UHGV virus genome: UHGV-1421865
DNA from: a virus
Strand: one strand, 5' to 3'
Length of the DNA: 64,000 nt
In this document: positions 1-64,000 of the stretch, in pieces
Numbering within the stretch: the stretch's first letter is position 1
Layout: every line of letters begins with the position of its first letter
Notes under the pieces: model-generated
What the model was told of the DNA's origin: nothing
Seen by the model: only the letters and a program-made list of their open reading frames with translations
Database searches by the model: none
Program-made: the position numbers and the translations under genes

Positions 1-50
1 ATACGGCTGCGAAATACCTCAGTGTCTTACATCATTCTAAAAGATACAAG

Positions 51-1907
51 ATGTCGGCACCCGGTGAACGATTGAACGCGTTGGTGAAATTTACCAAGAT
101 GCTTTCTCATATATCTTGTAAAGAACCGTGGTACATTAAATCTATCAAGGGACTAGGACAGGCCGATTCTATTAAATTAGAAGATATGTCTAAAGAGAAG
201 GTGATAGAAATCGGCATGGGAATGGAGGCTGTCGATATGCGTCTTACCACGATGTTCGACCTGTATCGCTTCGCATGTTATGATATGGCGAACTGTAGAG
301 AGATTATCCCTGATAACCTACGGAAGTTCGAAATGCAGGTCGTCGTGTTCAATGTACCGTTGAAGAATTTCCACCAGGCGTTAAAGACCAACAGGGAGAC
401 CTTTAAGTACAAACGGCTGGAAGGAGACGAAAAGATGTCTTATAAAGTATATACCTTCCAAAACTGCGAATTCGACCCGGAATCGTTCGGTTCCGGAATG
501 CCGGATTTAGATGTAGAAAAAGCCGGTGAATTAGGACATCATACAATTAAGATAAAATACGACAGAGTCTATACGACAACCAGTGCAGAGTTTTATAATC
601 TGTTGCTGTCACCGACCGGCTTCATTCCTAGTTACAACAACAAACATGTCGCTCGAATGAAGGCGATACAAGACGCTGTATTAAATAACAAATATCACGA
701 CAAAAACGGCGAATACTCTAAAGACGTTATCTGTGCGTCGGAAGCGATAGCACAAAACGCACTATCAGAGCAAGCGGGACGTACTTTGTTGGGAAATATA
801 TACGCTGAAGATGCCGTACCCGGGTTTAGAACAAAGAAATACGACAATGCACAGGTTAGTATCGCGAAAGGCGGTAAGCTTGGGTCTTATTATAAAACTA
901 AATTAAAATATCTTAAAACAAGAGGTATGGAATCGTCTTTTATGACAGACGGTTTTAATATATTACTGAACAAGATACTCGGCGGTCGGGGTATGTCAAT
1001 CACGTCGCTGGGGAACATCTACGGATCTATCGGTAACAACGGTAATTATATTAAAGACAAAATAAAGAATCTAAAACGTGGTACACTGTATACGGGCTAT
1101 TCTTGGACACCTCCGTCGGAAGCCGACTTGCGAAGCCAAGAATTCGATAGATTCCGAAGCGGTGGTTACCGAGTCAATAAAACAACAAGCTCCGAAACGA
1201 TACTACCGTCGGCACCGAAAGAACGTCGTACCGATGCTCAACAGAAAGAACGTATTAGAAATAAGACATCCGATATTAAGAAGGGTTGGCAGAACGAAGT
1301 CGTCGGTATACCCGGTAACAATACAACTACAATGACTGTTTCGGAACATCAGTATAATATGGCTGAGTCAATCAAAGACGGTACTATTTCAAGTACGAAC
1401 GACACCGACCATGTTGCATATAAGACTAAATTAGAACAGATGACCGAACGTGTTAAGAACGGCAACGGTGACGTATTAAGTACAGTTGAGGCTGATCATG
1501 CAGCATACAAGGCTAAGATGTCTACTATGGTCGAGAAAGTCAAACAAGGAAACGGTGAAATTGTAGCTAACATACAAGCTGATCATCAAAACTACTTGGA
1601 CGAAATACAACAAATGACCGAACGTGTTAAGAACGGTAATGGTGACGTGTTAAGTACAGTCGAAGCTGATCATGTTGTATATAAGAACAAATTACAACAA
1701 ATGACCGAGCGTGTCAAACAAGGCAATGGTGATATAACAACTAACGTACAAGCTGATCATCAAAATTACTTAGATGAAATACAACAGATGACTGAACACA
1801 TAAAGAACGGCGATGAAAGTATAACATCTGGTACATCAACTGACGCTATCAGTGAACGAGGAAATCTAAAAGCTAAATTAGAAGCACTCAAAAACGGCAC
1901 TTTATAA
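51..1907 (+). CDS. Hypothetical protein. The ORF is open to the window edge, so the true start may lie upstream. C-terminal part holds six ~20-aa tandem repeats (ADHxxYxxxxQQMTERVKxGNGD...).
   Basis: Long ORF with no in-frame stop upstream of nt 51. Protein-level repeats correspond to ~120-nt DNA repeats at 1390-1850. Confidence 0.55.
   Translation: MSAPGERLNALVKFTKMLSHISCKEPWYIKSIKGLGQADSIKLEDMSKEKVIEIGMGMEAVDMRLTTMFDLYRFACYDMANCREIIPDNLRKFEMQVVVFNVPLKNFHQALKTNRETFKYKRLEGDEKMSYKVYTFQNCEFDPESFGSGMPDLDVEKAGELGHHTIKIKYDRVYTTTSAEFYNLLLSPTGFIPSYNNKHVARMKAIQDAVLNNKYHDKNGEYSKDVICASEAIAQNALSEQAGRTLLGNIYAEDAVPGFRTKKYDNAQVSIAKGGKLGSYYKTKLKYLKTRGMESSFMTDGFNILLNKILGGRGMSITSLGNIYGSIGNNGNYIKDKIKNLKRGTLYTGYSWTPPSEADLRSQEFDRFRSGGYRVNKTTSSETILPSAPKERRTDAQQKERIRNKTSDIKKGWQNEVVGIPGNNTTTMTVSEHQYNMAESIKDGTISSTNDTDHVAYKTKLEQMTERVKNGNGDVLSTVEADHAAYKAKMSTMVEKVKQGNGEIVANIQADHQNYLDEIQQMTERVKNGNGDVLSTVEADHVVYKNKLQQMTERVKQGNGDITTNVQADHQNYLDEIQQMTEHIKNGDESITSGTSTDAISERGNLKAKLEALKNGTL
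1390..1850 (+). repeat. In-frame tandem repeats (~60/120-nt units) encoding the (A)DHxxY...QMTERVKxGNGD motif six times.
   Basis: Repeated caaatgaccgaacgtgttaagaacgg and gctgatcat blocks visible directly. Confidence 0.7.
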
Positions 1908-1922
1908 CATACTTTATATATT

Positions 1923-1958
1923 AAAAGACGATCTCAGCTATTTTGGGTCGTCTTTTTT
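1923..1958. terminator. Bidirectional intrinsic terminator hairpin (aaaagacgatc-loop-ggtcgtctttttt).
   Basis: A-tract, ~11-bp GC-containing stem, T-tract. Same sequence family recurs at 2451, 10031 and 56724. Confidence 0.6.
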
Positions 1959-1984
1959 GTATCATTTTACATCGATTTGTATGA

Positions 1985-2131
1985 TTTCTGTTTTGTGTAC
2001 TGGTATACCAAACTATAACAAGCCCGTAAAGGCACTTTTTAGCCTCTCTAACGCACTCAAATGTACTTACCTTGGTACTACCAAGCCTCAACAAAAATCG
2101 TGCGTTAGAGGGGAGATTTTTGTGTGTTTTC
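1985..2131 (+). ncRNA. Structured repeat element, copy 1. Conserved 5' segment tttctgttttgtgtactggtat...cgtaaaggcacttttt, then a long nested hairpin (cctctctaacgcac...gtgcgttagagg with inner ccttggta/taccaagg) ending in a U-tract.
   Basis: 14-bp outer stem plus inner hairpin, followed by gagatttttgt. Five further full copies in the window show compensatory substitutions. Confidence 0.55.
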
Positions 2132-2297
2132 AAAATCAACCTACCTATTATGATGTTGGTTGTGTCACAACGTATAATAAAATACATATAAAGCGTACTT
2201 TACGTATATTATATGATACCTTATGGAAAATCACATTAACTTTATTAGTACAGTATCTTTAGTACTGTTTGGTAGCAGTTTAGTGTGATTTTGTCGG

Positions 2298-2444
2298 TTT
2301 CTGTTTTGTGTACTGGTATACCAAACTATAACAAGCCCGTAAAGGCACTTTTTAGCCTCTCTAACGCACTCAAATGAAGTGACCTTAGTAGTACCAAGGT
2401 CAAAGAAAAATCGTGCGTTAGAGGGTAAATTTTGTAGGTTTTTG
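2298..2444 (+). ncRNA. Structured repeat element, copy 2.
   Basis: 5' half identical to copy 1. Inner hairpin changed to gaccttagta/taccaaggtc with base pairing preserved. U-tract aaattttgt. Confidence 0.55.
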
Positions 2445-2450
2445 ATTTAG

Positions 2451-2492
2451 CAAAAAAAAAGACGACCTCAAAATAACTGAGATCGTCTTTTC
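2451..2492. terminator. Bidirectional terminator hairpin (aaaaaaaaagacgacctc...gagatcgtctttt).
   Basis: A-tract, stem, T-tract. Second member of the aagacga/tcgtctt terminator family. Confidence 0.55.
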
Positions 2493-2502
2493 TTATATGG
2501 TA

Positions 2503-2859
2503 TTAGTGTGGTAGCGACTTATAGTTTTTATCAAATGACCTACCGACCTGTGTTAGTACAGGACCGTAACTAGTGCCGATAGTGTCACCTAAATGGTCTA
2601 TTTCACCTGTACCGTATTCCATGTATACGGAAAAGTCGCGGTCTTCAAATTCCTTATTTACAGCATCGACTAAATTGTCTACTGTGTCCGGTGCTGTAAT
2701 TATCTGAAAACAACATTGCTGAAATACCTCATAGTCGAACGTATACAACTTTTGTAGTCTTTTCAATATATTGTTAATATACCATGAACGAGGCATTTGT
2801 GTATACATCACTTTATCAGACTTAACAAGACCGCCTAAGATTACACTGTATTCTTTCAT
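2503..2859 (-). CDS. Hypothetical protein (118 aa).
   Basis: ORF with 4-nt overlap (ATGA) to the upstream repeat-protein gene. No recognisable motif. Confidence 0.45.
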   Translation of the reverse strand: MKEYSVILGGLVKSDKVMYTQMPRSWYINNILKRLQKLYTFDYEVFQQCCFQIITAPDTVDNLVDAVNKEFEDRDFSVYMEYGTGEIDHLGDTIGTSYGPVLTQVGRSFDKNYKSLPH

Positions 2860-3260
2860 AATTTCTTAAATTGTGAGTTATATAATGAAAAATCTGGTTT
2901 ATGTCTATCTAAGATATAACAGCCGAAGAACATTAATGCCGCACTTTTTACATTCGATACGTCCCAACTAGCTAAATCACAATCGAAATCTTTACACAAA
3001 GTAAACATACCGTGCATGTCAGTGACGTTGCTGACGTCCCACTCGTCGATTTTGATGTTTCGAGGGTATAAATTTAGAAATAAATCAGACATGTCTGTTA
3101 TTTTGGATGTGTCGATGAAATTTAGATCTGCATCTGGTCCTTGGCGTTCTAATTCTTTTTCTATAATAGATCTGAGTTCGTCTTTTGTTGTTGATTTTAT
3201 ACTGAGTAATTTAGACTTAGATGTAATACGCAGTCTACTGGGTCTATTATGTATCGCCAT
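2856..3260 (-). CDS. DUF285-type repeat protein paralog. Head MAIHNRPSRLRITSKSK...ELERQGPDADLNFIDTS plus 3 repeats.
   Basis: Conserved head motif and WDVSNVT-xM-MF-xC-xF-CDLSxW repeats. The 5' 35 nt are near-identical to the gene at 15313-16017. Confidence 0.8.
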   Translation of the reverse strand: MAIHNRPSRLRITSKSKLLSIKSTTKDELRSIIEKELERQGPDADLNFIDTSKITDMSDLFLNLYPRNIKIDEWDVSNVTDMHGMFTLCKDFDCDLASWDVSNVKSAALMFFGCYILDRHKPDFSLYNSQFKKL

Positions 3261-3269
3261 AATAACATA

Positions 3270-4628
3270 CTAAAACTGTTTTGTTAATACTGTATTAAGT
3301 CTCTTCAAATCGGCGATGTACATTTCTTCGATTGTTTGTTTCTTAATACGTTTTATTTCTGCTTCTAGTTCTTTGTTGTCTTTTAATAGCTTGTCGTACT
3401 CTTCTTTTGTACACCGCACCATGGAGGTATGAACAAGTTCCCAGAGTAGCTTGTGCTTGTCCATATCGACCTTAATGTCTTTCTGTGGACGGTTGTTGAT
3501 CTTCAATTTGTTCTTTATAATAAGATCTATAAAACGAGCGAGGTCTGTATTCTTGTTGAGTTTCTTATTTAAGATGTCCAACAACAATGTTTTACGCTTC
3601 TTATAAATAGACAACCGCCAGTTTACAAAGTATTCTGTCAATTCATAGATGTTATTGAAATAACGAATTTTCTTGTTCTCGTCTAAGACGTACAACTGGT
3701 CGGACGGTACTTGTTTCGTCAGCTTCAGTGTCGTTCCAACGTATTTGTCGACTTGCTTGTCTGTCAATTTAGCCTTACCGGTACTGGTGAACTTGATTTT
3801 GTAGCTAATGTTAGAACCACTACTATTATTGACATAGTCCTTAACGATACCTTTCTCAATTTGTTTATTAAGGATACTTTCGAAATCGTCGAAGTCTATA
3901 TTATACGGCAACTCTGTTATTTCTAGTGTTGTCGAATTTAGTACTTTGTAAGTACCAGAACACAACCATGTGTTGTTTTCTTTATCGAACAACCATGCCG
4001 ACTTAGGAATATCTCTTATATAAGGACTAATCGTCGGTTTCTTCTTCGATTTTTCCAGGACGGCGATACAGTATTTTGTAACGTCGACAGGATTGTACGA
4101 CATACAGTAGAATCTATACCCCGGCGCCATTCCTTCTTGCATATTACAAATCACAGTCGGAATAATAGGAAGAAAACATTCCGGTTCGACATACTGTCCT
4201 TCGTCGTAGATATATTCCAACAACTCGCTGTCTGTTTTCCATATATCGGCATATTCTGATAACGACACATAAAGATAACGCGGTGCAGAAATTGCCTTCG
4301 GTGTTCGTAGCGTTCCGTTTTGTCCGTCGACGTACAGCGGATTTAGATTGAATCTAAACTGTTGCGACAGGGTGATGATAGTACCGTTCAGTGAGGCGTC
4401 ACCGTGAGGGTATAACGACAGGTTGAGTGTATCGCCCGACAGGTTGAGTAGTTTTTTCGAAGCACCGGATTTTAATCCACCGTTAAACGCAGCGTGCATG
4501 ATCTTTCGAGCACCCGTCTTTAAGCCGTCTCGTAGGTCGGGAAGGGCTCTGTTCTGGAGCACATAAAATACGTACCCTTTGTATTCTTCTGAAAGGAATT
4601 TAGATATATCTTTAGATTGTTTTGTCAT
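3270..4628 (-). CDS. DNA topoisomerase II medium subunit (GyrA/ParC N-terminal breakage-reunion domain, T4 gp52-like).
   Basis: Motifs ALPDLRDGLKTGARKIMHA, LYPHGDASL, YVDGQNGTLRTP and ISAPRYLYV (RY catalytic Tyr) match the GyrA/gp52 signature. 452 aa, close to T4 gp52 length. Confidence 0.8.
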   Translation of the reverse strand: MTKQSKDISKFLSEEYKGYVFYVLQNRALPDLRDGLKTGARKIMHAAFNGGLKSGASKKLLNLSGDTLNLSLYPHGDASLNGTIITLSQQFRFNLNPLYVDGQNGTLRTPKAISAPRYLYVSLSEYADIWKTDSELLEYIYDEGQYVEPECFLPIIPTVICNMQEGMAPGYRFYCMSYNPVDVTKYCIAVLEKSKKKPTISPYIRDIPKSAWLFDKENNTWLCSGTYKVLNSTTLEITELPYNIDFDDFESILNKQIEKGIVKDYVNNSSGSNISYKIKFTSTGKAKLTDKQVDKYVGTTLKLTKQVPSDQLYVLDENKKIRYFNNIYELTEYFVNWRLSIYKKRKTLLLDILNKKLNKNTDLARFIDLIIKNKLKINNRPQKDIKVDMDKHKLLWELVHTSMVRCTKEEYDKLLKDNKELEAEIKRIKKQTIEEMYIADLKRLNTVLTKQF

Positions 4629-4906
4629 ACTTTACTTCTATTGTGCCGTCTGTGATCATAAAACATGTTGTGTAGGTATCTTACGCTACTAGTGTCCCAT
4701 TTATCTATTTTGATGTTACCGACACAAAGACCTTCGAATAAGTAAGACATGTCTGTGATCTTAGATGTGTCGATAAAGTTCAAATCGGCATCGGGACCTT
4801 GAAGTTCCAACTCATGTTTTATAAGAATCTTCAATGCTAATTTTGACGTCGGTCTAGGTCTATACAGCTTTGTAGATGAAGTGATGTGTATTGCCATATA
4901 AATCAA
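4625..4906 (-). CDS. Truncated DUF285-type paralog (head plus 1 repeat). Its 3' end runs into the topoisomerase gene start.
   Basis: MAIHITSSTK...LELQGPDADLNFIDTSKITDMSYLF, then a divergent tail. The likely start is the internal MAIH. Confidence 0.5.
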   Translation of the reverse strand: MIYMAIHITSSTKLYRPRPTSKLALKILIKHELELQGPDADLNFIDTSKITDMSYLFEGLCVGNIKIDKWDTSSVRYLHNMFYDHRRHNRSKV

Positions 4907-5343
4907 ATAATAGGTCTATTATTAGGTTCTAATTTATGTGCACCAAAGAACATTCCTGCTTTAGATCTTAATTTAGAAAGATTCCAGTTTGATAGATCAC
5001 AATTGAATTCACTACAGTTACGGAACATTTGGTGTGTATCTTCCAGATTCGATACGTCCCATCTTGAGATGTTACTATTGAAATGTCGACAATCGTGAAA
5101 CATATAGCGCATGTTTTTCACATTAGAGACATCCCAGTATTCGATTTTGATGTTTCTGATTTGAAGATTTTCAAATAAATAACACATGTCTGTCATCTCT
5201 GATGTGTCGATAAAGTTCAAATCAGCATCCGGACCTTGACGTTCAATTTCTTGTAATATAAGCGCCTTTAATGTATATCGTGATAATACTTTAACTTTGT
5301 ATAGTTTTGAAGATGACGTAATATGTAGTGCCATATAAATCAA
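4903..5343 (-). CDS. DUF285-type repeat protein paralog (146 aa).
   Basis: Head motif QGPDADLNFIDTSEMTDM plus 3 repeats. ATGA overlap with the neighbouring gene. Confidence 0.8.
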   Translation of the reverse strand: MIYMALHITSSSKLYKVKVLSRYTLKALILQEIERQGPDADLNFIDTSEMTDMCYLFENLQIRNIKIEYWDVSNVKNMRYMFHDCRHFNSNISRWDVSNLEDTHQMFRNCSEFNCDLSNWNLSKLRSKAGMFFGAHKLEPNNRPII

Positions 5344-5780
5344 ATAATAGGTCTATTATTAGGTTCTAATTTATGTGCGTACAATAACATACCGTCTGAG
5401 TATTTTAGATTAGACAAGTTCCAACTCGATAGATCACAATTGAATTGTTTACAGCCGTAAAACATCTCTGTCATGTCTGTTACATTCGACACGTCCCAAT
5501 CACCTATACCGGCGCAATTTAAGTCGGTACAGTCATAAAACATGTGTGACATATTTTTGACATTTGAAACGTCCCACTCGTCGATTTTGATGTTTCCTAT
5601 TTCATAGCCTGTATTCTCAAACAAACCACACATATCGGTGACAAGTGATACGTCAATATGGTTCAAATAGGCATCCGGACCTTGTGTACGTAGTTCTTGT
5701 TCTATTATAGCCCGTAATTCCCCCCAAAGTATAGGTTTTATAACGAGATGTTTAGTCTTTGAAGTAATCTTGATTGCCAT
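5340..5780 (-). CDS. DUF285-type repeat protein paralog (146 aa).
   Basis: MAIKITSKTK...QGPDAYLNHIDVS head plus repeats. Confidence 0.8.
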   Translation of the reverse strand: MAIKITSKTKHLVIKPILWGELRAIIEQELRTQGPDAYLNHIDVSLVTDMCGLFENTGYEIGNIKIDEWDVSNVKNMSHMFYDCTDLNCAGIGDWDVSNVTDMTEMFYGCKQFNCDLSSWNLSNLKYSDGMLLYAHKLEPNNRPII

Positions 5781-6292
5781 TATACTTTGAATTTTGGTCT
5801 AAACTTCTTCGGTAGCGCACTACATTTTTCAAAAATGTTATTTATGCGTTTTACTTTTGATACATTCCATCGTGATATGTCTGCATTAAATATCTTACAA
5901 CAATAAAACATATTACTCATCCAAATTACGTTCGAGACATCCCATTCTGAAATATGTGCATTAAATTGTTTACAGCAATAAAACATTGCGCTCATTTCTG
6001 CCACTTTTGATACATTCCAGTTTGACAGATCTGAATTGAACTGTGTACAGCCATAAAACATGTACGACATATTCGTTACGTTTGAAGTGTCCCAGTAGTC
6101 GATTTTGATGTTTCTAGGTTTAAGTTTATTAAATAACGAAGACATGTCTTCAATCAACGACGTGTCGATGAAATTTAGATCTGCATCGGGACCTTGCTGT
6201 TCTAACTCTTGTTCTATCAACAAATGTAACTCCTCTTTCGATGTAGGTCTCTGTATCGCAGATCTAGACTTTGATGTGATTCGTATACGCAT
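5780..6292 (-). CDS. DUF285-type repeat protein paralog. The start is probably the internal Met MRIRITSKS; the ORF track extends to 6325.
   Basis: Head motif plus 4 repeats. Confidence 0.75.
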   Translation of the reverse strand: MRIRITSKSRSAIQRPTSKEELHLLIEQELEQQGPDADLNFIDTSLIEDMSSLFNKLKPRNIKIDYWDTSNVTNMSYMFYGCTQFNSDLSNWNVSKVAEMSAMFYCCKQFNAHISEWDVSNVIWMSNMFYCCKIFNADISRWNVSKVKRINNIFEKCSALPKKFRPKFKV

Positions 6293-6321
6293 AAATTTAG
6301 ATATTATACATAATAATACAA

Positions 6322-6870
6322 TCAAACCAACGACAGTAATCCGTTGACGATACCTTCATCTATTACCGAATTTACACATTTAGATAATACATCAATAGTA
6401 GCTCTGTATATCTTGTTCCTTTTCGGTGTAAATCCAGCATGCTTAGGTTTGTTCTTATTATCAAATGAACTACAAATAGCGAACATAAACCGTACATCGG
6501 TGACCTTACTCATGTTCCAACTGCGTAGGTTACAGTTGAAGTTATGACAATTCATAAACATCCCGTACATATTCCGCACGTTGTGGACGTCCCAATTAGA
6601 TAAGTCACAGTTGAAACTAGGACAGTTATAAAACATGTTCGACATATCCCTCACATTAGAAACGTCCCAGTAGTCGATTTTGATATTTCTAATGTAAAAG
6701 TGATGAAATAAAAAAGTCATGTCTTCAATATCGGACACGTCGATAAAGTTCAAATCGGCATCTGGACCTTGACGTTCTAATTCCTGACGTATCAGTTCTT
6801 GTAGCTCTTCTTTCGTAGTCGGCTTGGGTATTTTTAAGACTCTAGAACTAGATGTGATATGTAGTGCCAT
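6322..6870 (-). CDS. DUF285-type repeat protein paralog (182 aa).
   Basis: MALHITSSSR...ELERQGPDADLNFIDVS plus 3 repeats. Confidence 0.8.
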   Translation of the reverse strand: MALHITSSSRVLKIPKPTTKEELQELIRQELERQGPDADLNFIDVSDIEDMTFLFHHFYIRNIKIDYWDVSNVRDMSNMFYNCPSFNCDLSNWDVHNVRNMYGMFMNCHNFNCNLRSWNMSKVTDVRFMFAICSSFDNKNKPKHAGFTPKRNKIYRATIDVLSKCVNSVIDEGIVNGLLSLV

Positions 6871-6883
6871 AGTTGTATTTTTT

Positions 6884-7489
6884 TTATAACATAAACATAA
6901 ACAGTTGTGGTTTATGATCTGGTTCTATACCACAATTAAGAAATGTACCTGTACAATTTGCACTGTTACATGTAATAAACCAGCTGGAAAGGTCGCCGTT
7001 GAAAATTGTACAACCTTCAAATGTATTATTTAGGGATCTGACATTGGACACTTGTGGTCCCCATTCAGACAAACTACAGTTTAATTTGAAACACTCGTAA
7101 AATGTATTATCTAAGTTCTGTACGTTTGATACATTCCAAAAGTCAAGACCAATACCTTCGAAGTTGTGGCAACCGGAAAACATAGAATCCATCTTTGTGA
7201 CATTGGATACGTCCCACTTAGAAAGATCACAATTCAGTCCAGAACATCCCAAAAACATACCCTCCATATCGGTCACATTGCTGACGTCCCATTCATCGAT
7301 TTTGATATTTCGAATGTAAAATTGGTGAAACAAATACGTCATGTTGGTGATCAAAGATGTGTCTATGAAATTAAGATCAGCATCCGTACCTTGACGTTCT
7401 AGTTCATGAAATATCAACGTAATTAGTTCACGTTTGGTTTCAGGTCTTATTTTGAGTGCTCTTGTCTTAGATGTTATGTGAATTGCCAT
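6884..7489 (-). CDS. DUF285-type repeat protein paralog (201 aa).
   Basis: MAIHITSKTR...ELERQGTDADLNFIDTS plus 5 repeats. Confidence 0.8.
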   Translation of the reverse strand: MAIHITSKTRALKIRPETKRELITLIFHELERQGTDADLNFIDTSLITNMTYLFHQFYIRNIKIDEWDVSNVTDMEGMFLGCSGLNCDLSKWDVSNVTKMDSMFSGCHNFEGIGLDFWNVSNVQNLDNTFYECFKLNCSLSEWGPQVSNVRSLNNTFEGCTIFNGDLSSWFITCNSANCTGTFLNCGIEPDHKPQLFMFML

Positions 7490-7509
7490 AATAATAACAA
7501 TTATAAGAA

Positions 7510-8052
7510 TTACATTAGTCCTAGTATTTTACTAGCAATAGCGTTATCAATAGATTTATTGATAGTTGTAGTCATTTCATCGACTATTTCTTTATCTATA
7601 CTTCCGAGTAACTTTATACCTGGATGATTCGGCTTGTTATTTTCGTCAAAAGATTTACACATCGATAACATAAAGTTTACATTCCTTACACTTGACATGT
7701 CCCAACGTGATAAATCACAATTGAATTCATAACAATTCATAAACATAGCTTGCATGTTTGTCACTTTCGATACATCCCAATATGATAAATCACAGTTGAA
7801 TTTGGTGGCACCGCTAAACATCCCTTCCATTGTTGTCACGTTTGAAGTGTCCCAACTCTCTATCCCGATGTTCCTTATATCGAAATAATAGAATAACCAA
7901 GACATATCGGTAATCAACGACGTATCGATAAAGTTCAAGTCAGCATCCGGACCTTGCTTATATAGTTCTTTATCTATAAGTTGCCTAAGTTCTTTTCTGG
8001 TGGTAGGTCTAAATACCGCCAATTTAGAATCTGATGTGATGTGTATTGCCAT
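7510..8052 (-). CDS. DUF285-type repeat protein paralog (180 aa).
   Basis: MAIHITSDSK...QGPDADLNFIDTS plus 3 repeats. Confidence 0.8.
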   Translation of the reverse strand: MAIHITSDSKLAVFRPTTRKELRQLIDKELYKQGPDADLNFIDTSLITDMSWLFYYFDIRNIGIESWDTSNVTTMEGMFSGATKFNCDLSYWDVSKVTNMQAMFMNCYEFNCDLSRWDMSSVRNVNFMLSMCKSFDENNKPNHPGIKLLGSIDKEIVDEMTTTINKSIDNAIASKILGLM

Positions 8053-8055
8053 AGA

Positions 8056-8835
8056 TCAATAAACTGTGTAAGACCAACCACCACGATCCCCGAAACGTCG
8101 GTACATATCGAGTAGGACAAATTTAGTGTTGTTATACATTGTCGTTTGTGAACCGTGATAGTGACCGTAGTACCATTCTTTTATAGTATATTTTCTAATC
8201 AGTTTGTCGTGCAGCTTGTTTAGACCTTCACGTTCTGCCTTTATATCGTCTTCCAATCTGTCGTCTTGTTCGTACCACTCTTTTAGGTTTATATCACTGT
8301 AAGGGTACACATAATACGGGCTTGAATGTGTGACGACAGTGTCTATATCGAAGTCGGATTTCAGAATCTCGTCTAATACTTCTGGTTTATATACAAAAGC
8401 CTCACCAGGCCAGTAGGTTTTATATACACTATCTTTATCACAACCTATACGCATCTTCCTGTCAATAGACACAGCCCCACCGACAAACAGAAACGTTCTA
8501 TTTTGTGTTTTAATAACAGTATAGTCCGGTACAAACAGTATGTGACCGAAATCGTATGTTAGACGAAACCAAGAAGGATCGTCGTGGTTACCTCGGATAG
8601 CGACAACAGTGCAATCTCGTTCTTCAAGTGTTTTATTAAGGTTGTTTATTCGGATCATCGTGTTTTGAAAGTCACCGAATCCTACACCGAAATCCCCTAC
8701 TTGAACAAGTAGCGTATTTGTTATATCGTTATCTTGAACAAACTTAGAGATAGCTTCGAATTCACCGTGGATGTCACCCAACATTATCACGCTATCGTAG
8801 TCCAGTTTAATTTTGCTTAGTATTTTATAGTCCAT
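8056..8835 (-). CDS. Calcineurin-like metallophosphoesterase.
   Basis: Motifs GDIHGE, VGDFGVGF and IRGNHDD match the GDxHG/GDxxDRG/GNH(D/E) phosphoesterase signature. Confidence 0.65.
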   Translation of the reverse strand: MDYKILSKIKLDYDSVIMLGDIHGEFEAISKFVQDNDITNTLLVQVGDFGVGFGDFQNTMIRINNLNKTLEERDCTVVAIRGNHDDPSWFRLTYDFGHILFVPDYTVIKTQNRTFLFVGGAVSIDRKMRIGCDKDSVYKTYWPGEAFVYKPEVLDEILKSDFDIDTVVTHSSPYYVYPYSDINLKEWYEQDDRLEDDIKAEREGLNKLHDKLIRKYTIKEWYYGHYHGSQTTMYNNTKFVLLDMYRRFGDRGGWSYTVY

Positions 8836-9071
8836 TATTCATTATTAAAATTAGCAAATTGCTCGTTCATTTTATCAAACAGGTCAATGTATTGATCATG
8901 GTACTTTTCTCGACGCTCTTGTGACATATTAAGAATACCTGTTTGAATAATACCATCTAATAAGCGCCATTCTTGTCTAGTTAATGTAAGAGAATAATTT
9001 TGTGATGACGGTACGCTCCTTTTACATATACGTCTTACTCGTTTAATTATATCTTTAATGAAGTCTAACAT
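8835..9071 (-). CDS. Hypothetical protein (78 aa).
   Basis: ORF abutting the upstream gene. No motif. Confidence 0.4.
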   Translation of the reverse strand: MLDFIKDIIKRVRRICKRSVPSSQNYSLTLTRQEWRLLDGIIQTGILNMSQERREKYHDQYIDLFDKMNEQFANFNNE

Positions 9072-9074
9072 ATT

Positions 9075-9506
9075 CTAATTTATGTTTTGATGTATCTTAA
9101 ATAGAATTTTTACATTATTGTTTTCTACAATCTCCAACACAGACCAGTAGGTATCGTACTCGTACACAGTAACGACGACCTTGTCTCCGGTATATGTATT
9201 TAGACCTTTCATGATAAGTTTTTTGAGCCGCTTGCCGTCCCGCTTATAATATGTTTTCTTATAAGACTCAAATGTATAAAAGTATTGGTCTCCTTCGTTG
9301 TCTTCCATCGCCATTCTGGGATAGTCGAGTTCCATATACAGCTTAATCTGTGACTCTCTGTACTCGGACCAACGTTCACCTTCATTGTTCGATACGTAAA
9401 CAGTTCCACATTTATAAGTGCGTATAGGGCCGGCACCCACACTACTTGCATTGAATAACAAAGCCATTAATACTGTGATTATTCCATATTTGAGATAGAT
9501 ACCCAT
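9075..9506 (-). CDS. Secreted hypothetical protein with an N-terminal signal peptide.
   Basis: Hydrophobic N-terminus MGIYLKYGIITVLMALLFNASSVGAG. Confidence 0.5.
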   Translation of the reverse strand: MGIYLKYGIITVLMALLFNASSVGAGPIRTYKCGTVYVSNNEGERWSEYRESQIKLYMELDYPRMAMEDNEGDQYFYTFESYKKTYYKRDGKRLKKLIMKGLNTYTGDKVVVTVYEYDTYWSVLEIVENNNVKILFKIHQNIN

Positions 9507-9871
9507 GTTGATTAAATAGTTGATTTGTGTATTATATAGTCTATTTTATGCTGAGAATCAGTGCATGTGACGTCCAGATTATTAACTATATTTTTGATAC
9601 AGATATGGACATCAAAAACGCACCGAAAAGTAAAATGTCGTTATATAAAGAAAAATATGAATACAACGGTAGTAACAAGTACGACTATGCCGCGAACGGG
9701 GTACTCACCAAAACACTTCCGAAGATACTATTTAAGGGCAATTCCTTGTTCGTTACATTCTTACAACTCATTGACCTTCGTATTATCAACCTACTAAAAT
9801 ACATCGACGAACTTAAAAACTTCAAGTCTGTTTGATACTATTTTGCTCGCATTTTGGTCTGATTTGCGCGG

Positions 9872-10015
9872 TTTCTGTTTTGTGTACTGGTATGCAAATA
9901 CCCAACGTCCACGTAAAGGCACTTTTTAGGCTCTCTGGCGCACTCAAATTAGTTGGGCTTAGTATGTGTAAGGTCCAACAAAAATCGTGCGTTACAGGGC
10001 AAATTTTCTTAGGTT
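9872..10015 (+). ncRNA. Structured repeat element, copy 3.
   Basis: Conserved 5' segment. Outer stem ctctctggcgcac/gtgcgttacaggg with G-U and compensatory changes. U-tract aaattttctt. Confidence 0.5.
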
Positions 10016-10030
10016 TGGACTTTAGAAAAT

Positions 10031-10068
10031 AAACAAGACGATCTTATTCACTTAGGATCGTCTTGTTT
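10031..10068. terminator. Terminator hairpin aacaagacgatc-loop-gatcgtcttgttt (perfect 12-bp stem).
   Basis: Third member of the aagacgatc terminator family. Sits directly after ncRNA-like copy 3 and the convergent gene end at 10080. Confidence 0.6.
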
Positions 10069-10079
10069 ATTGTGTGTTA

Positions 10080-10709
10080 TTATTTCGAAGTGCCATAGAA
10101 ATATAGCACTTCGTCTTCTTTTTGGTCTTGAAGGTACTTATAATATCTCATTGTAATGAATACTCTATCGTCGTGACGTGTAACCTCACAAATCCGAACA
10201 ACACCGTCATCGGAGCGAACAAGATAAAGATCTTTGTTTGTAGTCACGTCAAACGACTTGCCCAGGATAAGCAACGTTTCCTTACCTCGTTTTAGGATGT
10301 ACTCGTCTTCTACGGTGTACACACCAGCGTATATCGTAGTGTACTTTGTTTTCTGGTGGACGATACTATTATATAAGCGTTTTATAAATTGCGTCAAAGT
10401 ATCAAACACATTCATATTATATTGTTTTTTATTTGTACATTGGCTGACTACGAAAGCGCGACACGGAATTCCCACATCATAGAATGTAACGTAGTCTTCG
10501 TTGTCGAAAATTCTAGTAACACCGCGTAGTTCTAAGATACCGTCTTCTAACTGATAATAAAACGAACTGATTTCATACCAACCGCTATCGCTATTAGTTA
10601 TAGTTGTCAATGTTGGTGTTCCTAACTTTAACAGAGCTGCCGCTTCATGTATGCTATAACAAGGTCTCTCTTTGTTATTGATGAGTTCAATTGCTTCTTT
10701 CACTTTCAT
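10080..10709 (-). CDS. Hypothetical protein with an N-terminal helix-turn-helix-like segment (YSIHEAAALLKLGTPTL).
   Basis: Excisionase/MerR-like HTH resemblance only. Confidence 0.45.
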   Translation of the reverse strand: MKVKEAIELINNKERPCYSIHEAAALLKLGTPTLTTITNSDSGWYEISSFYYQLEDGILELRGVTRIFDNEDYVTFYDVGIPCRAFVVSQCTNKKQYNMNVFDTLTQFIKRLYNSIVHQKTKYTTIYAGVYTVEDEYILKRGKETLLILGKSFDVTTNKDLYLVRSDDGVVRICEVTRHDDRVFITMRYYKYLQDQKEDEVLYFYGTSK

Positions 10710-10974
10710 AGTCCAACCAAATCCATTTATTCAAGATACAATGATATGCGAACGCTAAACCGGAGTTTGCCACTAAGTAATTCACTTGCTCGTCCGTAAC
10801 GTCGGTAATATAACATACAGGATTAAAATCCCACCAGTCAATTGTTTTAGGTAAACCAACGGCACTTTCGTCAATAAAATACTCATCAAGTTCTAAAAGA
10901 ACACGTAAGTCAATTTGTACTTTTTGAAACTGTTGCATCGTTATAGTTTTTGAATTACAGAAAGGACTTTCCAA
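10687..10974 (-). CDS. Hypothetical small protein (95 aa).
   Basis: ORF in a co-directional gene string. Confidence 0.35.
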   Translation of the reverse strand: MESPFCNSKTITMQQFQKVQIDLRVLLELDEYFIDESAVGLPKTIDWWDFNPVCYITDVTDEQVNYLVANSGLAFAYHCILNKWIWLDYESERSN

Positions 10975-11273
10975 TAGTCGAATACAGAAAACAGTTCGGC
11001 CATTTCTTTCATTGCTTCGTCTGATGTTATAGCCAATATATGTAGGTTAGTAATATGCTCGGTGTCCAACCCGTGTGCAGAAATAAAATTCAGTACGTCA
11101 TCAACACTTGAAATTCTGTATTTTACCAAATCAGAAGGTGTAATGTCTAAGGTGTATTCATCCTTGTCCGTAGAGAATTGACATTCTAGTGCCAATTTAT
11201 CGTCGTATTTGTCATATCTAGACACATAGTAGTTGTGTTTATGATAGAACGTCATGTTAATTTGTTGCGACAT
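10941..11273 (-). CDS. Hypothetical small protein (110 aa).
   Basis: ORF in a co-directional gene string. Confidence 0.4.
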   Translation of the reverse strand: MSQQINMTFYHKHNYYVSRYDKYDDKLALECQFSTDKDEYTLDITPSDLVKYRISSVDDVLNFISAHGLDTEHITNLHILAITSDEAMKEMAELFSVFDYWKVLSVIQKL

Positions 11274-11467
11274 AAATACTGTTTTACACTGTTCAAATCA
11301 AAACTGGCGTGATGAATGGCGCGCCATGCCCCGTAGAGGTACGTTTGTTCATATTGCCCAAGCGAATTTACGATGTTAGGCTCTAATATCTGTCTTAGTC
11401 GCTCATCAGCTTTGTTTATAATTTTACTTAATTCGACTATTTCGTTGTAAAATTCTTTTGTATTCAT
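11252..11467 (-). CDS. Hypothetical small protein (71 aa).
   Basis: ORF in a co-directional gene string. Confidence 0.35.
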   Translation of the reverse strand: MNTKEFYNEIVELSKIINKADERLRQILEPNIVNSLGQYEQTYLYGAWRAIHHASFDLNSVKQYLCRNKLT

Positions 11468-11522
11468 GTGCGTTTAAGTTCAATGAATAAATATATAAGT
11501 CCTCCAACAAATACGATACCGA

Positions 11523-11855
11523 TTACATAAGCAATACAACCGGAAGGACATAGTTGTTATCGTTGGCAACTCTCTGCCTCGTATGCAACGGAATGCTTAC
11601 ACCACCACCGTAAGTCTGGTAAGTCGAGAAACTGACCGGCATGTTATAAGGCATATAATCAGGATAATATGGCTTGATGTTCATATACAAGTCATCATCA
11701 CCCATTATTTCGTCACAGTCATTTTGAGTCATTTCTATACCAGCTACAATACCGGTACAGTTTTCTTCGGTAAGATTCCAACCATAAAGTGCGCACAGTC
11801 CAGAAACAACAATTGCTACAACAACGATGGTTTTGAGATTCATCAACTTAGTCAT
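11523..11855 (-). CDS. Small secreted or membrane protein (110 aa).
   Basis: N-terminal hydrophobic segment IVVVAIVVSGLCALYGW. Confidence 0.45.
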   Translation of the reverse strand: MTKLMNLKTIVVVAIVVSGLCALYGWNLTEENCTGIVAGIEMTQNDCDEIMGDDDLYMNIKPYYPDYMPYNMPVSFSTYQTYGGGVSIPLHTRQRVANDNNYVLPVVLLM

Positions 11856-11872
11856 GATTTATTACCTTTTAA

Positions 11873-12058
11873 TTACAATACGAAATTCAAAAGTCCGAAA
11901 CCGACGACCATCAAGATAATACCACCGATCATACCTACAACAGAAAGACCGTGCACAAACTGGTCCTTCTTACTGAGAAACGGTACAGGACGAATGGAGC
12001 TGAGTGACAGAACTGCCAACAAGGCAATTGCAAACAACGGGAAAATCATAATCATCAT
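11873..12058 (-). CDS. Small two-TM membrane protein (61 aa).
   Basis: Two hydrophobic helices. Preceded on the coding strand by the conserved UTR hairpin and promoter-like element. Confidence 0.5.
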   Translation of the reverse strand: MMIMIFPLFAIALLAVLSLSSIRPVPFLSKKDQFVHGLSVVGMIGGIILMVVGFGLLNFVL

Positions 12059-12144
12059 GATAAAATAGAATTTGTGCTCTTGTACGAGCGGTGAAACATA
12101 GTTGATTCAATGCAGATATAAAGCGTTACTATGAATTGTCATGT

Positions 12145-12315
12145 TCAGAAAATTACATATACAAAACAGAAACCTACACCCACAGTACCGAGGATAATGC
12201 CAAGACCGGAGAGGACGTACAGGAACACTTCTTCATTTTTGAGGAATTCCGACATACGAACAAAACCAAGTACCAGAGATACCAACAAACCGATTACAAA
12301 CAGAATGAGTGTCAT
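12145..12315 (-). CDS. Small two-TM membrane protein (56 aa) missing from the ORF track because it is under 60 aa.
   Basis: Manual translation gives MTLILFVIGLLVSLVLGFVRMSEFLKNEEVFLYVLSGLGIILGTVGVGFCFVYVIF. It is preceded by the conserved promoter/UTR hairpin cassette at 12316-12400. Confidence 0.4.
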   Translation of the reverse strand: MTLILFVIGLLVSLVLGFVRMSEFLKNEEVFLYVLSGLGIILGTVGVGFCFVYVIF

Positions 12316-12365
12316 GATAGAATGTATTTTGTGCTCTTTTTAAGAGCGGTGAAACATTGTCTTTT

Positions 12366-12400
12366 TGATTACAATACAAAGATAGCAATTTATTTTGAAC
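12366..12400 (-). promoter_or_regulatory. Conserved promoter-like element (coding-strand ttcaaaataaattgctatctttgtattgtaatcaa) carrying the Bacteroidetes -7 motif TAtcTTTG. A 5'-UTR hairpin gctctttttaagagc lies at 12337-12360.
   Basis: Five near-identical copies lie upstream of genes (12366, 13058, 13436, 17797 on minus; 50072 on plus). Confidence 0.5.
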
Positions 12401-12649
12401 TGTAAAACATTAAGGCAGTTTTTATTTCACCTTTAACGTCTTTTGACGTTTGACTCAATCAGTGTATCGACTGTACTACCGTAGATGGTTCAAGACACAG
12501 TAAATAAATTACTATCGTCTTCATCTTCGTTACGAGACTTAAAATAGTCCCAACTCGAAACATCAATATCGTCTGTTAATGGTTTATAATGACCCAGTTC
12601 TTGACATTTTATTTCAATCTGAATGTCTTTGAATGTTACCATAATAGAG

Positions 12650-13081
12650 TTATTTTGACAATAACAAAACTACGAGACAAGTGAAGATGATAAGAGGACC
12701 GGCAATTATACCGACACGAGACAGAACGTCCATCCAAAAGTCTTTCTTTAGAAGTGTTTCTTTGGGCAGAACAGAAATCGAAATCAAAAAGAGACCGACG
12801 AAAAATCCAAAGAACACGGACATAATCATAACCATAAGCATGATATAATAGAGTTTACGTGTTAAACACAAAAATAAGGAGATAGAAGAGGATAGCGCAG
12901 AGCGTCCCAAAACCACCCAACATAAAAATTTCAGTCTTGCTGAACATGTTGTTTCCATATTTGATGTTACCATGAATCCAAATGATGCAAGGGGTAAAAC
13001 CAAGAATAACGGCACTGATAAACAAAACAATTTGGTCCATAATAGAATAACGTCTTTTTGATTACAATATAAAGATAGCAA
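12650..13081 (-). CDS. Multi-pass membrane protein (143 aa).
   Basis: Four hydrophobic segments. Preceded by promoter-like element copy 13058-13092. Confidence 0.5.
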   Translation of the reverse strand: MLSLYCNQKDVILLWTKLFCLSVPLFLVLPLASFGFMVTSNMETTCSARLKFLCWVVLGRSALSSSISLFLCLTRKLYYIMLMVMIMSVFFGFFVGLFLISISVLPKETLLKKDFWMDVLSRVGIIAGPLIIFTCLVVLLLSK

Positions 13082-13092
13082 TTTGTTTTTTA
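13058..13092 (-). promoter_or_regulatory. Conserved promoter-like element copy (ttgattacaatataaagatagcaatttg on plus).
   Basis: Same 35-nt family as 12366. Confidence 0.45.
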
Positions 13093-13171
13093 CACAGAAA
13101 AATTATGTAACTGTTTTAACGTCAGTTCACTGACGTAGTCAGTTTAATGTCAATTAACTAACGTAGATGGT

Positions 13172-13387
13172 TCAATTGCAGTTACAAAGTTCAGCACCAT
13201 AAAAAATAACCACAAATCCGACAATCGTAAAACAAAGTCCCAAAATAGTAACAAAACCAATCCAGAAGTTGCTGAAGACCTTACCACCATTTACCTTGTC
13301 CACATTATCGGAAAGCATAAGAGGAAGCGGTGAAAATGAAATCATAAGCCACATGATAAACAAAACAACCTTAAGAAGCATTGTCAT
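13172..13387 (-). CDS. Small two-TM membrane protein (71 aa).
   Basis: Hydrophobic helices. Preceded by the promoter plus UTR hairpin cassette at 13388-13470. Confidence 0.5.
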   Translation of the reverse strand: MTMLLKVVLFIMWLMISFSPLPLMLSDNVDKVNGGKVFSNFWIGFVTILGLCFTIVGFVVIFYGAELCNCN

Positions 13388-13435
13388 AATAGAATAGAGT
13401 TATGCTCTTGTAAGAGCGGTGAAACATTATCTTTT

Positions 13436-13470
13436 TTGATTACAATATAAAGATAGCAATTTATTTTGAA
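13436..13470 (-). promoter_or_regulatory. Conserved promoter-like element copy plus UTR hairpin (gctcttgtaagagc at 13406-13419).
   Basis: Exact match ttgattacaatataaagatagcaatttattttgaa. Confidence 0.5.
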
Positions 13471-13663
13471 CAAATCACCTGTTATATAGACTTTAACGCT
13501 AGTTAGACTACCGTGAGGTATCTTAACACCAGTAAATCAACTATGTCGATTCATTGACATTAAACCAGTGTAGTTGGTTCAACGTCACTCGACTCTGTCT
13601 GACGACTACATAATAAAAATAAGACACCTCAAATTGAAGCATCTTATTTTTGTAGACTGATAG

Positions 13664-14536
13664 TCATCGTTTGATATTCCACATCGGTACTTCTGAACCA
13701 CCTACAAGTACATCAATGTTAGCACCGTCCTTCTTTTCAATTACGTCCCATTGGCGAAGTTGGATAAACTGTGAAGGTGACAGATTCATTGCGTTCATAT
13801 AGGCCTTGTCGGCAATAGCACGGGCATTTTCTGCCTTGGCGCGGGCATTTTCCATCTCAACTCGTTTCTCTTGAGTCTGCTTGGCCTGGATAGCCGCGGC
13901 CGTCTTGTTCATCTCGTGGAGCTGCTCCGAATTCGGCATCACACGGTCGGTAACAACTTGATTGATTGTAATAGGGAACTCGCCTTGTTTCTTGGACAAT
14001 TCCTTAATATAATTGTCCATACTTGTCTTCAGCGTATTGTCGAACTTGGCAAGTACCTCACGGTTACTCATCAAATCAAAAGGAGAATAAGTCGATACCA
14101 ATTCACGGACCTTGTTGCGAAAATATGGCTCGATGAATGTATTATAATAGTCCGCTCCGTAATTCCTCAACAACTGCGGCGTATGCCCTTTCTTGATTTG
14201 ATAAACAAGATACATGTTCACATCCAAAGGGGTGTTGTCGTTACTGAGCAAGTCGTCGAACTTAAATTCCTTCTTTTGAGGTAGGATGTTAAACTTCACC
14301 GCCTGGGTCGTAGGTGCATACATTGTGAAATTATTAGCCGGCTCGTCGAGGACCTTTGTATCGCCGAAGAAAATAGGTCGTGCCTTAAAGGCTACTTCTT
14401 CGTCATATTCTGGGTTCGTACAACTTACTGTTACGAGGCTAAGTGCCGCTAGTGCCATCGCACCGACACTGAAAATAATTTGTTTGATGTTCATTTTTGT
14501 TTTATTTATAAATTCTAATATAACCGTCTCCGTCAC
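13664..14536 (-). CDS. Putative lipoprotein or secreted protein (290 aa). Possibly SPFH/band-7-like, uncertain.
   Basis: Signal peptide followed by a cysteine (ALAALSLVTVSCT). C-terminal region rich in ENARAKAENARA-type helices. Confidence 0.45.
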   Translation of the reverse strand: MTETVILEFINKTKMNIKQIIFSVGAMALAALSLVTVSCTNPEYDEEVAFKARPIFFGDTKVLDEPANNFTMYAPTTQAVKFNILPQKKEFKFDDLLSNDNTPLDVNMYLVYQIKKGHTPQLLRNYGADYYNTFIEPYFRNKVRELVSTYSPFDLMSNREVLAKFDNTLKTSMDNYIKELSKKQGEFPITINQVVTDRVMPNSEQLHEMNKTAAAIQAKQTQEKRVEMENARAKAENARAIADKAYMNAMNLSPSQFIQLRQWDVIEKKDGANIDVLVGGSEVPMWNIKR

Positions 14537-14717
14537 ATCGCGAGCATTCTTCGTGGTACATATTATCGTCGGGATAGAGATAACCCAGTCCTAACGTAAT
14601 CACCGCTGCGAAATAATTTGTATGGTAACCTTTACCACCACACTTTGGACATTTTACAATTTTACTACTCATCTGTTTCTTTGAAATTACAAAATTTATA
14701 CGAATTAGCCATTTCAC
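14502..14717 (-). CDS. Small zinc-ribbon protein with two CxxCxGxG motifs.
   Basis: CPKCGGKGY and CSRCDGDGY, DnaJ-type zinc-finger-like. Confidence 0.45.
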   Translation of the reverse strand: MKWLIRINFVISKKQMSSKIVKCPKCGGKGYHTNYFAAVITLGLGYLYPDDNMYHEECSRCDGDGYIRIYK

Positions 14718-14910
14718 TCAATGTCATACAAGCAACTCTCAAACTATGGTGAGATCCACACAACATGACTTGTTCAAGCTTTTGAAGTTTATCAAAATGA
14801 TCAGGTTGTCCTTCTTGACCTTCCCAAATAATATCCTTCAACAACTTCTGGGCTTCTTCAATCAAATGCAAAGCATCGTCAACACGTTTAATACGTTCTT
14901 CTTTTTTCAT
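14665..14910 (-). CDS. Hypothetical protein (81 aa).
   Basis: ORF only. Confidence 0.35.
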   Translation of the reverse strand: MKKEERIKRVDDALHLIEEAQKLLKDIIWEGQEGQPDHFDKLQKLEQVMLCGSHHSLRVACMTLSEMANSYKFCNFKETDE

Positions 14911-14920
14911 GCGATTTCAT

Positions 14921-15280
14921 TTACTTAAAACTATACTTTTCAAATACTGCTTCGATTTGTTGTCTGTCGAACTCGTTGATTCCGTCTTTAATTTTATTAT
15001 AGAATTCTACAGCACTAAGTGGTTTAGATTCTTTAGTGAATCGTGCAGATTCCCAGTCTACCACCATTGATACGTAATCTTTAGGTCCGTATTTGTACTC
15101 TAAATGGTGTGCACTATGTTTTCGATGAAATTTCTGTACTGTTTTGTCAGACAAAAAACACAGAAGAAACGGCTTCTCAATGTCATGAAACAAATGCCTG
15201 AATCCCCAACACTTATGATTCATTGCTGTCATATTAAACGCGCACCAGTGGCTGAACCACCATGTAAAATTTTCTTTCAT
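14921..15280 (-). CDS. Hypothetical protein (119 aa), His-rich (HRKHSAHHLEY).
   Basis: ORF only. Confidence 0.4.
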   Translation of the reverse strand: MKENFTWWFSHWCAFNMTAMNHKCWGFRHLFHDIEKPFLLCFLSDKTVQKFHRKHSAHHLEYKYGPKDYVSMVVDWESARFTKESKPLSAVEFYNKIKDGINEFDRQQIEAVFEKYSFK

Positions 15281-15312
15281 ATTTATATTATAGCATTATT
15301 CGCCCGTATAAA

Positions 15313-16017
15313 TCAGTAAGGCATCGTCGGAAATTGTTTATAAAATACTGTATAAACATCTAACTTCGTATTGTCAAATATGCCGTCCATTCTCTTGATA
15401 TTCGATATATCCCAATTTTCAAGACCCTTACCTCTAAACAGTATTGCACCTTCAAACATCCAACGCATGTCCACTACTTTTGATACATTCCATCTTGAGA
15501 TATTACCGTTAAATACCTTCGCTTTGTTGAACATCATGTACATGTACATTACATTACCGGTATCCCAATTTTCAACACAGATTCCAGTGAACGATACTGC
15601 GCTACAAAACATACGAGACATATTCGTCACATTACCGACGTCCCATTTTGAAAGATCACCGTTGAATGACATTGCATCCTCAAACATCTGACTCATGTTC
15701 CATACATTACCGACGTCCCAAGTTGAGATGTTACCAATAAACATGTCACAACCATGGAACATTCCACTCATGTCTTCAACATTCGAAGTGTCCCACTCGT
15801 CGATTTCGACATTTCTAACACCAAGCCCCTTGAACAACTCAGACATATCGGTGATCAACGACGTATCGATGAAATTAAGATCGGCATCCGGCCCTTCCCT
15901 CACCAGTTCACATATTATCAACTCACGTAGTTCAAGTTTCGATGTTGGTTGGGATCGCTGTAAAGATTTAGACTGTGATGTAATACGCAGTCTACTGGGT
16001 CTATTATGTATAGCCAT
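15313..16017 (-). CDS. DUF285-type repeat protein paralog (about 234 aa, 7 repeats). The start is probably MAIHNRPSRLRITS.
   Basis: Head motif plus repeats. 5' end near-identical at nucleotide level to 2856-3260. Confidence 0.8.
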   Translation of the reverse strand: MAIHNRPSRLRITSQSKSLQRSQPTSKLELRELIICELVREGPDADLNFIDTSLITDMSELFKGLGVRNVEIDEWDTSNVEDMSGMFHGCDMFIGNISTWDVGNVWNMSQMFEDAMSFNGDLSKWDVGNVTNMSRMFCSAVSFTGICVENWDTGNVMYMYMMFNKAKVFNGNISRWNVSKVVDMRWMFEGAILFRGKGLENWDISNIKRMDGIFDNTKLDVYTVFYKQFPTMPY

Positions 16018-16018
16018 G

Positions 16019-16516
16019 TCAAACAGCACAGAACATAATAATTGTTTTCAAATCTTTTTCTTCAAGCCAATCTGCTAGCACATCAATGTATTCAGTTTGT
16101 ATAGATTTCAAGAACTTATCCAATGTCAGATTATCGTCCAAATCGTAGTAGTCGACAATACCTTCAAAGTCACGTTCGATAAGGGCCTTGAGTATAATAA
16201 AAAAGTCATTTGTTGTAGCGGGATCTGCATACAGTTTGTTAACTTGTTTTACTAGTTCTCCTTTACTATAACCGAAAAGCCGTTCGTTAAAAAACTGAGC
16301 ATCGTAAACCCCGTCGAGGATTCTATGATACAGTTTGATCATCGGGTGATCGTCGGTATAATCCGGAAAGGAATTACTCAACTTTCGTTCGATTTCACTG
16401 TCTGTTCTCTTAGAGTCGTTGAACCAGTCAATCGATTCTTCTGTCAGATACGTAAGAATATCGATGTCTGTTTCATTGAGACGAGAAAGGTTCTCTTTAA
16501 GTTTGTTGCGATTCAT
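16019..16516 (-). CDS. Hypothetical protein (165 aa).
   Basis: ORF in a gene string. Confidence 0.45.
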   Translation of the reverse strand: MNRNKLKENLSRLNETDIDILTYLTEESIDWFNDSKRTDSEIERKLSNSFPDYTDDHPMIKLYHRILDGVYDAQFFNERLFGYSKGELVKQVNKLYADPATTNDFFIILKALIERDFEGIVDYYDLDDNLTLDKFLKSIQTEYIDVLADWLEEKDLKTIIMFCAV

Positions 16517-16539
16517 AATGTTTACTTTTGAGTTGTCTT

Positions 16540-16920
16540 CTAAATCATATTATAGTACTCTTTATAAGACGAATCTTCATCATTGGCATTTTCGTAATAT
16601 ATAAGACCGTAAAATCGATAATTGAAGATCTCTGTCAACGTACGATACCGTTTACACGGCTTTACTGTTTTCTTTTCTTTGTCGATTTCAAATACAAATA
16701 ATGTATTATCGATTTCTTTTAGTACAACTAAATGTGATTTTACCTGGTTCACATTCGCACACTTTTCCGTTCTTTTCTTATACTTGTCCTTTTCGTTTCG
16801 TAAGATACAAACACCGAGTACATCACCGTCCCGTGGGTACGGACACGTCAGTACAGTCGTCTTAGGAAAAAGAATGTAATCCTTATAGTTAATTTGAGTG
16901 TAGTCTGTATGTTGTGTCAT
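16540..16920 (-). CDS. Hypothetical protein (126 aa).
   Basis: ORF only. Confidence 0.4.
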   Translation of the reverse strand: MTQHTDYTQINYKDYILFPKTTVLTCPYPRDGDVLGVCILRNEKDKYKKRTEKCANVNQVKSHLVVLKEIDNTLFVFEIDKEKKTVKPCKRYRTLTEIFNYRFYGLIYYENANDEDSSYKEYYNMI

Positions 16921-17087
16921 TGTCTACTTTGCTTAAACAAAATTATGTAGTCTGGAAAAGTAGGCCCGATGTCGTTTAGATAAGCCCACTCTTTATATTC
17001 CTTCTCAAGCACCTCTTTCAGTGTGTTTTCTAAATAACACCGTAGTTGGTTTAGATACGTCTTATTCATCACCACTTTGTTTTTATA

Positions 17088-17372
17088 TTAAAATTCTTCT
17101 ACCACTTCAACATCGCAATAGATTAAATCACCGGCTTCTGTCTCTACCTTGATTCTGTTTGTATCCTCAGTAATAATAAAAGCATCTTCGAGAAGGCCTC
17201 CGTCGGTATAGCCCCACTCATCCATCCACTTGTTAATGCAATCACAAATTGTTTTTCTTTGCATCTTACGAGCCTTTGTTTCATCACCGATTACCACACC
17301 ATGATGAGTGATGATAGGATCTTCAAAGGCAATGATTTCAACCAAGGTGATAAGATAAATCTTCTTGTCCAT
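17088..17372 (-). CDS. Hypothetical protein (94 aa).
   Basis: ORF only. Confidence 0.4.
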   Translation of the reverse strand: MDKKIYLITLVEIIAFEDPIITHHGVVIGDETKARKMQRKTICDCINKWMDEWGYTDGGLLEDAFIITEDTNRIKVETEAGDLIYCDVEVVEEF

Positions 17373-17384
17373 AACGTCGAGAGT

Positions 17385-17849
17385 TTACCAAGGTAAGCTA
17401 CAATCTAATTCGGTAATTTCAACCCCATCATAGAGTATAGAGCTATAGCTACCTCCACCGTCATCTGAATCACAATAATGCGTCTTCGTAGCCAGTTTGT
17501 CTTGTACACGAGCGTCGATTACCGAATTGATTTGCTCTTCCAATTCCGAAACAAACAACTTACGGTTGTCAGAAAGGAGCGTCTTAATAAGGCCCTTAGA
17601 CCAGTTGTCGGTTTCTTTCTTGTACTCTTCGAGTGCTGCCAACTTAGTCGATTTCTCTTCTACTTCAGTCTTGCACGACTTCAAATCGCCTTCACACTTA
17701 GCCAATTGTTCTTCGAGCTTGATAACACGTTCAATCAGCTGGTCTTTCTTAAACTTCTTGTAAAATTCTTCGTTGGTCATTTTCTTGTTCTTTTTTTTAT
17801 TACAATACAAAGATAGCACTTTATTTTGAAGAAGACAAGTATTATACAT
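17385..17849 (-). CDS. Coiled-coil hypothetical protein (154 aa).
   Basis: Heptad-rich EEQLAKCEGDLKSCKTEVEEKSTKLAALEE. Preceded by promoter-like element 17797-17830. Confidence 0.45.
   Translation of the reverse strand: MYNTCLLQNKVLSLYCNKKKNKKMTNEEFYKKFKKDQLIERVIKLEEQLAKCEGDLKSCKTEVEEKSTKLAALEEYKKETDNWSKGLIKTLLSDNRKLFVSELEEQINSVIDARVQDKLATKTHYCDSDDGGGSYSSILYDGVEITELDCSLPW
17797..17830 (-). promoter_or_regulatory. Conserved promoter-like element copy (ttattacaatacaaagatagcactttattttgaa).
   Basis: Same family as 12366. Confidence 0.45.
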
Positions 17850-17956
17850 CTTTTAACGTCAGTATTAGTATCTTTTAACGATATACATACATAAATCAAA
17901 AAAGTACCGTCTGTTATAATATATAATAACAAACGATACTTTGTAGTATCACTGAG

Positions 17957-19066
17957 TCACTGAGTAATCACAATAGCTACTCGATTAGACGTTTCATTTA
18001 AGGCACCGTAACCTACGACTTCCTTTACCGTAACACCTTGTGCTTTCAGGAATCGCGCAACAACCTCTGCACGGCGATATGAAAGCATATCATTGTGTTC
18101 CTTCTTACCTTCAGGGGAGGCATAGCCGTATACATTCACCGTACCTACGATGTTCTTCAATACGTTCTGTACCTCTTCAGTAAGGTCATAACTGTTCTTT
18201 GCGAAGAACACGACGTGCTCTGTCGTGGTTTGTACTGTCACGGTTTGTACCACTGTGTCTTTTACTGACAAGTCCTTTACCACCTCTCGTACTTGTACTT
18301 CCTGGTGACGTAGTTGTTCACGAAGACGTGCAATAGTCGACTCGTAGGTTTCAATGTTGTATTCCTTGAAATAATGCGTACCGTTGCTCGTCTTAAAATG
18401 ATAGGTATAACCCACCGTCAGTAGATACTGGCTCCCATGTCGGTTAAAAGCAAGCTGCGAGTAACGATTACCAGGCTCCGAAAGGTTCCAGAAAATCTCA
18501 GGACGGACATTGATAGTATGTTTCTTACTCTGCCCGAGATTAAAAGCGATGTCAAGACCGGTCTTCGCCCCCAAATAATTGTTGTACTTATCGCTTTGAT
18601 GAGGCGTATAGTTGTGGATCCACCCGGTACCGGCAACGGCGCTTACTTCGAAAGTACGCGGCTTGTTATTATAACCGCAGAATAGGTTATTGAGATTAAC
18701 AAGACCGTTAAGTCCCAAATACGACGTCTTCACTGTATTATCGCTCTTGTTAGTACTGAAGAAGGCGAGACCTTCGATTTCTGCACTATAAACAGGAGAG
18801 AATTGCTTGCCCACCCGTAGAGACAACACAGGACTATCGGGTGATACTGTATTTAGACCTTTGTCAGTGGCGACACCACCGTTAAGACCTACATAAACAT
18901 TATCAAAAGGCTTTGTAGTCTGGAGTGACGTCTGAGCGCTCGCACCGAGCATCGTCATCAAACCCAAAGCAAAAATAAACATTTTCTTCATATAATATAC
19001 TTTATTTCTAATCAATTTGTTTTGGTACACTTGTACAACATCTTGTTCAGTATAATCAATTATCAC
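17957..19066 (-). CDS. OmpA-family outer-membrane protein with a Bacteroidetes-type signal peptide.
   Basis: Signal MKKMFIFALGLMTMLGASAQT. C-terminal OmpA-like motif YGYASPEGKKEHNDMLSYRRAEVVARFL. Confidence 0.7.
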   Translation of the reverse strand: MIIDYTEQDVVQVYQNKLIRNKVYYMKKMFIFALGLMTMLGASAQTSLQTTKPFDNVYVGLNGGVATDKGLNTVSPDSPVLSLRVGKQFSPVYSAEIEGLAFFSTNKSDNTVKTSYLGLNGLVNLNNLFCGYNNKPRTFEVSAVAGTGWIHNYTPHQSDKYNNYLGAKTGLDIAFNLGQSKKHTINVRPEIFWNLSEPGNRYSQLAFNRHGSQYLLTVGYTYHFKTSNGTHYFKEYNIETYESTIARLREQLRHQEVQVREVVKDLSVKDTVVQTVTVQTTTEHVVFFAKNSYDLTEEVQNVLKNIVGTVNVYGYASPEGKKEHNDMLSYRRAEVVARFLKAQGVTVKEVVGYGALNETSNRVAIVITQ

Positions 19067-19125
19067 AACTTAAATCACTGTAGACTGTAAACCTATGATA
19101 AAGGTTGCACAATATATCTGAATGA

Positions 19126-19668
19126 TCACGAAATCATCATTGCCAAAGTTTTCTTACGTCGCTCTACATGTCCCGTAGACCGTACAGCATGCGACCGAAC
19201 TGCAGCGCAAACATATTTCATTTCTTTATCGTTACGGCAACGACTGAGCCGAGCATAGAATTTAGACCGACGGACAGAACCTTCGCCGCAGTTGAACAAC
19301 AGATCACCAAGACCGTCGATAAATTTCTGTGAGAACTTGTGAGTTTTATTCTTCAGTAGCTTATTGATCGTCATGTTCACAATTGCCATATCCTCCACAA
19401 AGTAGCGTTCTGCTTGTGCCTTAGAAATCACTTGTCCTGGTCGTACCGATTTACTATGGTGACCGTAACCGATAGACCAACCACCTGCATCGCGATACGC
19501 TTTCAACGACAGTCCTTCGTTGCGTTTAATGAACGATTCACCCTGTGCCGACACTTTGTATGTTGCATAGGTAGGTACTGTACTGACCACCAACAAGAGT
19601 ACTGTCAAAATAACTGTCCAAAAACTTTTAAGATTCATGTCAAATTGTTTGTTAATGGTGACTGACAC
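19126..19668 (-). CDS. T4-type lysozyme (GH24) with an N-terminal signal-anchor (SAR-like).
   Basis: N-terminal TM. Motif EGLSLKAYRDAGGWSIGYGH typical of GH24. Confidence 0.75.
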   Translation of the reverse strand: MSVTINKQFDMNLKSFWTVILTVLLLVVSTVPTYATYKVSAQGESFIKRNEGLSLKAYRDAGGWSIGYGHHSKSVRPGQVISKAQAERYFVEDMAIVNMTINKLLKNKTHKFSQKFIDGLGDLLFNCGEGSVRRSKFYARLSRCRNDKEMKYVCAAVRSHAVRSTGHVERRKKTLAMMIS

Positions 19669-19714
19669 ATTACCATGCCAGCCACCATAGTTATAAACTA
19701 GGCTAAACTAGACC

Positions 19715-20764
19715 TTAGAAAGGCAAGTCGTCAAGATTAGGCTCGGTCGTCGGCTTAGCCTGTTCTGCATTCGCCGTCACCTCTGTACTACCGACCTGAG
19801 CTGTAGCCTGAACGGTGCCTGCAAGAGGATTACCACCGCTCATAACAACATCCAACCAACGTTGAACACGTTCCTTTTGGTTATCCGACCACTCATGGTA
19901 GCTCAATTCGTTGAGGTCGGGGACGATTTCCTTCATACGAGCCAGTACCGTGTTGTAGATCTGTTTCAGAGCCACCGTATTGGGGTCTGCATTGATCTCT
20001 GCCATCATCTCGGCACGCTTTTCGGGGTCTTTGAGCTTCCATACCGGCATCATTGCCTCGATGTACTTGTCGAGAACCGCTTGTTCGTCACCGGTGAGAA
20101 GAGGACTGCCGTCGACATTCGTGTTCGATACACATTCGTCGGAGATTTCACACATATAAGAGATTTCTCGTGTCTTACGCTCAGGAGCACTCTTGTCGTC
20201 GGGGCCGGGATTAACCTCAAGCTCGATAGAACGACCGAACAAGAAGTCCATCACAGGAATCGGTGTACGACCGCTTTCTTCGGAAGGCTTCATCTTCGCG
20301 TTCACCACGTCGAGAACCGACTTCGGGAGCTTCCAGAAGAGGTATTTACCGACTAGGTCAGGTTGGTTCTTGTCTTCGAGGACCTGAACGATGCACCAGC
20401 GAGCGAAACGCTTTTCGAAGTACTTCTCTTGTTCTTTGAGCATATCCCCTTCCTTTGCATAGTGGCATTTCTTCCATGCAGTGAAGATAGGACAGCTGCG
20501 ATCGTTTACGGTGAGTGAAGATACCACCGAGAAGAAACCGTCGGTATCTTGCATCGCATAGTTTTGCTGCTCGAGAATCGAGTTCTTGAGGTCGAACGGA
20601 TTGTACACCATCTTAATGGTTGCACGGTACACACCGTCCTTACTTACGCTCTCTGAAGGACGAGTACGATAGATCTTCGAATCAGCGTACGATTGCTGGT
20701 CGTTTTCCGAAAAGGCCGTGAGGTCCGACGGATTGAAGTTAAGCGGATCAAAATTTTCTGTCAT
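19715..20764 (-). CDS. Single-stranded DNA-binding protein, T4 gp32-like, with acidic C-terminal ...DDLPF tail.
   Basis: Segment VGKYLFWKLPKSVLDVVNAKM resembles gp32 KYRFGKKIWDKINAMI. Terminal LDDLPF matches the SSB tail motif. Confidence 0.6.
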   Translation of the reverse strand: MTENFDPLNFNPSDLTAFSENDQQSYADSKIYRTRPSESVSKDGVYRATIKMVYNPFDLKNSILEQQNYAMQDTDGFFSVVSSLTVNDRSCPIFTAWKKCHYAKEGDMLKEQEKYFEKRFARWCIVQVLEDKNQPDLVGKYLFWKLPKSVLDVVNAKMKPSEESGRTPIPVMDFLFGRSIELEVNPGPDDKSAPERKTREISYMCEISDECVSNTNVDGSPLLTGDEQAVLDKYIEAMMPVWKLKDPEKRAEMMAEINADPNTVALKQIYNTVLARMKEIVPDLNELSYHEWSDNQKERVQRWLDVVMSGGNPLAGTVQATAQVGSTEVTANAEQAKPTTEPNLDDLPF

Positions 20765-21059
20765 AATACTGTTAAGTTAATTACTGTTAAAAATTGTCAA
20801 ATTGGTGTGTGTACCCCCTGTCACACCGTCTTGTTAGGTTATATTAAATAAGTCTGTATTAGGGTACGTATACAGACGCTGTACAGTCACTGTCTGATGA
20901 CGGTCAACCAGTTGCTATGAATGCGATCTTCTGGGACATGTTGTCCGTCTTCAAATTCGAAATAACCACCTCTGTAGTAGGCCATTCCCCAGTCGACACC
21001 GTCGGCACTCATACGAACCAGGCTGTCACCTTTGATTTCGACGTTGTTTTTATCGTACA

Positions 21060-21341
21060 TCATTCTTCGTTTACACGGTTAAGGACGTCCGTAAATGTAT
21101 CTTCCAAGATTTCAGTCATATCCTCAAGATACCGAAGCGCCGGTTTATCGTCGGTGTACAAATCGGGGTGGTTGGTAAGCATACCGTTAGCCACGTCGAT
21201 CAAGAACCGTTGAACTTTGATAACGAGTTCAAATTCGTCCTCTGTCATCACGTCATTGTAAATTCGGACAGTATTGTTAACAACATTGATAACGGTCTGC
21301 ATGTTGTCAAGGCACTGGTCATATTCTTTAATTCCAAACAT
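21060..21341 (-). CDS. Hypothetical protein (93 aa).
   Basis: ORF only. Confidence 0.4.
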   Translation of the reverse strand: MFGIKEYDQCLDNMQTVINVVNNTVRIYNDVMTEDEFELVIKVQRFLIDVANGMLTNHPDLYTDDKPALRYLEDMTEILEDTFTDVLNRVNEE

Positions 21342-21363
21342 AGTCTTTTATTGTTTTGATTGT

Positions 21364-21603
21364 TTATACATGTGACGTTACGTACTGGTCACGGAGCTTT
21401 TCGAGTTGCGTCAAGGCCTCACTTACTGTGATGGTATCGTCCAAAGCGATAGCCGGAAAGTCGTCGAATGTGACGTACAGCTTACCCTTATTGTCCGAAA
21501 TGTAGATTCTATGCTTAGCGTCGTGACGTACTCTTTTAAGTAGTTTCTCTTTAGAACGGTCGTCCCGAAGAGTAAACCAGTCTTTAATTGCTTTGATAAT
21601 CAT
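21364..21603 (-). CDS. Hypothetical protein (79 aa).
   Basis: ORF only. Confidence 0.4.
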   Translation of the reverse strand: MIIKAIKDWFTLRDDRSKEKLLKRVRHDAKHRIYISDNKGKLYVTFDDFPAIALDDTITVSEALTQLEKLRDQYVTSHV

Positions 21604-21753
21604 TGTTGTTGTTGTGAACTAACTAACTTACATATATAATATAGACTGTTATGGTAACAAAATCAGTCTACACCAGTAGTAAAATCAGTGAGTTGTTTGT
21701 TGCTTACATATATAATATAGCGGACTTTGTGAGATAAATCAGTACAACTGAGA

Positions 21754-22116
21754 TCAAAATGTCAACGACGCTGTACTTTTGTATCTTAGAAAGTCCTCCG
21801 ACGATACTGTGCATTCACGAACAAGACCTTGTACTACGCAATTATAGTTATAAATAAGGTGGAAATAATAAGACTTACCGTTCGTTATATGAATGAACCA
21901 TGTGTTTTTGTTGAAATGATAAATGAATTCTACCGGACCTTCATTGATATTGTTTATATACAAGTCGTGAACAGCATCGGGGCGAAGATCTACCCAACTA
22001 TAATTAGAGGCTTTCTTTATAATGTACGAAAATTCCTCGGCGTGCTTGTTCATTCTCTCGACTGTGAAGTAAATACCCAGTACTATTAGTAGTATAATTA
22101 CTATAAGACCTGTCAT
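21754..22116 (-). CDS. Membrane-anchored hypothetical protein (120 aa).
   Basis: N-terminal TM MTGLIVIILLIVLGIYFTV. Confidence 0.45.
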   Translation of the reverse strand: MTGLIVIILLIVLGIYFTVERMNKHAEEFSYIIKKASNYSWVDLRPDAVHDLYINNINEGPVEFIYHFNKNTWFIHITNGKSYYFHLIYNYNCVVQGLVRECTVSSEDFLRYKSTASLTF

Positions 22117-22129
22117 GATGTTATGTTGT

Positions 22130-22639
22130 TTATATACCTGCCGGTTTTAACGGACGTGTCATTTTTCTACATTTATAGAACATGTCATCTGATATAATCA
22201 AATTAGGCATTTTCCAATTAGATAGATCTGATTTGAATATCGTACAATGTGAAAACATGCCTATTGTATCTATTACACTCTCAGGTCGCCACGACGACAG
22301 ATCAGAATTAAATAAATTACAATCGTAAAACATGTGAGACATAGATTCTACGTTTGAAACGTCCCAACCAGACAGATCACAGTTGAATGCAGCATGTTCA
22401 AAAAACATACTCGTCATGTTCTTCACATTGCTGGTGTTCCACTGGTCGATTTTGATGTTGTGAATAATTAAATATGCAAATAAGTTAGACATGTCTGTGA
22501 TGAGAGACGTGTCGATAAAATTTAGATCTGCATCTGGGCCTTGTTTACTCAATTCGCTAAATACCAAAGATCTAAGTTCGTCTTTTGTTGTGGGTCTTAA
22601 TGTTAATGATTTCGAATTTGATGTGATGTGTATACTCAT
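22130..22639 (-). CDS. DUF285-type repeat protein paralog (169 aa).
   Basis: MSIHITSNSK...QGPDADLNFIDTS plus 3 repeats. Confidence 0.8.
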   Translation of the reverse strand: MSIHITSNSKSLTLRPTTKDELRSLVFSELSKQGPDADLNFIDTSLITDMSNLFAYLIIHNIKIDQWNTSNVKNMTSMFFEHAAFNCDLSGWDVSNVESMSHMFYDCNLFNSDLSSWRPESVIDTIGMFSHCTIFKSDLSNWKMPNLIISDDMFYKCRKMTRPLKPAGI

Positions 22640-22769
22640 TTTACTTTGATATTAGGTATTTTATCATGCGTTTTGAACTACACGTTATTATAATAACTAA
22701 GTATAATAAAAGTGACTTCGATGTTTCCATCAAAGCCACCAAATAATCCACAATTTACACCGTGTATTA

Positions 22770-23780
22770 TCAAGCAAACTCAAACACAACTCTTGTGTTG
22801 CATCGTTTGATCTTACCACTATTGGCGATTTCAAATCCAGGACGTCCCTTTGCGACTTCAAACTCCTTTACTTTAACCTTTACAGGCTGACCGGGTTTGT
22901 AGTTCACGAGGTCGTACGAGGATACTTCCAAAAAGCCGGTGATACAGCGTTCTTCCAACTCAACGAAGATACCACACTTCTTTTGTGACTTGATAACACC
23001 ACTCACCTTACCTTCGATAACAGCACGCGGCTTCTTTGCTTTGTCGTCGGCTTTCGTAGACTCTACCAGTTTGTACATTTCCAACATACCGTTGTACTGA
23101 AGCAATTTCTTTCGAGAACAGAGTAGTACGTTCGTCATCACACCGTCGATACGGTATTCAGAGAAGCTGTCGCTGAGTACATCGACGTACTGTCCTACCC
23201 ACCGTGCGAAGTCGCTTTCTATGTTCAACACAATTTGTGAACCGGGAACAAAGATAGGCTGCGTGTAGACGTTATCGCTGAGCGGTTCGAGACTGTCGAT
23301 AAGCATACTGCCGATATAACCACCGCGAACAAGACGGTCCAGGCGAACAGTGCGCATTGCACTGTAGTCGAAATGTTCCAGCCAGTACTTGTAGTACGCA
23401 TTCTTGATCGATACGTTGTACTGACCATGTACATTACTAAACGAACGAACCTCAAACATCACTTCACCGTCCGTCGTTTCGAGATAGTGCTTAAACTTCT
23501 CCTGACCGTAGAAATTATCGTTAGCAAAGATGATCTCTGAAACACCGGGTACTTCCAGAATAACACCGGACTTGTTGATCTCTTTAACCTTACCGGTATA
23601 AACCTGCCCCATTTCCAACGTAACAGGATTTACTACCCGTACATTTTTAAGCTTAATAGAATAAGCATCACAAAAAGCCTCGTTAATGGACTTTTTAGCA
23701 TACTTTTTTGTGTTTGACTTGATACGATCTAAGTCGTTGGCACAAAAATCATCATTTGGTGTTGCTGTTACAACTGCCAT
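22770..23780 (-). CDS. Hypothetical protein with two S1/OB-fold-like segments.
   Basis: GQVYTGKVKEINKSGVILEVPG and IEGKVSGVIKSQKKCGIFVELEE resemble S1 domains. Weak. Confidence 0.4.
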   Translation of the reverse strand: MAVVTATPNDDFCANDLDRIKSNTKKYAKKSINEAFCDAYSIKLKNVRVVNPVTLEMGQVYTGKVKEINKSGVILEVPGVSEIIFANDNFYGQEKFKHYLETTDGEVMFEVRSFSNVHGQYNVSIKNAYYKYWLEHFDYSAMRTVRLDRLVRGGYIGSMLIDSLEPLSDNVYTQPIFVPGSQIVLNIESDFARWVGQYVDVLSDSFSEYRIDGVMTNVLLCSRKKLLQYNGMLEMYKLVESTKADDKAKKPRAVIEGKVSGVIKSQKKCGIFVELEERCITGFLEVSSYDLVNYKPGQPVKVKVKEFEVAKGRPGFEIANSGKIKRCNTRVVFEFA

Positions 23781-23931
23781 ATATTTTTTATTATGCTATA
23801 TGATAACTATTGTAAGGTACCGACGTCTATAAATACCTTAACATAGCTATCATATAACGGATTGAAATTAAAAACTATTGTGTAGACGTCTAAGCTATAT
23901 ATATAATATATTAAAACAATAAATTGACACA

Positions 23932-24412
23932 TCAGAACGGTCTCAATTGCGGCCAATTTAATTTGCTTGTATCTAATGCACGGCAGTTGTCAAACATACC
24001 AGTTATACCAATCAAATTCCTCGTGTCCCAAACAGACAGGTCACATTTGAAATCAAAACAACAACCGAACATTCTATTCATTCTCCTCACATTCTTTGTG
24101 TTCCAAGTAGATATATCAGTCATAAGCATATCACAACCCATAAACATCCCGTCCATATCAGTGACATTGCTAACGTCCCACTCGTCGATTTTGATGTTCC
24201 GAATATCCAGTTTGTGAAATAATCCGAACATGTCTGTGATCTCTGATGTATCAATTACATATAACACGGTAGTGTTATTAAGTTCAAGTCGGCATCCGGA
24301 CCTTGACGTTCTAATTCAGATCTTATTATAGACTGTAATTGTTCTCTCGATGTAGGTCTCACATAAAGTGATCTTGTATTAGATGTTATGTGAATTGACA
24401 TAGCTATTTTAA
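23932..24412 (-). pseudogene. DUF285-type paralog disrupted by a 23-bp hairpin-forming insertion (plus strand 24257-24279) inside the conserved DLN-IDTS codons.
   Basis: Upstream frame reads MSIHITSNTRSL...ELERQGPDADLN, then a stop. Removing the 23 nt restores DLNLIDTSEITDM in frame with the 111-aa downstream ORF. Confidence 0.6.
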
Positions 24413-24414
24413 TA

Positions 24415-24903
24415 TCATAAAAAGAACCAAACATATATGAAAGTGGCCCAAGTAAGTATACCGATAATCGACTGAACGATAGACATAAACAATGACGTTT
24501 TGTTGGTCGGCTTTATCAGACTGGGTAGTACTAATTGATTACCTTTATACCATTCAGGTAGTTTGTCAAGCGAACAACAAAGATCGAACATGTTACTCAT
24601 GTCTTTCACATTGGATGTGTTCCAAGAACTCAAATCACAATTGAACTCTGTACGAAAAGCAAACATACAAGACATGTTCGTCACATTAGAGACATTCCAC
24701 TGGTCTATCTTGATGTTTCTGACACTGATATACGGATTACAAAACAAAAACGACATGTCGCTGATCTCTTCTGTGTCGATATGATTCAGATCAGCATCTG
24801 GTCCTTGACGTTTCAGTTCTTGTTCTATTATAGACTGTAGTTGTTCTTTCGATGTAGGTCTTATAACAGACGACTTCGCCTGTGAAGTGATGTGTAATGC
24901 CAT
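24415..24903 (-). CDS. DUF285-type paralog with a C-terminal transmembrane anchor (162 aa).
   Basis: Head plus 2 repeats, then SIVQSIIGILTWATFIYVWFFL. Confidence 0.75.
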   Translation of the reverse strand: MALHITSQAKSSVIRPTSKEQLQSIIEQELKRQGPDADLNHIDTEEISDMSFLFCNPYISVRNIKIDQWNVSNVTNMSCMFAFRTEFNCDLSSWNTSNVKDMSNMFDLCCSLDKLPEWYKGNQLVLPSLIKPTNKTSLFMSIVQSIIGILTWATFIYVWFFL

Positions 24904-24937
24904 TATTTGTAGTCGGCTTATACATTCTTATAAAAAT

Positions 24938-25903
24938 TTAACAACCTCTACCACCACAATTGCCCAGAATAGGTTCTGCACTGTAACATTTCGGTTCTCG
25001 TTTCGGTTTGCTGGTTATAGTTACTGTAGTTCGATTGTCTAAATCACGAATCTTTTTAAGATCGATAGACGGGCTGTCCCAATCCAGTTTTATATCACCG
25101 TCTGGGAATATAATGACATCATTCACTTCAAAATAAGTAGAATTGTCTATCAACGTAAACCTTACACCTTTATGAAAGGAGATGGTATTATATCCGTTGT
25201 AGATAACAAGTACTGAATTGCACACATTACAACCGCTTATGTGTACATTTGTACCATATTTATTTCCGTAAGTATCAATTAGATAGCGCGATGTCTTATC
25301 GTCGTTATCCTTCAATGTAAATGTAGACCGTGTACCCGTCGATGTCTTCAGATAGTTTGCACGCAACTGAATATCGAAGTAATCGTAACGTTTAATGTCT
25401 TCGATATATGACAAGAACTTATCGCTATCGACCAAATCCTGAATATGGTCGTTGAGTAAGATATTGATTCGCACCCGCGCATTTGAAGTGACCGCTGCGA
25501 TAATCTCGTCGAAGGTACTAAAATCGGCGTAGTTATGTCCGTAATGACGAGATACATTAAATCCGTCTACAATACCTAAAATCTCATGAAAGATCTCACT
25601 GTCTGGATCGACCTTAGGAAACGACGTGTTTACGTATACATTGTATTTAGTCTTGTCGATACCTTTAATGATTTGGTACAGACTATCCAGATTGTCCAAC
25701 GGTTCGCCACCGGAGATAACAATGTCTTTAATAGACGATACCTTAGAAAGGACACTCTTGATTCGGCTCTTGATCTTTCGAACAGATGCCAGCTCTTTCT
25801 TGTACAGCGACTTTGTCGTACAAAAACTACAATTTTTCGTACAATCCCAAGGTACGAATACCGTCAATGCGAGATTAACTCTACCTGATTTGATGTCAAT
25901 CAT
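24938..25903 (-). CDS. Radical SAM domain protein (321 aa). Possible glycyl-radical (NrdD) activase relative or other function.
   Basis: N-terminal CTKNCSFC (CxxxCxxC) cluster. GGEPL-like SGGEPLD motif. Confidence 0.65.
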   Translation of the reverse strand: MIDIKSGRVNLALTVFVPWDCTKNCSFCTTKSLYKKELASVRKIKSRIKSVLSKVSSIKDIVISGGEPLDNLDSLYQIIKGIDKTKYNVYVNTSFPKVDPDSEIFHEILGIVDGFNVSRHYGHNYADFSTFDEIIAAVTSNARVRINILLNDHIQDLVDSDKFLSYIEDIKRYDYFDIQLRANYLKTSTGTRSTFTLKDNDDKTSRYLIDTYGNKYGTNVHISGCNVCNSVLVIYNGYNTISFHKGVRFTLIDNSTYFEVNDVIIFPDGDIKLDWDSPSIDLKKIRDLDNRTTVTITSKPKREPKCYSAEPILGNCGGRGC

Positions 25904-25906
25904 AAC

Positions 25907-26467
25907 TTAGCACATTTCGAGTTCTTCGAAGATTCTTTCGTAGTCTGTTTTATCTTTAAGACTAGATACGTTCCAATTACGGATAGTATTTACGTCAAAA
26001 CAATAGTTTTCTTCACAAAAAATACCGTCCATGTATTCTACTTTGGACACGTCCCAGTGGCACAAATTAGAATCAAACAGTCCACAGCAATAAAACATAC
26101 TGCGCATGTCCTTCACGTTGCTGACATTCCAGTCGTACAAGTCGGCTCTAAATTCAACATCCTGGAACATACCTTGCATATTCGTGACGTTACTGACGTC
26201 CCACTTATCAATCAGTAGATAGAAACCTTGAAAGTCGTCGAATTTGATAACAAGATCCTTATTCTCCCACGAAATCGCCTGATTGAACACATAAGACATG
26301 TCCGTGATCTTCGATACATCGATGAAGTTGAGATCGATAGTTACAAGACCATATCTGTCATCGTCCTCTTCGATATAGTCATACGCCTCATCGAGTTGAC
26401 GTTGCGTTTCATCTTTGATGATTTGAATGAGCTCTTCTCTGGTTTGTGGTTGATACTTAAATTCCAT
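25907..26467 (-). CDS. DUF285-type paralog, head subtype B (MEFKYQPQTREELIQIIKDETQRQLDEAY...).
   Basis: Alternative head sharing the DLNFIDVSKITDMSYVF core, plus 4 repeats. Confidence 0.75.
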   Translation of the reverse strand: MEFKYQPQTREELIQIIKDETQRQLDEAYDYIEEDDDRYGLVTIDLNFIDVSKITDMSYVFNQAISWENKDLVIKFDDFQGFYLLIDKWDVSNVTNMQGMFQDVEFRADLYDWNVSNVKDMRSMFYCCGLFDSNLCHWDVSKVEYMDGIFCEENYCFDVNTIRNWNVSSLKDKTDYERIFEELEMC

Positions 26468-26563
26468 TGTCGTACATTACTTTAGGCGTTCTCACTTTGT
26501 TTTCTTATATTATATATAGCTTACTTGTACGTACAAATCAATGTGGCAGACTAAAGATCTACA

Positions 26564-27145
26564 TCAGAGATTTAGTTGTTTACAAGCATCGGCTAGAATT
26601 GAGTTGATTCTACTTCGAACCGACGAGCATTCAGCATTAGACACCGCTCGTTCCATTGTACGCAATAAGGATTCGACTTCGGAACACGTCTTGTTGAATA
26701 GATGCTCTACATCGTCGTCGTTTTGAATGTTCTCGTCTAGATCGTAGTATTTGTTCAAAAACTCGTCGTAATCGTCTTCGGCTTTATTATAAAGCAATAT
26801 ATTTTGTGGACTGTATACAATAGCCGTATTTCGTATATGCTCAGCTACCGGATCCAGTTCATCGCCGCTAATAGTGTACGAATCGTTCAACTTAGCGAAG
26901 TCAACTACATTGTATTCTACCTCAAATGCCGCATTAGAACGACGCAGGTCGATAAACGACTCACAAAATACATCCTCGTCGTCGACATCGCAACAAAGAT
27001 GATATATGTAATCTCCGAACTTAAAGTATACATCGTTTTTGAGCAAATAGTCAACACCGTCGACATGAACCAAGATACCACGATACTTATATTGAACAGT
27101 TTTCTCCTCCTTGTCGGTGAGATACCTAAATGTAATCGTACTCAT
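26564..27145 (-). CDS. Hypothetical acidic protein (193 aa).
   Basis: ORF only. Confidence 0.45.
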   Translation of the reverse strand: MSTITFRYLTDKEEKTVQYKYRGILVHVDGVDYLLKNDVYFKFGDYIYHLCCDVDDEDVFCESFIDLRRSNAAFEVEYNVVDFAKLNDSYTISGDELDPVAEHIRNTAIVYSPQNILLYNKAEDDYDEFLNKYYDLDENIQNDDDVEHLFNKTCSEVESLLRTMERAVSNAECSSVRSRINSILADACKQLNL

Positions 27146-27184
27146 ATTTTTACTTTTTACACGTTATAACACTATTTTAGACAC

Positions 27185-27290
27185 TACTGTAGACTACACA
27201 AGACAATACAGTAGACCCAACAAGACTGTACAAGACAATACAGTAGACCCAACAAGACTGTACAAGACTCGACAAGACTACACAAGATCA
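27185..27290. repeat. Tandem direct repeats (32-nt unit caagacaatacagtagacccaacaagactgta x2) plus flanking caagact variants.
   Basis: Seen directly. Reverse complement of the tcttgta iterons at 46130-46215. Confidence 0.6.
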
Positions 27291-27598
27291 AAAAATATCT
27301 GCCAAGCAAAATAAATAATAGAATTTACTTTACCGTAAAACACAGCTATTTCTTGTCCATCAACTACAGCTCTATATAATGTCAATAAATTGACATAGTC
27401 AATTCAATGTCAATAAATCGACATCGTGATTCAATGAACTATCGTCGGTACCGGATAATTCGTTCAAATCTTGTAATGACGATTCCATAGTCTCCAAGAA
27501 CTCGTCTACGTCCGAACATGTTCTATTAAACAAATTCTCAAATTGTTTCTGAAAATTATTGTAGTACTCTTTAATAAATATAATCGATAGTTCTCATA

Positions 27599-27994
27599 TC
27601 ACAGGAAATAATCGTTTATCACTAAGTCATAATAATCTGGATAAACACAAATTTGTCTGAAGGTATCATTATGACCAACTTGTTCGCCGCTTTCATCAAA
27701 AATCAAATAGCTGAAATCTTCATCGCTATATACTAGCTTACAATCCATGTAATTACCATCGTGTTTAATATAAAAATTGATAGTATCATTGGAGTAAATT
27801 TCCCTACCGTCTTCTAATTCCGATACTAGTATACCAATAGTTTTGTTGTCGTTTACGTCAACTACAACATCTAATCCATTGTATTTATCTTCAATGAAAT
27901 GATATTCGTATTCAGTTTCAGAACTGTATACCTTAACTATTTGACCAAAGTAACTTTTGGAAAAATCACTATAACGATATTTGATATGTAACAT
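27599..27994 (-). CDS. Hypothetical protein (131 aa).
   Basis: ORF only. Confidence 0.45.
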   Translation of the reverse strand: MLHIKYRYSDFSKSYFGQIVKVYSSETEYEYHFIEDKYNGLDVVVDVNDNKTIGILVSELEDGREIYSNDTINFYIKHDGNYMDCKLVYSDEDFSYLIFDESGEQVGHNDTFRQICVYPDYYDLVINDYFL

Positions 27995-28079
27995 AATTAG
28001 GCTGTTTTATGCTGTATAAATAGCAACATTTACAGACAAAATCAGTGTACCGTATAGATTCCTACACATATTTCTACAG

Positions 28080-28226
28080 TTTCTATTTCGCGTACTGGTA
28101 TATACAAACATAGAATCGACGTAAAGGTACTTTTTAGCCTCTCTGACGCACTCAAATGCACTGACCTTGGTACTACTAAGGTCAAACAAAAATCGTGCGG
28201 TACAGGGCAAATTTTTGTACGTTTTG
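28080..28226 (+). ncRNA. Structured repeat element, copy 4.
   Basis: Conserved gcgtactggtat...cgtaaaggtacttttt. Stems ctctctgacgcac/gtgcggtacaggg and gaccttggta/tactaaggtc. U-tract aaatttttgt. Confidence 0.5.
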
Positions 28227-28240
28227 AACAGCACAACAAG

Positions 28241-28612
28241 TTACTTGAAATTCGGACGGAACTTAGGTTGCATTTTATAACAACCCAAAAACGCATACTC
28301 ATGTTTTGTAACATTACTAACGTCCCATTTAGATAGGTCGCAACTGAATTTATCTTGATTCATAAACATAAAAGACATATCTGTAACATTACTAACGTCC
28401 CACTCGTCGATTTTAATGTTTTCGATATGAAGTAGGTCGAACAACTTCGACATATCTGTGATCTCTGATGTATCAATGAAATTTAAGTCGGCATCCAGCC
28501 CCTGTCGTTTTAGTTCTTTGTCTATGATGACTTTCAGTTCGCTATACGATGTAGGACGTACACTTAGGGATTTGCTCTTAGATGTTATTTTAAGCCGTTC
28601 GTTGATGTACAT
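28241..28612 (-). CDS. DUF285-type repeat protein paralog (123 aa, long-head variant ...ERLKITSKSKS).
   Basis: Head plus 2 repeats. Confidence 0.8.
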   Translation of the reverse strand: MYINERLKITSKSKSLSVRPTSYSELKVIIDKELKRQGLDADLNFIDTSEITDMSKLFDLLHIENIKIDEWDVSNVTDMSFMFMNQDKFSCDLSKWDVSNVTKHEYAFLGCYKMQPKFRPNFK

Positions 28613-28617
28613 TGAAA

Positions 28618-29400
28618 TTAGTTTTTTATTTTAGGACGGAATCGTTGAGGTTGATTATCACAACCGTAGAACATTTTCTTTTTACTATCTCTATGTATTT
28701 TTGATAAGTCCCAATGTGATAAATTACATCTAAATTTTTTACAGCCGTAGAACATCAATAATGTATCACGAACATTGGTCGCAATCGTTCCCCATTTACT
28801 TAAATCTACATTTAGATTTTCACAGTTTTCAAACATTCTAGACATGTTTTCTACATTGGACACGTCCCAATTTTCTAGTCCTTTGCCTTCAAAGTTTTTA
28901 CAAATAGCAAACATACTGGACATGTTTTCAACATTTGATACATTCCATTTATCTAAACTAATACCTGCAAATTTTGAACAACCATTAAACATACTGGACA
29001 TGTTTTCAACATTTGATACATTCCATTTATCTAAACCAATACCTTCGAATGCTGAACACTTAAAAAATATAATTGACATATCCTTAACCTTAGACACATC
29101 CCAACCGGACAAGTCACAATTGAAGTCACTACAAAGTTTGAACATGCCGCGCATATTTGTCACATTAGATGTGTCCCATTTGTCTATCTTAATGTTTCCA
29201 ATCTTATTCCACCAAAACAGCATAGACATATCTGTAATACGCGATGTATCAATATGATTCAAATCGGCATCCGGACCCTGACGTTCTATTTCGTCTTTTA
29301 TTATATCTATAAGCTCCTCTTTTGTAGTAGGCGTTTTTGTTATTGATTTAGTATTAGACGTAATCTTTAATCGTTCATTTATGAAATGTGAAAATGACAT
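28618..29400 (-). CDS. DUF285-type repeat protein paralog (260 aa, 8 repeats).
   Basis: MSFSHFINERLKITSNTKS head plus repeats. Confidence 0.8.
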   Translation of the reverse strand: MSFSHFINERLKITSNTKSITKTPTTKEELIDIIKDEIERQGPDADLNHIDTSRITDMSMLFWWNKIGNIKIDKWDTSNVTNMRGMFKLCSDFNCDLSGWDVSKVKDMSIIFFKCSAFEGIGLDKWNVSNVENMSSMFNGCSKFAGISLDKWNVSNVENMSSMFAICKNFEGKGLENWDVSNVENMSRMFENCENLNVDLSKWGTIATNVRDTLLMFYGCKKFRCNLSHWDLSKIHRDSKKKMFYGCDNQPQRFRPKIKN

Positions 29401-29409
29401 AATATAGTG

Positions 29410-30186
29410 TTATTTTGTTTTCGCTCTAAATCGTTGCGGTTGATTATCACAACCATAGAACACTTTCTTTTTATTATTCGGATTTATTTTAGATAAGTCC
29501 CAGTGTGATAAATTACATCTAAGTTTTCTACAATTATAGAACATCGATGATATGTTTCTAACATTAGAGACGTCCCATTTTGAAAGATCTGTATCGAGAT
29601 TTTCACATACGTTGAACATATTCTCCATATTAGTCACATTAGATACGTTCCAATTTCCTAATCCGTCACCGACAAGATTTTCACAACCATCGAACATACC
29701 TAACATATTTTTAACGTTAGAAACGTCCCACTTACCTAAACTATTACCTTCAAAAATGTCACAATCTAAAAACATATAAGCCATATTAGTCACATTAGAG
29801 ACGTCCCAACCAGATAACTCACCATTAAAGTTCTTACAACTGTCGAACATTGAGTTCATCTTGGTTACTTTTGAAGTGTCCCATTTAGATAACGCAGTTT
29901 GTCCTGTAAATTCCTCACAACCATAAAACATCGATGCCATATCTGTAACATTAGATGTGTCCCACTTGTCAACTTGGATATTTCTTATATCGAGATCCTC
30001 AAATAACGCAGACATGTCTGTTATATTCGACGTATCGATGCAGTTCAAATCGGCATCTGGACCCTGACGTTTTAGTTCTTGTTCTATAATAGATCTAAGT
30101 TCGTCTTTTGTTTCAGCTGTTCGTGTAGCTGACTTGCTATTAGATGTTATTTTAAGCCGTTCTGTCACGAAATTTTGTAGGTCCAT
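29410..30186 (-). CDS. DUF285-type repeat protein paralog (258 aa, 8 repeats).
   Basis: MDLQNFVTERLKITSNSKS head plus repeats. Confidence 0.8.
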   Translation of the reverse strand: MDLQNFVTERLKITSNSKSATRTAETKDELRSIIEQELKRQGPDADLNCIDTSNITDMSALFEDLDIRNIQVDKWDTSNVTDMASMFYGCEEFTGQTALSKWDTSKVTKMNSMFDSCKNFNGELSGWDVSNVTNMAYMFLDCDIFEGNSLGKWDVSNVKNMLGMFDGCENLVGDGLGNWNVSNVTNMENMFNVCENLDTDLSKWDVSNVRNISSMFYNCRKLRCNLSHWDLSKINPNNKKKVFYGCDNQPQRFRAKTK

Positions 30187-30237
30187 ACAGTAATAAAACT
30201 TGTTATATATCTAAAAATCAAAAATCAACTCACAAGC

Positions 30238-31278
30238 CTACAAGAAGCTCGTGAGTTGATCTATATTATTTCTCGTACCTATAACATCGTTCATTGCATT
30301 CTCTAGTCTGTCTCTTAACGTACCGTCCAGGGATTCTGTGAAAGTGTCCGGCAAGTCGTAATCGTCAAGCACTCTTAAGATATTCTCCGGATAGTTTCGT
30401 CTGTCGAGATAAACAAGACGACGATTGTACTTATAATGCTCTAAGGCATCGTCGACACTACCGACTACATTAGTACTATATTTGTCGTACATCCGTTTAA
30501 TGTAATTAGTATAGTCGTCTGGGTTAAAGACGTCTATGTCCAAGACCATGTCCCCCTTAGAGATCTTATAGTTCCGGTCTTTCTTCCGTCGAACAAGAAT
30601 AGGTAATATATTATCCGATACATCACCGTGAAGTATCTTATCGACGACTACCTCGTACGGATTGATTCGTTTCTCCCCCGCTACACCGAACAGGCTGTTG
30701 TAGATATTAAACGTATCTTCTGCACTCGAAAAGAAGAAATCCATCTCATCGTACTTGTACGTTCCGTCCACGATGATGTTCTTTCCGTTGTAACATACTG
30801 TAAATGAGTCCTTTGTAGACCGAACAAGTTGTGTTAAGTCCTTGTCGGTACTCCATATCATACAGTTGTTACCCTTCTCGTTCAATTTTGTCGACCAAAA
30901 CCAACACCAGTCGTCACCTTCTATACCGTATTCTTTGTACGTCGGAATATACCTGGACATCTGGTCTTGCCATTTGTCATATACTTTATATAACTTCGAC
31001 CAGTCAAATTCATCGGTATGTACTCTGTTCGATTTGTAAACCTCCTCAGATAGATAATTAGGCTTCGGTAATTTCTTTCGCCAGCTACCACCGTCACAGA
31101 CTAAGATACATTCTGTAAATTCGAATGTATTCACCATTTGACGTATCGAATTCGTCAGCAACTGCGGTAACTCTGCAAAGACTCGGTTTTGATCGTTTTT
31201 GTACTTCGATCGTAAGACGGAAACACGACTCATCAAGAGCCAGTTTCCATCCACGACTAACGTTAGTCTATAATTCAT
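30238..31278 (-). CDS. rnh: T4 RNase H-like 5'-3' exonuclease / flap endonuclease.
   Basis: LVVDGNWLL, ILVCDGGSWRKK...YKSNR, EGDDWCWF and MIWSTDKDLTQLV align with T4 RNase H blocks. Confidence 0.7.
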   Translation of the reverse strand: MNYRLTLVVDGNWLLMSRVSVLRSKYKNDQNRVFAELPQLLTNSIRQMVNTFEFTECILVCDGGSWRKKLPKPNYLSEEVYKSNRVHTDEFDWSKLYKVYDKWQDQMSRYIPTYKEYGIEGDDWCWFWSTKLNEKGNNCMIWSTDKDLTQLVRSTKDSFTVCYNGKNIIVDGTYKYDEMDFFFSSAEDTFNIYNSLFGVAGEKRINPYEVVVDKILHGDVSDNILPILVRRKKDRNYKISKGDMVLDIDVFNPDDYTNYIKRMYDKYSTNVVGSVDDALEHYKYNRRLVYLDRRNYPENILRVLDDYDLPDTFTESLDGTLRDRLENAMNDVIGTRNNIDQLTSFL

Positions 31279-31620
31279 ATTTACTGAACTACAGAGTCAC
31301 AAAGTACGGTATCACATTGTACACTGTCGAGACTGTCGACTTGTACAGTGTCAATAGAATCAACGTCAGTAGTTTTCTTCGCGGTGCCGTTGCATGCCAC
31401 GAATGATGATGCCATTACCATAGCAATGGCTGCGATAACTAAACTTTTCATTTTTGTTTTTATTATAGATTTGTTAAAAATTTTGATACTTACTTGTATA
31501 TTCTTGAACAGACTGTATAAGACTGTTAAATTTGAAGTAGTTATATATAGATGACTATTAAAGCCTATCGACTAAATTGTGCTTATGAAGACTGTAGTAG
31601 TGTGTGTAGACTAGACTATT
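31279..31620. promoter_or_regulatory. Intergenic region rich in tgtaca / agactgt palindromic and direct-repeat motifs.
   Basis: ttgtacactgtcgagactgtcgacttgtacagtgtc and multiple agactgt / agacta copies. Confidence 0.35.
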
Positions 31621-31987
31621 TCCGACTATTAAAAACGTCGACGAGGATTTTCCCTAATCTAACCGCCTTGTTAGCGACGTCTCTGTAATACTTTTCGTCG
31701 TTCAGTCGATCTTTGTCCGCTAAATTCGTAAATATAGTAGCTGCGACCTGCAGGGGCTTATCTATATTCGGATTTAAAGATTTAATAGCCTGTACGATTT
31801 CTTCTGAACTTGTGTCGGACGTTGTTGTACTGCTTTTATCAGAAGAATCAGTCGAACTTTGTCCTTTTGTGTCGATAGAGCGTACAATGTCGCCTAATTT
31901 ATTTACCAATTCGTCTAATTTGTCAACTATAGGTGCTATATCGACCGGATCGTGTTGTTGTATTACTAGTTTGTTTGCTGTCGGCAT
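31616..31987 (-). CDS. Hypothetical protein (123 aa) with a Ser/Thr/Asp-rich linker.
   Basis: ORF only. Confidence 0.45.
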   Translation of the reverse strand: MPTANKLVIQQHDPVDIAPIVDKLDELVNKLGDIVRSIDTKGQSSTDSSDKSSTTTSDTSSEEIVQAIKSLNPNIDKPLQVAATIFTNLADKDRLNDEKYYRDVANKAVRLGKILVDVFNSRK

Positions 31988-32445
31988 TTGTTCAGATCAT
32001 TATATCGACGTATAGAGTCGGCACAAATACGGCAGTATCGGCGGGCGTACAACATCTTCTTTAGTTTGATAGGGATATTGTACAAGGTATCGTCGACGTA
32101 GAAATCGTCGCTCGTTTGTCTCGTTTTTGTACTATATAAGAAAAATCCCCAATCGTTAGTATATGTATTATGTCTTTTGAATATACAAAGACTGTCGAAA
32201 TGACTATTATAATCGTCTTTCTTAGCTTCCAGTTTATATACCAGGCCGTTGATACTTAGATCGGCGGCATCGTCGTTCACAACCAGTTTGCCGTTATCGT
32301 CTGTACTGAAATTTACAAGCGTACTTCCCGTAGATATGACGTCGTTGTGGAACTTGCAATTAGACATAAGATGTTTTAGTATATAAATCTCAGGTTTAGA
32401 AATATCTATAGCCTGCTTGCGAATCAATTCTATTTTACTTTGCAT
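31966..32445 (-). CDS. Hypothetical protein (159 aa).
   Basis: ORF only. Confidence 0.45.
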   Translation of the reverse strand: MQSKIELIRKQAIDISKPEIYILKHLMSNCKFHNDVISTGSTLVNFSTDDNGKLVVNDDAADLSINGLVYKLEAKKDDYNSHFDSLCIFKRHNTYTNDWGFFLYSTKTRQTSDDFYVDDTLYNIPIKLKKMLYARRYCRICADSIRRYNDLNKCRQQTN

Positions 32446-32446
32446 T

Positions 32447-32956
32447 CTAATTAAATAGATCTTTAGCGTTTTGATATGTTAAATTATACTGCGACGTTAG
32501 CTGCTTTAAGATGTAGTTGTCTATCGTCTGTTGTTCTACTTTGTGCGAAAGTTCCTTATATAGATATTCCAAACATTCTTTATAAGAGCCAAAACTATAT
32601 TCCAGACTAGGATATACCTTGTTATACAACCATTTAACTACTTGATCGACATAGTCTAAATTAGGATTCACACCAATCTGATATAATTTAGAGACTGTAT
32701 AAATATCTTGTACGTTTAATACAGTCTTCTCTATAACCTGCTCCAGAGAACATACCGTAATAACTAATTTAGATCCGGTGTAATTTTGTGCCGAAAATAT
32801 ATTATTGTCCTTTAATAGTTCAATAAACTGTTTTTCGAACAACAGTTCTTCATTACCGTTATAATTGTTATCTATATATACAACAGGCGAACCGTCTCTC
32901 ATCGCAACATTTCCGGGCAATAATACGTTACAAATAAGTATTCGTTTGTCTTTCAT
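32447..32956 (-). CDS. Hypothetical protein (169 aa).
   Basis: ORF only. Confidence 0.45.
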   Translation of the reverse strand: MKDKRILICNVLLPGNVAMRDGSPVVYIDNNYNGNEELLFEKQFIELLKDNNIFSAQNYTGSKLVITVCSLEQVIEKTVLNVQDIYTVSKLYQIGVNPNLDYVDQVVKWLYNKVYPSLEYSFGSYKECLEYLYKELSHKVEQQTIDNYILKQLTSQYNLTYQNAKDLFN

Positions 32957-33056
32957 TTCTGTTTTAGTTTATTCATATACATATATAGTGTATTTTATGA
33001 ATAAAATCAGCCAAATAAACGACTATTTCAGTGCTATTTTAGACTGATTTTGTCGG

Positions 33057-33205
33057 TTTCTGTTTTGCGTACTGGTATGCTAAACTGTGACGTCCACGTA
33101 AAGGCACTTTTTAGCCTCTCTAATGCACTCAAATGTACTGACCTTGGTAATACTAAGGTCCAAGAAAAATCGTGCGTTACAGGGCAAGTTTTTAGATGGT
33201 TCTTA
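33057..33205 (+). ncRNA. Structured repeat element, copy 5.
   Basis: Conserved 5' segment. Stems ctctctaatgcac/gtgcgttacaggg and gaccttggta/tactaaggtc. U-tract aagtttttag. Confidence 0.5.
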
Positions 33206-33255
33206 TATATACAAAATAATAACGTAGTAGACTACAATTAGACTATACCAGAGTA

Positions 33256-36200
33256 TCAAATAGCCGCGACAGATGCAAACAAACTGGGTTCGTTTTCTGT
33301 ATCATGGGTATCTGCTACCGACAGTGCCGTATACTTTTTGATGTTCTTATATATAGTATAGTTCTTTTCGAAGTCGATAGTTTCTTTTGTTTTCAATCGT
33401 TCGATACTATTATCGGCGGCTTTAAGCTTGTCGATGGCGTACGTAGTAGGAACAATAGTAGTCAGTACAGTATCGGGGACATCGGCTACTTTTTCTGCCG
33501 GCACATGATAACCCAGTGTACCTTCGATTTCGGCGATTTTGTCCTCTTTATTGTCGTTTTCTAAGTTAATAAGTTCTCCGATCACGCTATCTAAGAAGAA
33601 GTCTTTCGTTACGTCGGTACCCGCGTAGGTGTCTTTTACAAGATGTTTCGAATGCCATTCAAGTTCTAACTGGCTGAGTGTCACTGTTTTATTGCTACCT
33701 TTCTTGATTTCACAGATCACCATAAACATTTCCTTTACATACTCTCTAATCTTTTTAAGGAACTTCTTATCGGCCACGGCGATACCTTTAATGCTATTGG
33801 CATAGTCGCATGAGAACTGGTCCAGTTTCTTCTTGAACTCGTCGCGGCTCAATTCGATACCTTCATTTTCTTTAATAAAGCCTTTAATTGCATTGTAGGT
33901 TTGCCATACCGGTACATCGAGTTTATTGCTCTTACGGGCCGCTTCGATACGAACCAGTTTAACGATTCTATTTAGTTTAGTAAAGTTGATAAGTCCGTTC
34001 TTGCCGCAGCTGTGTTTATAAATGTCTTTAATAGTATCGATGGAATACTCTTTATAAAGCTCTTTTAAGATTTCACCGTTACGGTCGATGATGTCCAGTC
34101 TGTTGTTATATAGACCGAGTTGTTCCCGTTCTTTATCGTACTTTTTAAGTTTGAAGATGTCCAAATCACCCTTCTTCGTCGCAAAATAGTATTCGATATT
34201 ATCTTCCGTCATGTGATCGAGGAGGGTAAATGTCTCAGATGTCACAGCCAGACGCATTTCGGAACGAACACCGGCGATAAATTCGTTGAGCTGGTCGACC
34301 TTGTCTTCGGTCATTTGGTTGTTATTATAAGTAATATTCACTTCATAGCCGAAATAACGCATATTCGACGCCAGTACAGGGTACTGTTTAGCATATACAG
34401 AATAACGTTCTTCGAAGATATTGAGCTTATAACCGGTGATGTTGATATAATAAAGCGATTCCTGTTCGTTGTATTTGATAAAGTTGTTGGCAGCTACCAA
34501 ATTACGGATAATAGGATTAAAACGATATTCTTCACCGTTGCGCTTGATCATTTCATTGCACGCTTGAATAATGTCACGAGCGAACAGCACATCTTCTCTG
34601 TCGGCGTCCAGTTTGAGTTTTTGTACTTTATTATAGTCGATAGCAAAACCGTCCGCATCGTGTCCGGGTAGGAACAGTTTAACATACAAGTCGTTGCCTC
34701 TCAGGCGGTTAGCAAACTGTTCGATGTCCTGTGCAATCCACATTTCGTCGAAGTAAACAGAGAATTGCCCTTTGTCCTTGATGTCGACACCGACAGAGAG
34801 GTAATTGGTACAGAAAATAATGTCGTTATCACCTACGGTTTGTGAGAAGTTGATGTCGTCCATCGACTCTTCACCGTAGTTAGATTTCTTATAATAGAAC
34901 ATATTCAATTTACGACCGAATCCGTCGGCTTCCAGACACTGCTGTACCAACGACGTGATAATAGCCACATGGGTCTCTCCTTTGTTCGTCGGGAACAAGA
35001 TCTTACGACCTGCTTTAATATCTTCTGCAATGGCTTTGGTGATTTCAATCACCTGTTCGCTCTTAGAATAGCAAACCGTTGTATCGAATTTCTTAATACG
35101 GTTATCCTCCTTTTGTACACGAATATGTTTAATACCTTGAAGGAATGTCATCTCGCCGGTCGGTGTGCCAGTCATTATTATGACTGGGATCTGCGACATA
35201 GTGAGCTTTTCGAGACACGTCGCCATCACCGGACGGTACGACGAAGTGAACAACAAGTGACTTTCGTCGAGTACGATATAGTCGAAGTTACTGTATTCGA
35301 TGATATTGTTGCTGACATTAGCAAATTTATCGGGTGTCATCACCATCGACTTACGGGTATCGAGGAAATCGTCGAAACTCGGTTTCTTAGAACCGTAATA
35401 GTACAGCCATTCTTCGGACAATACGGGGTCGGCCTCAATCTTGGACTTGATTGTGGATGTAAAGGGCAGCACCATCAGGACGCGACCGCCCATTCGTTTT
35501 ACCATTTCCGTCTTACCGTAACCGGCACCGGCCTCGATAAGTGTGATCTTACCGAGGTTCTTTATAATATCGTCTTTAATGTCGGACAAGTATTCGGTAG
35601 CACTCAGGCGGAGTTCTACTTTATTGTCTGCCATATTGTCCGTAACGATGCGAGTAGGGTCGGTAACGGCATCCGCATTATTGATCTTTTCGGCCAATTC
35701 CGCCAGTGTCTCGTCAGAGGTAGTATCGTTATAACGAATTTCAAGACCGAATTGGTTGTTCAGCTCCTTGATCGCCCATTTCGATACCGGCTTGTTGTGT
35801 GTTGCAGCCGTCTTCACGTCACCGGCGAGTTCTCCCTTCGGTGTTTGAGGACACAGGGACATCATCATAACAAGCGCCTTTTGTGCACCGTACAATGCGG
35901 TAAGGGTATTGGCCAGCTGCCAACGTTGTGCGTGTTTATAGTGACGTTTGTTATTTACGATAACAGGACAGTCTACATCTGCATCAAATACTACATTTTC
36001 GATACTGATGTCGTCGACCGTGTTGTCCTTGCTGAACCATTCGTGTTTCTTAAATACCTCTTCAAGTACAGGATCGTTCAACCAACAAGCCAGGTACTTG
36101 TCGTTCAACGCCGCTGCTACATTATAAGGCAATGGTACGTCCACAAAGTTGGTAGACAAGAGAATATCCTCGTCGTGCGCTAAGAAAATACCTTGTTGAG

Positions 36201-36978
36201 GCTTGCACATCGCCATGTCCATATATTTCAGAATATCATCTTCAGTATACCCCAGTTCGGTAGCGAACTCTCTGAGTACCAAATAGATAAACGAATACTT
36301 ATGACGATAATTGCAAATAAATTCAGGTTCTTTTGAGACAGTGTAGTCGCTGCCTACGTCGATTTTAGTCCAGATGTGGAGACCCGCGCCGGACGAAGAA
36401 GTCGATACACCCAAGAACCAAGTGTATTTATTCAGTTTATCAAAAAGAATCTGTTTCAGTCGCTTTGCAATGTCGAAATCTTTGATGTCGAGGTCGAAAA
36501 TCTGCAGACCGTTCCATGTATTGTACGCCTCTGCCTTTACAGGTCGCAAATTCTGCGACGTAGAATACACAACTTTACGCAATTTCTTGTCGATACCCGC
36601 CGAGCTGTTGTTCATCATGTACTTGAACACACCGCCAAGGGCGATTAAGTCGCCGTTGTGTTGATTTACACGATGGATAACGAGTGTAGCCAGGGTTTTA
36701 TTCAAGAAATTGATCCAGGCCTCACGTTCATATACATTACATTTTGCAAAGTCGACATGACTAAATTGACTGTTATTGCTAGAACTAGCACTATTTTTAT
36801 CGGTTGACGAACACATATTAAAGAAACTTAGGGTGTCAACCAGCGTATTTGTGTTATTTTTATACAACTCTAGCGCGGAATTCGCATTCATATTTGAATT
36901 GTTATTTTTATACGACTCTAATACGGAATTCGCATTCATAACAGATTTCGTGTCGGGGTTATTTAATGTGGAAATCAT
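33256..36978 (-). CDS. Large helicase-domain protein (1240 aa). Candidate replicative primase/helicase.
   Basis: Walker A LIEAGAGYGKTEMV and Walker B IVLDESHLL in the central region. Confidence 0.65.
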   Translation of the reverse strand: MISTLNNPDTKSVMNANSVLESYKNNNSNMNANSALELYKNNTNTLVDTLSFFNMCSSTDKNSASSSNNSQFSHVDFAKCNVYEREAWINFLNKTLATLVIHRVNQHNGDLIALGGVFKYMMNNSSAGIDKKLRKVVYSTSQNLRPVKAEAYNTWNGLQIFDLDIKDFDIAKRLKQILFDKLNKYTWFLGVSTSSSGAGLHIWTKIDVGSDYTVSKEPEFICNYRHKYSFIYLVLREFATELGYTEDDILKYMDMAMCKPQQGIFLAHDEDILLSTNFVDVPLPYNVAAALNDKYLACWLNDPVLEEVFKKHEWFSKDNTVDDISIENVVFDADVDCPVIVNNKRHYKHAQRWQLANTLTALYGAQKALVMMMSLCPQTPKGELAGDVKTAATHNKPVSKWAIKELNNQFGLEIRYNDTTSDETLAELAEKINNADAVTDPTRIVTDNMADNKVELRLSATEYLSDIKDDIIKNLGKITLIEAGAGYGKTEMVKRMGGRVLMVLPFTSTIKSKIEADPVLSEEWLYYYGSKKPSFDDFLDTRKSMVMTPDKFANVSNNIIEYSNFDYIVLDESHLLFTSSYRPVMATCLEKLTMSQIPVIIMTGTPTGEMTFLQGIKHIRVQKEDNRIKKFDTTVCYSKSEQVIEITKAIAEDIKAGRKILFPTNKGETHVAIITSLVQQCLEADGFGRKLNMFYYKKSNYGEESMDDINFSQTVGDNDIIFCTNYLSVGVDIKDKGQFSVYFDEMWIAQDIEQFANRLRGNDLYVKLFLPGHDADGFAIDYNKVQKLKLDADREDVLFARDIIQACNEMIKRNGEEYRFNPIIRNLVAANNFIKYNEQESLYYINITGYKLNIFEERYSVYAKQYPVLASNMRYFGYEVNITYNNNQMTEDKVDQLNEFIAGVRSEMRLAVTSETFTLLDHMTEDNIEYYFATKKGDLDIFKLKKYDKEREQLGLYNNRLDIIDRNGEILKELYKEYSIDTIKDIYKHSCGKNGLINFTKLNRIVKLVRIEAARKSNKLDVPVWQTYNAIKGFIKENEGIELSRDEFKKKLDQFSCDYANSIKGIAVADKKFLKKIREYVKEMFMVICEIKKGSNKTVTLSQLELEWHSKHLVKDTYAGTDVTKDFFLDSVIGELINLENDNKEDKIAEIEGTLGYHVPAEKVADVPDTVLTTIVPTTYAIDKLKAADNSIERLKTKETIDFEKNYTIYKNIKKYTALSVADTHDTENEPSLFASVAAI

Positions 36979-37260
36979 ATTTGGGTTATATATTTGTTAT
37001 TTATATAGTCTAAATATGGGAATAAATCATGTTCGGGAGAATGTGATTTATTTTTTTATATATTTGACTATATATTTGGTTTTGTTGTTTTGTATATGTA
37101 TATAAAAATTGCCGATATAATCTTCTGAAACAATAAAATTTCGGTGTTTTTACGATAAAAAATCTTAATTAACTGACATACAATGTGTTAGTCTGCATGT
37201 GTATTCTGGTTGCATTTATAGAGTGATTTTGTTGATCTTTTTGAAAGAAAGTTATATGAT
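36979..37260. other. AT-rich intergenic region. Candidate DNA-unwinding element adjacent to iterons.
   Basis: Runs of tttatatat / ttttgtt. Divergent from the helicase gene. See the iteron block at 37275-37360. Confidence 0.4.
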
Positions 37261-37274
37261 TATAGATATACACG

Positions 37275-37360
37275 GCTTGTCGTGATAACCACAGACAAAG
37301 TCTGACAATCACACGACTTGCAGTGATAAACACAAGCGTAGCGAGACAATCACAATCTAC
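37275..37360. repeat. Four direct iterons tgA(t/c)AA(a/c/t)CACA with ~20-bp spacing.
   Basis: tgataaccaca at 37283, tgacaatcaca at 37302, tgataaacaca at 37324, agacaatcaca at 37344. Confidence 0.6.
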
Positions 37361-37393
37361 CAACAAAGAACATACAAAAAAGAATTAGAATAT

Positions 37394-39508
37394 ATGGAAG
37401 TTATTAAGCGAGACGGTCGAACACAGGATTTCGACGTTAATAAAATTAAGTTTGCTATAGAAAAAGCCGGTGTCGTAGACGGTACAAACGAGGTTATCGA
37501 CGCTATATTAGACGTATTAGTACAGAAATACGGTACGGACGCACAAGTGCCCATCGAAGATCTCCAAGACATCATCGTAAAGGTACTTCGAAAGAACCAT
37601 CGTAAACAAGCCAAGTTATATAAGGAATACGCCGACAATAGAACCAAGATACGAGACAGCAAAATCAATAATTCGTATTATAATAGAATCTTTGAATTGA
37701 TCAACGGCGTCTTAAACGATACGAGTACAGAAAATTCGAACAAGGACGCCAAGCAAATGCACGTTATCCGGGACTTGATCGCCGGTGAATTGTCAAAGAA
37801 GATGTATCGCGAACATGTAATGCCGGCCCAACTAATGGACTTGCACGACAAAGGTATCATTCACGTTCACGACTGTGACTATCGATTGCAACCGGCGATG
37901 TCGAATTGTGGACTCGTTAATTTAGAAGACGTATTGCAGCACGGTACTGTAATGAACGGTAAGATGATCGAGAAGCCTCATTCCCTCAGAACAGCCGCCA
38001 ATATCGCCACACAAGTCGTCGCAGCCGTCGGTTCGAGTCAGTACGGCGGTATCACTTTTACCATGACACATCTTGCACCGTTCGTAAAGATTTCTTCCGA
38101 TAGAATATATAAAAGACTACGCGACCTAAATTTAGACGAGACTACTCTTGCTGCGTTGCACGACAAAATGTTGACAGAAGAGATAGAAGAGTCTATCCAA
38201 ACTATTAACTATCAGCTAAATACGATGTCTACTACAAACGGCCAGTCGCCCTTTATAACTATATTCTGTTATGCCGACGAGGATCCCGAGTACAAACAAG
38301 AGACCGTACTACTCATCGAAGAACTGTTTAGACAACGTATTAAAGGAATGAAATCGCCGTCTGGACACGTTATCAATCCTACTTTCCCTAAGATAGTATA
38401 TGTCCTCACCGAGTCCAATTTGGATCCGAAGTCAGAAGATTTCAAGACAACCTATCTCGCAGCACAGTGTACATGTAAGCGAATGGTTCCGGACTATATG
38501 AGTGAGAAGAAAGCAAAGGAATACAAAGAAGGTTGTGTTATTCCCCCTATGGGCTGTCGCTCGTTCTTGTCGCCGTGGAAGAACAAAGACGGACAGTACC
38601 AGATCTACGGTCGTATGAACACCGGTGTTATTTCTATCAATCTTCCTTATATAGCACTTTCTTCCGATAACGTCGACGACTTTTATGAAAAGTTAGAATA
38701 CCTGGTGGTATACATCTGCGAACAACAAAAGAAGATCCACGACAGTATTGCCAATTCACAAATCGATATAGCACCTATCTTATGGAAATACGGTGTCTAC
38801 GGTCGTGCCGCGGAAGGAACAATCAAACAATGTATCGATAACCTTAAATGTAGTGTTTCTGTGGGTTACATGGGTATCGCCGAGGCGGTAGAACGATTCG
38901 GTGTTCGTTATAATACAGAACAAGGTCACGAACTAGGTCTTGCTATTATAAAAAAACTTTTCGATATTGTAACAGAACAAAAACAGAAATTAGGTATCTC
39001 GTTAGGACTGTACGGTACCCCTGCCGAGTCGTTGACGACAAAGTTTGCCCGTGCATGTAAGAAATTTGATGTTATAGAGCATGTAAACGACAGAGACTAT
39101 ATCACGAATTCTTACCATATACCGGTAGAAACAGAAATCGACGGTTTCTCTAAAATTGATTTCGAAGCAGAATTCCAACGTTATTCTCATAACGGTGCTA
39201 TCTCGTATATCGAAATGCCCGACATCAAGAACAACCCCGAGGCTGTCATCGAAGTACTTCGTCATATATACGATAAAATAATGTATTGCGAGATCAATAC
39301 GACCGGGTGTAGTACATGCTATGCGTGCGGCTACGAAGGTGAAATGAAGATGGGCGATCACAATCATTTCGAATGTCCTAATTGCGGTAATACGAATCCG
39401 GAATTGTTAAATATCATCTATAGAACATGCGGGTACTTGGGAGAGTTCTCTCACGGTACTTCGAAAGGTCGTTGGGACGATATTAAGAACCGTGTAAAGC
39501 ACTTTTAA
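37394..39508 (+). CDS. nrdD: Anaerobic ribonucleoside-triphosphate reductase (class III), with N-terminal ATP-cone and C-terminal glycyl-radical domain.
   Basis: ATP-cone start VIKRDGRTQDFDVNKIKFAI. Zn-ribbon CSTCYAC...CPNCG. Glycyl-radical motif RTCGYLG near the C-terminus. Confidence 0.9.
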   Translation: MEVIKRDGRTQDFDVNKIKFAIEKAGVVDGTNEVIDAILDVLVQKYGTDAQVPIEDLQDIIVKVLRKNHRKQAKLYKEYADNRTKIRDSKINNSYYNRIFELINGVLNDTSTENSNKDAKQMHVIRDLIAGELSKKMYREHVMPAQLMDLHDKGIIHVHDCDYRLQPAMSNCGLVNLEDVLQHGTVMNGKMIEKPHSLRTAANIATQVVAAVGSSQYGGITFTMTHLAPFVKISSDRIYKRLRDLNLDETTLAALHDKMLTEEIEESIQTINYQLNTMSTTNGQSPFITIFCYADEDPEYKQETVLLIEELFRQRIKGMKSPSGHVINPTFPKIVYVLTESNLDPKSEDFKTTYLAAQCTCKRMVPDYMSEKKAKEYKEGCVIPPMGCRSFLSPWKNKDGQYQIYGRMNTGVISINLPYIALSSDNVDDFYEKLEYLVVYICEQQKKIHDSIANSQIDIAPILWKYGVYGRAAEGTIKQCIDNLKCSVSVGYMGIAEAVERFGVRYNTEQGHELGLAIIKKLFDIVTEQKQKLGISLGLYGTPAESLTTKFARACKKFDVIEHVNDRDYITNSYHIPVETEIDGFSKIDFEAEFQRYSHNGAISYIEMPDIKNNPEAVIEVLRHIYDKIMYCEINTTGCSTCYACGYEGEMKMGDHNHFECPNCGNTNPELLNIIYRTCGYLGEFSHGTSKGRWDDIKNRVKHF

Positions 39509-39511
39509 TCG

Positions 39512-39760
39512 ATGGATATAGAAGAATTCTTAGACGCCGGCGGACTGGAACTGGAAAAGAAATATACGCTGGAGTTCAATAAAGGCTTCTCCGCTGTCGT
39601 CGATGCTATTATAAAAGACTATAATTTAGAAGACGATATATATCATTCCGAAAACGGCCCCGCGATATTAACAGTATTCAGAGAACTGGCATTAAGTATG
39701 TTCAATTGCGGTGCGGAATTTGTCCTCGACAACAATACTGCAATCGACAGTTTTGAGTGA
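39512..39760 (+). CDS. Hypothetical protein (82 aa) directly after nrdD. Not NrdG-like, as it has no Cys cluster.
   Basis: ORF only. Confidence 0.4.
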   Translation: MDIEEFLDAGGLELEKKYTLEFNKGFSAVVDAIIKDYNLEDDIYHSENGPAILTVFRELALSMFNCGAEFVLDNNTAIDSFE

Positions 39761-39778
39761 TTTATTATATAACATATA

Positions 39779-39826
39779 AGACACTGTTTTGTAGACGCTG
39801 GTAGACTACTAAAACAGTGTCTTTAT
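39779..39826 (+). terminator. Hairpin agacactgtttt-20 nt-aaaacagtgtct followed by ttat.
   Basis: Perfect 12-bp inverted repeat after the nrdD operon. Confidence 0.45.
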
Positions 39827-39847
39827 AGTCTACTTATGAAACTGTGG

Positions 39848-39930
39848 AAAATCTCGCCTGTATCGCGTTATTTTTCTTTAGCCTTAGTACTACTAAGGTC
39901 AACTAATTTGGACGCGATACGGACCAAATA
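39848..39930 (-). repeat. Half-copy (3' hairpin domain only) of the structured repeat element, inverted orientation.
   Basis: Reverse complement reads ccgtatcgcgtccaaattagttgaccttagtagtactaaggctaaagaaaaataacgcgatacagg...gattttc. Confidence 0.5.
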
Positions 39931-40031
39931 AACGCTGTTTATGACGATTCTAGGATTGTACTGTAGGTTATGAAAAGTATAAGTCATCGAAATTCAACAA
40001 AAATAAGACTAAAATAACAACAAAACAATAT

Positions 40032-42428
40032 ATGAAACAAGAAAATATAGAACGACCTTGGTGGTTGAACGAAGAGTCGGAAACAATCCTTAAACGGGGT
40101 TACTTTTTAGAAGGTGAAGAATTAGAAGACGCGTTGGAACGTATCTGTTCGTCGACAGCTCGTTATCTCGGCGATGTAAAAGATCCCTTTATAAAAGACA
40201 AATTCAAATATATCATTCGTAAAGGTTGGATGTCGTTGTCGTCTCCTGTATGGGCCAATGCCGGGACAGACAGAGGACTACCTATATCGTGTATGGGTCT
40301 GCATGTCGACGATAATATGAAAAGTATTATAGCGAAACACGGAGAAACTGCGATGCACACTAAACAAGGTGCCGGTACATCGGGCTATTTCGGTGACTTA
40401 CGAGGTCGCGGTGCAGCTATCACAAACAACGGCGAATCGTCCGGTGCTGTATCTTTTATGCGCATGTGGGACACTATGATGCAGGTTGTGAGTCAGGGAT
40501 CTTGTTATGTAGAAGGTACAGAGGTACTTACCGACAAAGGCTTCAAAGATTTCAGAGACGTTGACCCTACTAAGGACAAGATTGGTCAAATAACAAAAGA
40601 TAATGAACTAATATATACTACTGTCGGTGGTTATGAATTAACAAAAAAAGAATATAACGGCGATGTAATTACATTCAAAGACGTAAACGATTCTTTTGAA
40701 ATTACAGTGACACCGAATCATAGAATGATGTTTACCGATGACGGCAGCGGATTCAAAGAATGTAAGGCGGAAGATTTAGACATCGGTGATAATTGGGATT
40801 TTCACCTTGTTCCGACAAGACATTTAGGTCTAAAAGACGCTTACTTGAACATTGCACGAGAATTAGAATCGTTAGGTGACGGTTATAATGCTTTTATATA
40901 TGACATTTTACAACTTCCGGACGATGAAAACCTACTGGTAGCGTCTGTAACACGTATACCGAATGAACTTGTAGAAAAAATCAATGTTGCTTTTATTAAA
41001 CAAGGATTTTCTACTGAGTTATATAAACAAGACTCTTATTATAATTTAGTTTACAATGTAAAGCGCAATACGGTATCGAGTAAGTATATACAAAAGCATT
41101 CAAATCCATATAATGGTATGGTATATTGTTGTATTGTTCCAGAAGGTCGTATATTAGTACGTTATAAAGGAAAAACATTAGTGTGCGGTAATACACGTCG
41201 CGGAAGTTTCGCAGCGTACCTACCTATCGACCACCCCGACATCGACGAGTTTATTCGTATTAGAAGTATCGGGCATGATATTCAGACCCTGTTCCATGCC
41301 GTTTGCGTTCCCGACTACTGGATGCAGGAAATGATCGACGGCGATAGAGATAAACGAAGTATATGGGCGAAGGTATTAAAATCGAGACAACAAACGGGTC
41401 TTCCTTATATATTCTTTTCCGATAATGTGAACAATAATAAACCGGATATATATAAAGCGACAAATTCAGCAATTCGTCATAGCAACCTATGCGCAGAAAT
41501 CGCCTTACCCGATAACGAAAACGAAACGTTTATTTGTTGTCTTTGTTCTATCAACCTCGCACTGTACGACGAGTGGATAAAAGAATGTCCCGAGCTACCG
41601 GAATTGGCAACTTATTTCTTAGACGGTATCATATCGGAATATATAGACAAAACAAAAGACGATCCTTATATGGCGGCGGCACGTAATTTCGCTATTCGTC
41701 ATCGCGCTATCGGTATCGGTGTAATGGGTTGGCATTCGTATCTACAAAGTAATATGATAGCGTTCGAGTCGTTACAGGCGAATTTGTTGACAAATAAGAT
41801 ATTCCGTCGTATTTCCGAAGGTACCAAGAAAGCGTCGAAGGAATTAGCCGAACTACTCGGTCCCGCTCCGATTTTCGACGAGAAAATGCCCGACGGTTCT
41901 TTATATAACGGTATTAAATACAGAAACACCACTACCATGGCTATTGCACCAACGACGTCGAGCAGTGCTATTTTAGGACAGGTATCGCCCGGCATTGAAC
42001 CGTATATGAGTAATTACTATAAAGTAGGTCTCGCCAAGGGTAACTTTATGCGTCGGAATAAATATCTCCAACGTCTATTAAAAGAAAAAGACCGCGATAC
42101 AGACGAAGTATGGCGATCTATCATGGAACACCAAGGTTCGGTACAACATCTCGACTTTCTTTCAGACGACGAAAAAGCGGTATTTAAGACATTTAGAGAA
42201 ATAAGCCAGCACGATTTAGTCACACAAGCCGGTATACGGCAGAAATATGTCGACCAGGCACAGTCGTTGAACTTGTGCATTCCACCATCGCTACCGGTAA
42301 AAGAAGTAAACGCACTGATAATCTACGCCTGGCAATCTGGTATTAAATCGTTATATTATCAACGCAGCGTTTCTGTATCGAAAGAGAACTCGTCACAGGT
42401 AACGGTATGCTCGTCTTGTGAGTCTTAA
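40032..42428 (+). CDS. Ribonucleotide reductase catalytic subunit with no ATP-cone (class II NrdJ-like or class I alpha), interrupted by an intein.
   Basis: Active-site RHSNLCAEI. C-terminal SLYYQRS...CSSCES tail. N-terminal TILKRGYF. Extein junction VVSQGS/TRRGSFAAYLPIDHPDIDEF matches the conserved QGG(T)RRGA loop. Confidence 0.85.
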   Translation: MKQENIERPWWLNEESETILKRGYFLEGEELEDALERICSSTARYLGDVKDPFIKDKFKYIIRKGWMSLSSPVWANAGTDRGLPISCMGLHVDDNMKSIIAKHGETAMHTKQGAGTSGYFGDLRGRGAAITNNGESSGAVSFMRMWDTMMQVVSQGSCYVEGTEVLTDKGFKDFRDVDPTKDKIGQITKDNELIYTTVGGYELTKKEYNGDVITFKDVNDSFEITVTPNHRMMFTDDGSGFKECKAEDLDIGDNWDFHLVPTRHLGLKDAYLNIARELESLGDGYNAFIYDILQLPDDENLLVASVTRIPNELVEKINVAFIKQGFSTELYKQDSYYNLVYNVKRNTVSSKYIQKHSNPYNGMVYCCIVPEGRILVRYKGKTLVCGNTRRGSFAAYLPIDHPDIDEFIRIRSIGHDIQTLFHAVCVPDYWMQEMIDGDRDKRSIWAKVLKSRQQTGLPYIFFSDNVNNNKPDIYKATNSAIRHSNLCAEIALPDNENETFICCLCSINLALYDEWIKECPELPELATYFLDGIISEYIDKTKDDPYMAAARNFAIRHRAIGIGVMGWHSYLQSNMIAFESLQANLLTNKIFRRISEGTKKASKELAELLGPAPIFDEKMPDGSLYNGIKYRNTTTMAIAPTTSSSAILGQVSPGIEPYMSNYYKVGLAKGNFMRRNKYLQRLLKEKDRDTDEVWRSIMEHQGSVQHLDFLSDDEKAVFKTFREISQHDLVTQAGIRQKYVDQAQSLNLCIPPSLPVKEVNALIIYAWQSGIKSLYYQRSVSVSKENSSQVTVCSSCES
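40503..41192 (+). other. Intein (230 aa) inside the RNR gene.
   Basis: Starts CYVEGTEVLTDKGF (block A). TPNH (block B TxxH). Ends ...LVCGN followed by extein Thr. Penultimate Gly instead of His. Confidence 0.75.
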
Positions 42429-42454
42429 TACGTCGACTAAAATAATAACATCTA

Positions 42455-42535
42455 AAAATTTGCCCTGTATCGCGCTGTTTTTTGTTAAGGCTTGGAGTAC
42501 CAAGGTCACTACATTTGGACGCGATACAGGACAAA
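42455..42535 (-). repeat. Half-copy (3' hairpin domain) of the structured repeat element, inverted orientation, downstream of the RNR gene.
   Basis: gccctgtatcgcg...ggcttggagtaccaaggtc...cgcgatacaggac. The reverse complement ends caaatttttag. Confidence 0.5.
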
Positions 42536-42654
42536 TATGGTATGGAACACACAGCGTTCCACTACGCTGTTACCAAAGAATCGATTCTAAGTTTATACAT
42601 GTCAGTATACAAAACATAAACCTGCGAATCGCTAACAAAATAGCCCATTAAAGT

Positions 42655-42757
42655 AACACCGTGTGGGGCACGTTGTGTGTGCCGTAACACTGTGCGGGAC
42701 ACGTTGTGTGTACCATCTTGATGCTTTGCATCAAATTGTTCACAAAGTGAACATAAC
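42655..42757 (+). promoter_or_regulatory. Upstream regulatory block with direct repeats cacgttgtgtgt(g/a)cc x2 and twin perfect palindromes ttgatgctttgcatcaa and tgttcacaaagtgaaca.
   Basis: 61-nt segment 42697-42757 is identical to 57657-57717, upstream of an unrelated gene. Confidence 0.55.
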
Positions 42758-42824
42758 TGATTTAGTCTGTAAAGCGTACTATAATAAGATGTGTAAATGT
42801 TGAACTTTTTTATATATAAAAACT

Positions 42825-43736
42825 ATGACAGAAAATTTCGAAGACCTTATCAATGAAATCTATCGTGACATCGCAGTGTTGTCGTTCCCGTTTCATATTA
42901 AATCGAAGTTTTATAGGACAAACAGAAACATTAACATCGAAGTAAAAACTATCAGTGATGTAAAAACAGCGTTGTTGCAATTTATTAAAGAAGCAGCTCC
43001 GTCTATCGATGATGTATCTGTTAATTTTGAACTTTATAACGATACTTTCAAGAAGACGTACAATGTGTACAATCCATATCTCTCAGATACCGACGAGCTT
43101 TTCGAGATCACTTTTGCTGAAACTAAGAAAACTGATAAGGAAGAAATTAGCTTGTACGAAGGCGGCGTTTCTGGGTGGGAAGATATTCTAAAAGAGTTGG
43201 AAGATGTTTATAACATCAAGATTACTAAAACATCAGCTTGGGACGATTGTGATTTCTCCGAAAATCTTTTTCATCTCGAGTACGATTTCATCACTATACG
43301 AGGTGGAGAGTTTACAGATTATGCAACCGTCACAAAATCCGACTTAGTGATTATCGCTACGGTGTTGTCTTTTCATCGTATCAATCAAATTTTGGTGTTG
43401 TCAGAACTGTCTGTCGACGCACAGTCGTTATTGAAGAATCTTTATTATAAAGATAATATCTATGTAGTAAGTCCAGATAATCCGATGGCGGCACATATCG
43501 CAGGTAAAGCTGATGTTATCATTAGCGACTGCATGGACTATAACCACATCAACATTTGGGATCTTCATAAGGGCGTTACTATTGTGAATCTCAATCATAA
43601 CGCTAAGTTCATTAACCCTCTCAAAGAACGTCACTACGATAATGTAGATAAAATCTATTATATCGGTGAACGTGAAATGGATGTCGTCGCTTGCAAAACG
43701 ATGATTAAGTTGTGGAACGAAACAAAAAGTGAATGA
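42825..43736 (+). CDS. Hypothetical protein (303 aa).
   Basis: ORF between the RNR gene and folD, 8-nt overlap with folD. No recognisable motif. Confidence 0.5.
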   Translation: MTENFEDLINEIYRDIAVLSFPFHIKSKFYRTNRNINIEVKTISDVKTALLQFIKEAAPSIDDVSVNFELYNDTFKKTYNVYNPYLSDTDELFEITFAETKKTDKEEISLYEGGVSGWEDILKELEDVYNIKITKTSAWDDCDFSENLFHLEYDFITIRGGEFTDYATVTKSDLVIIATVLSFHRINQILVLSELSVDAQSLLKNLYYKDNIYVVSPDNPMAAHIAGKADVIISDCMDYNHINIWDLHKGVTIVNLNHNAKFINPLKERHYDNVDKIYYIGEREMDVVACKTMIKLWNETKSE

Positions 43737-44619
43737 TATGGTAAATTTAGACGGTAAATTGTTAAGTAACAAAATCATCAGCAACATTCGAATTGAATTA
43801 GCCGAGTCAGAGTGTGAAAGACAACCTAAACTGGTTATTTTAACAGTCGGTTCAGATCCGGCGTCGGAAGTATATGTTCGCAATAAGGTAAGGGCTTGTG
43901 AGCGCGCCGGTATGCTGGCGGAACATGTTAAGATTGTTGAAGATGTCGATTGGTTAAAGAACTTGACCGACTACATCAAACAGTACAATATAGACGACAG
44001 TACAGACGGTATTATTGTACAACTACCCTTGCCCGACCCAACGCTTACTAATTATGTTGTTGACTTGATTGATCCTATTAAAGATGTCGACGGTTTCGGT
44101 GTGTACAATATGGGCATGCTGACACAGAATTCTGCACAGTTCCACCACGTACCGGCAACGGTAGCGGGTATAGTTTCTCTTATAAACGAATACAATATCG
44201 AAACAGAAGGTAAAAACGTGGTTGTGTTGGGTCGTTCCAATATCGTCGGTCGTCCCCTAAGCATATTACTATCACAAGTACCGTACAATGCGAATGTTAC
44301 TGTACTGCATTCTAAGTCGGACTTCACTAGCGGGCTTACGAAGGAACTGGTACAAACCGCAGACATTCTGGTGTCGGCTACCGGTGATGAAGACGTAATA
44401 AATATGCCGTTATATAATAAAGTGTTGATCGACGTCGGTATTCATCGGTCGGAAAGCGGTAAACTGTACGGTGACGTACGAGACAAATTTACGACATGTG
44501 TAGAGTCGAAAACTCCGGTACCAGGTGGCGTAGGTCCCATGACAGTAGCGTCGCTGATCGAGAACACTTACAATGCGTTTGTACACCGTGAACGTAAAGT
44601 TGACATAACAAATTGGTAA
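43729..44619 (+). CDS. folD: Bifunctional methylenetetrahydrofolate dehydrogenase / methenyl-THF cyclohydrolase.
   Basis: PKLVILTVGSDPASEVYVRNKVRACERAG, VVVLGRSNIVGRPLS and TPVPGGVGPMT match FolD signatures. Confidence 0.85.
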   Translation: MNDMVNLDGKLLSNKIISNIRIELAESECERQPKLVILTVGSDPASEVYVRNKVRACERAGMLAEHVKIVEDVDWLKNLTDYIKQYNIDDSTDGIIVQLPLPDPTLTNYVVDLIDPIKDVDGFGVYNMGMLTQNSAQFHHVPATVAGIVSLINEYNIETEGKNVVVLGRSNIVGRPLSILLSQVPYNANVTVLHSKSDFTSGLTKELVQTADILVSATGDEDVINMPLYNKVLIDVGIHRSESGKLYGDVRDKFTTCVESKTPVPGGVGPMTVASLIENTYNAFVHRERKVDITNW

Positions 44620-44718
44620 TCAATGAGTAAAATATCAGTCTAAGTGACACCGAAACGCTGATTTGGTTACATTTTCTGGCTATTCTTATACATGACAAAC
44701 AAATTAAATATATAAGAA

Positions 44719-44865
44719 TATGCACACGAAAACGAAAGTAAATCCGATGTCGGAACCTACGCTCAGTCCCACACAGCTACGTTATAAGATAGAACGATAC
44801 AAATCGATGGGATTAGGTGTTCAAGCACAACAGTTAAACAGTCTCCTACGGGCCTTAGAGTCGTA
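44719..44865 (+). CDS. Possible small ORF (48 aa) whose 3' end overlaps a terminator hairpin. Speculative.
   Basis: Manual translation MHTKTKVNPMSEPTLSPTQLRYKIERYKSMGLGVQAQQLNSLLRALES. Confidence 0.2.
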
Positions 44866-44883
44866 AGAGACTGTTTTGTTTTT
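44836..44883 (+). terminator. Intrinsic terminator aaacagtctc-loop-gagactgttttgttttt.
   Basis: 10-bp stem plus T-tract between folD and the sigma factor gene. Confidence 0.6.
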
Positions 44884-44956
44884 ACAAACATATAAAATAG
44901 TGTGATTTATTACATTATGATTACTATATACAAAATATATACAATAAATATAAAAT

Positions 44957-46129
44957 ATGCCGTTAAAAAGAATAAGTAAAAGAACAAAAGAACAGATTGA
45001 AGATCTACGACTTATATACGATAACGACCAAATCGATATTCTAAATGATATAATTATCAACGATATTCGTTATATTGCTGAATGTAAAGAGAACGACATT
45101 CTGGACTTTTATATTAAATACTACAGGCAGAATGTCGCTGACGATCCAGACTACAAGTTAACCGACGAGACGATTCCGGAACTACAGCTCGATGTGCGTT
45201 CTAAACTGGCGTCTAAATACATCTCTACCGATCCGTTCGAGAATTCTATCGATGCGTATTTCAATAGTGTTAGTAAAGAATACATTCTGTGTCCTATAAA
45301 CACCTCTAACGAACTAGAAGCGTTACCGGAGAATCGTGATATTTTTGTAAAGAACAATCTAAAAACGGTTATCAACTGTGCGAAACGATATAGGGGCTTG
45401 GGTGTACCGTTCGAAGACTTGATTCAAGCCGGTAATTTAGGGCTACTGGAAGCGTACAAAAAGTTCGACGGCTCGAAAGCACAGCTTAGAAATGCTATCA
45501 TCGACGACATTAAAAATTCTACACTCGACAAATTTACGTACGACGAAGCCGCAGAACTTGTAAAGTCCAACCATACTTACGGTACACAAGAAGATAAGGT
45601 GGTAAAGAAGATTCCGAAAAGAGGTTTCGACAGTAAAGAAGACTTTATAGACTGGACAGAAAAAAACATCAAGAAAGCGTTGTTTTCGTCATTAGGATTT
45701 ATCTGGTGTCGAACATGGGTGACCAACGAGATCACAAATTATGTTAATATAGTAAAAGTCCCTAATTCAAAGAAGCCCGATACTCGTTTTTATAACTTAG
45801 ACGATACTAATCCGTATACCGACGATAATTTTAACGACAACATCTTTTATGATCCGGGACTGGTCGACGAAATGAGCGACATGGAATTGGAAGAACATAA
45901 CGATCATGTTAAAAAGACCATTAAGACACTGTTAGACGTTCTAAATCCTAGGGAGCGTCGTGTGGTATCGATGATGTACGGTATCGACTATCCGGGTGAG
46001 ATGAGTAAAGAAGATATTGCCGAAGTAGAAGGTATTACTGTTCGAGATGTTAAGTTGATATGGCAATATGCACAAAAGAAATGGCAGCGAACAATTCAAC
46101 GTCAAGGTCTTAAACTGTACAGTGAATGA
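44957..46129 (+). CDS. Sigma-70 family RNA polymerase sigma factor.
   Basis: Region 2 (NLKTVINCAKRYRGLGVPFEDLIQAGNLGLLEAYKKFD) and region 4 HTH (LNPRERRVVSMMYGIDYPGEMSKEDIAEVEGITVRDVKLIWQYAQKK). Confidence 0.8.
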   Translation: MPLKRISKRTKEQIEDLRLIYDNDQIDILNDIIINDIRYIAECKENDILDFYIKYYRQNVADDPDYKLTDETIPELQLDVRSKLASKYISTDPFENSIDAYFNSVSKEYILCPINTSNELEALPENRDIFVKNNLKTVINCAKRYRGLGVPFEDLIQAGNLGLLEAYKKFDGSKAQLRNAIIDDIKNSTLDKFTYDEAAELVKSNHTYGTQEDKVVKKIPKRGFDSKEDFIDWTEKNIKKALFSSLGFIWCRTWVTNEITNYVNIVKVPNSKKPDTRFYNLDDTNPYTDDNFNDNIFYDPGLVDEMSDMELEEHNDHVKKTIKTLLDVLNPRERRVVSMMYGIDYPGEMSKEDIAEVEGITVRDVKLIWQYAQKKWQRTIQRQGLKLYSE

Positions 46130-46215
46130 TCTTGTATAGTCTTGTGAAGTCTTGTGAATTATAGAGTAGTGTCTTGTATAGTCTTGTTTGTAGATCGTAC
46201 TGATCTTGTACTGTC
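46130..46215. repeat. Cluster of tcttgta(t/c)ag iterons (six copies or more).
   Basis: tcttgtatagtcttgtgaagtcttgtgaa...gtcttgtatagtcttgtttg...gatcttgtactgtc. Reverse complement of the 27185-27290 repeats. Confidence 0.55.
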
Positions 46216-46292
46216 TACGTTGATTTTGTTCGTAAACTGTGCTATAATATAAACATAGAAACAAATCAATAACACCTAAAGCAATACAGACA

Positions 46293-46895
46293 ATGAAATT
46301 TAAGTATCAACCTCAAACGAAGGAAGAACTCATCCAAATCATCAAAGACGAAACGCAACGTCAACTCGATGAGGCGTACGAAAGATACAATGACTTTGAA
46401 GAGAACGATGAGGACGACGAGTCGTTTGATGACGAGTATGAGTTGTATGAACAAGAAGGTCTTGTAACTATCGATCTTAACTTTATCGATGTGTCTAAGA
46501 TCACAGACATGTCTTATGTGTTCCACGAAGCACTTTCGTACGAGGATCTTGACATCGAGTTTGACGATTTCCAAGGTTTCTATCTGTTGATCGACCGCTG
46601 GGACGTTAGCAACGTTACGAACATGGAAGGTATGTTCCAAGAGGTTGAGTTTAGCGCTGATTTGTACGACTGGAACGTGTCCAATGTGAAGAATATGTCT
46701 TATATGTTCGATGAGTGTGGACTATTTGATTCTAATTTGTCTAGTTGGGACACGAGCAAAGTAGAAAAAATGAAAGGCATGTTTGGTGAAGAAAACTACT
46801 GTTTCGATGCAGACACAATCAAAGGTTGGGATGTGTCCGGTCTAAAAGATAAAACAGACTACGAAAGAATTTTAGAACGTCTTAGTGACTGCTGA
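46293..46895 (+). CDS. DUF285-type paralog, head subtype B (MKFKYQPQTKEELIQIIKDETQRQLDEAY), with an acidic insert.
   Basis: Same alternative head as 25907-26467. 4 repeats. Confidence 0.75.
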   Translation: MKFKYQPQTKEELIQIIKDETQRQLDEAYERYNDFEENDEDDESFDDEYELYEQEGLVTIDLNFIDVSKITDMSYVFHEALSYEDLDIEFDDFQGFYLLIDRWDVSNVTNMEGMFQEVEFSADLYDWNVSNVKNMSYMFDECGLFDSNLSSWDTSKVEKMKGMFGEENYCFDADTIKGWDVSGLKDKTDYERILERLSDC

Positions 46896-46917
46896 TACAA
46901 CTAACGTAAAAAACAAA

Positions 46918-47100
46918 ATGGCAATTCATATCACTAGCAAAACAATGCCGTATGTCGAACCGACACCGGTTGTAGAAAATAAGAACACTTATTTCAGCCC
47001 GTTTATGGATCCCCATAGTAATGTCGTATACGATTTGTCCGACTGGGACATTCCTGACCCTGATAAAGTGTGGGATTTGTCTAATTGGGATTTTGTATGA
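46918..47100 (+). CDS. Decayed mini-paralog (60 aa). MAIHITSKT head remnant plus degenerate DLSDWD / DLSNWD repeats.
   Basis: Head prefix conserved but the QGPDADLN core is lost. Confidence 0.4.
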   Translation: MAIHITSKTMPYVEPTPVVENKNTYFSPFMDPHSNVVYDLSDWDIPDPDKVWDLSNWDFV

Positions 47101-47127
47101 CACTTAAAGAAATAAAAGAACAAGTAT

Positions 47128-47475
47128 ATGGAACAAGGAGCACTTAATTGGTTGGAAAGGGAGACAAAGTCGATGCTCGGTATCGTCAAGTCGTTGTATC
47201 TTGATACTATAGACGAATTTGAAGAAAGTGGTCTACTGAATGACGAAAGGAAAAAGCAACAATCTTTCACAGAGGACAGCATCAGAGCACTGGAACGCAA
47301 GTATGACGAACTTTTACGGACAATAAACTACTATGATCAAATTGATTGTGTAGAAGGTGCCGAAAGAACTATTTTAATCCATTGGGGTTCTTTTAGTGAA
47401 CTATATAATGATGCATTAAATCACCTTGATAAATTAGACGAACATGTTTTCAGAACAACTGAAGAACAAGATTGA
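47128..47475 (+). CDS. Hypothetical protein (115 aa).
   Basis: ORF only. Confidence 0.45.
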   Translation: MEQGALNWLERETKSMLGIVKSLYLDTIDEFEESGLLNDERKKQQSFTEDSIRALERKYDELLRTINYYDQIDCVEGAERTILIHWGSFSELYNDALNHLDKLDEHVFRTTEEQD

Positions 47476-47983
47476 GAATATCAAGTCGGCTATCGAGGCC
47501 GAGAAACAAAGGATGTACGATAAGGCTCGCCACGATTTCTGTACGTTTGAAGACTACGTACGAGAAATGAAGCCTTATTTCGATACGTTGTTTGCTAATA
47601 AAGATGATCTGATTGCTATCGATAAGAAGGTGTTCAGTTTGGATTTTTGTACTATTCATATCGATTCGTGTACGGTAGTATTTTCGTCTCGCGACACTGG
47701 TTCTTCGGAATGGTTGAAAGTCACTGTACAGTCCAATAATACTGGCGGTCTGTGTTTCGAATACAAAGTCACCGATAGTGGTCTAAGTGGTGCACATCTA
47801 ACTTTCCCGTTCCCTCGCGATGTAGACTATACCGTATCGTCGTTCGATGAGCTAGTTCAGACATCTAAACATGACTGTTGGATTAACTTCTTTATAAACG
47901 AACTGTCGAAAATAAACAGATGCTTACGAGTAAATGTAGACAGTCCCGATAGTGTTGGTGGTTGTATTTTGAATTTTTTGTAA
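47444..47983 (+). CDS. Hypothetical protein (179 aa).
   Basis: ORF only. Confidence 0.45.
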   Translation: MFSEQLKNKIENIKSAIEAEKQRMYDKARHDFCTFEDYVREMKPYFDTLFANKDDLIAIDKKVFSLDFCTIHIDSCTVVFSSRDTGSSEWLKVTVQSNNTGGLCFEYKVTDSGLSGAHLTFPFPRDVDYTVSSFDELVQTSKHDCWINFFINELSKINRCLRVNVDSPDSVGGCILNFL

Positions 47984-47991
47984 TATGTAAT

Positions 47992-48429
47992 ATGCCACCA
48001 ACTATAAAACCATCAATCAAACCGGTGCTCAGAGCTATCATAGAGATAGAGTTGAAACAACAAGGTCCCGATGCCGACTTGAACCATATTGATACATCGG
48101 AGATTACCGACATGAAAGAACTGTTTGTTGGTCTAAAGATTCGAAACATCAAAATCGACAAATGGGATGTCTCTAACGTTACGAACATGCAAGGGATGTT
48201 CTCCGGTTGTACAGAGTTCAATTGTGATCTGTCGAACTGGAATGTATCCAATGTGGAAAATATGAATTGTATGTTTTTTGACGCTAGGTTATTTACTTCG
48301 CGTCTCTTCAGTTGGAATCTTTCTAAGATACCGAAGAAAAGGATGATGTTTCACGGTGCATGTATGTTTATTAGGACACTTTACTCAATGAATGAATTTA
48401 CATTAGAAGAACTTTGTGACGCATTTTAG
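47992..48429 (+). CDS. DUF285-type paralog with a divergent N-terminus (MPPTIKPSIKPVLRAIIEIELKQQGPDADLNHIDTS).
   Basis: Core head plus 3 repeats. An alternative upstream start at 47962 overlaps the previous gene. Confidence 0.7.
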   Translation: MPPTIKPSIKPVLRAIIEIELKQQGPDADLNHIDTSEITDMKELFVGLKIRNIKIDKWDVSNVTNMQGMFSGCTEFNCDLSNWNVSNVENMNCMFFDARLFTSRLFSWNLSKIPKKRMMFHGACMFIRTLYSMNEFTLEELCDAF

Positions 48430-48431
48430 TT

Positions 48432-49199
48432 ATGATCAGTATAAAAAACTACTTTATTTTAGGTTGTGTACTATGTACCTTGTCGTTTTGTGGTTGTTCT
48501 AAAGACGATCCAAAACAAGATACTCAAAAATACGATAACGTAATTGTAGCACAAGCAAGACGTAATGAGATCGTCGCTGCAGCCGCCGATTCGTTAGATG
48601 TTGTCTCAGAAGAGTACAACGAGTTCTTGAAAGAATTTAGGAACACGTATATCGCGAGCGCCGACGAAACAGTAGAGGATATTGTCGGTATTAAAAAGCC
48701 ATATAACATCTCCAGCGCATGCGTCGAGATAATCAAGAAATATGAAGGCTGTGAGTTATTGGCTTATAAGTACTGTAATAGAAAGACCGGCAAACGAGAA
48801 AAGTACTATACTATCGGCTACGGTCATGTGATTTTCCCTGGCGATAAAACACCGATGAGAATTACAAAGGCACATGCCGAACGACTACTTATCGAAGACT
48901 TGAATAAAACCTATATTCCAAGCGCTCGACGACTACTGAACCAAATCGACGATAATTTCAAAGTCACACAAGGATTCTTCGACGGTTTTGTAAGTTTGGT
49001 TTACAACTGCGGAGAGAAGGGCATTCAGAAATCGGCATTTTGGAAACGTCTTAAAACAGTAAGATTCGATAAGAACGGTAAGATTTACAAAGAAGACCGC
49101 GATAAAATGCTCCAGGCCATTAAGACAGCACGAGCATCAGAACCCGGTCACTTTATTCGTCGTCGTCACGAGTATGCGTTGATGGCATCTAATGGCTAA
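48432..49199 (+). CDS. Lysozyme (GH24-like) with an N-terminal signal or lipoprotein-like leader.
   Basis: CVEIIKKYEGCELLAYKY...YYTIGYGH motif. Leader MISIKNYFILGCVLCTLSFCGCS. Confidence 0.7.
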   Translation: MISIKNYFILGCVLCTLSFCGCSKDDPKQDTQKYDNVIVAQARRNEIVAAAADSLDVVSEEYNEFLKEFRNTYIASADETVEDIVGIKKPYNISSACVEIIKKYEGCELLAYKYCNRKTGKREKYYTIGYGHVIFPGDKTPMRITKAHAERLLIEDLNKTYIPSARRLLNQIDDNFKVTQGFFDGFVSLVYNCGEKGIQKSAFWKRLKTVRFDKNGKIYKEDRDKMLQAIKTARASEPGHFIRRRHEYALMASNG

Positions 49200-49218
49200 C
49201 ATTTGAACAAATAAATAT

Positions 49219-49743
49219 ATGGATAACGAGAAACTTCAAGATACATTTTTGAACATTTTTGAAAAATTTACAGGACCGATACTTGCATTATTCGGTACCT
49301 TAGTTATTATCATCGGTAGTTTAGTCTATTATTTTTTTATAAGTAACGGTAATGCGCAAGTCCGTACAGACCCCAATGCTGTGGTAACAGATACCATTAA
49401 ATGTTCGACTTTCAAATTTGAGTTTGATAATCATAAATATGTCAAGTTCAAAACAGATAAAAACGAACATATCATTCACGACCCCGCTTGTAAGTGTATT
49501 GCTAATAAATTGAATAACATTACAACAGTTATTGTTAATAACGACAACAAGCACAGTAAAGAAGTCGACACTAAGTTGACTAAGATGGAAGCACAGATTA
49601 AAAATTTCAGTGTTGAGTTAGAGAAAAAACCTAAGGTCATCTATGTGACTAAGCAAGCACCTTCTAAACCTGCAGCGCCTATGAAGAAAACTATAGTGCC
49701 TAACAAACCTGCGCCTCCTAAGCCAGCACCTAAGAAACGTTGA
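49219..49743 (+). CDS. Candidate spanin-like or lysis-associated membrane protein (N-terminal TM, Pro/Lys-rich C-terminus).
   Basis: TM ILALFGTLVIIIGSLVYYFFI directly downstream of the lysozyme. C-terminal KPAPPKPAPKKR. Confidence 0.4.
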   Translation: MDNEKLQDTFLNIFEKFTGPILALFGTLVIIIGSLVYYFFISNGNAQVRTDPNAVVTDTIKCSTFKFEFDNHKYVKFKTDKNEHIIHDPACKCIANKLNNITTVIVNNDNKHSKEVDTKLTKMEAQIKNFSVELEKKPKVIYVTKQAPSKPAAPMKKTIVPNKPAPPKPAPKKR

Positions 49744-49753
49744 CATACGCATT

Positions 49754-49987
49754 ATGGTAGAAGAACATTTCAACGTCATTATCACGTTAGACGAATTACA
49801 GATGATCTATGATGAAAGAGCATTTGAAGACGGCACAACGTTAAGTGATCTTGTTGATGAGACATATCGGTTATATCGTATTGCTTATCAAACGTCCCCT
49901 AACAGTGATGATATTAGGGTAGAGTATAAGGACAATTATAAACATTACCTTATAACCGACTATACAAATTTTAGGCAACCTAACTGA
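49754..49987 (+). CDS. Hypothetical protein (77 aa).
   Basis: ORF only. Confidence 0.35.
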   Translation: MVEEHFNVIITLDELQMIYDERAFEDGTTLSDLVDETYRLYRIAYQTSPNSDDIRVEYKDNYKHYLITDYTNFRQPN

Positions 49988-50071
49988 CGTTGATTTACTA
50001 ACGTTAAGATACCTCACGGCAGTCTAACTGACGTTAAAAGTGACGTTAAAAGATGTATAATACTTGTCTTG

Positions 50072-50112
50072 TTCAAAATAAATTACTATCTTTGCATTGT
50101 AATCAAAAAATG
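50072..50112 (+). promoter_or_regulatory. Conserved promoter-like element in plus orientation (ttcaaaataaattactatctTTGcattgtaatcaaaaa) with the -7 motif TAtcTTTG.
   Basis: Same 35-nt family as the four minus-strand copies. 8 nt upstream of the ATG at 50120. Confidence 0.5.
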
Positions 50113-50119
50113 AACCGCA

Positions 50120-50551
50120 ATGAAGAAAATTGTTTTGACACTGCTCCTACTTTGTGCAGCTTTCAACCTCTCGGCACAAGACTACTACTTTGACATCTTG
50201 CACCCAACGGTGTCATACCGGATGTACATGGCAAATTCCGATACGTACGGTGACTGGAAAGATGACTGCCCGGATTTCATTAAAGAGGCTATAGCCTACG
50301 AAAACGAGGTGTTGTATTTCCAAGACGGCTTCCGTTTGCGTTATATGAAATTCTTTAATGTGCAATGGATCTATACTAAGATTGACGGGTGGTTTTATCC
50401 TACATTCTACGCCGAGACATTGCGCAAGAATAACGACGGTACTAGTTACGTCATCAAAGTACGGGCTGTGTATACAGACGTTTCAAAGTCTAATTTGAAG
50501 TATCTTAAACTCGTGTATCCGTTTTACGAACTGAAAATCGAACCAAAATGA
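50120..50551 (+). CDS. Secreted protein with a Bacteroidetes-type signal peptide.
   Basis: MKKIVLTLLLLCAAFNLSAQ. Confidence 0.55.
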   Translation: MKKIVLTLLLLCAAFNLSAQDYYFDILHPTVSYRMYMANSDTYGDWKDDCPDFIKEAIAYENEVLYFQDGFRLRYMKFFNVQWIYTKIDGWFYPTFYAETLRKNNDGTSYVIKVRAVYTDVSKSNLKYLKLVYPFYELKIEPK

Positions 50552-51234
50552 CAGAATTAGTATTCAAAAAGGAATGGGATTGTATCACAGAGGACGGCAA
50601 CCCAAATTTTAAGAAGTTTTATAAAGAGCACTCAACAAATTACGACGATGTTCATGAGCATATTGATTTCGAAAAGAGATTCAAAGAACAACAACGTGAG
50701 TATTACAAAGTGAATAAAGAATACATCCTAGAACGCCGTAAACGATTTGACAAGGCGTTGTATTTTGAATTCAACGACAACGATTTTGCCAAAGAGATTG
50801 AGGACATGATGGTACACAACTTCATTCCAGAAATCAATGAGGTACTTAATTGGTGTGAACCCTGGACGATGGAAAGTGTTATTGAACGAAAACTCGACGA
50901 ACTTTTTAATGCGGACAATCTTCTTGTCAAGATGAAATACTGGTTCGTCACACAGTCGATGCTCAACGACCTTATTTGGCGACAACAAGTTAAGGAATAC
51001 AACACCGAATTGCTGGACAAGGTATATGAACACGCTAAAAAGGACGTCGAGTACATCTTTAGAGGCCCAACATTGGTTACGGGTACGAACGAAGAGATCA
51101 ACCAGGCAATTAAATTGTCGTTTGAAGATTGTCAGTTTGAAGAAGAACTGGAAAGGGGTGTCGAAGAGTACTGGCTCGGTGGAGATGCTTTTGTCCTTCG
51201 CATTGTAGATAATAAAGTTGTATATCACTCATGA
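50548..51234 (+). CDS. Hypothetical protein (228 aa).
   Basis: ORF overlapping both neighbours by 4 nt. Confidence 0.5.
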   Translation: MTELVFKKEWDCITEDGNPNFKKFYKEHSTNYDDVHEHIDFEKRFKEQQREYYKVNKEYILERRKRFDKALYFEFNDNDFAKEIEDMMVHNFIPEINEVLNWCEPWTMESVIERKLDELFNADNLLVKMKYWFVTQSMLNDLIWRQQVKEYNTELLDKVYEHAKKDVEYIFRGPTLVTGTNEEINQAIKLSFEDCQFEEELERGVEEYWLGGDAFVLRIVDNKVVYHS

Positions 51235-51629
51235 ACACGAACAGTCTTATAAAGAAAGTATTTGTTGCTTTTGTGGTTTTCATTGGATGTTGTGTTAGCT
51301 TGTTTTATAGCTGGAAGGTATTTGTAGAAAACCATCTTGATGTGCCCGGTACTATAATTGCTAAGTCAGAGGCTGTAACAGGTGAGGGTAGGTCACGAGT
51401 AAGAACAGAGTGGTTGTTTGCTGTAAAGCCCGACAATACAACATACAGCGCCTATGATGTTAACGTAGATTTTGTAACTTACGCAACACATAATGTTGGC
51501 GACCATGTCAGTTTTAAGGTTATAAGTGAAAAGGTAGATCCGAACGGGCACGATGATTTCATGAGTATAGCATTAGGTGCTATCGGTATGATTGGATTTT
51601 TTATATTGCTTGTATATATATTTTCATAG
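51231..51629 (+). CDS. Membrane protein (132 aa, N- and C-terminal TM).
   Basis: Hydrophobic termini. Confidence 0.45.
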   Translation: MNTNSLIKKVFVAFVVFIGCCVSLFYSWKVFVENHLDVPGTIIAKSEAVTGEGRSRVRTEWLFAVKPDNTTYSAYDVNVDFVTYATHNVGDHVSFKVISEKVDPNGHDDFMSIALGAIGMIGFFILLVYIFS

Positions 51630-51712
51630 TCTTGCACAAACCTATAACGCGAACAACTAATCGAACAAGAGTAACATCCAAGAGCTAGTAGTATATACAA
51701 AATACAAATAAC

Positions 51713-52468
51713 ATGCCTATACACATCACATCTAAGACTAAATCACTAAGGGTACGACCGGCGTCAAAAGACGAGCTACGGTTCTTGATAAAGGAAGAAC
51801 TACAATGTCAAGGTCCTGATGCTGATCTAAATTTCATTGATACATCGTTGATTACAGACATGTCTCATTTGTTTTCTTTCCCATTAGACCTGCATGTACA
51901 TGTAGGTAACATCAAAATCGACGAGTGGGACACTTCAAAGGTCACAGATATGTCTTATATGTTTGTAGATTGTCCATGTTTATATTGTGATCCTTCCAGA
52001 TGGAACGTATCTGGCGTCATTAGTATGGGGTGTATGTTTGGTGGTTGTAGAGAACTTGATTGTGACTTGTCAAATTGGAATGTCTCTAATGTAGTAGATA
52101 TATCAAAGATGTTCAAGGACTGTTATCGATTCAGAGGTACAGGATTGCCGGATTGGAATGTACAGAGGCTACAGAAGATGGAGAGTGCGTTTAAGCACTG
52201 CCATATACTCAATTGTGATTTGTCGGGCTGGGAGTTTTCGAATCCGGTTGATATGTTCTATGCTTTCGACGGTTGTTATTCATTTCCCGACGATTATAAA
52301 CCAAAGCAAGTTCATCGTACAGCTACATCTACGCAGTCAATACAGACCGCTATAACAAATCTTGCGTCATTACAGAACAATGCTATGAGTAGGTGTATTG
52401 GTAATAATAGTGCGTTGATTATGAACGAAGAAATGTATAAGGCCTTTATTAGTATTTATTCTGATTGA
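51713..52468 (+). CDS. DUF285-type repeat protein paralog (251 aa) with a unique C-terminal extension.
   Basis: MPIHITSKTKS...QGPDADLNFIDTS plus 5 repeats. Confidence 0.8.
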   Translation: MPIHITSKTKSLRVRPASKDELRFLIKEELQCQGPDADLNFIDTSLITDMSHLFSFPLDLHVHVGNIKIDEWDTSKVTDMSYMFVDCPCLYCDPSRWNVSGVISMGCMFGGCRELDCDLSNWNVSNVVDISKMFKDCYRFRGTGLPDWNVQRLQKMESAFKHCHILNCDLSGWEFSNPVDMFYAFDGCYSFPDDYKPKQVHRTATSTQSIQTAITNLASLQNNAMSRCIGNNSALIMNEEMYKAFISIYSD

Positions 52469-52692
52469 TCTGATTGATTCTTTGTTATTGTATTATTGAA
52501 ATCATTGCTGTCGGACTGATTTTGTTTGTAAAACTAGCTATATATAATAAAACATGATATACAAAATTACAGAGCTGTTAAATTCGGTAACTTTCAGTAC
52601 AAAACAAGTTTGTTCTCTACTGACAGTACCTTTCTCAGAACAAGGTCCAAAGTATGTACCGAAAGAGCTCTCAATAAAGGATTTCATCAAAT

Positions 52693-52980
52693 ATGAAAAA
52701 AGTATATATCGCAGCACCGTTGAATGAAGGTTCTAAAATAGACATCTATAGTACGTTTTATACCGTCGTAGAAGACCTACAGAAGGAATATGACGTACTA
52801 AACACAGTACCTAGCATTCCAGACGGCACACTACTGTGGTTGGCAAGTCAAGTAGAGCTACTACAAGAAGCCGATGTTGTGTACATGGCGTACGGCTGGG
52901 AAACTCGTCGTGAATGTCGACTGCTGGAAGAAATTGCAGCGGAATACGATATTCCTATTGTATATGATCAGTGCGGCTGA
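52693..52980 (+). CDS. Hypothetical protein (95 aa). Possibly nucleoside 2-deoxyribosyltransferase-like (YIAAPL).
   Basis: Weak motif MKKVYIAAPLNEGS only. Confidence 0.35.
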   Translation: MKKVYIAAPLNEGSKIDIYSTFYTVVEDLQKEYDVLNTVPSIPDGTLLWLASQVELLQEADVVYMAYGWETRRECRLLEEIAAEYDIPIVYDQCG

Positions 52981-53029
52981 TTATTATATAAGTTTAAGAC
53001 TATAAAATAAATAATAAAACTTAAAAATC

Positions 53030-54418
53030 ATGCATGATTTAAGAGATTACGTAAATGGAAACGTTTCTAACGTTTTCGAAGAAGCCGGTAAGCGCGGCCG
53101 TCCCAGAAAGAACCCCGCACCGGAGGAGAGTGAATATGATAAAATTAATGGTAAGTCGGCAGAATCTAACGGTTCTGGTGGTGCCTATGCTGTGAATCCT
53201 CCTGTATCGGCGAAGATTGAAGGATTTAAGCTTCAAAATGAGGGTAAGAATTTCAGTAAAAACAAGCGTGAAGTTGCTCGCGCCCTTGTGACCGAAAGAC
53301 CCTTCTTCATTCAGGGTCGTGCCGGTTGGGGTAAGACATCTGTTGTTCTTGATGTAGCCGGTAATCTCGGATATGAAGTGATTGTCTTCTATCTCGATAA
53401 GTGTGACGTAGCCGACCTTGCTGGTCGTATCTATGTCGACGAAAATGGTCGCGAAAAGAATACGATTCCTGTATTTATTCAGGAAGTTGCAGAAAATACC
53501 GACAAGAATTACTTGTTGTTCTTTGACGAAATGAACCAGGCACAGCCCGAGGTGATGAACGCACTCATGCCTATTATCCACGAAAGAACGATTGGTGGTA
53601 GACATTATGATAATCTTATTTGCGGTGCCGCCGGTAACTTGATGGATGAAAACCTCGGAGGTGTATCGGAATTGAGTAAGCCACTTGCTGCCCGTTTGAA
53701 GAAGATTAACTGGGAATCACACACTGAAGATGCTTGGAAAGACGCGATAGAGCACCTTGTTAAGAAGCACAAGTTCCCTCAAGAGTTCTTTGATTTCCTT
53801 ACAAAGGTGGCTCTTGATTGGTTTGATTCACCCCGTGACATCGAACTAAACATTTTGAATATCATTGAGATCCTCATTAAAAAGGGTCAAAGTTGGGAAG
53901 TCGAGGAATGGAAAGAAGATATTGAAGATAATGTAGTTAGAGCAGAACTCCTAAAGAAATATAAGGCAGGTGAAAAAATTACTCCAAAGGATGCTGATAT
54001 TGATCATGATCTCGACGGTAAAGAAGGCCAAGCCGATATTGAACGTCTATCTCGAATGTGCTATGACTTAGTTGCTAACGAAGGAGAACTTACGGCGTCC
54101 AGAAAGAGTCGTAAGGTAGGTGCCGGTAAGCAAGTACCGGAGAATTTACGTCAACTTATGAAAGAAGGTATTAGTAAAGGGTATATCCAACTTGCGAGTG
54201 AAGGCGATACGATAAACTCTACAAAATACGCTATTTCTGCAGAGAACATTGTAGAAGTCTTCGTAAATGACGGTAGTGAATTTAATGCCGAAACAATTCA
54301 AAAGGTTGTCGATCACCTTACAGAAACGCTTAACTTTAAGTACAATACCGACGATGAATGGAAAAAGGAAGCTAAGAAATTAAATTTAGTTGACCCGTTG
54401 GCACCTGAGACGAAATAA
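53030..54418 (+). CDS. MoxR/AAA_5-type AAA+ ATPase.
   Basis: Walker A FIQGRAGWGKTSVV, Walker B LLFFDEMNQA, sensor MNALMPIIHERTI. Confidence 0.8.
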   Translation: MHDLRDYVNGNVSNVFEEAGKRGRPRKNPAPEESEYDKINGKSAESNGSGGAYAVNPPVSAKIEGFKLQNEGKNFSKNKREVARALVTERPFFIQGRAGWGKTSVVLDVAGNLGYEVIVFYLDKCDVADLAGRIYVDENGREKNTIPVFIQEVAENTDKNYLLFFDEMNQAQPEVMNALMPIIHERTIGGRHYDNLICGAAGNLMDENLGGVSELSKPLAARLKKINWESHTEDAWKDAIEHLVKKHKFPQEFFDFLTKVALDWFDSPRDIELNILNIIEILIKKGQSWEVEEWKEDIEDNVVRAELLKKYKAGEKITPKDADIDHDLDGKEGQADIERLSRMCYDLVANEGELTASRKSRKVGAGKQVPENLRQLMKEGISKGYIQLASEGDTINSTKYAISAENIVEVFVNDGSEFNAETIQKVVDHLTETLNFKYNTDDEWKKEAKKLNLVDPLAPETK

Positions 54419-54431
54419 AACAGAGTAGAGT

Positions 54432-54836
54432 ATGGTAAGATTATTAGATTTCTTTAAGAATAAGAATATAAATAATAACTTTATACAACACCTACGTGAT
54501 CAAGAGGCTGCTAATAGTGATGACCATAATAGTGACGATGCTGAGCAAACGGCATCGTCACCCAAGGTCGCAGGTTCGAAGGTGATGTATTTTGAGAATG
54601 ATGACGAGTTTGCTTCTTTTGTTTTTGAACCGGTACGTAAAATAGTTATCAAAACAAACAATAGAGGAGATGAGTTTGCAGTTGCAGAACCTGTATTGAC
54701 AAGTTCGTATAAGGCTGCAGAGGCTACAGGTACTCAGTTCTGTGTTATGGATCCTAAATCACATGTTAATAAAGACGGCATGTTAGGTTGGGAAGACGTT
54801 ACACTGAAAATTAACAATGTAAAACGATATAAATAA
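54432..54836 (+). CDS. Hypothetical protein (134 aa) between the AAA+ and VWA genes.
   Basis: ORF only. Confidence 0.45.
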   Translation: MVRLLDFFKNKNINNNFIQHLRDQEAANSDDHNSDDAEQTASSPKVAGSKVMYFENDDEFASFVFEPVRKIVIKTNNRGDEFAVAEPVLTSSYKAAEATGTQFCVMDPKSHVNKDGMLGWEDVTLKINNVKRYK

Positions 54837-54839
54837 GTT

Positions 54840-56702
54840 ATGGTAAATCTTTCAAGAAAAACTGGTTCAGATACGCTCGACGAATACGATGAGTTTAGAT
54901 ATACCAAAACTTCTTTACTATATGCTGCCGAAGCCGATGGAGACCTGGATAAACGTGTAAAGATTTTCGATTATATCGACGATGAAAATAACGAAGGAAC
55001 ATTCTACTATGACATGTTGGAGTTTTTTCGTTTCTTAGACCCGTCGGATCCTGACACAAACGGCCATATTGCGTACACTACACCGGACCATTTGTTGTAT
55101 TTCAATGCACCAAATGAATACATCAAGAATCCTAGAGAACTTGCACAATGGGACTTTGTATATTGTCATGAGTGTTTGCACCAGATTTGGGACACTTTCG
55201 CTGTCGGTGAGAAGATCAAGGCAGACGGTCTGGAATACAACCACCGATTGCTGAATATCGCCGCTGACTGTATCATTAACGACTTCTTGCGTCGCATTGA
55301 AAAGAAAGTACCGTTTGAAGAAGGTATTTTCCCCGAGACTATTGAAGAGCAATTTGGTGGTATCAAGTATAATCCGAAGAAGGACACACAGTATTCGCTT
55401 TATGTAAAGCTTCAAAAATGGTTGAAAGATAACAATGAAGATCTTAATAAGAAAATCAACCAAGATGAGAAGTTCAAAAAAGCTGTAGAACAGTCTGAGA
55501 AACACGAACGCGGTGATGGTCCTAACGACAAACAACCCACCGACTCTCAAGACGGTCAACAAGGTCAAGGTAGTGACGGTCAAGGCCAACAAGGTCAGTC
55601 TGGTGACTCTCAAGACGGTAGTCAACAAGGACAAGGTGGTGACGGTCAGGGCGACGGTGACGGTCAAAGTGGCAACCAAGACGGTGATCAGCAAGGTCAG
55701 AGTGATGGTCAAGGCAGTGACGGTCAAGGACAAGACAGTCAAGGTCAACAAGGTAACCAAGCCAACCAAGGTAGCGGTTCTAAGAACAACCAAAGCAAGA
55801 ACGGTGCTGGTGACGGTCAACAAGGACAAGGCAACGGTGACGGTCAAGGTGGTCAAGGTGGTGCCGGTAAGGGAAACGGAGCCTTAGGTGACGCTAAAGA
55901 AATCAGCGCTGCAGAACAAGCCGCTATTCGTGAAAAGGCTCGTAAGGTAATCAACAAGTACAAAGACGCCATGAGCGGTAACCTCGGTGACTTTATCAAG
56001 AAATGTAAGAGTTCTGTAAAGGGTGAATCGCAAGGTATCGACGTCGGTGTTCGTTCCGGTAACCATTCTAATTGGAACAAGACATTGACTACAAATATCA
56101 TGTCTTATGTGAGCCAACGTGTTAGAACTCGTACACAATATGAATCGTCATGGCGTAGAATCAGTAGACGACAGAATACAGTGAAGCCCGGTGATCTACT
56201 GATGAAGGGTAAGAAACGTAAGAAGGACCAGATTAAGGTAAACATTGCGTTCTATATCGACTGTTCAGGTTCTATGAGTAGCTGTATTGACAATGTATTT
56301 GATTCGGCTATCGCTATCGGTGAAGCACTCAAGAAGAACTTCGGACGAGAAGCGTCTAGTTCTAACGGTGCTATTTCTGAATTTGAATTTAAGACGTTTG
56401 TATTTAACGATTCTATACATCCTGTAGAATGGGGTAAACGTTACGGTGCTAGCGGCGGTACATTGCCGTTCGACGGTATTGTCGACTATATCAAGGAGAA
56501 CACTAACGATTATCTTATCAACGTTATTATTACCGACGCTGAATTCGATATTAAGCGAGATGTAGTAATGGGTATGCTTAATGAGGTGTACGGACTAATT
56601 CAGTTTGTTACGAACTCGTCTAATAAGACTATTGAATCTATGGCTATGGGTTCTAAAGGTAAGCTACAGTACATTGAGGCAGATTCTAACTTCAGTGTCT
56701 GA
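54840..56702 (+). CDS. VWA-domain protein with an N-terminal HExxH metallopeptidase-like domain and a Gly/Gln/Asp-rich low-complexity linker.
   Basis: HECLH motif. MIDAS motif IDCSGSMSS. ~110-aa (DGQGQ)n linker. Gene order AAA+ then VWA. Confidence 0.75.
   Translation: MVNLSRKTGSDTLDEYDEFRYTKTSLLYAAEADGDLDKRVKIFDYIDDENNEGTFYYDMLEFFRFLDPSDPDTNGHIAYTTPDHLLYFNAPNEYIKNPRELAQWDFVYCHECLHQIWDTFAVGEKIKADGLEYNHRLLNIAADCIINDFLRRIEKKVPFEEGIFPETIEEQFGGIKYNPKKDTQYSLYVKLQKWLKDNNEDLNKKINQDEKFKKAVEQSEKHERGDGPNDKQPTDSQDGQQGQGSDGQGQQGQSGDSQDGSQQGQGGDGQGDGDGQSGNQDGDQQGQSDGQGSDGQGQDSQGQQGNQANQGSGSKNNQSKNGAGDGQQGQGNGDGQGGQGGAGKGNGALGDAKEISAAEQAAIREKARKVINKYKDAMSGNLGDFIKKCKSSVKGESQGIDVGVRSGNHSNWNKTLTTNIMSYVSQRVRTRTQYESSWRRISRRQNTVKPGDLLMKGKKRKKDQIKVNIAFYIDCSGSMSSCIDNVFDSAIAIGEALKKNFGREASSSNGAISEFEFKTFVFNDSIHPVEWGKRYGASGGTLPFDGIVDYIKENTNDYLINVIITDAEFDIKRDVVMGMLNEVYGLIQFVTNSSNKTIESMAMGSKGKLQYIEADSNFSV
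55540..55870 (+). repeat. In-frame low-complexity tandem repeats (gacggtcaaggt units) encoding the DGQGQQG linker.
   Basis: Seen directly. Also generates a spurious 273-aa antisense ORF. Confidence 0.7.
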
Positions 56703-56723
56703 CTTTATTGAATAACTAAATAT

Positions 56724-56757
56724 AAAAGACGATCTTAATTTTTTGAGGTCGTCTTTT
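56724..56757. terminator. Terminator hairpin aaaagacgatc-loop-ggtcgtctttt (fourth family member).
   Basis: A-tract, stem, T-tract after the VWA gene. Confidence 0.55.
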
Positions 56758-56783
56758 ATGATTTTTAAGATATAATAACAAAT

Positions 56784-57293
56784 ATGTCGATACACATCAC
56801 ATCAAATACAAAACTTCTTAATCCGAAACCGGTCAATAAAGAACAACTAAGGTCTATTATAAGTGACGAGTTGAAACAACAAGGTCCAGATGCCGATTTG
56901 AACCATATTGACACATCTAAGATCACCGATATGTCTAGTTTGTTTATAGATCTCCGTCCAGAAAATATCAAGATAGACGAGTGGGACGTTTCTAATGTTA
57001 CTAATATGCGACAGTTATTTATGAACTGTGGTGACCTTGTTGCTGACCTGTCCGACTGGAATGTATCAAATGTAACAGACATGTACGGTATGTTTTTTAA
57101 CTGTTATAATTTCAATTCAGATTTGTCCGGTTGGGACGTCGGCAATGTTAAAAATACAAGGTATATGTTTTATAGGTGTTATGGATTAAATACAGATTTA
57201 TCAAATTGGAAACTTAAAAGCGGTTGCTTTACCAATGACATGTTCACCGAAGCCGATAAACAACGAATTCCTAGTTGGTACACACGAAGATAA
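56784..57293 (+). CDS. DUF285-type repeat protein paralog (169 aa).
   Basis: MSIHITSNTK...QGPDADLNHIDTS plus 4 repeats. Confidence 0.8.
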   Translation: MSIHITSNTKLLNPKPVNKEQLRSIISDELKQQGPDADLNHIDTSKITDMSSLFIDLRPENIKIDEWDVSNVTNMRQLFMNCGDLVADLSDWNVSNVTDMYGMFFNCYNFNSDLSGWDVGNVKNTRYMFYRCYGLNTDLSNWKLKSGCFTNDMFTEADKQRIPSWYTRR

Positions 57294-57308
57294 GCTGATT
57301 TTGTGTGG

Positions 57309-57454
57309 TTTCTGTTTTGCGTACTGGTACGTAAATATGTAACGTCCTCATAAAGGTACTTTAGAGGCCCTCTGTCGCGTCAAAACTAGTTAGGCTTGGT
57401 ATGTGTAAGCCTCAACAAAAACAACGCGATACGGGGCAAATTTTTGGACGTTTT
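57309..57454 (+). ncRNA. Structured repeat element, copy 6 (most diverged, fully compensated stems).
   Basis: Stems ccctctgtcgcgt/acgcgatacgggg and aggctt/aagcct. U-tract aaatttttgg. Confidence 0.5.
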
Positions 57455-57589
57455 GAATGCAATAGATTCTGTTGTAGCATATCTACAAATAAGAACATGC
57501 TTTGTACTATTTTGGTCTACTTTCGATAGTTTGTGTTTCGTATAAGTACATACAAATACCTAACATCGTCATAGAGGCACCATATCTCG

Positions 57590-57650
57590 TCTGTATCGCG
57601 TCCAAATGTAGTGACCTTAGTAACTCTAAGGCTAAAGAAAAATAACACCG
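57590..57650 (+). repeat. Truncated 3'-domain copy of the structured repeat, fused to the operator-like block.
   Basis: tctgtatcgcgtccaaatgtagtgaccttagtaactctaaggctaaagaaaaataa, with no 3' stem partner. Confidence 0.45.
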
Positions 57651-57656
57651 TGTGGG

Positions 57657-57717
57657 ACACGTTGTGTGTACCATCTTGATGCTTTGCATCAAATTGTTCA
57701 CAAAGTGAACATAATGC
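57657..57717 (+). promoter_or_regulatory. Twin-palindrome operator-like block identical to 42697-42757.
   Basis: gggacacgttgtgtgtaccatcttgatgctttgcatcaaattgttcacaaagtgaacataa. Confidence 0.55.
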
Positions 57718-57761
57718 GACACAGGAGAGATTTTAATTAATTACAGCTAAACATCAAATAC

Positions 57762-58211
57762 ATGAACGAACGATTAAAGATTACATCTAATTCTAAATCA
57801 GCGGTACTGAGACCTAAATCTAAAAATGAACTAGAACAACTAATACAGCAAGAGTTGGAACGTCAAGGCCAGGATGCTGACTTGAATCATATCGATACAT
57901 CACTGATTACAGACATGTCAGCATTGTTTGCTAATTATGGTACTATTACTATTAGAAATATCAAAATCGACGAATGGGACGTCAGTAATGTGACCGATAT
58001 GGAGCACATGTTTAGTTTGTGTGAAAAATTCAACTGCGATCTTTCCCATTGGAACACTTCTAATGTCACGAATATGAAATACATGTTCTATAGTTGTGAA
58101 AATTTTTATTCCGACTTACGAGGTTGGGACGTATCTAATGTGAGAACGTATATAAAATTTGCCGATTTATGTTCATCGTCATTTGTTAAAAAGATACCGA
58201 AGTTCAAATGA
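57762..58211 (+). CDS. DUF285-type repeat protein paralog (149 aa).
   Basis: MNERLKITSNSKS long head plus 3 repeats. Confidence 0.8.
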   Translation: MNERLKITSNSKSAVLRPKSKNELEQLIQQELERQGQDADLNHIDTSLITDMSALFANYGTITIRNIKIDEWDVSNVTDMEHMFSLCEKFNCDLSHWNTSNVTNMKYMFYSCENFYSDLRGWDVSNVRTYIKFADLCSSSFVKKIPKFK

Positions 58212-58299
58212 CGTGAGTAAATCAACGGAAGTGCCTCAACAGATTTGTAATTGATCTGTTGAGGCACTTATATATTTAATATGTAAATTTAATACAATA

Positions 58300-58992
58300 T
58301 CATTTGAATTGAGGTTGTAGCTGCGGATTAGATTTCATCTTGGGGCAGTTCTTGAACATATCTCCATGTGTCCATACTTTTCGTACATCCCAACTGGATA
58401 AATCAGACTCAAATTTTTTACAATACATAAACATACCGTACATATCTTTGACCTTTGAAACATCCCAAGTAGACAGATCAGACTCGAACTTAAAACAATG
58501 GTCAAATGTTTGAGCCATGTTTGTTACTTTCGATACGTTCCACTTAGACAAATCAGATGTAAATTTTTTACAATCTAAAAACATGCCGCCCATATTGGTA
58601 ACGTTACTGACGTCCCACTCAGAAAGGTCACAGTTGAATTTTGAACAACCGTGGAACATACTGTCCATGCGTCGTACATTCGACACGTCCCAAGTAGAAA
58701 GATCAGAATTGAATTTGCCACAGCCCATGAACATCTCAGACATTTCTTGTACATTAGATGTATCCCAGTCGTCGATTTTGATATTTCTAATCTCAAGCTG
58801 AGAAAACAAAAATGACATGTCTGTCATCAACGATGTATCAATGAAGTTCAAGTCGGCGTCCGGACCTTGTCGTTGTAGCTCTTGTTTTATGATAGGTCGT
58901 ATTTCTTCGTACGTCGTAGGTTTGGGACGGTATAAAGGTCTAGTCTTAGACGTGATCTTTATTCGTTCTGTGATGTATTGTTGTATACTCAT
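58300..58992 (-). CDS. DUF285-type repeat protein paralog (230 aa, 7 repeats).
   Basis: MSIQQYITERIKITSKTRP head. Confidence 0.8.
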   Translation of the reverse strand: MSIQQYITERIKITSKTRPLYRPKPTTYEEIRPIIKQELQRQGPDADLNFIDTSLMTDMSFLFSQLEIRNIKIDDWDTSNVQEMSEMFMGCGKFNSDLSTWDVSNVRRMDSMFHGCSKFNCDLSEWDVSNVTNMGGMFLDCKKFTSDLSKWNVSKVTNMAQTFDHCFKFESDLSTWDVSKVKDMYGMFMYCKKFESDLSSWDVRKVWTHGDMFKNCPKMKSNPQLQPQFK

Positions 58993-59009
58993 TTACTAGC
59001 TGGTACTTA

Positions 59010-59717
59010 TTAGTTTTTGAATTTTGGTTGTAGCTGTGGATTGGATTCCATCTTAGGACAATGCTTAAACATTTGTGAATGTGTTAGTACATTCGAAACA
59101 TCCCAACCGGACAAGTCAGATTCAAAATTAGGACATTCACGGAACATATTGTTCATATTTTCAACTTTTGAAACATCCCAACCAGACAAATCAGATTCAA
59201 ACTTGGAACAACTGTGAAAAGTCTCATTCATCGCGGTTACCTTCGAAACATCCCAACCAGACAAATCAGAATTGAAATTATCACAATCAGCAAACATTGC
59301 TTGCATGTCTTCTAATTTAGAAACGTTCCAATGAGATAGGTCAGTGTTGAAGCTAGAACAGGCATAAAACATGCTATTTGTATTCCATACTTTTGAAACA
59401 TCCCAACGAGATAGATCGCAATTGAAATTATCACAACTAGCAAACATGTCACGCATAGTCATTACATTATGTGTGTCCCACTCGTCAATTTGGATGTTTC
59501 TTATATCGAGGTCTTCAAATAATGCAGACATGTCATAAATCTTAGATGTATCGATATGGTTCAAATCGGCATCAGGACCTTGCTCTTCTAACTCTTGTTC
59601 TATGATAGACCGCAGCTCATTTTTACTTTTTGGAAACAGTGTACGTTCTGTTTGTTTAAGAGATCGTGAATTTGATGTTATCTTTAATCGTTCTGTGATG
59701 AAATTTTGTAGACTCAT
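59010..59717 (-). CDS. DUF285-type repeat protein paralog (235 aa, 7 repeats).
   Basis: MSLQNFITERLKITSNSRS head. Confidence 0.8.
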   Translation of the reverse strand: MSLQNFITERLKITSNSRSLKQTERTLFPKSKNELRSIIEQELEEQGPDADLNHIDTSKIYDMSALFEDLDIRNIQIDEWDTHNVMTMRDMFASCDNFNCDLSRWDVSKVWNTNSMFYACSSFNTDLSHWNVSKLEDMQAMFADCDNFNSDLSGWDVSKVTAMNETFHSCSKFESDLSGWDVSKVENMNNMFRECPNFESDLSGWDVSNVLTHSQMFKHCPKMESNPQLQPKFKN

Positions 59718-59726
59718 ATTTGTATA

Positions 59727-60545
59727 TTATATAGTATTTGAATTGAAGAAATAGTCCGGCGAATGTTGGCTCTTAATCCATTCTTCTATCTTATCTATCT
59801 CCGACTCTGCGCGCTGTGCGAAAGCGTCGTGATTAAGCGTAATACTACCAGGTAGTTTGTAATCGAACGTGCCCAGTATTGTCGACATGGATCTGAGACC
59901 TAAGGCGACACAGTATCTAAAGAAGTAGTGACTTTTATACAAGTCTTGTAGTCTACATCTTATGTAACAATGTATAATAAGATTAGAACCGTTTAATTCA
60001 CCGAGCAACGATAACACATTACTATAGTTATTGTAATCAAAAGTAATAGGGTATTCCAGTACACTTTGGTACGTACTAATCTCGTAAAGTGTTGCGATAG
60101 AGTCCATTAGGTTATATCCCATCTGTTGATTACCGTTTACCCCGCTACTGTAACCTGACATACCGTAACCACCAAACGACGCGTTATTGTTTAGTACCAT
60201 TCGTTCTAATGAGAAATCTCCTCGCATGTGGTAGTTGCTCTGGTCTGTTTTATATACACCGAATACAGATACGATTCGTTCCGGTAGAGTAACTAGCTTG
60301 TTAAGTCCACATTTTGTTACCTCGCTGTACGGTAAGAAATAGTAGCGTTCTTCGACGGCATTATCGTAGTTTTCATAGAAATAGTCGGCGGCTTGTAGTA
60401 TTAAACTCGGAATCGCGGCAGCCGGGACCGGTAACGGTAATGCACAAGACTGTGTTAGTTCTTGCACGATACGTTGAATAAACTTATAGTCTATCTGATC
60501 CTCTATGTTCTGTTGTGTTTTATCGCATTCGTTAATAGTGTTCAT
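59727..60545 (-). CDS. Hypothetical protein (272 aa) embedded in the paralog array.
   Basis: ORF. No repeat motif. Confidence 0.5.
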   Translation of the reverse strand: MNTINECDKTQQNIEDQIDYKFIQRIVQELTQSCALPLPVPAAAIPSLILQAADYFYENYDNAVEERYYFLPYSEVTKCGLNKLVTLPERIVSVFGVYKTDQSNYHMRGDFSLERMVLNNNASFGGYGMSGYSSGVNGNQQMGYNLMDSIATLYEISTYQSVLEYPITFDYNNYSNVLSLLGELNGSNLIIHCYIRCRLQDLYKSHYFFRYCVALGLRSMSTILGTFDYKLPGSITLNHDAFAQRAESEIDKIEEWIKSQHSPDYFFNSNTI

Positions 60546-60554
60546 TTCGTTGTG

Positions 60555-61358
60555 TTATATCTTATTACGTCTAGCTTTCGGTCTCAACTTAGCGTTATCG
60601 TACATTTTAGGACATCCTTTGAATATACTGTTTTTATTTACTTTACCGACATGTAAGTCAGATAAGTCCCAACCGGACAGGTCCGACTCGAATACCTTAC
60701 AACCTTCGAACATACCAGTGATATTAAATGTACCACGCATATCCCATCTAGAAAGGTCTGAAGTAAATTTATAACAGTTCTTAAATGTTTGTCTAAAATT
60801 AGTTGTCTTTGATACATTCCAGTCGGACAGGTCGCTTTCAAAGTTTATGCAGTTATAGAACATATTTTCCATACTTGTAACATTCGATACGTCCCATTTA
60901 GATAGATCAGAATTGAATTTGACACAACTAAAAAATGTACCAAATAATCCGGTAACCTTAGACACATCCCATCTTGAAAGATCACTATTGAACTTAATAC
61001 AATTATAGAACATAAGTTTTATATCTGTTACATTACCAGTGTCCCAACGAGATAGGTCTGCGTTGAAATTTCTACATTCTTCGAACATACCGAACATATC
61101 TGTTACATTACCAGTGTCCCACTCGTCTATTTTGATGTTACCTACATTTTTATAAGCAAACAAATTGTTCATATCCGTGACCTTAGATACGTCGATATGG
61201 TTTAAGTCAGCATCGGGACCTTGTGCTTCTAATTCGTCTTCTATCATCTCAATAAGTTCTGACCTGTCTTGGGGAAACAACGTGCATTCTGTTTGTTTAA
61301 GTGATCTTGTCTTAGAAGTTATTTTAAGTCGTTCTGTGATGAATTTTGATAGTGACAT
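60555..61358 (-). CDS. DUF285-type repeat protein paralog (267 aa, 8 repeats).
   Basis: MSLSKFITERLKITSKTRS head. Confidence 0.8.
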   Translation of the reverse strand: MSLSKFITERLKITSKTRSLKQTECTLFPQDRSELIEMIEDELEAQGPDADLNHIDVSKVTDMNNLFAYKNVGNIKIDEWDTGNVTDMFGMFEECRNFNADLSRWDTGNVTDIKLMFYNCIKFNSDLSRWDVSKVTGLFGTFFSCVKFNSDLSKWDVSNVTSMENMFYNCINFESDLSDWNVSKTTNFRQTFKNCYKFTSDLSRWDMRGTFNITGMFEGCKVFESDLSGWDLSDLHVGKVNKNSIFKGCPKMYDNAKLRPKARRNKI

Positions 61359-61396
61359 TTTTGTTAGTTATATTTTTTGAAACAAATAACTCAACG

Positions 61397-62248
61397 CTAT
61401 GTGTTGTCAAATTTAGGATGAAGCTCCCGTTCAAATTCCATATTAGGACACTCGGCAAACATATTATCATGTTTAATAACATTAGAAACGTCCCACATCG
61501 ACAAGTCAGACCTAAAATTAGAACATCCTCTGAACATCCAACGCATCTCCGTTACATTCGATACGTTCCATCCTGATAAATTGGCGTCGAACACCCTACA
61601 AGATACAAACATACCATACATATCCTTTACTTTTGAAACATTCCACTTAGATAGTTCGCTATTGAAATTTCTACATTCATAGAACATGTGTGACATGTTC
61701 GTCACATTTGAAGTGTCCCATATTGAAAGATCTGAATTGAATTTTTTACAGTTATAGAACATACTCTTCATTTTAGTCACATTAGAAACGTCCCAACCGG
61801 ACAAATTAGATTTGAATGAATCACAATTATCAAACATCCAACGCATATCTATTACATTCCGTGTGTCCCAATGTGATAAATCGCAATTGAACGCTCTACA
61901 ACCTTCGAACATAGCATACATATTCGTCACATTCCTAACATCCCAACCTGACAAGTCACAATTGAACTTTCTACATTCTCGAAACATACCCTGCATATTC
62001 GTCACATTAGAGACATCCCACTGGTCGATTTTGATATTTCCTACATTAACCTTGACCTGTGGGAATAAATCTCTCATATTTGTAATACCAGAGACATCTA
62101 TATGGTTCAAATCAGCATCCGTACCTTGTTGGAATAGTTCTTGTTTTATGATAGTTAGAAGCTCAGATTTTGTTTTAGGCTTCGGTCTATATAATTGGGT
62201 ATCAGACGTAATCTTTAGACGTTCTACAATATATCTTTGAAGTGACAT
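61397..62248 (-). CDS. DUF285-type repeat protein paralog (283 aa, 9 repeats).
   Basis: MSLQRYIVERLKITSDTQ head. Confidence 0.8.
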   Translation of the reverse strand: MSLQRYIVERLKITSDTQLYRPKPKTKSELLTIIKQELFQQGTDADLNHIDVSGITNMRDLFPQVKVNVGNIKIDQWDVSNVTNMQGMFRECRKFNCDLSGWDVRNVTNMYAMFEGCRAFNCDLSHWDTRNVIDMRWMFDNCDSFKSNLSGWDVSNVTKMKSMFYNCKKFNSDLSIWDTSNVTNMSHMFYECRNFNSELSKWNVSKVKDMYGMFVSCRVFDANLSGWNVSNVTEMRWMFRGCSNFRSDLSMWDVSNVIKHDNMFAECPNMEFERELHPKFDNT

Positions 62249-62254
62249 ATAAAA

Positions 62255-63028
62255 TCATTTGAATTTAGGTTGAAGTTGGCGATCAGCACGCATCTTAGGG
62301 CAGTTATTAAACATTTGCGAATGTGTTTTTACTTTCGAGACATCCCACCCCGATAAATCAGACTCGAAAATTTTACAATCACTAAACATCTCGCTCATAT
62401 TTGCCACATTTGAAACATCCCAACTAGATAAATCTGATTCGAATTTTATACAACCTTCGAACATAGCATACATATTCGTCACATTACTGACATTCCAACT
62501 AGATAAGTCTGATGTAAAACTCCTGCAGTAAAGAAACATCTTACTCATATTTTCTACATTGGACACTTGTGAAGCCCATTTAGACAGATCAGATTCGAAT
62601 TTATTACAGCTACTAAACATTCCCCTCATATTTGTAACATTAGAGACATTCCATTTAGAAAGATCTGAGTTGAATTTATTACAATTCGAGAACATGCCTT
62701 CCATATTTTCAACCCTTGATACGTCCCAACTAGATAAATCGGCAGTGACATAAAAACAGTGCATAAACATTCCCTTCATATTTGTAACATTAGAAGTATC
62801 CCAATCGTCTATCTTTATGTTCTTTATACCGTCTATACCCTTAAATAGTTCAGACATATCTGTAATCTCTGATGTATCGATAAAGTTCAAATCAGCATCT
62901 GGACCTTGTCGTTCTATTTCGGCCTTTATTATATCTATAAGATCTTCTTTTGTAGTAGGTCTCAGTACCGCTGATTTAGTATCGGACGTAATCTTTAGAC
63001 GTTCGTTGACAAAATTTGAAAGTGACAT
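62255..63028 (-). CDS. DUF285-type repeat protein paralog (257 aa, 8 repeats).
   Basis: MSLSNFVNERLKITSDTKS head. Confidence 0.8.
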   Translation of the reverse strand: MSLSNFVNERLKITSDTKSAVLRPTTKEDLIDIIKAEIERQGPDADLNFIDTSEITDMSELFKGIDGIKNIKIDDWDTSNVTNMKGMFMHCFYVTADLSSWDVSRVENMEGMFSNCNKFNSDLSKWNVSNVTNMRGMFSSCNKFESDLSKWASQVSNVENMSKMFLYCRSFTSDLSSWNVSNVTNMYAMFEGCIKFESDLSSWDVSNVANMSEMFSDCKIFESDLSGWDVSKVKTHSQMFNNCPKMRADRQLQPKFK

Positions 63029-63032
63029 TGTA

Positions 63033-63797
63033 TTATCTAAATTTGTTATAAGCCTGTTCTAAACGAGTATCGTACTTATTTTGTTTATAAGACGGTCCGT
63101 TGTATCGTTTGGCAAAACCGACCCAATCTTTCTTTTTAAGGCAGTTTATCATTCCTGAATTCTTAATGAATTCGCCGAACAGATCTAATTGTTTGGTCTC
63201 GGAATGACACATTTTGTTATATAGGTCTTCCGGTGACGTACAACCACACAGTTTATAGTTGTTTCCCATTATTTGAAACAGTCCGTACGATGCGGATGCA
63301 AAAGCGGCTTCTCTGTTTATCTCCAACGCACGCACCAGTCGATTGTATTCTATAACACCGCTTTTATAGTGTTTCGTCGTCCATGTTTTATATAAGATGT
63401 CTTGGTTGTCTTTATTAAGACACTTTTCCGGCACTATTTTACGACTTATAAGTTCACGCCAAAAGACATGTCCTTCGAATAGACTCTTTATTTGTCCGGA
63501 CGGTAAGAAACCCGAACCTGCCGATTCCACTGTCTTTACCGCTTTAATAACGGCCGGTTCGACACCGATACTTTTAGCAACTCTACTGTATGCAGTGTCT
63601 GAAATACCTGTTTTTAGTTTTAGTATAGTCGCAGGCCCTGCAATACCGTCTACAGTAAGTCCAGAAGCTCGTTGAAACGCCTTGACATATTCTGTTGTCA
63701 CAATACTGAAATTTCCGTCTATTGTAATAGGATAACCTTTGTCTACTAATAATTCTTGGAGATACTTTACATTGTCTCCTTTATCGCCTACTTTCAT
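63033..63797 (-). CDS. Endolysin with an N-terminal peptidoglycan-binding domain and a C-terminal N-acetylmuramidase-like domain.
   Basis: PG_binding_1-like motif YLQELLVDKGYPITIDGNFSIVTTEYVKAFQRASGLTVDGIAGPAT. Muramidase-like ASYGLFQIMGNNYK. Confidence 0.7.
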   Translation of the reverse strand: MKVGDKGDNVKYLQELLVDKGYPITIDGNFSIVTTEYVKAFQRASGLTVDGIAGPATILKLKTGISDTAYSRVAKSIGVEPAVIKAVKTVESAGSGFLPSGQIKSLFEGHVFWRELISRKIVPEKCLNKDNQDILYKTWTTKHYKSGVIEYNRLVRALEINREAAFASASYGLFQIMGNNYKLCGCTSPEDLYNKMCHSETKQLDLFGEFIKNSGMINCLKKKDWVGFAKRYNGPSYKQNKYDTRLEQAYNKFR

Positions 63798-64000
63798 TGT
63801 ATTTGCTTTATATAATATCGACTAAAATAGTCTATATACGACCCCGACACCGATAGTTGGCATCACCCGACCGTCGTGTCCTATACCGACACCTAAGAAC
63901 GGTCCTACACCGAATCGTTTTTGCTTAGGTCGAGCCATTTGGAAGCCGTCGATGTTATTTACTTTTATATAAGGATTGTTTGACGATACATAGATGCGAT

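Follow-up and report, generated by a model that had tools for sequence, protein, structure and literature searches.

Dispersed intergenic repeats of bacteria include the Correia elements of Neisseria, the enterobacterial REP/BIME and ERIC sequences, and the pneumococcal BOX and RUP elements, which are chromosomal and often possess terminal inverted repeats with target duplications, or a dedicated transposase. In T4-type phages, promoter-early stem-loops (PeSLs) have been described as composite terminator/promoter cassettes (Arbiol et al. 2010, PMC2839356; Comeau et al. 2014, PMC4122927). In a PeSL, the stem-loop directly precedes a sigma-70-type -35/-10 promoter, which is followed by a ribosome-binding site and by the next gene's start codon; the cassette is co-directional with the genes (PMC2839356; PMC4122927). 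Stand-alone small RNA genes with an intrinsic terminator at their end include small RNAs located between dual terminators, namely rrA, rrB, and rrF of E. coli (PMC8144298).

The window analyzed in this study, i.e., the whole 64 kb stretch of DNA, belongs to a giant phage of the gut or mouth that is related to Lak megaphages and has a genome of ~0.5 Mb. It contained nine copies of a strand-specific intergenic repeat, all full length according to an nhmmer profile and a covariance model. The repeat unit was about 170-190 nt and ended in a long hairpin followed by a T-run. Six close copies (c1-c6), all on the plus strand, shared 73-78% identity across 157-192 nt, and the alignment confirmed the positions given for them in an earlier, sequence-only reading. 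The three "half copies" of that reading turned out to be diverged full-length copies that keep both domains, as both the profile and the covariance model matched h3 (57497-57683, plus strand), h1 (40019-39819, minus strand), and h2 (42647-42435, minus strand). Its unit of ~150 nt was too short: conservation starts ~30 nt further upstream and stops ~10-15 nt past the ends it proposed. A 40-nt degenerate pattern of the hairpin domain had seven matches in the window and none in shuffles. Also, the same element was found in related phage genomes, with ~22 further copies in metagenomic contigs (flanking identity, 80-97%), some of them at the same syntenic loci as the window copies. The repeat was absent from IMG/VR, GenBank phages, and 35 kb of Lak-A1, and a search of Rfam returned no family that it resembles in sequence. 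The repeat is non-coding, as each reading frame was broken by stops in many copies.

The anatomy of the element was read on its own strand, with c5 (33023-33219, plus strand; profile and covariance model) as the reference copy. The 5' end consists of ~30 nt with four T-tracts at 10-11 nt spacing, the third of which is the CTGATTTTG box (33044-33052, plus strand). This box corresponds to the upstream half of the gene promoters of this phage, which take the form CTGATTTTGT-N11-12-CTATATATAAT and stand ahead of at least eight genes. No TATA-type -10 element was recognizable 3' of the box in the elements, and given this result an internal promoter is putative. The T-tracts are followed by a leader of ~75 nt, in which conserved blocks are broken by a mosaic variable block; the GGTTTCTGTTTTGCGTAC block (33055-33072, plus strand) was the most conserved of the 5' half in the conservation profile, and the CGTAAAGGCACTTTTTAG block (33097-33114, plus strand) was located immediately before the stem. 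Based on RNAalifold, pair counts, and minimum-free-energy folds, the 3' domain (33115-33185, plus strand) forms an extended hairpin of 71 nt. Its 13-pair outer stem (33115-33128 with 33172-33185) opens into an internal loop of 11 x 11 nt, the sequence of which is conserved (TCAAATGTACT and CAAGAAAAATC), and an inner hairpin lies beyond this loop (33140-33160). The 3' tail, AAGTTTTTAGATGGTT (33186-33201, plus strand), contains a T-run 3-4 nt past the stem and then a second short T-run. The conserved 5' segment, long outer stem, inner hairpin, and AAATTTTT run noted earlier were each present, and conservation was arranged in blocks that include the unpaired loops.

The fold of the 3' domain was recovered by RNAalifold on six copies as well as on 26 copies, and the supported fold is limited to this domain. 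No conserved structure was found in the 5' half, where shuffles paired equally well as the real alignment and the test of a 5' hairpin was negative. Across the whole structure, 91% of the cells were paired, versus 27-45% with the partners slid. Eight pairs had changed on both sides, a number reached by 6 of 500 shuffles; this support is modest and came mostly from one small clade (c6, h1, and h3), and kin copies can outscore shuffles even without structure. In the outer stem, 94% of the cells were paired, and the copies fell into two self-consistent types, ACGCAC/GTGCGT and TCGCGT/ACGCGA (GTCGCGT/ACGCGAT in c6), which are three compensated pairs apart, with no hybrid arms among the 26 copies. 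At the base of the inner hairpin, 10 of the 11 copies with a variant arm were mismatched hybrids, and aggctt/aagcct was the single compensated case. The compensatory changes reported earlier, and with them the argument that selection acts on the fold of a single strand and not just on its sequence, therefore hold for the outer stem and not for the inner hairpin or, as regards selection, the 5' half. Even among the outer-stem examples, the second (c3) was a one-sided A-to-G change yielding G·U pairs. As hybrids of the inner hairpin are tolerated and small hairpins have been inserted in some copies, stem included, many copies may be weakly constrained.

The two strands of the element differed. 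On the element strand, the stem cells held 56 G·U pairs versus 17 A·C mismatches, and only this strand carried the T-rich flank after the hairpin. The folding energy of c5 was -41.5 kcal/mol on the element strand versus -31.3 kcal/mol on the other; c2 was an exception, in which the opposite strand folds about equally well, slightly better. Overall, the predicted fold favors the element strand. An ancestral accident could account for each of the two positions at which G·U is nearly fixed, and variation there is uninformative because transitions from G·T always yield Watson-Crick pairs.

The placement of the copies was biased as well. Copy c1 (1950-2140, plus strand; profile E = 2.8e-54, covariance model 157.7 bits) was directly 3' of the bidirectional terminator of a 618-aa gene, and together with the spacer behind it was missing in one related contig (L041) and kept in another (L048). 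Copy c2 (2266-2459, plus strand; profile, and covariance model 164.9 bits), which had orthologs in both contigs, had a bidirectional terminator behind it, beyond which a convergent gene ends at 2503. Since c1 and c2 are enclosed by these two canonical bidirectional terminators, read-through from the neighboring genes is unlikely to transcribe them. The remaining plus-strand copies, each identified by both profile and covariance model, were found in various settings: c3 (9837-10038) between a small plus-strand ORF directly upstream (9548-9835) and a bidirectional terminator (10028-10071); c4 (28058-28237) antisense between two minus-strand genes, with a DUF285 gene whose stop codon is 4 nt off the 3' end of the copy; c5 antisense between the genes for a 1240-aa helicase-like protein and a 169-aa protein, with an ortholog in contig L047; and c6 (57280-57470) co-directional with the DUF285 genes on its flanks. 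In h3, a small unrelated hairpin, X (57645-57667), replaced the 3' arm and T-run. Closer to four of the six close copies (c1, c2, c4, and c6) flank repeat-protein arrays, rather than five as first suggested. Among 28 copies, a count that includes orthologous loci more than once, 10 were in convergent gaps, 12 antisense between co-directional genes, four sense, and about one divergent, and the downstream neighbor was a convergent gene in 22, mostly 2-80 nt off; by unique locus, the settings were roughly six convergent, eight antisense, three sense, and one divergent. Copies occurred about once per 7 kb, and the canonical terminator family of the phage itself often followed 15-25 nt past the element.

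In the best reading of these comparisons, the repeat appears to work like the PeSLs, yet is no PeSL. Both are conserved intergenic cassettes of short length that combine promoter-like and stem-loop parts and recur many times within a large T4-related myovirus-type genome; both cluster in plastic regions rich in small accessory genes, border indels between close relatives, and have genes between two direct copies. In contrast to a PeSL, the repeat carries its hairpin ~100 nt 3' of the promoter-like box, has neither a -10 element nor a downstream gene, spans ~190 nt with much conserved sequence beyond a regulatory consensus, and in most cases runs antisense to its neighbors or converges with them. 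With the dispersed repeats of bacteria, it shares a length of 100-200 nt, strictly intergenic sites, a predicted RNA fold, a putative capacity to give terminators or promoters, and use as a recombination substrate, whereas it resides in a phage genome and has no sequence similarity in Rfam; moreover, no inverted ends or duplications were seen in the alignment. Like a small RNA gene, the repeat is a compact unit ending in a hairpin and U-run between terminators (c1 and c2), and its conserved unpaired 5' part could serve as a seed. It differs in its putative promoter and transcript and in its tens of copies per genome, to our knowledge far more than in any small RNA family. In addition, complementary targets were not enriched: sequences complementary to the 11-nt 5' block occurred eight times outside the elements versus about 2.6 expected, with no gene-start pattern.

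We tentatively favor, at somewhat less than even chances, the explanation that each element forms a module complete in itself, strand-specific and located where transcription units meet, which is composed of a promoter-like box, a structured RNA, and a one-way terminator and doubles as recombination homology. Transcription of the element strand would begin at or near the box, or come in from a co-oriented upstream gene, and would stop at the hairpin and T-run, so that the RNA would measure ~130-170 nt; any action of this RNA in trans would be a further step. Because the terminator would be one-way, copies would persist only where no operon is cut. The tolerated sites would be convergent gaps or antisense positions between co-directional genes, where the element may block backward transcription into the neighboring gene. 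The conserved unpaired blocks suggest that a protein may also recognize the RNA or the site. As the copies are ~190 bp, 70-95% alike, and spaced at about every 7 kb, they could provide homology patches for the gain, loss, and swap of cassettes. Points that count against the module include a T-run that begins 3-4 nt past the stem, an unusual distance for an intrinsic terminator, and the separate canonical terminators that the phage owns close by.

The role in recombination received direct comparative evidence. The gene encoding the large subunit of ribonucleotide reductase (40032-42428, plus strand; Pfam Ribonuc_red_lgC) was bordered by the direct copies h1 on the left, antisense to its flanking genes, and h2 on the right, which bears a ~27-nt hairpin insertion in its 5' half. 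In two related contigs (L052 and L056), the gene was missing and a single copy of the repeat was present at this position, as indicated by a BLAST synteny break and junction alignment, and the homology break fell within the element; the direction of such events can only be presumed. The variable block of the L047 copy is unlike that of its ortholog c5 and like that of c4, indicating that copies exchange segments. These findings, together with the c1 indel, the hybrid arms of the inner hairpin, the arrays of paralogous DUF285 genes that copies adjoin, and the precedent of T4-type phages (PMC4122927), would also suit a pure PeSL-kind cassette, kept alike by gene conversion, whose only effect is to supply homology for gene shuffling in plastic regions and whose RNA has no function. 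We regard this as unlikely, though worth serious weight, as homology alone leaves unexplained the conservation in blocks, unpaired loops included, as well as the one-strand T-run and the orientation bias. Hybrid outer stems are also absent although the arms are 45 nt apart, and the single copy of the two relatives is no simple h1/h2 recombinant. A packaging signal, another role proposed earlier, was without support.

Non-autonomous transposition as single-stranded DNA, as in miniature IS200/IS605 derivatives or REP, with a transposase encoded elsewhere in the genome, appears improbable. The strand-specific hairpin that tolerates G·T pairs, the lack of terminal inverted repeats, as is usual for this class, the many copies at solely intergenic sites, and a TTTTG-type motif present in both the left flank and the right end would fit such an element. 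Also, a second hairpin element of ~30 nt is inserted precisely in some copies, indicating that small hairpin elements are mobile in the clade. However, no pair of filled and empty sites with breakpoints at the element ends was found, ~110 nt of spacer belong to the c1 indel, the 5' hairpin was unsupported and the ends lack similar hairpins, a scan of about 40 window proteins revealed neither a transposase nor a recombinase, and copies are retained at syntenic loci across genomes that are 12-20% different.

We would also give little credence to a function of the opposite strand, as a stabilizer or processing site in the 3' untranslated region or between cistrons of the mRNA of the adjacent gene, despite the reverse complement being just past a stop codon, on the strand of that gene, in 22 of 28 copies, and the slightly better fold of c2 there. 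On that strand, A·C mismatches take the place of the two nearly fixed G·U pairs, the outer stem is split into short pieces, and A-runs rather than T-runs stand beside the hairpin; six copies are oriented the other way, and strong terminators part c1 and c2 from both neighboring genes. A double-stranded site recognized by a protein of the phage or its host, such as a replication origin, a compaction or partition site, or a cruciform, is very improbable, since the T-tract phasing of 10-11 nt as in bent DNA, the near-perfect inner palindrome with 9-10 bp arms, and the spacing of about 7 kb are outweighed by asymmetric conserved internal loops and strand-specific T flanks unexpected for a dimer-binding palindrome, by half-sites that vary independently (position 136/144: GT 11, AT 7, AC 5, GC 3), and by outer arms that co-vary as pairs, not half-sites.

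Taken together, the strand-specific module at transcription-unit borders remains our tentative preference, and the leading candidate roles of the repeat are still those proposed earlier, namely a small RNA, an elaborate terminator, or a recombination signal. As a putative RNA, this structured repeat of a Lak-related phage matched none of the described RNA families.

A repeat search recovered the six plus-strand copies described in the sequence-only reading as families D12 and D13, with 73-78% identity across 157-192 nt, and these six aligned cleanly with one another. A degenerate 40-nt pattern of the hairpin domain matched the window seven times and its shuffles not once. With a profile built from 26 copies, we found exactly nine copies in the window, each with 5' and 3' domains, and a covariance model recovered the identical set. 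These comprise six close copies on the plus strand, c1 (1950-2140), c2 (2266-2459), c3 (9837-10038), c4 (28058-28237), c5 (33023-33219) and c6 (57280-57470), and three diverged copies, h3 (57497-57683, plus strand), h1 (40019-39819, minus strand) and h2 (42647-42435, minus strand). The last three had been taken for half copies; because the profile covers both domains in all nine, they are instead diverged full copies, one of which carries an insertion of ~27 nt while another has a small unrelated hairpin in place of the 3' arm and T-run. The positions first assigned to the copies were right but the starts were not, as conservation begins ~30 nt further upstream and ends beyond a second short T-run; therefore, the unit is ~170-190 nt long. 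The best reading frame was open in only 14 of 24 copies, with three stops in c2, and since no frame is open across all copies, the element is not coding.

RNAalifold predicted structure only in the 3' domain, with 6 as well as with 26 copies. In this domain, a 13-pair outer stem containing one mismatch is separated from an inner hairpin by an 11 x 11 internal loop whose sequence is conserved (CTCAAATGnAnT and CAAAGAAAAATC). Among the 26 copies, 91% of cells were paired, compared with 27-45% when the partners were slid by 1-3 columns. Changes on both sides were found at eight pairs, which 6 of 500 shuffles matched, and the covariation score was matched by 2 of 500, a signal that comes mostly from one clade. 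The compensatory substitutions earlier proposed for both stems hold in the outer stem, where the types ACGCAC/GTGCGT and TCGCGT/ACGCGA stand three compensated pairs apart and no copy combines the 5' arm of one type with the 3' arm of the other, the arms being 45 nt apart. They do not hold at the base of the inner hairpin, where a variant arm occurs in 11 copies, compensated in c6 and forming mismatched hybrids in the remaining 10. Whole-element folds of canonical copies reached -39 to -46 kcal/mol (z-scores of -2.6 to -3.8), and the outer stem and inner hairpin provide the stable, G+C-containing hairpin expected of an intrinsic terminator. No fold is supported for the 5' half. Folding of single sequences pointed to a hairpin there (GYGTAC-TGG-GTATRC plus GUUU/AAAC), which was rejected, as shuffles pair equally well. 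Pairing of the variable 5' blocks with one another, or of the 5' block with the A-rich internal loop, was likewise looked for in the alignment; the combinations proved mosaic, without covariation.

One metagenome scan added ~22 copies, carried by contigs that are 80-97% identical to the window and syntenic with it, namely ERZ651108 NODE-4 and NODE-28, BNJU01003715, and several short contigs. A search of related phage genomes, proposed in the sequence-only reading, thus found the element at the same loci across different genomes, with counterparts of the c1/c2 locus in L048 (BNJU01003715) and L041 (ERZ651108 NODE-4), of c5 in L047, of h1 in L052 and L056, and of c6 in L045 and L042. The Rfam search suggested alongside it (Rfam 15, whole window) returned nothing at gathering thresholds, and positions 1900-2500 gave only sub-threshold noise at E values up to 10. 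BLAST against GenBank phages gave no match to the element. Two element-specific patterns had zero matches in IMG/VR, the 36 matches of a third, looser pattern were attributed to chance since none had a profile hit, and a protein-anchored search of IMG/VR found no relative. Species-representative genomes gave three matches, all by chance, and the covariance model was negative across 35 kb of Lak-A1.

Placement was tallied for the 28 copies with readable flanks. In 22 of them the gene past the 3' end of the element is convergent, usually at a distance of 2-80 nt. Ten copies lie in convergent gaps, 12 antisense between co-directional genes, four in the sense orientation, and about one in a divergent gap; counted by unique locus (roughly six, eight, three, and one, respectively), the trend is suggestive, not proven. 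In the antisense settings, the next gene's divergent promoter directly adjoins the 5' end of the element. Canonical bidirectional terminators, two of which enclose c1 and c2, occur 15-25 nt beyond many copies. They form a sequence family of their own (AAAAGACGAnCTC...GAGnTCGTCTTTT, or AAGACACTGT...ACAGTGTCTT) and were found at 1923-1958, 2452-2493, 10028-10071, ~39775-39830, and ~56720-56760. The window also contains more than 30 paralogous genes of the DUF285 family (BspA-like 25-residue repeats), an extreme expansion of one accessory family. Their arrays, on both strands, mark plastic regions (2856-8052, 15313-16017, 22130-22639, 24415-24903, 25907-26467, 28241-30186, 46293-48429, 51713-52468, and 56784-63797). 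Additionally, the 3' part of a gene for a 618-aa protein (1423-1811, plus strand) contains 87/174-nt tandem repeats encoding 29/58-residue units.

The motif CTGATTTTGT-N11-12-CTATATATAAT precedes at least eight genes of the window by 28-47 nt, with start codons at 21603, 26467, 27994, and 32956 on the minus strand and at 42825, 46293, 52554, and 9548 on the plus strand, and probably represents a phage promoter class. A sigma-70-family factor is encoded at 44957-46129. The element has four T-tracts at intervals of 10-11 nt; the third is a CTGATTTTG box shared with these gene promoters, and no -10 or TATA-type second half was found after it. An internal promoter is plausible. The Bacteroidota promoter consensus has TTTG at -33 and TAnnTTTG at -7, and comparison by eye with this consensus gave only partial matches at wrong spacings. 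As for targets in trans, complements of the 5' block occurred at eight sites versus ~2.6 expected, a weak excess with no positional pattern, and the exact match, at 12162, falls within an ORF for a small membrane protein.

Other putative signals were observed in the intergenic DNA. A promoter-like TGATTTTCCATAAGGTATCATATAATATA on the minus strand of the c1-c2 spacer (2205-2233), partly conserved in BNJU01003715, faces back through c1 and might yield an antisense c1 transcript; the 88-aa ORF that would follow it (1921-2187) spans element and terminator and looks spurious. A conserved block of ~40 nt, TTCAAAATAAATTGCTATCTTTATATTGTAATCAAAAA, lies ahead of four small genes (~12360-12400, ~13040-13080, and ~13450-13490 on the minus strand; ~50075-50115 on the plus strand), in some cases followed by a conserved leader hairpin, ATGTTTCACCGCTCnTACAAGAGCA (12075-12099 and 13403-13427, minus strand), and may constitute a second family of promoters or leaders. 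Two long intergenic gaps (27179-27291 and 46122-46187) contain tandem 20-32-nt repeats based on GTCTTGTACAGTCTTGT, upstream of genes at 27145 (minus strand) and 46293 (plus strand), which may represent iterons or arrayed binding sites of a regulator.

Taken together, we tentatively interpret the element as a strand-specific boundary module, made up of a promoter-like box, then a leader of conserved sequence, then a long hairpin that ends in a T-run. The hairpin and T-run would end transcription in one direction only, for which the orientation bias gives indirect evidence. Such a one-way terminator would be tolerated only where it cuts no operon, in keeping with the observed placement. An additional recognition function is suggested by the conserved unpaired blocks, and homology between copies makes them sites of cassette exchange. 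The main rival explanation, that only a role in recombination is real, appears rather unlikely to us.

Comparison with related contigs points to recombination at the copies. The gene for the ribonucleotide reductase large subunit (40032-42428) has the direct copies h1 and h2 on either side. In L052 and L056 this gene is absent; its neighbors adjoin, with one canonical copy between them, and the homology to the window is interrupted within the element. Similarly, c1 and ~110 nt of spacer are missing from NODE-4 and present in BNJU01003715. These differences indicate that cassettes have been gained or lost at the copies. The variable block of the L047 copy matches c4, not the orthologous c5, even though the flanking gene is 96.7% identical, and hairpins with hybrid arms are common among copies; therefore, copies exchange segments.

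The closest described system is PeSL, the T4-type promoter/stem-loop cassette, in which a stem-loop terminator directly precedes a sigma-70-like -35/-10 promoter; a ribosome-binding site comes next, and then the start codon of a gene in the same orientation (PMC4122927). Both are multicopy regulatory cassettes that occupy plastic regions and mark the borders of indels; the reductase cassette between h1 and h2, the c1 indel, and the copies adjoining DUF285 arrays correspond to the locations of PeSL. However, the order is reversed in the element, whose only promoter-like box precedes the hairpin by ~100 nt, and there is neither a -10 nor a downstream co-oriented gene, the neighbor being convergent in most copies (22 of 28). 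The element is also three times longer, with sequence conserved beyond a regulatory consensus. Membership in PeSL is thus ruled out by architecture and orientation. Correia and REP elements, dispersed repeats of bacteria, behave similarly, but the element lacks their defining ends. Likeness to a CRISPR repeat (Cas12a handle) was rejected because the required stem is missing.

It is doubtful, although conceivable, that every copy is independently transcribed, so that tens of genes would produce one structured RNA of ~150 nt whose dose acts in trans. Such an RNA might, for example, act as a sponge or decoy and sequester a host protein that binds RNA, degrades RNA, or functions in defense, or it might assist a phage protein as its cofactor. 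In either case, the conserved internal loop would be the recognition site. If true, this would be a multicopy family of non-coding RNA genes unprecedented in phages. An S1 RNA-binding domain occurs in a 336-aa protein of the window (22770-23780, minus strand), which is a possible partner for a phage RNA.

Both ends are T-rich on the same strand in the 26 aligned copies, with neither terminal inverted repeats nor target-site duplications at their borders, unlike in a MITE. A mobile element propagated through a single-stranded hairpin is improbable. No transposase or recombinase was present among the ~40 window proteins scanned, the window being a minor part of the genome. Considering an IS200/IS605-derived or REP-like origin, no precise empty site was found at the loci compared, and a 5' subterminal hairpin was unsupported, as shuffles pair equally well. 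A second repeat of ~30 nt, TGGnACACACAACGTGTCCCACACGGTGTT, with a 9-pair stem and a CCC loop, occurs inside some copies of the main element at differing points, apparently after TTA, and also alone or in tandem in intergenic DNA. It was found at 57645-57667 and, on the minus strand, at 42656-42678 and 42687-42709, and in the related contigs L045 (~1110-1140), L057 (~1960-1990), L053 (~12700-12730), and L041 (~10905-10935). This hairpin behaves like a tiny insertion element, with precise presence or absence.

An mRNA element formed on the opposite strand is similarly improbable. The stems contained 56 G·U cells versus 17 A·C cells, and two nearly fixed G·U positions of the outer stem become mismatches on the opposite strand. 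The T-rich flanks, including a T4-6 run that begins 3-4 nt past the stem (GGGC-AAA-TTTTT), an offset unusual for an intrinsic terminator, are found only on the element strand, which reads from the 5' half to the 3' domain. Therefore, this strand most likely forms the structure, as RNA or single-stranded DNA. Folding energy is not decisive by itself, favoring the element strand in c5 (-41.5 versus -31.3 kcal/mol) and being about equal for both strands in c2. A protein-binding site in double-stranded DNA is very improbable.

The window derives from a large phage that has not been cultivated. For its topoisomerase II subunit, the best match among GenBank phages was to proteins of Prevotella Lak megaphages (46-47% identity), and contigs from human-associated metagenomes encode the same protein; one of these (L037, sample SAMEA2738095) corresponds to positions 2009-14628 in reverse. 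Apart from dozens of paralogous DUF285 repeat proteins, the window encodes a gp32-like protein, anaerobic and aerobic ribonucleotide reductases, and the sigma-70-family factor, and contains no tRNA or tmRNA genes. To our knowledge, Lak-type huge phages are known solely from metagenomes. The element bears on two questions about such phages, the organization of transcription across half a megabase and the gain and loss of accessory genes; since it marks the borders of transcription units and cassettes in one clade, it offers a concrete, searchable landmark for both. Should an RNA be made, the element would define a structured RNA family that is new and whose gene dose is unusually high. Should none be made, the idea of "regulatory cassette shuffling" developed for T4 would extend, with a different architecture, to distant giant phages of the Bacteroidota type.

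What the first reader, a model, noticed from the sequence alone, without database searches (positions are those of the whole stretch)
2856..63028. Expansion of ~27 paralogous repeat-protein genes, about 20% of the window
Twenty-seven genes on both strands encode proteins with a conserved ~60-aa head (xxIxITSxTKxxxxRPxxKxELxxxIxxELxRQGPDADLNFIDTSxITDMSxLFxxxxIRNIKIDEWDVSNVT). The genes sit at 2856, 4625, 4903, 5340, 5780, 6322, 6884, 7510, 15313, 22130, 23932, 24415, 25907, 28241, 28618, 29410, 46293, 46918, 47992, 51713, 56784, 57762, 58300, 59010, 60555, 61397 and 62255. The head is followed by 1-9 copies of a ~26-residue unit (FxxCxxFNxDLSxWDVSNVTxMxxMF) that, from memory, matches the 'bacterial surface protein 26-residue repeat' (DUF285 / Listeria-Mycoplasma lipoprotein type). 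Copy number, head prefix (short MAIHITS versus long MSLxxFxxERLKITS) and tails all vary. Genes are translationally coupled in tandem operons (ATGA overlaps). Truncated, decayed and disrupted members coexist with intact ones. Such a large hypervariable multigene family inside a virulent-phage-like genome is unusual. It suggests a diversifying function, for example receptor binding, host-surface mimicry or decoys. The head domain has no function I can assign.
Basis: partly seen in the sequence, partly recalled or inferred. Interest (0 to 1): 0.85.

Follow-up and report, generated by a model that had tools for sequence, protein, structure and literature searches.

The report
Leader-tagged repeat-protein family in huge phage
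A huge phage from the human mouth devotes about a quarter of this 64-kb stretch to 27 small repeat proteins that share a short N-terminal tag. The tag and its genomic setting suggest, without proving, that many of them are loaded into the phage head and injected into the host.

Summary

- a disordered N-terminal leader (long form MSLQNFITERLKITS, short form MAIHITS);
- a cap helix that is generic to DUF285 modules;
- a degenerate first repeat.

The paralogues are old, with saturated synonymous sites. Orthologues are under purifying selection (dN/dS 0.11-0.27). Whole genes come and go between strains at fixed anchor genes.

The new finding concerns the leader. In other huge-phage contigs it heads at least 19 unrelated small-protein types. 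It resembles the T4 capsid-targeting sequence and ends in the T4 prohead-protease motif [IVL]-x-E. In three genomes of this clade, 10-13 long-leader copies lie directly upstream of a T4-type prohead protease and the gp23-type capsid gene.

My best reading, at about 0.45, is that these are leader-tagged binding proteins packaged in the head. Their function has not been shown. The short-leader majority sits among replication genes.

The parts
2856..3260 (-). Family gene, 134 aa. Hybrid leader MAIHNRPSRLRITS, cap helix, 2 repeats. Its stop overlaps the start of the downstream 118-aa gene (ATGA).
   Evidence: Absent from the syntenic position in L004 and L007.
4625..4897 (-). Truncated family copy, 90 aa: short leader, cap helix, 1 repeat, then a premature end. 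Its stop overlaps the start of the topoisomerase II-A gene.
   Evidence: (DUF285 E 1.8e-9). A tandem duplicate of 4903 (77% nt). Not called as a gene in the source assembly.
4903..5334 (-). Family gene, 143 aa. Short leader MALHITS, 3 repeats.
   Evidence: Window-specific relative to L004 and L007.
5340..5780 (-). Family gene, 146 aa. Short leader MAIKITS, 3 repeats.
   Evidence: Identical to database protein P0026, which lies on contigs up to 223 kb. Orthologues are 89% and 75% identical, dN/dS 0.11 and 0.27.
5780..6292 (-). Family gene, 170 aa. Short leader MRIRITS, 4 repeats.
   Evidence: The orthologue is truncated in L004 and split in L007.
6322..6870 (-). Family gene, 182 aa. Short leader, 3 repeats, plus a roughly 40-aa C-terminal extension.
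   Evidence: Orthologues are 80-85% identical, dN/dS 0.14-0.23.
6884..7489 (-). Family gene, 201 aa. Short leader, 3-6 repeats.
   Evidence: (E 6.8e-34).
7510..8052 (-). Family gene, 180 aa. Short leader, 3 repeats, C-terminal extension. Starts 3 nt after the phosphoesterase gene.
   Evidence: Absent in L004 and L007.
15313..16017 (-). Family gene, 234 aa. Hybrid leader MAIHNRPSRLRITS, 5-6 repeats.
   Evidence: (E 2.5e-55).
22130..22639 (-). Family gene, 169 aa. Short leader MSIHITS, 3-4 repeats.
23932..24401 (-). Frameshift-disrupted family copy. Leader plus cap helix at 24401-24291 are in one frame; the repeats at 24267-23932 are in another.
24415..24903 (-). Family gene, 162 aa. Short leader, 2 repeats, and a C-terminal TM-like hydrophobic tail.
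   Evidence: Kyte-Doolittle 19-residue window 1.88 at residue 138.
25907..26467 (-). Divergent, leaderless member, 186 aa. Starts directly with the cap helix, has an acidic insert, 3-5 repeats.
   Evidence: (head E 1e-4). 73% nt identity to 46293.
28241..28612 (-). Family gene, 123 aa. Shortened long leader MYINERLKITS, 2 repeats.
28618..29400 (-). Family gene, 260 aa. Long leader MSFSHFINERLKITS, 6-8 repeats.
   Evidence: (E 8.4e-56).
29410..30186 (-). Family gene, 258 aa. Long leader MDLQNFVTERLKITS, 7-8 repeats. Preceded by a terminator-like hairpin.
46293..46895 (+). Divergent, leaderless acidic member, 200 aa, 4-5 repeats.
   Evidence: (E 2.6e-28).
46918..47100 (+). Head-only remnant, 60 aa: MAIHITSKT followed by unrelated sequence. 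No repeats.
   Evidence: no Pfam hit; head E 0.003, positions 2-17 only.
47992..48429 (+). Family gene, 145 aa. The leader is lost (MPPTIKPS), the cap helix is retained, 2 repeats.
51713..52468 (+). Family gene, 251 aa. Short leader MPIHITS, 3-5 repeats, plus a roughly 60-aa non-repeat tail.
   Evidence: (E 6e-40).
56784..57293 (+). Family gene, 169 aa. Short leader MSIHITS, 3-5 repeats. Structure modelled.
57762..58211 (+). Family gene, 149 aa. Shortened long leader MNERLKITS, 3 repeats.
58300..58992 (-). Family gene, 230 aa. Long leader MSIQQYITERIKITS, 6 repeats, tail ...NPQLQPQFK. Structure modelled.
   Evidence: AlphaFold2 pLDDT 92.5; only residues 1-17 fall below 50.
59010..59717 (-). 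Family gene, 235 aa. Long leader MSLQNFITERLKITS, 6 repeats. Starts 9 nt after the neck gene.
59727..60545 (-). Context, not a family member: a neck-protein homologue (virion gene). It is wedged between long-leader family genes, co-oriented, with 9-nt gaps on both sides.
   Evidence: Homologues are annotated 'neck protein' in Tenacibaculum PTm1/PTm5 and Chryseobacterium MA9V-2, and correspond to PAU gp263.
60555..61358 (-). Family gene, 267 aa. Long leader MSLSKFITERLKITS, 7-8 repeats.
61397..62248 (-). Family gene, 283 aa. Long leader MSLQRYIVERLKITS, 8-9 repeats. The largest member.
   Evidence: DUF285 E 7.5e-97; TIGR02167 E 8.5e-54.
62255..63028 (-). Family gene, 257 aa. Long leader MSLSNFVNERLKITS, 7-8 repeats. 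Lies directly downstream of a muramidase gene.

Best explanation
This is a birth-and-death multigene family of small, non-exported, LRR-like (DUF285/PARCEL) binding proteins in a huge phage of about 205-228 kb from the human oral microbiome.

Each protein is modular. It has a short, disordered N-terminal leader, a generic DUF285 cap helix, 2-9 repeats with a conserved framework and variable surface positions, and a C-cap with a short basic tail.

Shown:
- DUF285 family membership and the LRR-like fold.
- Modularity of the leader.
- Purifying selection on the proteins.
- Gene gain and loss between strains.
- Adjacency of the long-leader arrays to the head-morphogenesis genes.

Inferred, and the mechanism I commit to: the leader is a sorting and processing tag analogous to the T4 capsid-targeting sequence. 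It directs at least the long-leader members into the assembling prohead. The clade's T4-type prohead protease then trims the leader after [IVL]-x-E. The mature solenoids travel with the DNA into the next host, where they bind host proteins. Defence or takeover targets are the most plausible. Copy-number turnover would then reflect an arms race.

Short-leader members keep only the second half of the tag (x-[IL]-[HK]-I-T-S-x-[ST]-K). After removal of the initiator Met their N-terminus would be in register with a processed long form. They may use the same docking motif without processing, or they may act in the cytoplasm after synthesis.
For: Fold and family:
- DUF285 and TIGR02167 score above their cut-offs.
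- Confident AlphaFold2 solenoids.

Not exported:
- No member has an N-terminal hydrophobic segment.
- In bacterial relatives a signal peptide or lipobox precedes the same cap helix.

The leader is a separate, peptide-level module:
- It is predicted disordered in both models.
- The invariant I-T-S is encoded by freely varying synonymous codons.
- Long and short forms are intermingled when members are clustered on cap helix plus first repeat.
- In contigs L029, L031 and L032, 24 leader-bearing ORFs fall into 19 BLAST-distinct cargo groups. Only one group is DUF285.

Likeness to the T4 tag:
- The T4 CTS is MKTYQEFIAE, cleaved once, and heads diverse injected anti-defence proteins (PMC8442874, PMC3012670).
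- The leaders read MKKFTEQINE|R, MRNLNQFIIE|R and MSLQNFITE|R.

The machinery is present:
- Peptidase_S77 prohead protease (37 bits, gathering threshold 27) and a Gp23-type capsid protein (111 bits) in the same clade.

Position:
- In L110, L113 and L114, 10-13 co-oriented family genes, nearly all with long leaders, end about 72 nt before the protease-210aa-MCP-325aa-sheath block.
- In the window, five long-leader genes flank the neck gene with 9-nt gaps.
- In L029 the leader array abuts a baseplate-hub-like gene and the terminase.

Functional and evolving:
- Orthologue dN/dS is 0.11-0.27.
- Paralogue pS is saturated while pN is 0.18-0.28.
- Whole-gene gain and loss occurs between anchors that are 95-96% identical.
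- More than 1,200 distinct 90%-identity clusters carry the head.
Against: - No proteomic or expression data exist, so packaging and cleavage are untested.
- Thirteen of the 27 window copies have only the short leader, which lacks [IVL]-x-E. They lie in tight, co-oriented clusters with replication genes such as topoisomerase II, the phosphoesterase and the exonuclease. That fits cytoplasmic early or middle proteins.
- The resemblance to the T4 CTS spans only about 10 residues and could be chance or convergence.
- Leader HMMs do not detect the capsid protein's propeptide.
- T4 internal proteins are basic. Most family members are acidic or neutral.
- In the window's clade the leader was found only on DUF285 proteins.
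- A family-specific promoter signal was not found.
- In every characterised case, DUF285 domains are extracellular or on the outside of virions.
Confidence: 0.45

Rival explanations
1. Cytoplasmic host-takeover or anti-defence binders that are never packaged. The proteins are made during infection and bind host proteins in the cell. The leader serves another common purpose, for example docking to a shared phage or host hub (adaptor-like), timed proteolysis, or efficient initiation and folding.
For: - No export signals.
- Short-leader members sit in tight, co-oriented clusters with replication and nucleotide-metabolism genes.
- Strain-to-strain turnover is typical of accessory counter-defence loci.
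- An LRR fold suits protein binding.
- The proteins are acidic or neutral, unlike the DNA-associated T4 internal proteins.
Against: - It does not explain why 10-13 long-leader copies form the block immediately upstream of the prohead protease and capsid gene in three genomes.
- It does not explain why long-leader copies flank the neck gene.
- It does not explain why the leader ends in the T4 protease motif.
- The leader's role stays unspecified.
Confidence: 0.25
2. External virion decoration or adhesins. The leader is a short anchor that docks small LRR modules onto the capsid, neck or fibres. There they would bind host-surface or mucosal ligands. Comparable cases are T4 Hoc, head fibres, or the Goslar 'fiber cloud' of paralogues with a conserved N-terminal anchor and variable binding domains.
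For: - In deposited phages, DUF285/BspA-LRR domains sit in large virion proteins next to tail and baseplate genes: PAU gp103, vB_pir03 ORF200, LAh10_51.
- Goslar has 10 paralogues with an N-terminal DUF7941 anchor plus carbohydrate-binding or LRR domains.
- The family arrays adjoin head and neck genes.
- Bacterial DUF285 proteins are surface proteins (PMC2996958).
Against: - The proteins are very small (90-283 aa) monomer-like solenoids with only a 7-17 residue disordered tag. They have no recognisable anchoring or oligomerisation domain and no DUF7941.
- More than 40 distinct species per genome is a lot for surface decoration.
- Many copies lie in replication operons.
- In L029-type phages the same leader heads 19 unrelated small cargos. 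That fits internal cargo better than adhesins.
Confidence: 0.2
3. Selfishly spreading or decaying PARCEL elements without an organismal function. The expansion would reflect intragenomic mobilisation of a repeat-coding element.
For: - PARCELs are described as mobilome-associated and shuffled within genomes (PMC2996958).
- The window holds truncated, frameshifted and remnant copies.
- An IS605-type OrfB/TnpB gene lies near family genes in L111.
Against: - Orthologue dN/dS is 0.11-0.27.
- Amino-acid conservation persists at saturated synonymous divergence.
- Complete reading frames are intact in 23 of the 27 copies.
- Neither dyad symmetry nor antisense-ORF enrichment was detected here.
- The arrays are syntenically conserved.
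Confidence: 0.05

Closest known systems
DUF285 / PARCEL repeat proteins (Pfam PF03382, TIGR02167; Roske et al. 2010, PMC2996958)
   Same: The 25-26-residue repeat (F..C..FN.DLS.WDVSNVT.M..MF), with a conserved hydrophobic framework and variable hydrophilic positions. Variable repeat number. Multi-copy dispersal within genomes. The same cap helix + ADLNxIDxS at the start of each module.
   Different: Classical members are lipoproteins or secreted and membrane proteins of bacteria and protists. These phage proteins have no export signal. They are very small and carry a phage-specific N-terminal leader. Enrichment of dyad symmetry or antisense ORFs was not evident here.
DUF285 multigene family of the giant virus AaV (Aureococcus anophagefferens virus; PMC7507832, PMC5917014)
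   Same: A virus devotes a large share of its coding capacity to DUF285 paralogues (13.25% of AaV coding regions). Two AaV copies are found in virions. A conserved motif lies upstream of the AaV copies.
   Different: AaV is a eukaryotic giant virus. Its copies lie in terminal genome regions and its host is also rich in DUF285. Here the virus is a tailed phage with T4-type head genes. The copies are interspersed with replication and head genes. They share a protein-level N-terminal leader. No close host copies were found in 185,579 species genomes (at most 47% identity).
T4 internal proteins IPI/IPII/IPIII with the capsid-targeting sequence MKTYQEFIAE (PMC8442874, PMC3012670)
   Same: A short, conserved N-terminal leader on otherwise diverse, fast-turning-over small proteins. 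The leader ends in [I/L]-x-E, the prohead-protease motif. The phage encodes a gp21-family protease and a gp23-family capsid protein. The cargo could plausibly inhibit host defences.
   Different: Membership is untested. The leader is about 20 residues and its conservation continues past the putative cut site (RLKITSxSK). Half of the copies lack the first half of the leader. The cargo is a single expanded LRR-like family, not basic proteins. There are dozens of copies instead of three.
Large virion DUF285/BspA-LRR proteins of jumbo phages (PAU gp103, vB_pir03 ORF200, Aeromonas LAh10_51, Goslar DUF7941-LRR proteins)
   Same: The same repeat family in large phages. Goslar combines a conserved N-terminal module with variable binding domains in several paralogues.
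   Different: Those are one or a few giant proteins (1,800-6,400 aa) in tail and baseplate modules. Here there are dozens of 90-283-aa proteins with a 7-17-residue leader. DUF7941 is absent.
Repeat-protein multigene families of large DNA viruses (ankyrin, F-box/LRR, BTB families in pox- and giant viruses; cf. PMC5753266, title and abstract only)
   Same: A large viral genome carries an expanded repeat-scaffold family that evolves by duplication and loss. A constant short module is combined with a variable binding scaffold.
   Different: The repeat type and the host domain of life differ. The constant module here is a disordered leader, not a folded adaptor domain.

Membership tests
DUF285 / PARCEL (PF03382, TIGR02167) | Profile match above the curated cut-off | tested here: met
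   PF03382 scores 37.8-319.8 bits against a gathering threshold of 25 in 9 of 10 members tested; the head-only remnant gave none. TIGR02167 scores 31-179 bits against a cut-off of 30 in 5 of 5.
DUF285 / PARCEL (PF03382, TIGR02167) | Tandem 25-26-residue units with a conserved hydrophobic framework and variable hydrophilic positions | tested here: met
   102 units in register. W is 100% conserved, F 98%, V 96%, M 80-88%. The x positions carry 3.4-4.0 bits of entropy.
DUF285 / PARCEL (PF03382, TIGR02167) | Dyad symmetry of the coding DNA, or overlapping antisense ORFs | tested here: inconclusive
   Antisense stop-free runs are not longer than in other genes of the window (Mann-Whitney p = 0.11). 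A formal palindrome-motif analysis was not run.
DUF285 / PARCEL (PF03382, TIGR02167) | Membrane or surface targeting (frequent in the family, not obligatory) | tested here: not met
   No member has an N-terminal hydrophobic segment. One member (24415) has a C-terminal TM-like tail.
Mbov_0838-type PARCEL surface lipoprotein (NF045896) | Score above the curated cut-off (500 bits) | tested here: not met
   Best score 169 bits.
Leucine-rich-repeat (LRR) solenoid fold | Structural similarity to solved LRR proteins | tested here: met
T4-type capsid-targeted internal proteins (CTS cargo) | A short conserved N-terminal leader shared by otherwise unrelated proteins | tested here: met
   24 leader-bearing ORFs fall into 19 cargo groups in L029, L031 and L032. 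In the window's clade the leader was seen only on DUF285 cargo.
T4-type capsid-targeted internal proteins (CTS cargo) | The leader ends in the prohead-protease motif (L/I)-x-E | tested here: inconclusive
   Met by the 9 long-leader window genes and nearly all genes of the array next to the protease. Not met by the 13 short-leader, 2 hybrid and 3 leaderless copies.
T4-type capsid-targeted internal proteins (CTS cargo) | The phage encodes a gp21-family prohead protease and a gp23-family capsid protein | tested here: met
   Peptidase_S77 at 37 bits (gathering threshold 27). Gp23 at 111 bits (gathering threshold 24.4). Found in L113, with the same genes in L110 and L114. These genes lie outside the window, in relatives syntenic with its left flank.
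T4-type capsid-targeted internal proteins (CTS cargo) | Presence in virions and cleavage of the leader | not testable with these tools
   Needs virion proteomics with N-terminal mapping.
T4-type capsid-targeted internal proteins (CTS cargo) | Small, highly basic proteins | tested here: not met
   Net charge ranges from -36 to +5 and is mostly negative or near zero.
AaV-type viral DUF285 expansion | Many DUF285 paralogues making up a large share of viral coding capacity | tested here: met
   27 copies cover 23.8% of 64 kb. Relatives carry at least 16 more just left of the window.
AaV-type viral DUF285 expansion | A host genome also rich in closely related DUF285 genes (host-derived family) | tested here: inconclusive
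   The host is unknown. The best bacterial matches among 185,579 species genomes are at most 47% identical and are scattered over Spirochaetia, Fibrobacter and 'Akkermansia' MAG contigs.
Goslar-type DUF7941 fibre proteins | An N-terminal DUF7941 module | tested here: not met
   Pfam finds only DUF285 in family members.

The most novel reading that the evidence does not exclude
Several lineages of huge phages share a portable N-terminal leader of about 20 residues (M-[KRS]-x-[LF]-x-x-[FY]-[IV]-x-E-R-L-K-[IL]-x-x-x-[ST]-K). The leader would act as a capsid-targeting and protease-processed propeptide. It would load a modular repertoire of small effector proteins into the head for co-injection. 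In the human-oral clade this system would have been taken over by one cargo type, an LRR-like DUF285 binder, expanded to more than 40 copies per genome. That would amount to a phage-borne library of injected binding proteins directed at host factors.
Probability: 0.35. Interest if true: 0.85.

Novelty: new variant of a known kind. Interest (0 to 1): 0.72.

Why it matters
Huge phages carry hundreds of genes of unknown function, and what they package and inject besides DNA is largely unknown outside T4 and the phiKZ-like phages.

Here a single recognisable tag marks dozens of genes per genome, and in other lineages many unrelated small genes. It sits next to a T4-type protease-capsid module. That turns the question of which proteins a huge phage delivers into the host into a directly testable one.

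If the reading holds, three things follow:
- It would show how a repeat scaffold normally used on cell surfaces was recruited as a diversifiable intracellular binder set in a phage-host arms race.
- It would provide a bioinformatic handle, the leader, for finding cargo and effector genes in uncultivated phages of the human microbiome.
- It would offer a natural tag for loading foreign proteins into large capsids.

If the reading fails, the family still stands as the largest DUF285 expansion seen in a phage: only 112 of 50,697 deposited records have any DUF285 match, and those examined carry it in one or two very large virion genes rather than in many small ones.

Tried and rejected
Searches that found nothing or led nowhere:
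- Megablast of 11.7 kb of the window against deposited phages found no match, so no close sequenced relative exists.
- L001 and L002 are the window's own contig (100% identical), so they say nothing about turnover.
- Foldseek and phmmer against PDB found nothing significant.
- Rfam found no family and ARAGORN found no tRNA.
- The first 35 kb of Lak-A1 contain neither leader nor repeats.
- A literal text search for the leader motif, and searches for DUF285 or BspA families in phages, turned up no prior description.

Attempts to trace the leader more widely:
- The leader profile cannot be searched in the large protein database. The minimum query is 40 aa, and a tandem-leader workaround retrieved only 21 candidates.
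- tblastn with the leader against phages found no match.
- Back-translated pattern scans of IMG/VR found only one informative contig, L031/L032.
- No non-family ORF in the window, L004 or L007 carries the leader.

Hypotheses tested and rejected:
- Assembly artefact or fragments of one gene. Rejected: paralogues are at most 73% identical at the nucleotide level, synonymous sites are saturated, and independent assemblies are syntenic.
- Gene-wide positive selection or hypervariability. Rejected: dN/dS is 0.11-0.27.
- Nucleotide-level explanations for leader conservation (recombination site or RNA element). Rejected: synonymous codons vary freely.
- PARCEL-type antisense-ORF enrichment. Not seen.
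- A family-specific promoter. The recurring CTATATAAT-like element also precedes unrelated genes, and TATAAATA and TAnnTTTG are not enriched.
- Capsid-protein N-terminus as a leader homologue. HMM scores are -3.9 bits, so only the tetrapeptide FITE is shared.
- PAU, vB_pir03 and LAh10 as examples of the same expansion. Rejected: they carry one or two very large DUF285 genes in their virion modules, not many small ones.

Full report
**1. Observation**

The 27 coordinates all translate to members of one family. I built head and repeat HMMs from them and searched the six-frame translation of the window. The result was:
- 24 canonical heads (E 1e-16 to 1e-21). One of them, at 24291-24401, lies in a different frame from its repeats at 23932-24267, so this copy is frameshifted.
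- Two divergent, acidic, leaderless heads (25907 and 46293).
- One head-only remnant (46918).
- 102 significant repeat units in 26 ORFs.
- No further members.

The genes occupy 15,263 nt, which is 23.8% of the window. Pfam DUF285 (E down to 7.5e-97) and NCBIfam TIGR02167 'PARCEL repeat' both score above their cut-offs.

The family is not an assembly artefact. No paralogue pair exceeds 73% nucleotide identity. Synonymous sites are saturated among paralogues (median pS 0.67-0.83), while pN is 0.18-0.28.

Several starts are ATGs a few codons inside the listed TTG/GTG ORFs. As a result, ATGA overlaps exist only between a family gene and a non-family neighbour.

**2. What genome this is**

There is no near-identical deposited phage. 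The window is identical to a human oral metagenome contig from run ERR589709.

It encodes topoisomerase II-A, a gp32-like protein, NrdD, NrdA, FolD, a sigma-70-type factor, a 5'-3' exonuclease, three lysozyme or muramidase genes and an OmpA-like protein.

The topoisomerase is 46-47% identical to that of the Prevotella Lak megaphages and 40% identical to that of 'Sphingomonas' phage PAU. Tenacibaculum and Chryseobacterium jumbo phages come next. Family members and the same topoisomerase occur on contigs of 205-228 kb, which is probably the genome size.

Genes lack Shine-Dalgarno sequences. Together with the relatives' hosts, this suggests a Bacteroidota host. That is an inference.

**3. Anatomy of the proteins**

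AlphaFold2 models of a short-leader member (56784; pLDDT 85) and a long-leader member (58300; pLDDT 92.5) agree. Both show an unstructured N-terminal peptide (residues 1-10 and 1-17 respectively, pLDDT below 50). One long helix follows, then a regular beta-solenoid with one strand per repeat, and finally a C-cap.

In the repeat, W, F, V and M positions are 80-100% conserved. The intervening positions are almost free, at 3.4-4.0 bits of entropy.

No member has an N-terminal hydrophobic segment. One member (24415) has a C-terminal TM-like tail.

**4. The 'head' is three things**

A head-plus-first-repeat profile finds 1,243 distinct 90%-identity clusters in the large protein database. The best 120 are all 73-149 aa.

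A profile of the first 38 positions only was searched against 1.84 billion cluster representatives. It finds just 86 at E <= 0.001, nearly all at the extreme N-terminus of small proteins.

Some hits match only positions 13-38, the helix plus GPDAD. They do so internally and repeatedly in multi-module DUF285 proteins. In bacterial relatives the same helix + ADLNHIDVS follows a signal peptide or lipobox.

So the helix is the generic N-cap of a DUF285 module. 'LNFIDTSxITDMSxLF' is a degenerate first repeat, because the Pfam match starts there. Only the first 7-17 residues are peculiar to this family.

**5. The leader is a portable module**

Following a distant head homologue (P0216) to locus L029 gave an unexpected result. 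At least 17 small ORFs there begin MKxFxExINERLKLNKDTK and then continue with unrelated sequence. The one DUF285 gene in that locus begins MRNLNQFILERLKITSDTK.

An IMG/VR contig (L031/L032) shows seven more such ORFs. In total, 24 such ORFs fall into 19 BLAST-distinct cargo groups.

Neither Pfam nor PHROGs has a model for the leader, and I found no literature on it.

Conservation is at the peptide level. The I-T-S, R and L codons vary synonymously. In the window, long leaders (9 copies), hybrid leaders (2), short leaders (13) and no leader (3) are intermingled when members are clustered on cap helix plus first repeat.

After removal of the initiator Met, short forms (AIHITS...) would be in register with long forms cut after the glutamate (RLKITS...). 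This last point is my reading of the sequences.

**6. Link to head morphogenesis**

The T4 capsid-targeting sequence is MKTYQEFIAE. It is cleaved once by the prohead protease and heads otherwise diverse injected proteins (PMC8442874, PMC3012670). The huge-phage leaders (MKKFTEQINE|R, MRNLNQFIIE|R, MSLQNFITE|R) resemble it and end in [IVL]-x-E.

The clade has the matching machinery. Locus L110 continues the genome just left of the window. The same block occurs in L113 and L114, which come from 216-kb and 207-kb contigs. The gene order is:
- topoII-B
- two genes
- 10-13 co-oriented family genes, nearly all with long or doubled leaders
- after a 72-nt gap, a Peptidase_S77 (gp21-type) protease fused to a repeat-rich DUF445 region
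- a 210-aa gene
- a Gp23-type major capsid protein
- a 325-aa gene
- the tail sheath

I verified the protease (37 bits, gathering threshold 27) and the capsid protein (111 bits) directly.

In the window itself, five long-leader genes flank a conserved neck-protein gene with 9-nt gaps. In L029 the leader array abuts a baseplate-hub-like gene and the terminase.

The capsid protein begins MFITEQ, and the 325-aa gene begins MLTLKDYIYE. Leader HMMs do not score either. I count these two as anecdotes only.

**7. Evolution**

The anchor genes are 95-96% (topoisomerase II-A) and 84-89% (phosphoesterase) identical between the window, L004 and L007. Between those anchors, whole family genes differ:
- 7510, 4903, 4625 and 2856 are window-specific.
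- L004 has an extra copy.
- L007 has a split copy.

Orthologous pairs have dN/dS of 0.11-0.27. This compares with 0.07 for the topoisomerase and 0.10-0.36 for other neighbours. The pattern is birth and death under purifying selection, not hypermutation.

More distant relatives, with 46-58% topoisomerase identity and mostly from non-oral metagenomes, have no family genes near the topoisomerase.

**8. Comparison with known cases**

Only 112 of 50,697 deposited phage records have any DUF285 match. Those examined carry it in one or two very large virion genes:
- PAU gp103, 1,857 aa.
- vB_pir03 ORF200, 19 kb.
- LAh10_51, 2,311 aa, next to baseplate genes.
- Goslar, where LRR domains follow a DUF7941 anchor in a virion 'fiber cloud'.

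The only comparable viral expansion is in the giant algal virus AaV. There DUF285 occurs in 13.25% of coding regions, and two copies are found in virions. The closest functional analogue for the leader is the T4 CTS and internal-protein system.

**9. Verdict**

The DUF285 assignment is correct. The 'novel head' resolves into a generic cap plus a new, portable leader.

The best-supported mechanism, at about 0.45, is that the leader sorts at least the long-leader members into the prohead, where the T4-type protease processes them. The LRR-like solenoids would then act as a diversifiable set of binding proteins delivered with the DNA.

The rivals are:
- purely cytoplasmic effectors (0.25);
- external capsid or neck decoration (0.2);
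- selfish repeats (0.05).

The weak points are the absence of any proteomic or expression data, the short-leader majority embedded among replication genes, the short length of the T4 resemblance, and the non-basic composition of the proteins.

Noticed in passing
L029:2124-13203 (ENA ERZ28613091 scaffold_120); also L031:330-4089 and L032:2954-3301: Arrays of small ORFs (103-283 aa) on both strands all begin with the same leader of about 19 residues (MKxFxExINERLKLNKDTK or MRNLNxFIxERLKLNKDTK). They continue with unrelated sequence, giving 19 cargo groups. No Pfam or PHROG family covers the leader.
   Followed up: partly
window 59727-60545 (-): A conserved neck-protein homologue (PAU gp263; annotated 'neck protein' in PTm1 and MA9V-2) sits isolated from other structural genes. 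It is sandwiched between family genes.
   Followed up: yes
window 19126-19668 (-), 48432-49199 (+), 63033-63797 (-), 17957-19066 (-): There are three separate lysozyme-type genes: two Phage_lysozyme and one N-acetylmuramidase with a PG_binding_1 domain. An OmpA-domain protein lies within the same 64 kb. That is an unusual redundancy of cell-wall enzymes.
   Followed up: no
window 37394-39508 (+), 40032-42428 (+), 43729-44619 (+), 24938-25903 (-): The window encodes both an anaerobic (NrdD with ATP-cone) and an aerobic (NrdA) ribonucleotide reductase, a FolD-type methylene-THF dehydrogenase/cyclohydrolase, and a radical-SAM protein that may be an NrdG-like activase.
   Followed up: no
window ~36978-37394: The strand switch lies here: genes are on the - strand to the left and on the + strand to the right, and the cumulative GC skew has its minimum at about 32-36 kb. 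The two leaderless acidic paralogues (25907 on -, 46293 on +) lie roughly symmetrically on either side. They share an upstream GCTATA(TA)TAATATAA element.
   Followed up: no
window, upstream of 9075, 33256, 44957, 47444, 53030, 59010 and others: A CTATATAAT-like element recurs 15-45 nt upstream of start codons of unrelated genes, so it is a candidate phage promoter. Terminator-like hairpins precede 29410 and 56784. No Shine-Dalgarno sequences are seen anywhere.
   Followed up: partly
L026 (BNJU01003715.1, 159-kb contig; topoisomerase 48% identical): DUF285 repeat hits are broken into many short stop-interrupted pieces. This pattern is compatible with stop-codon reassignment, as in Lak phages, or with decay.
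   Followed up: no
L113:10001-11920 (protease P0234): The gp21-type protease is fused to a C-terminal region of about 400 aa. That region has an acidic linker and six repeats of about 35 residues (WVTxEYSxxLxxYLxxxFAxxIGExI; Pfam DUF445). It may be a built-in scaffold.
   Followed up: no
L111:3287-4426 (228-kb contig, syntenic with window ~19-27 kb): An IS605-type OrfB/TnpB (Cas12f-like) element is inserted in a relative, close to family genes. It is absent from the window.
   Followed up: no
L037-L063 (Candidatus Haliotispira prima and Spirochaetia MAGs); 'Akkermansia' MAG contigs L064-L089: Some bacterial genomes and MAG bins carry many DUF285 genes with the same cap helix, typically after a signal peptide or lipobox and often in proteins of 400-1,500 aa. 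The 'Akkermansia' MAG contigs are short and may be mis-binned mobile or phage DNA.
   Followed up: partly
P0171 (409 aa, on a 213-kb contig): In a clade relative, an N-terminal domain of about 220 aa and unknown type is fused in frame to the cap helix plus DUF285 repeats. It is either a gene fusion or a mis-called start.
   Followed up: no
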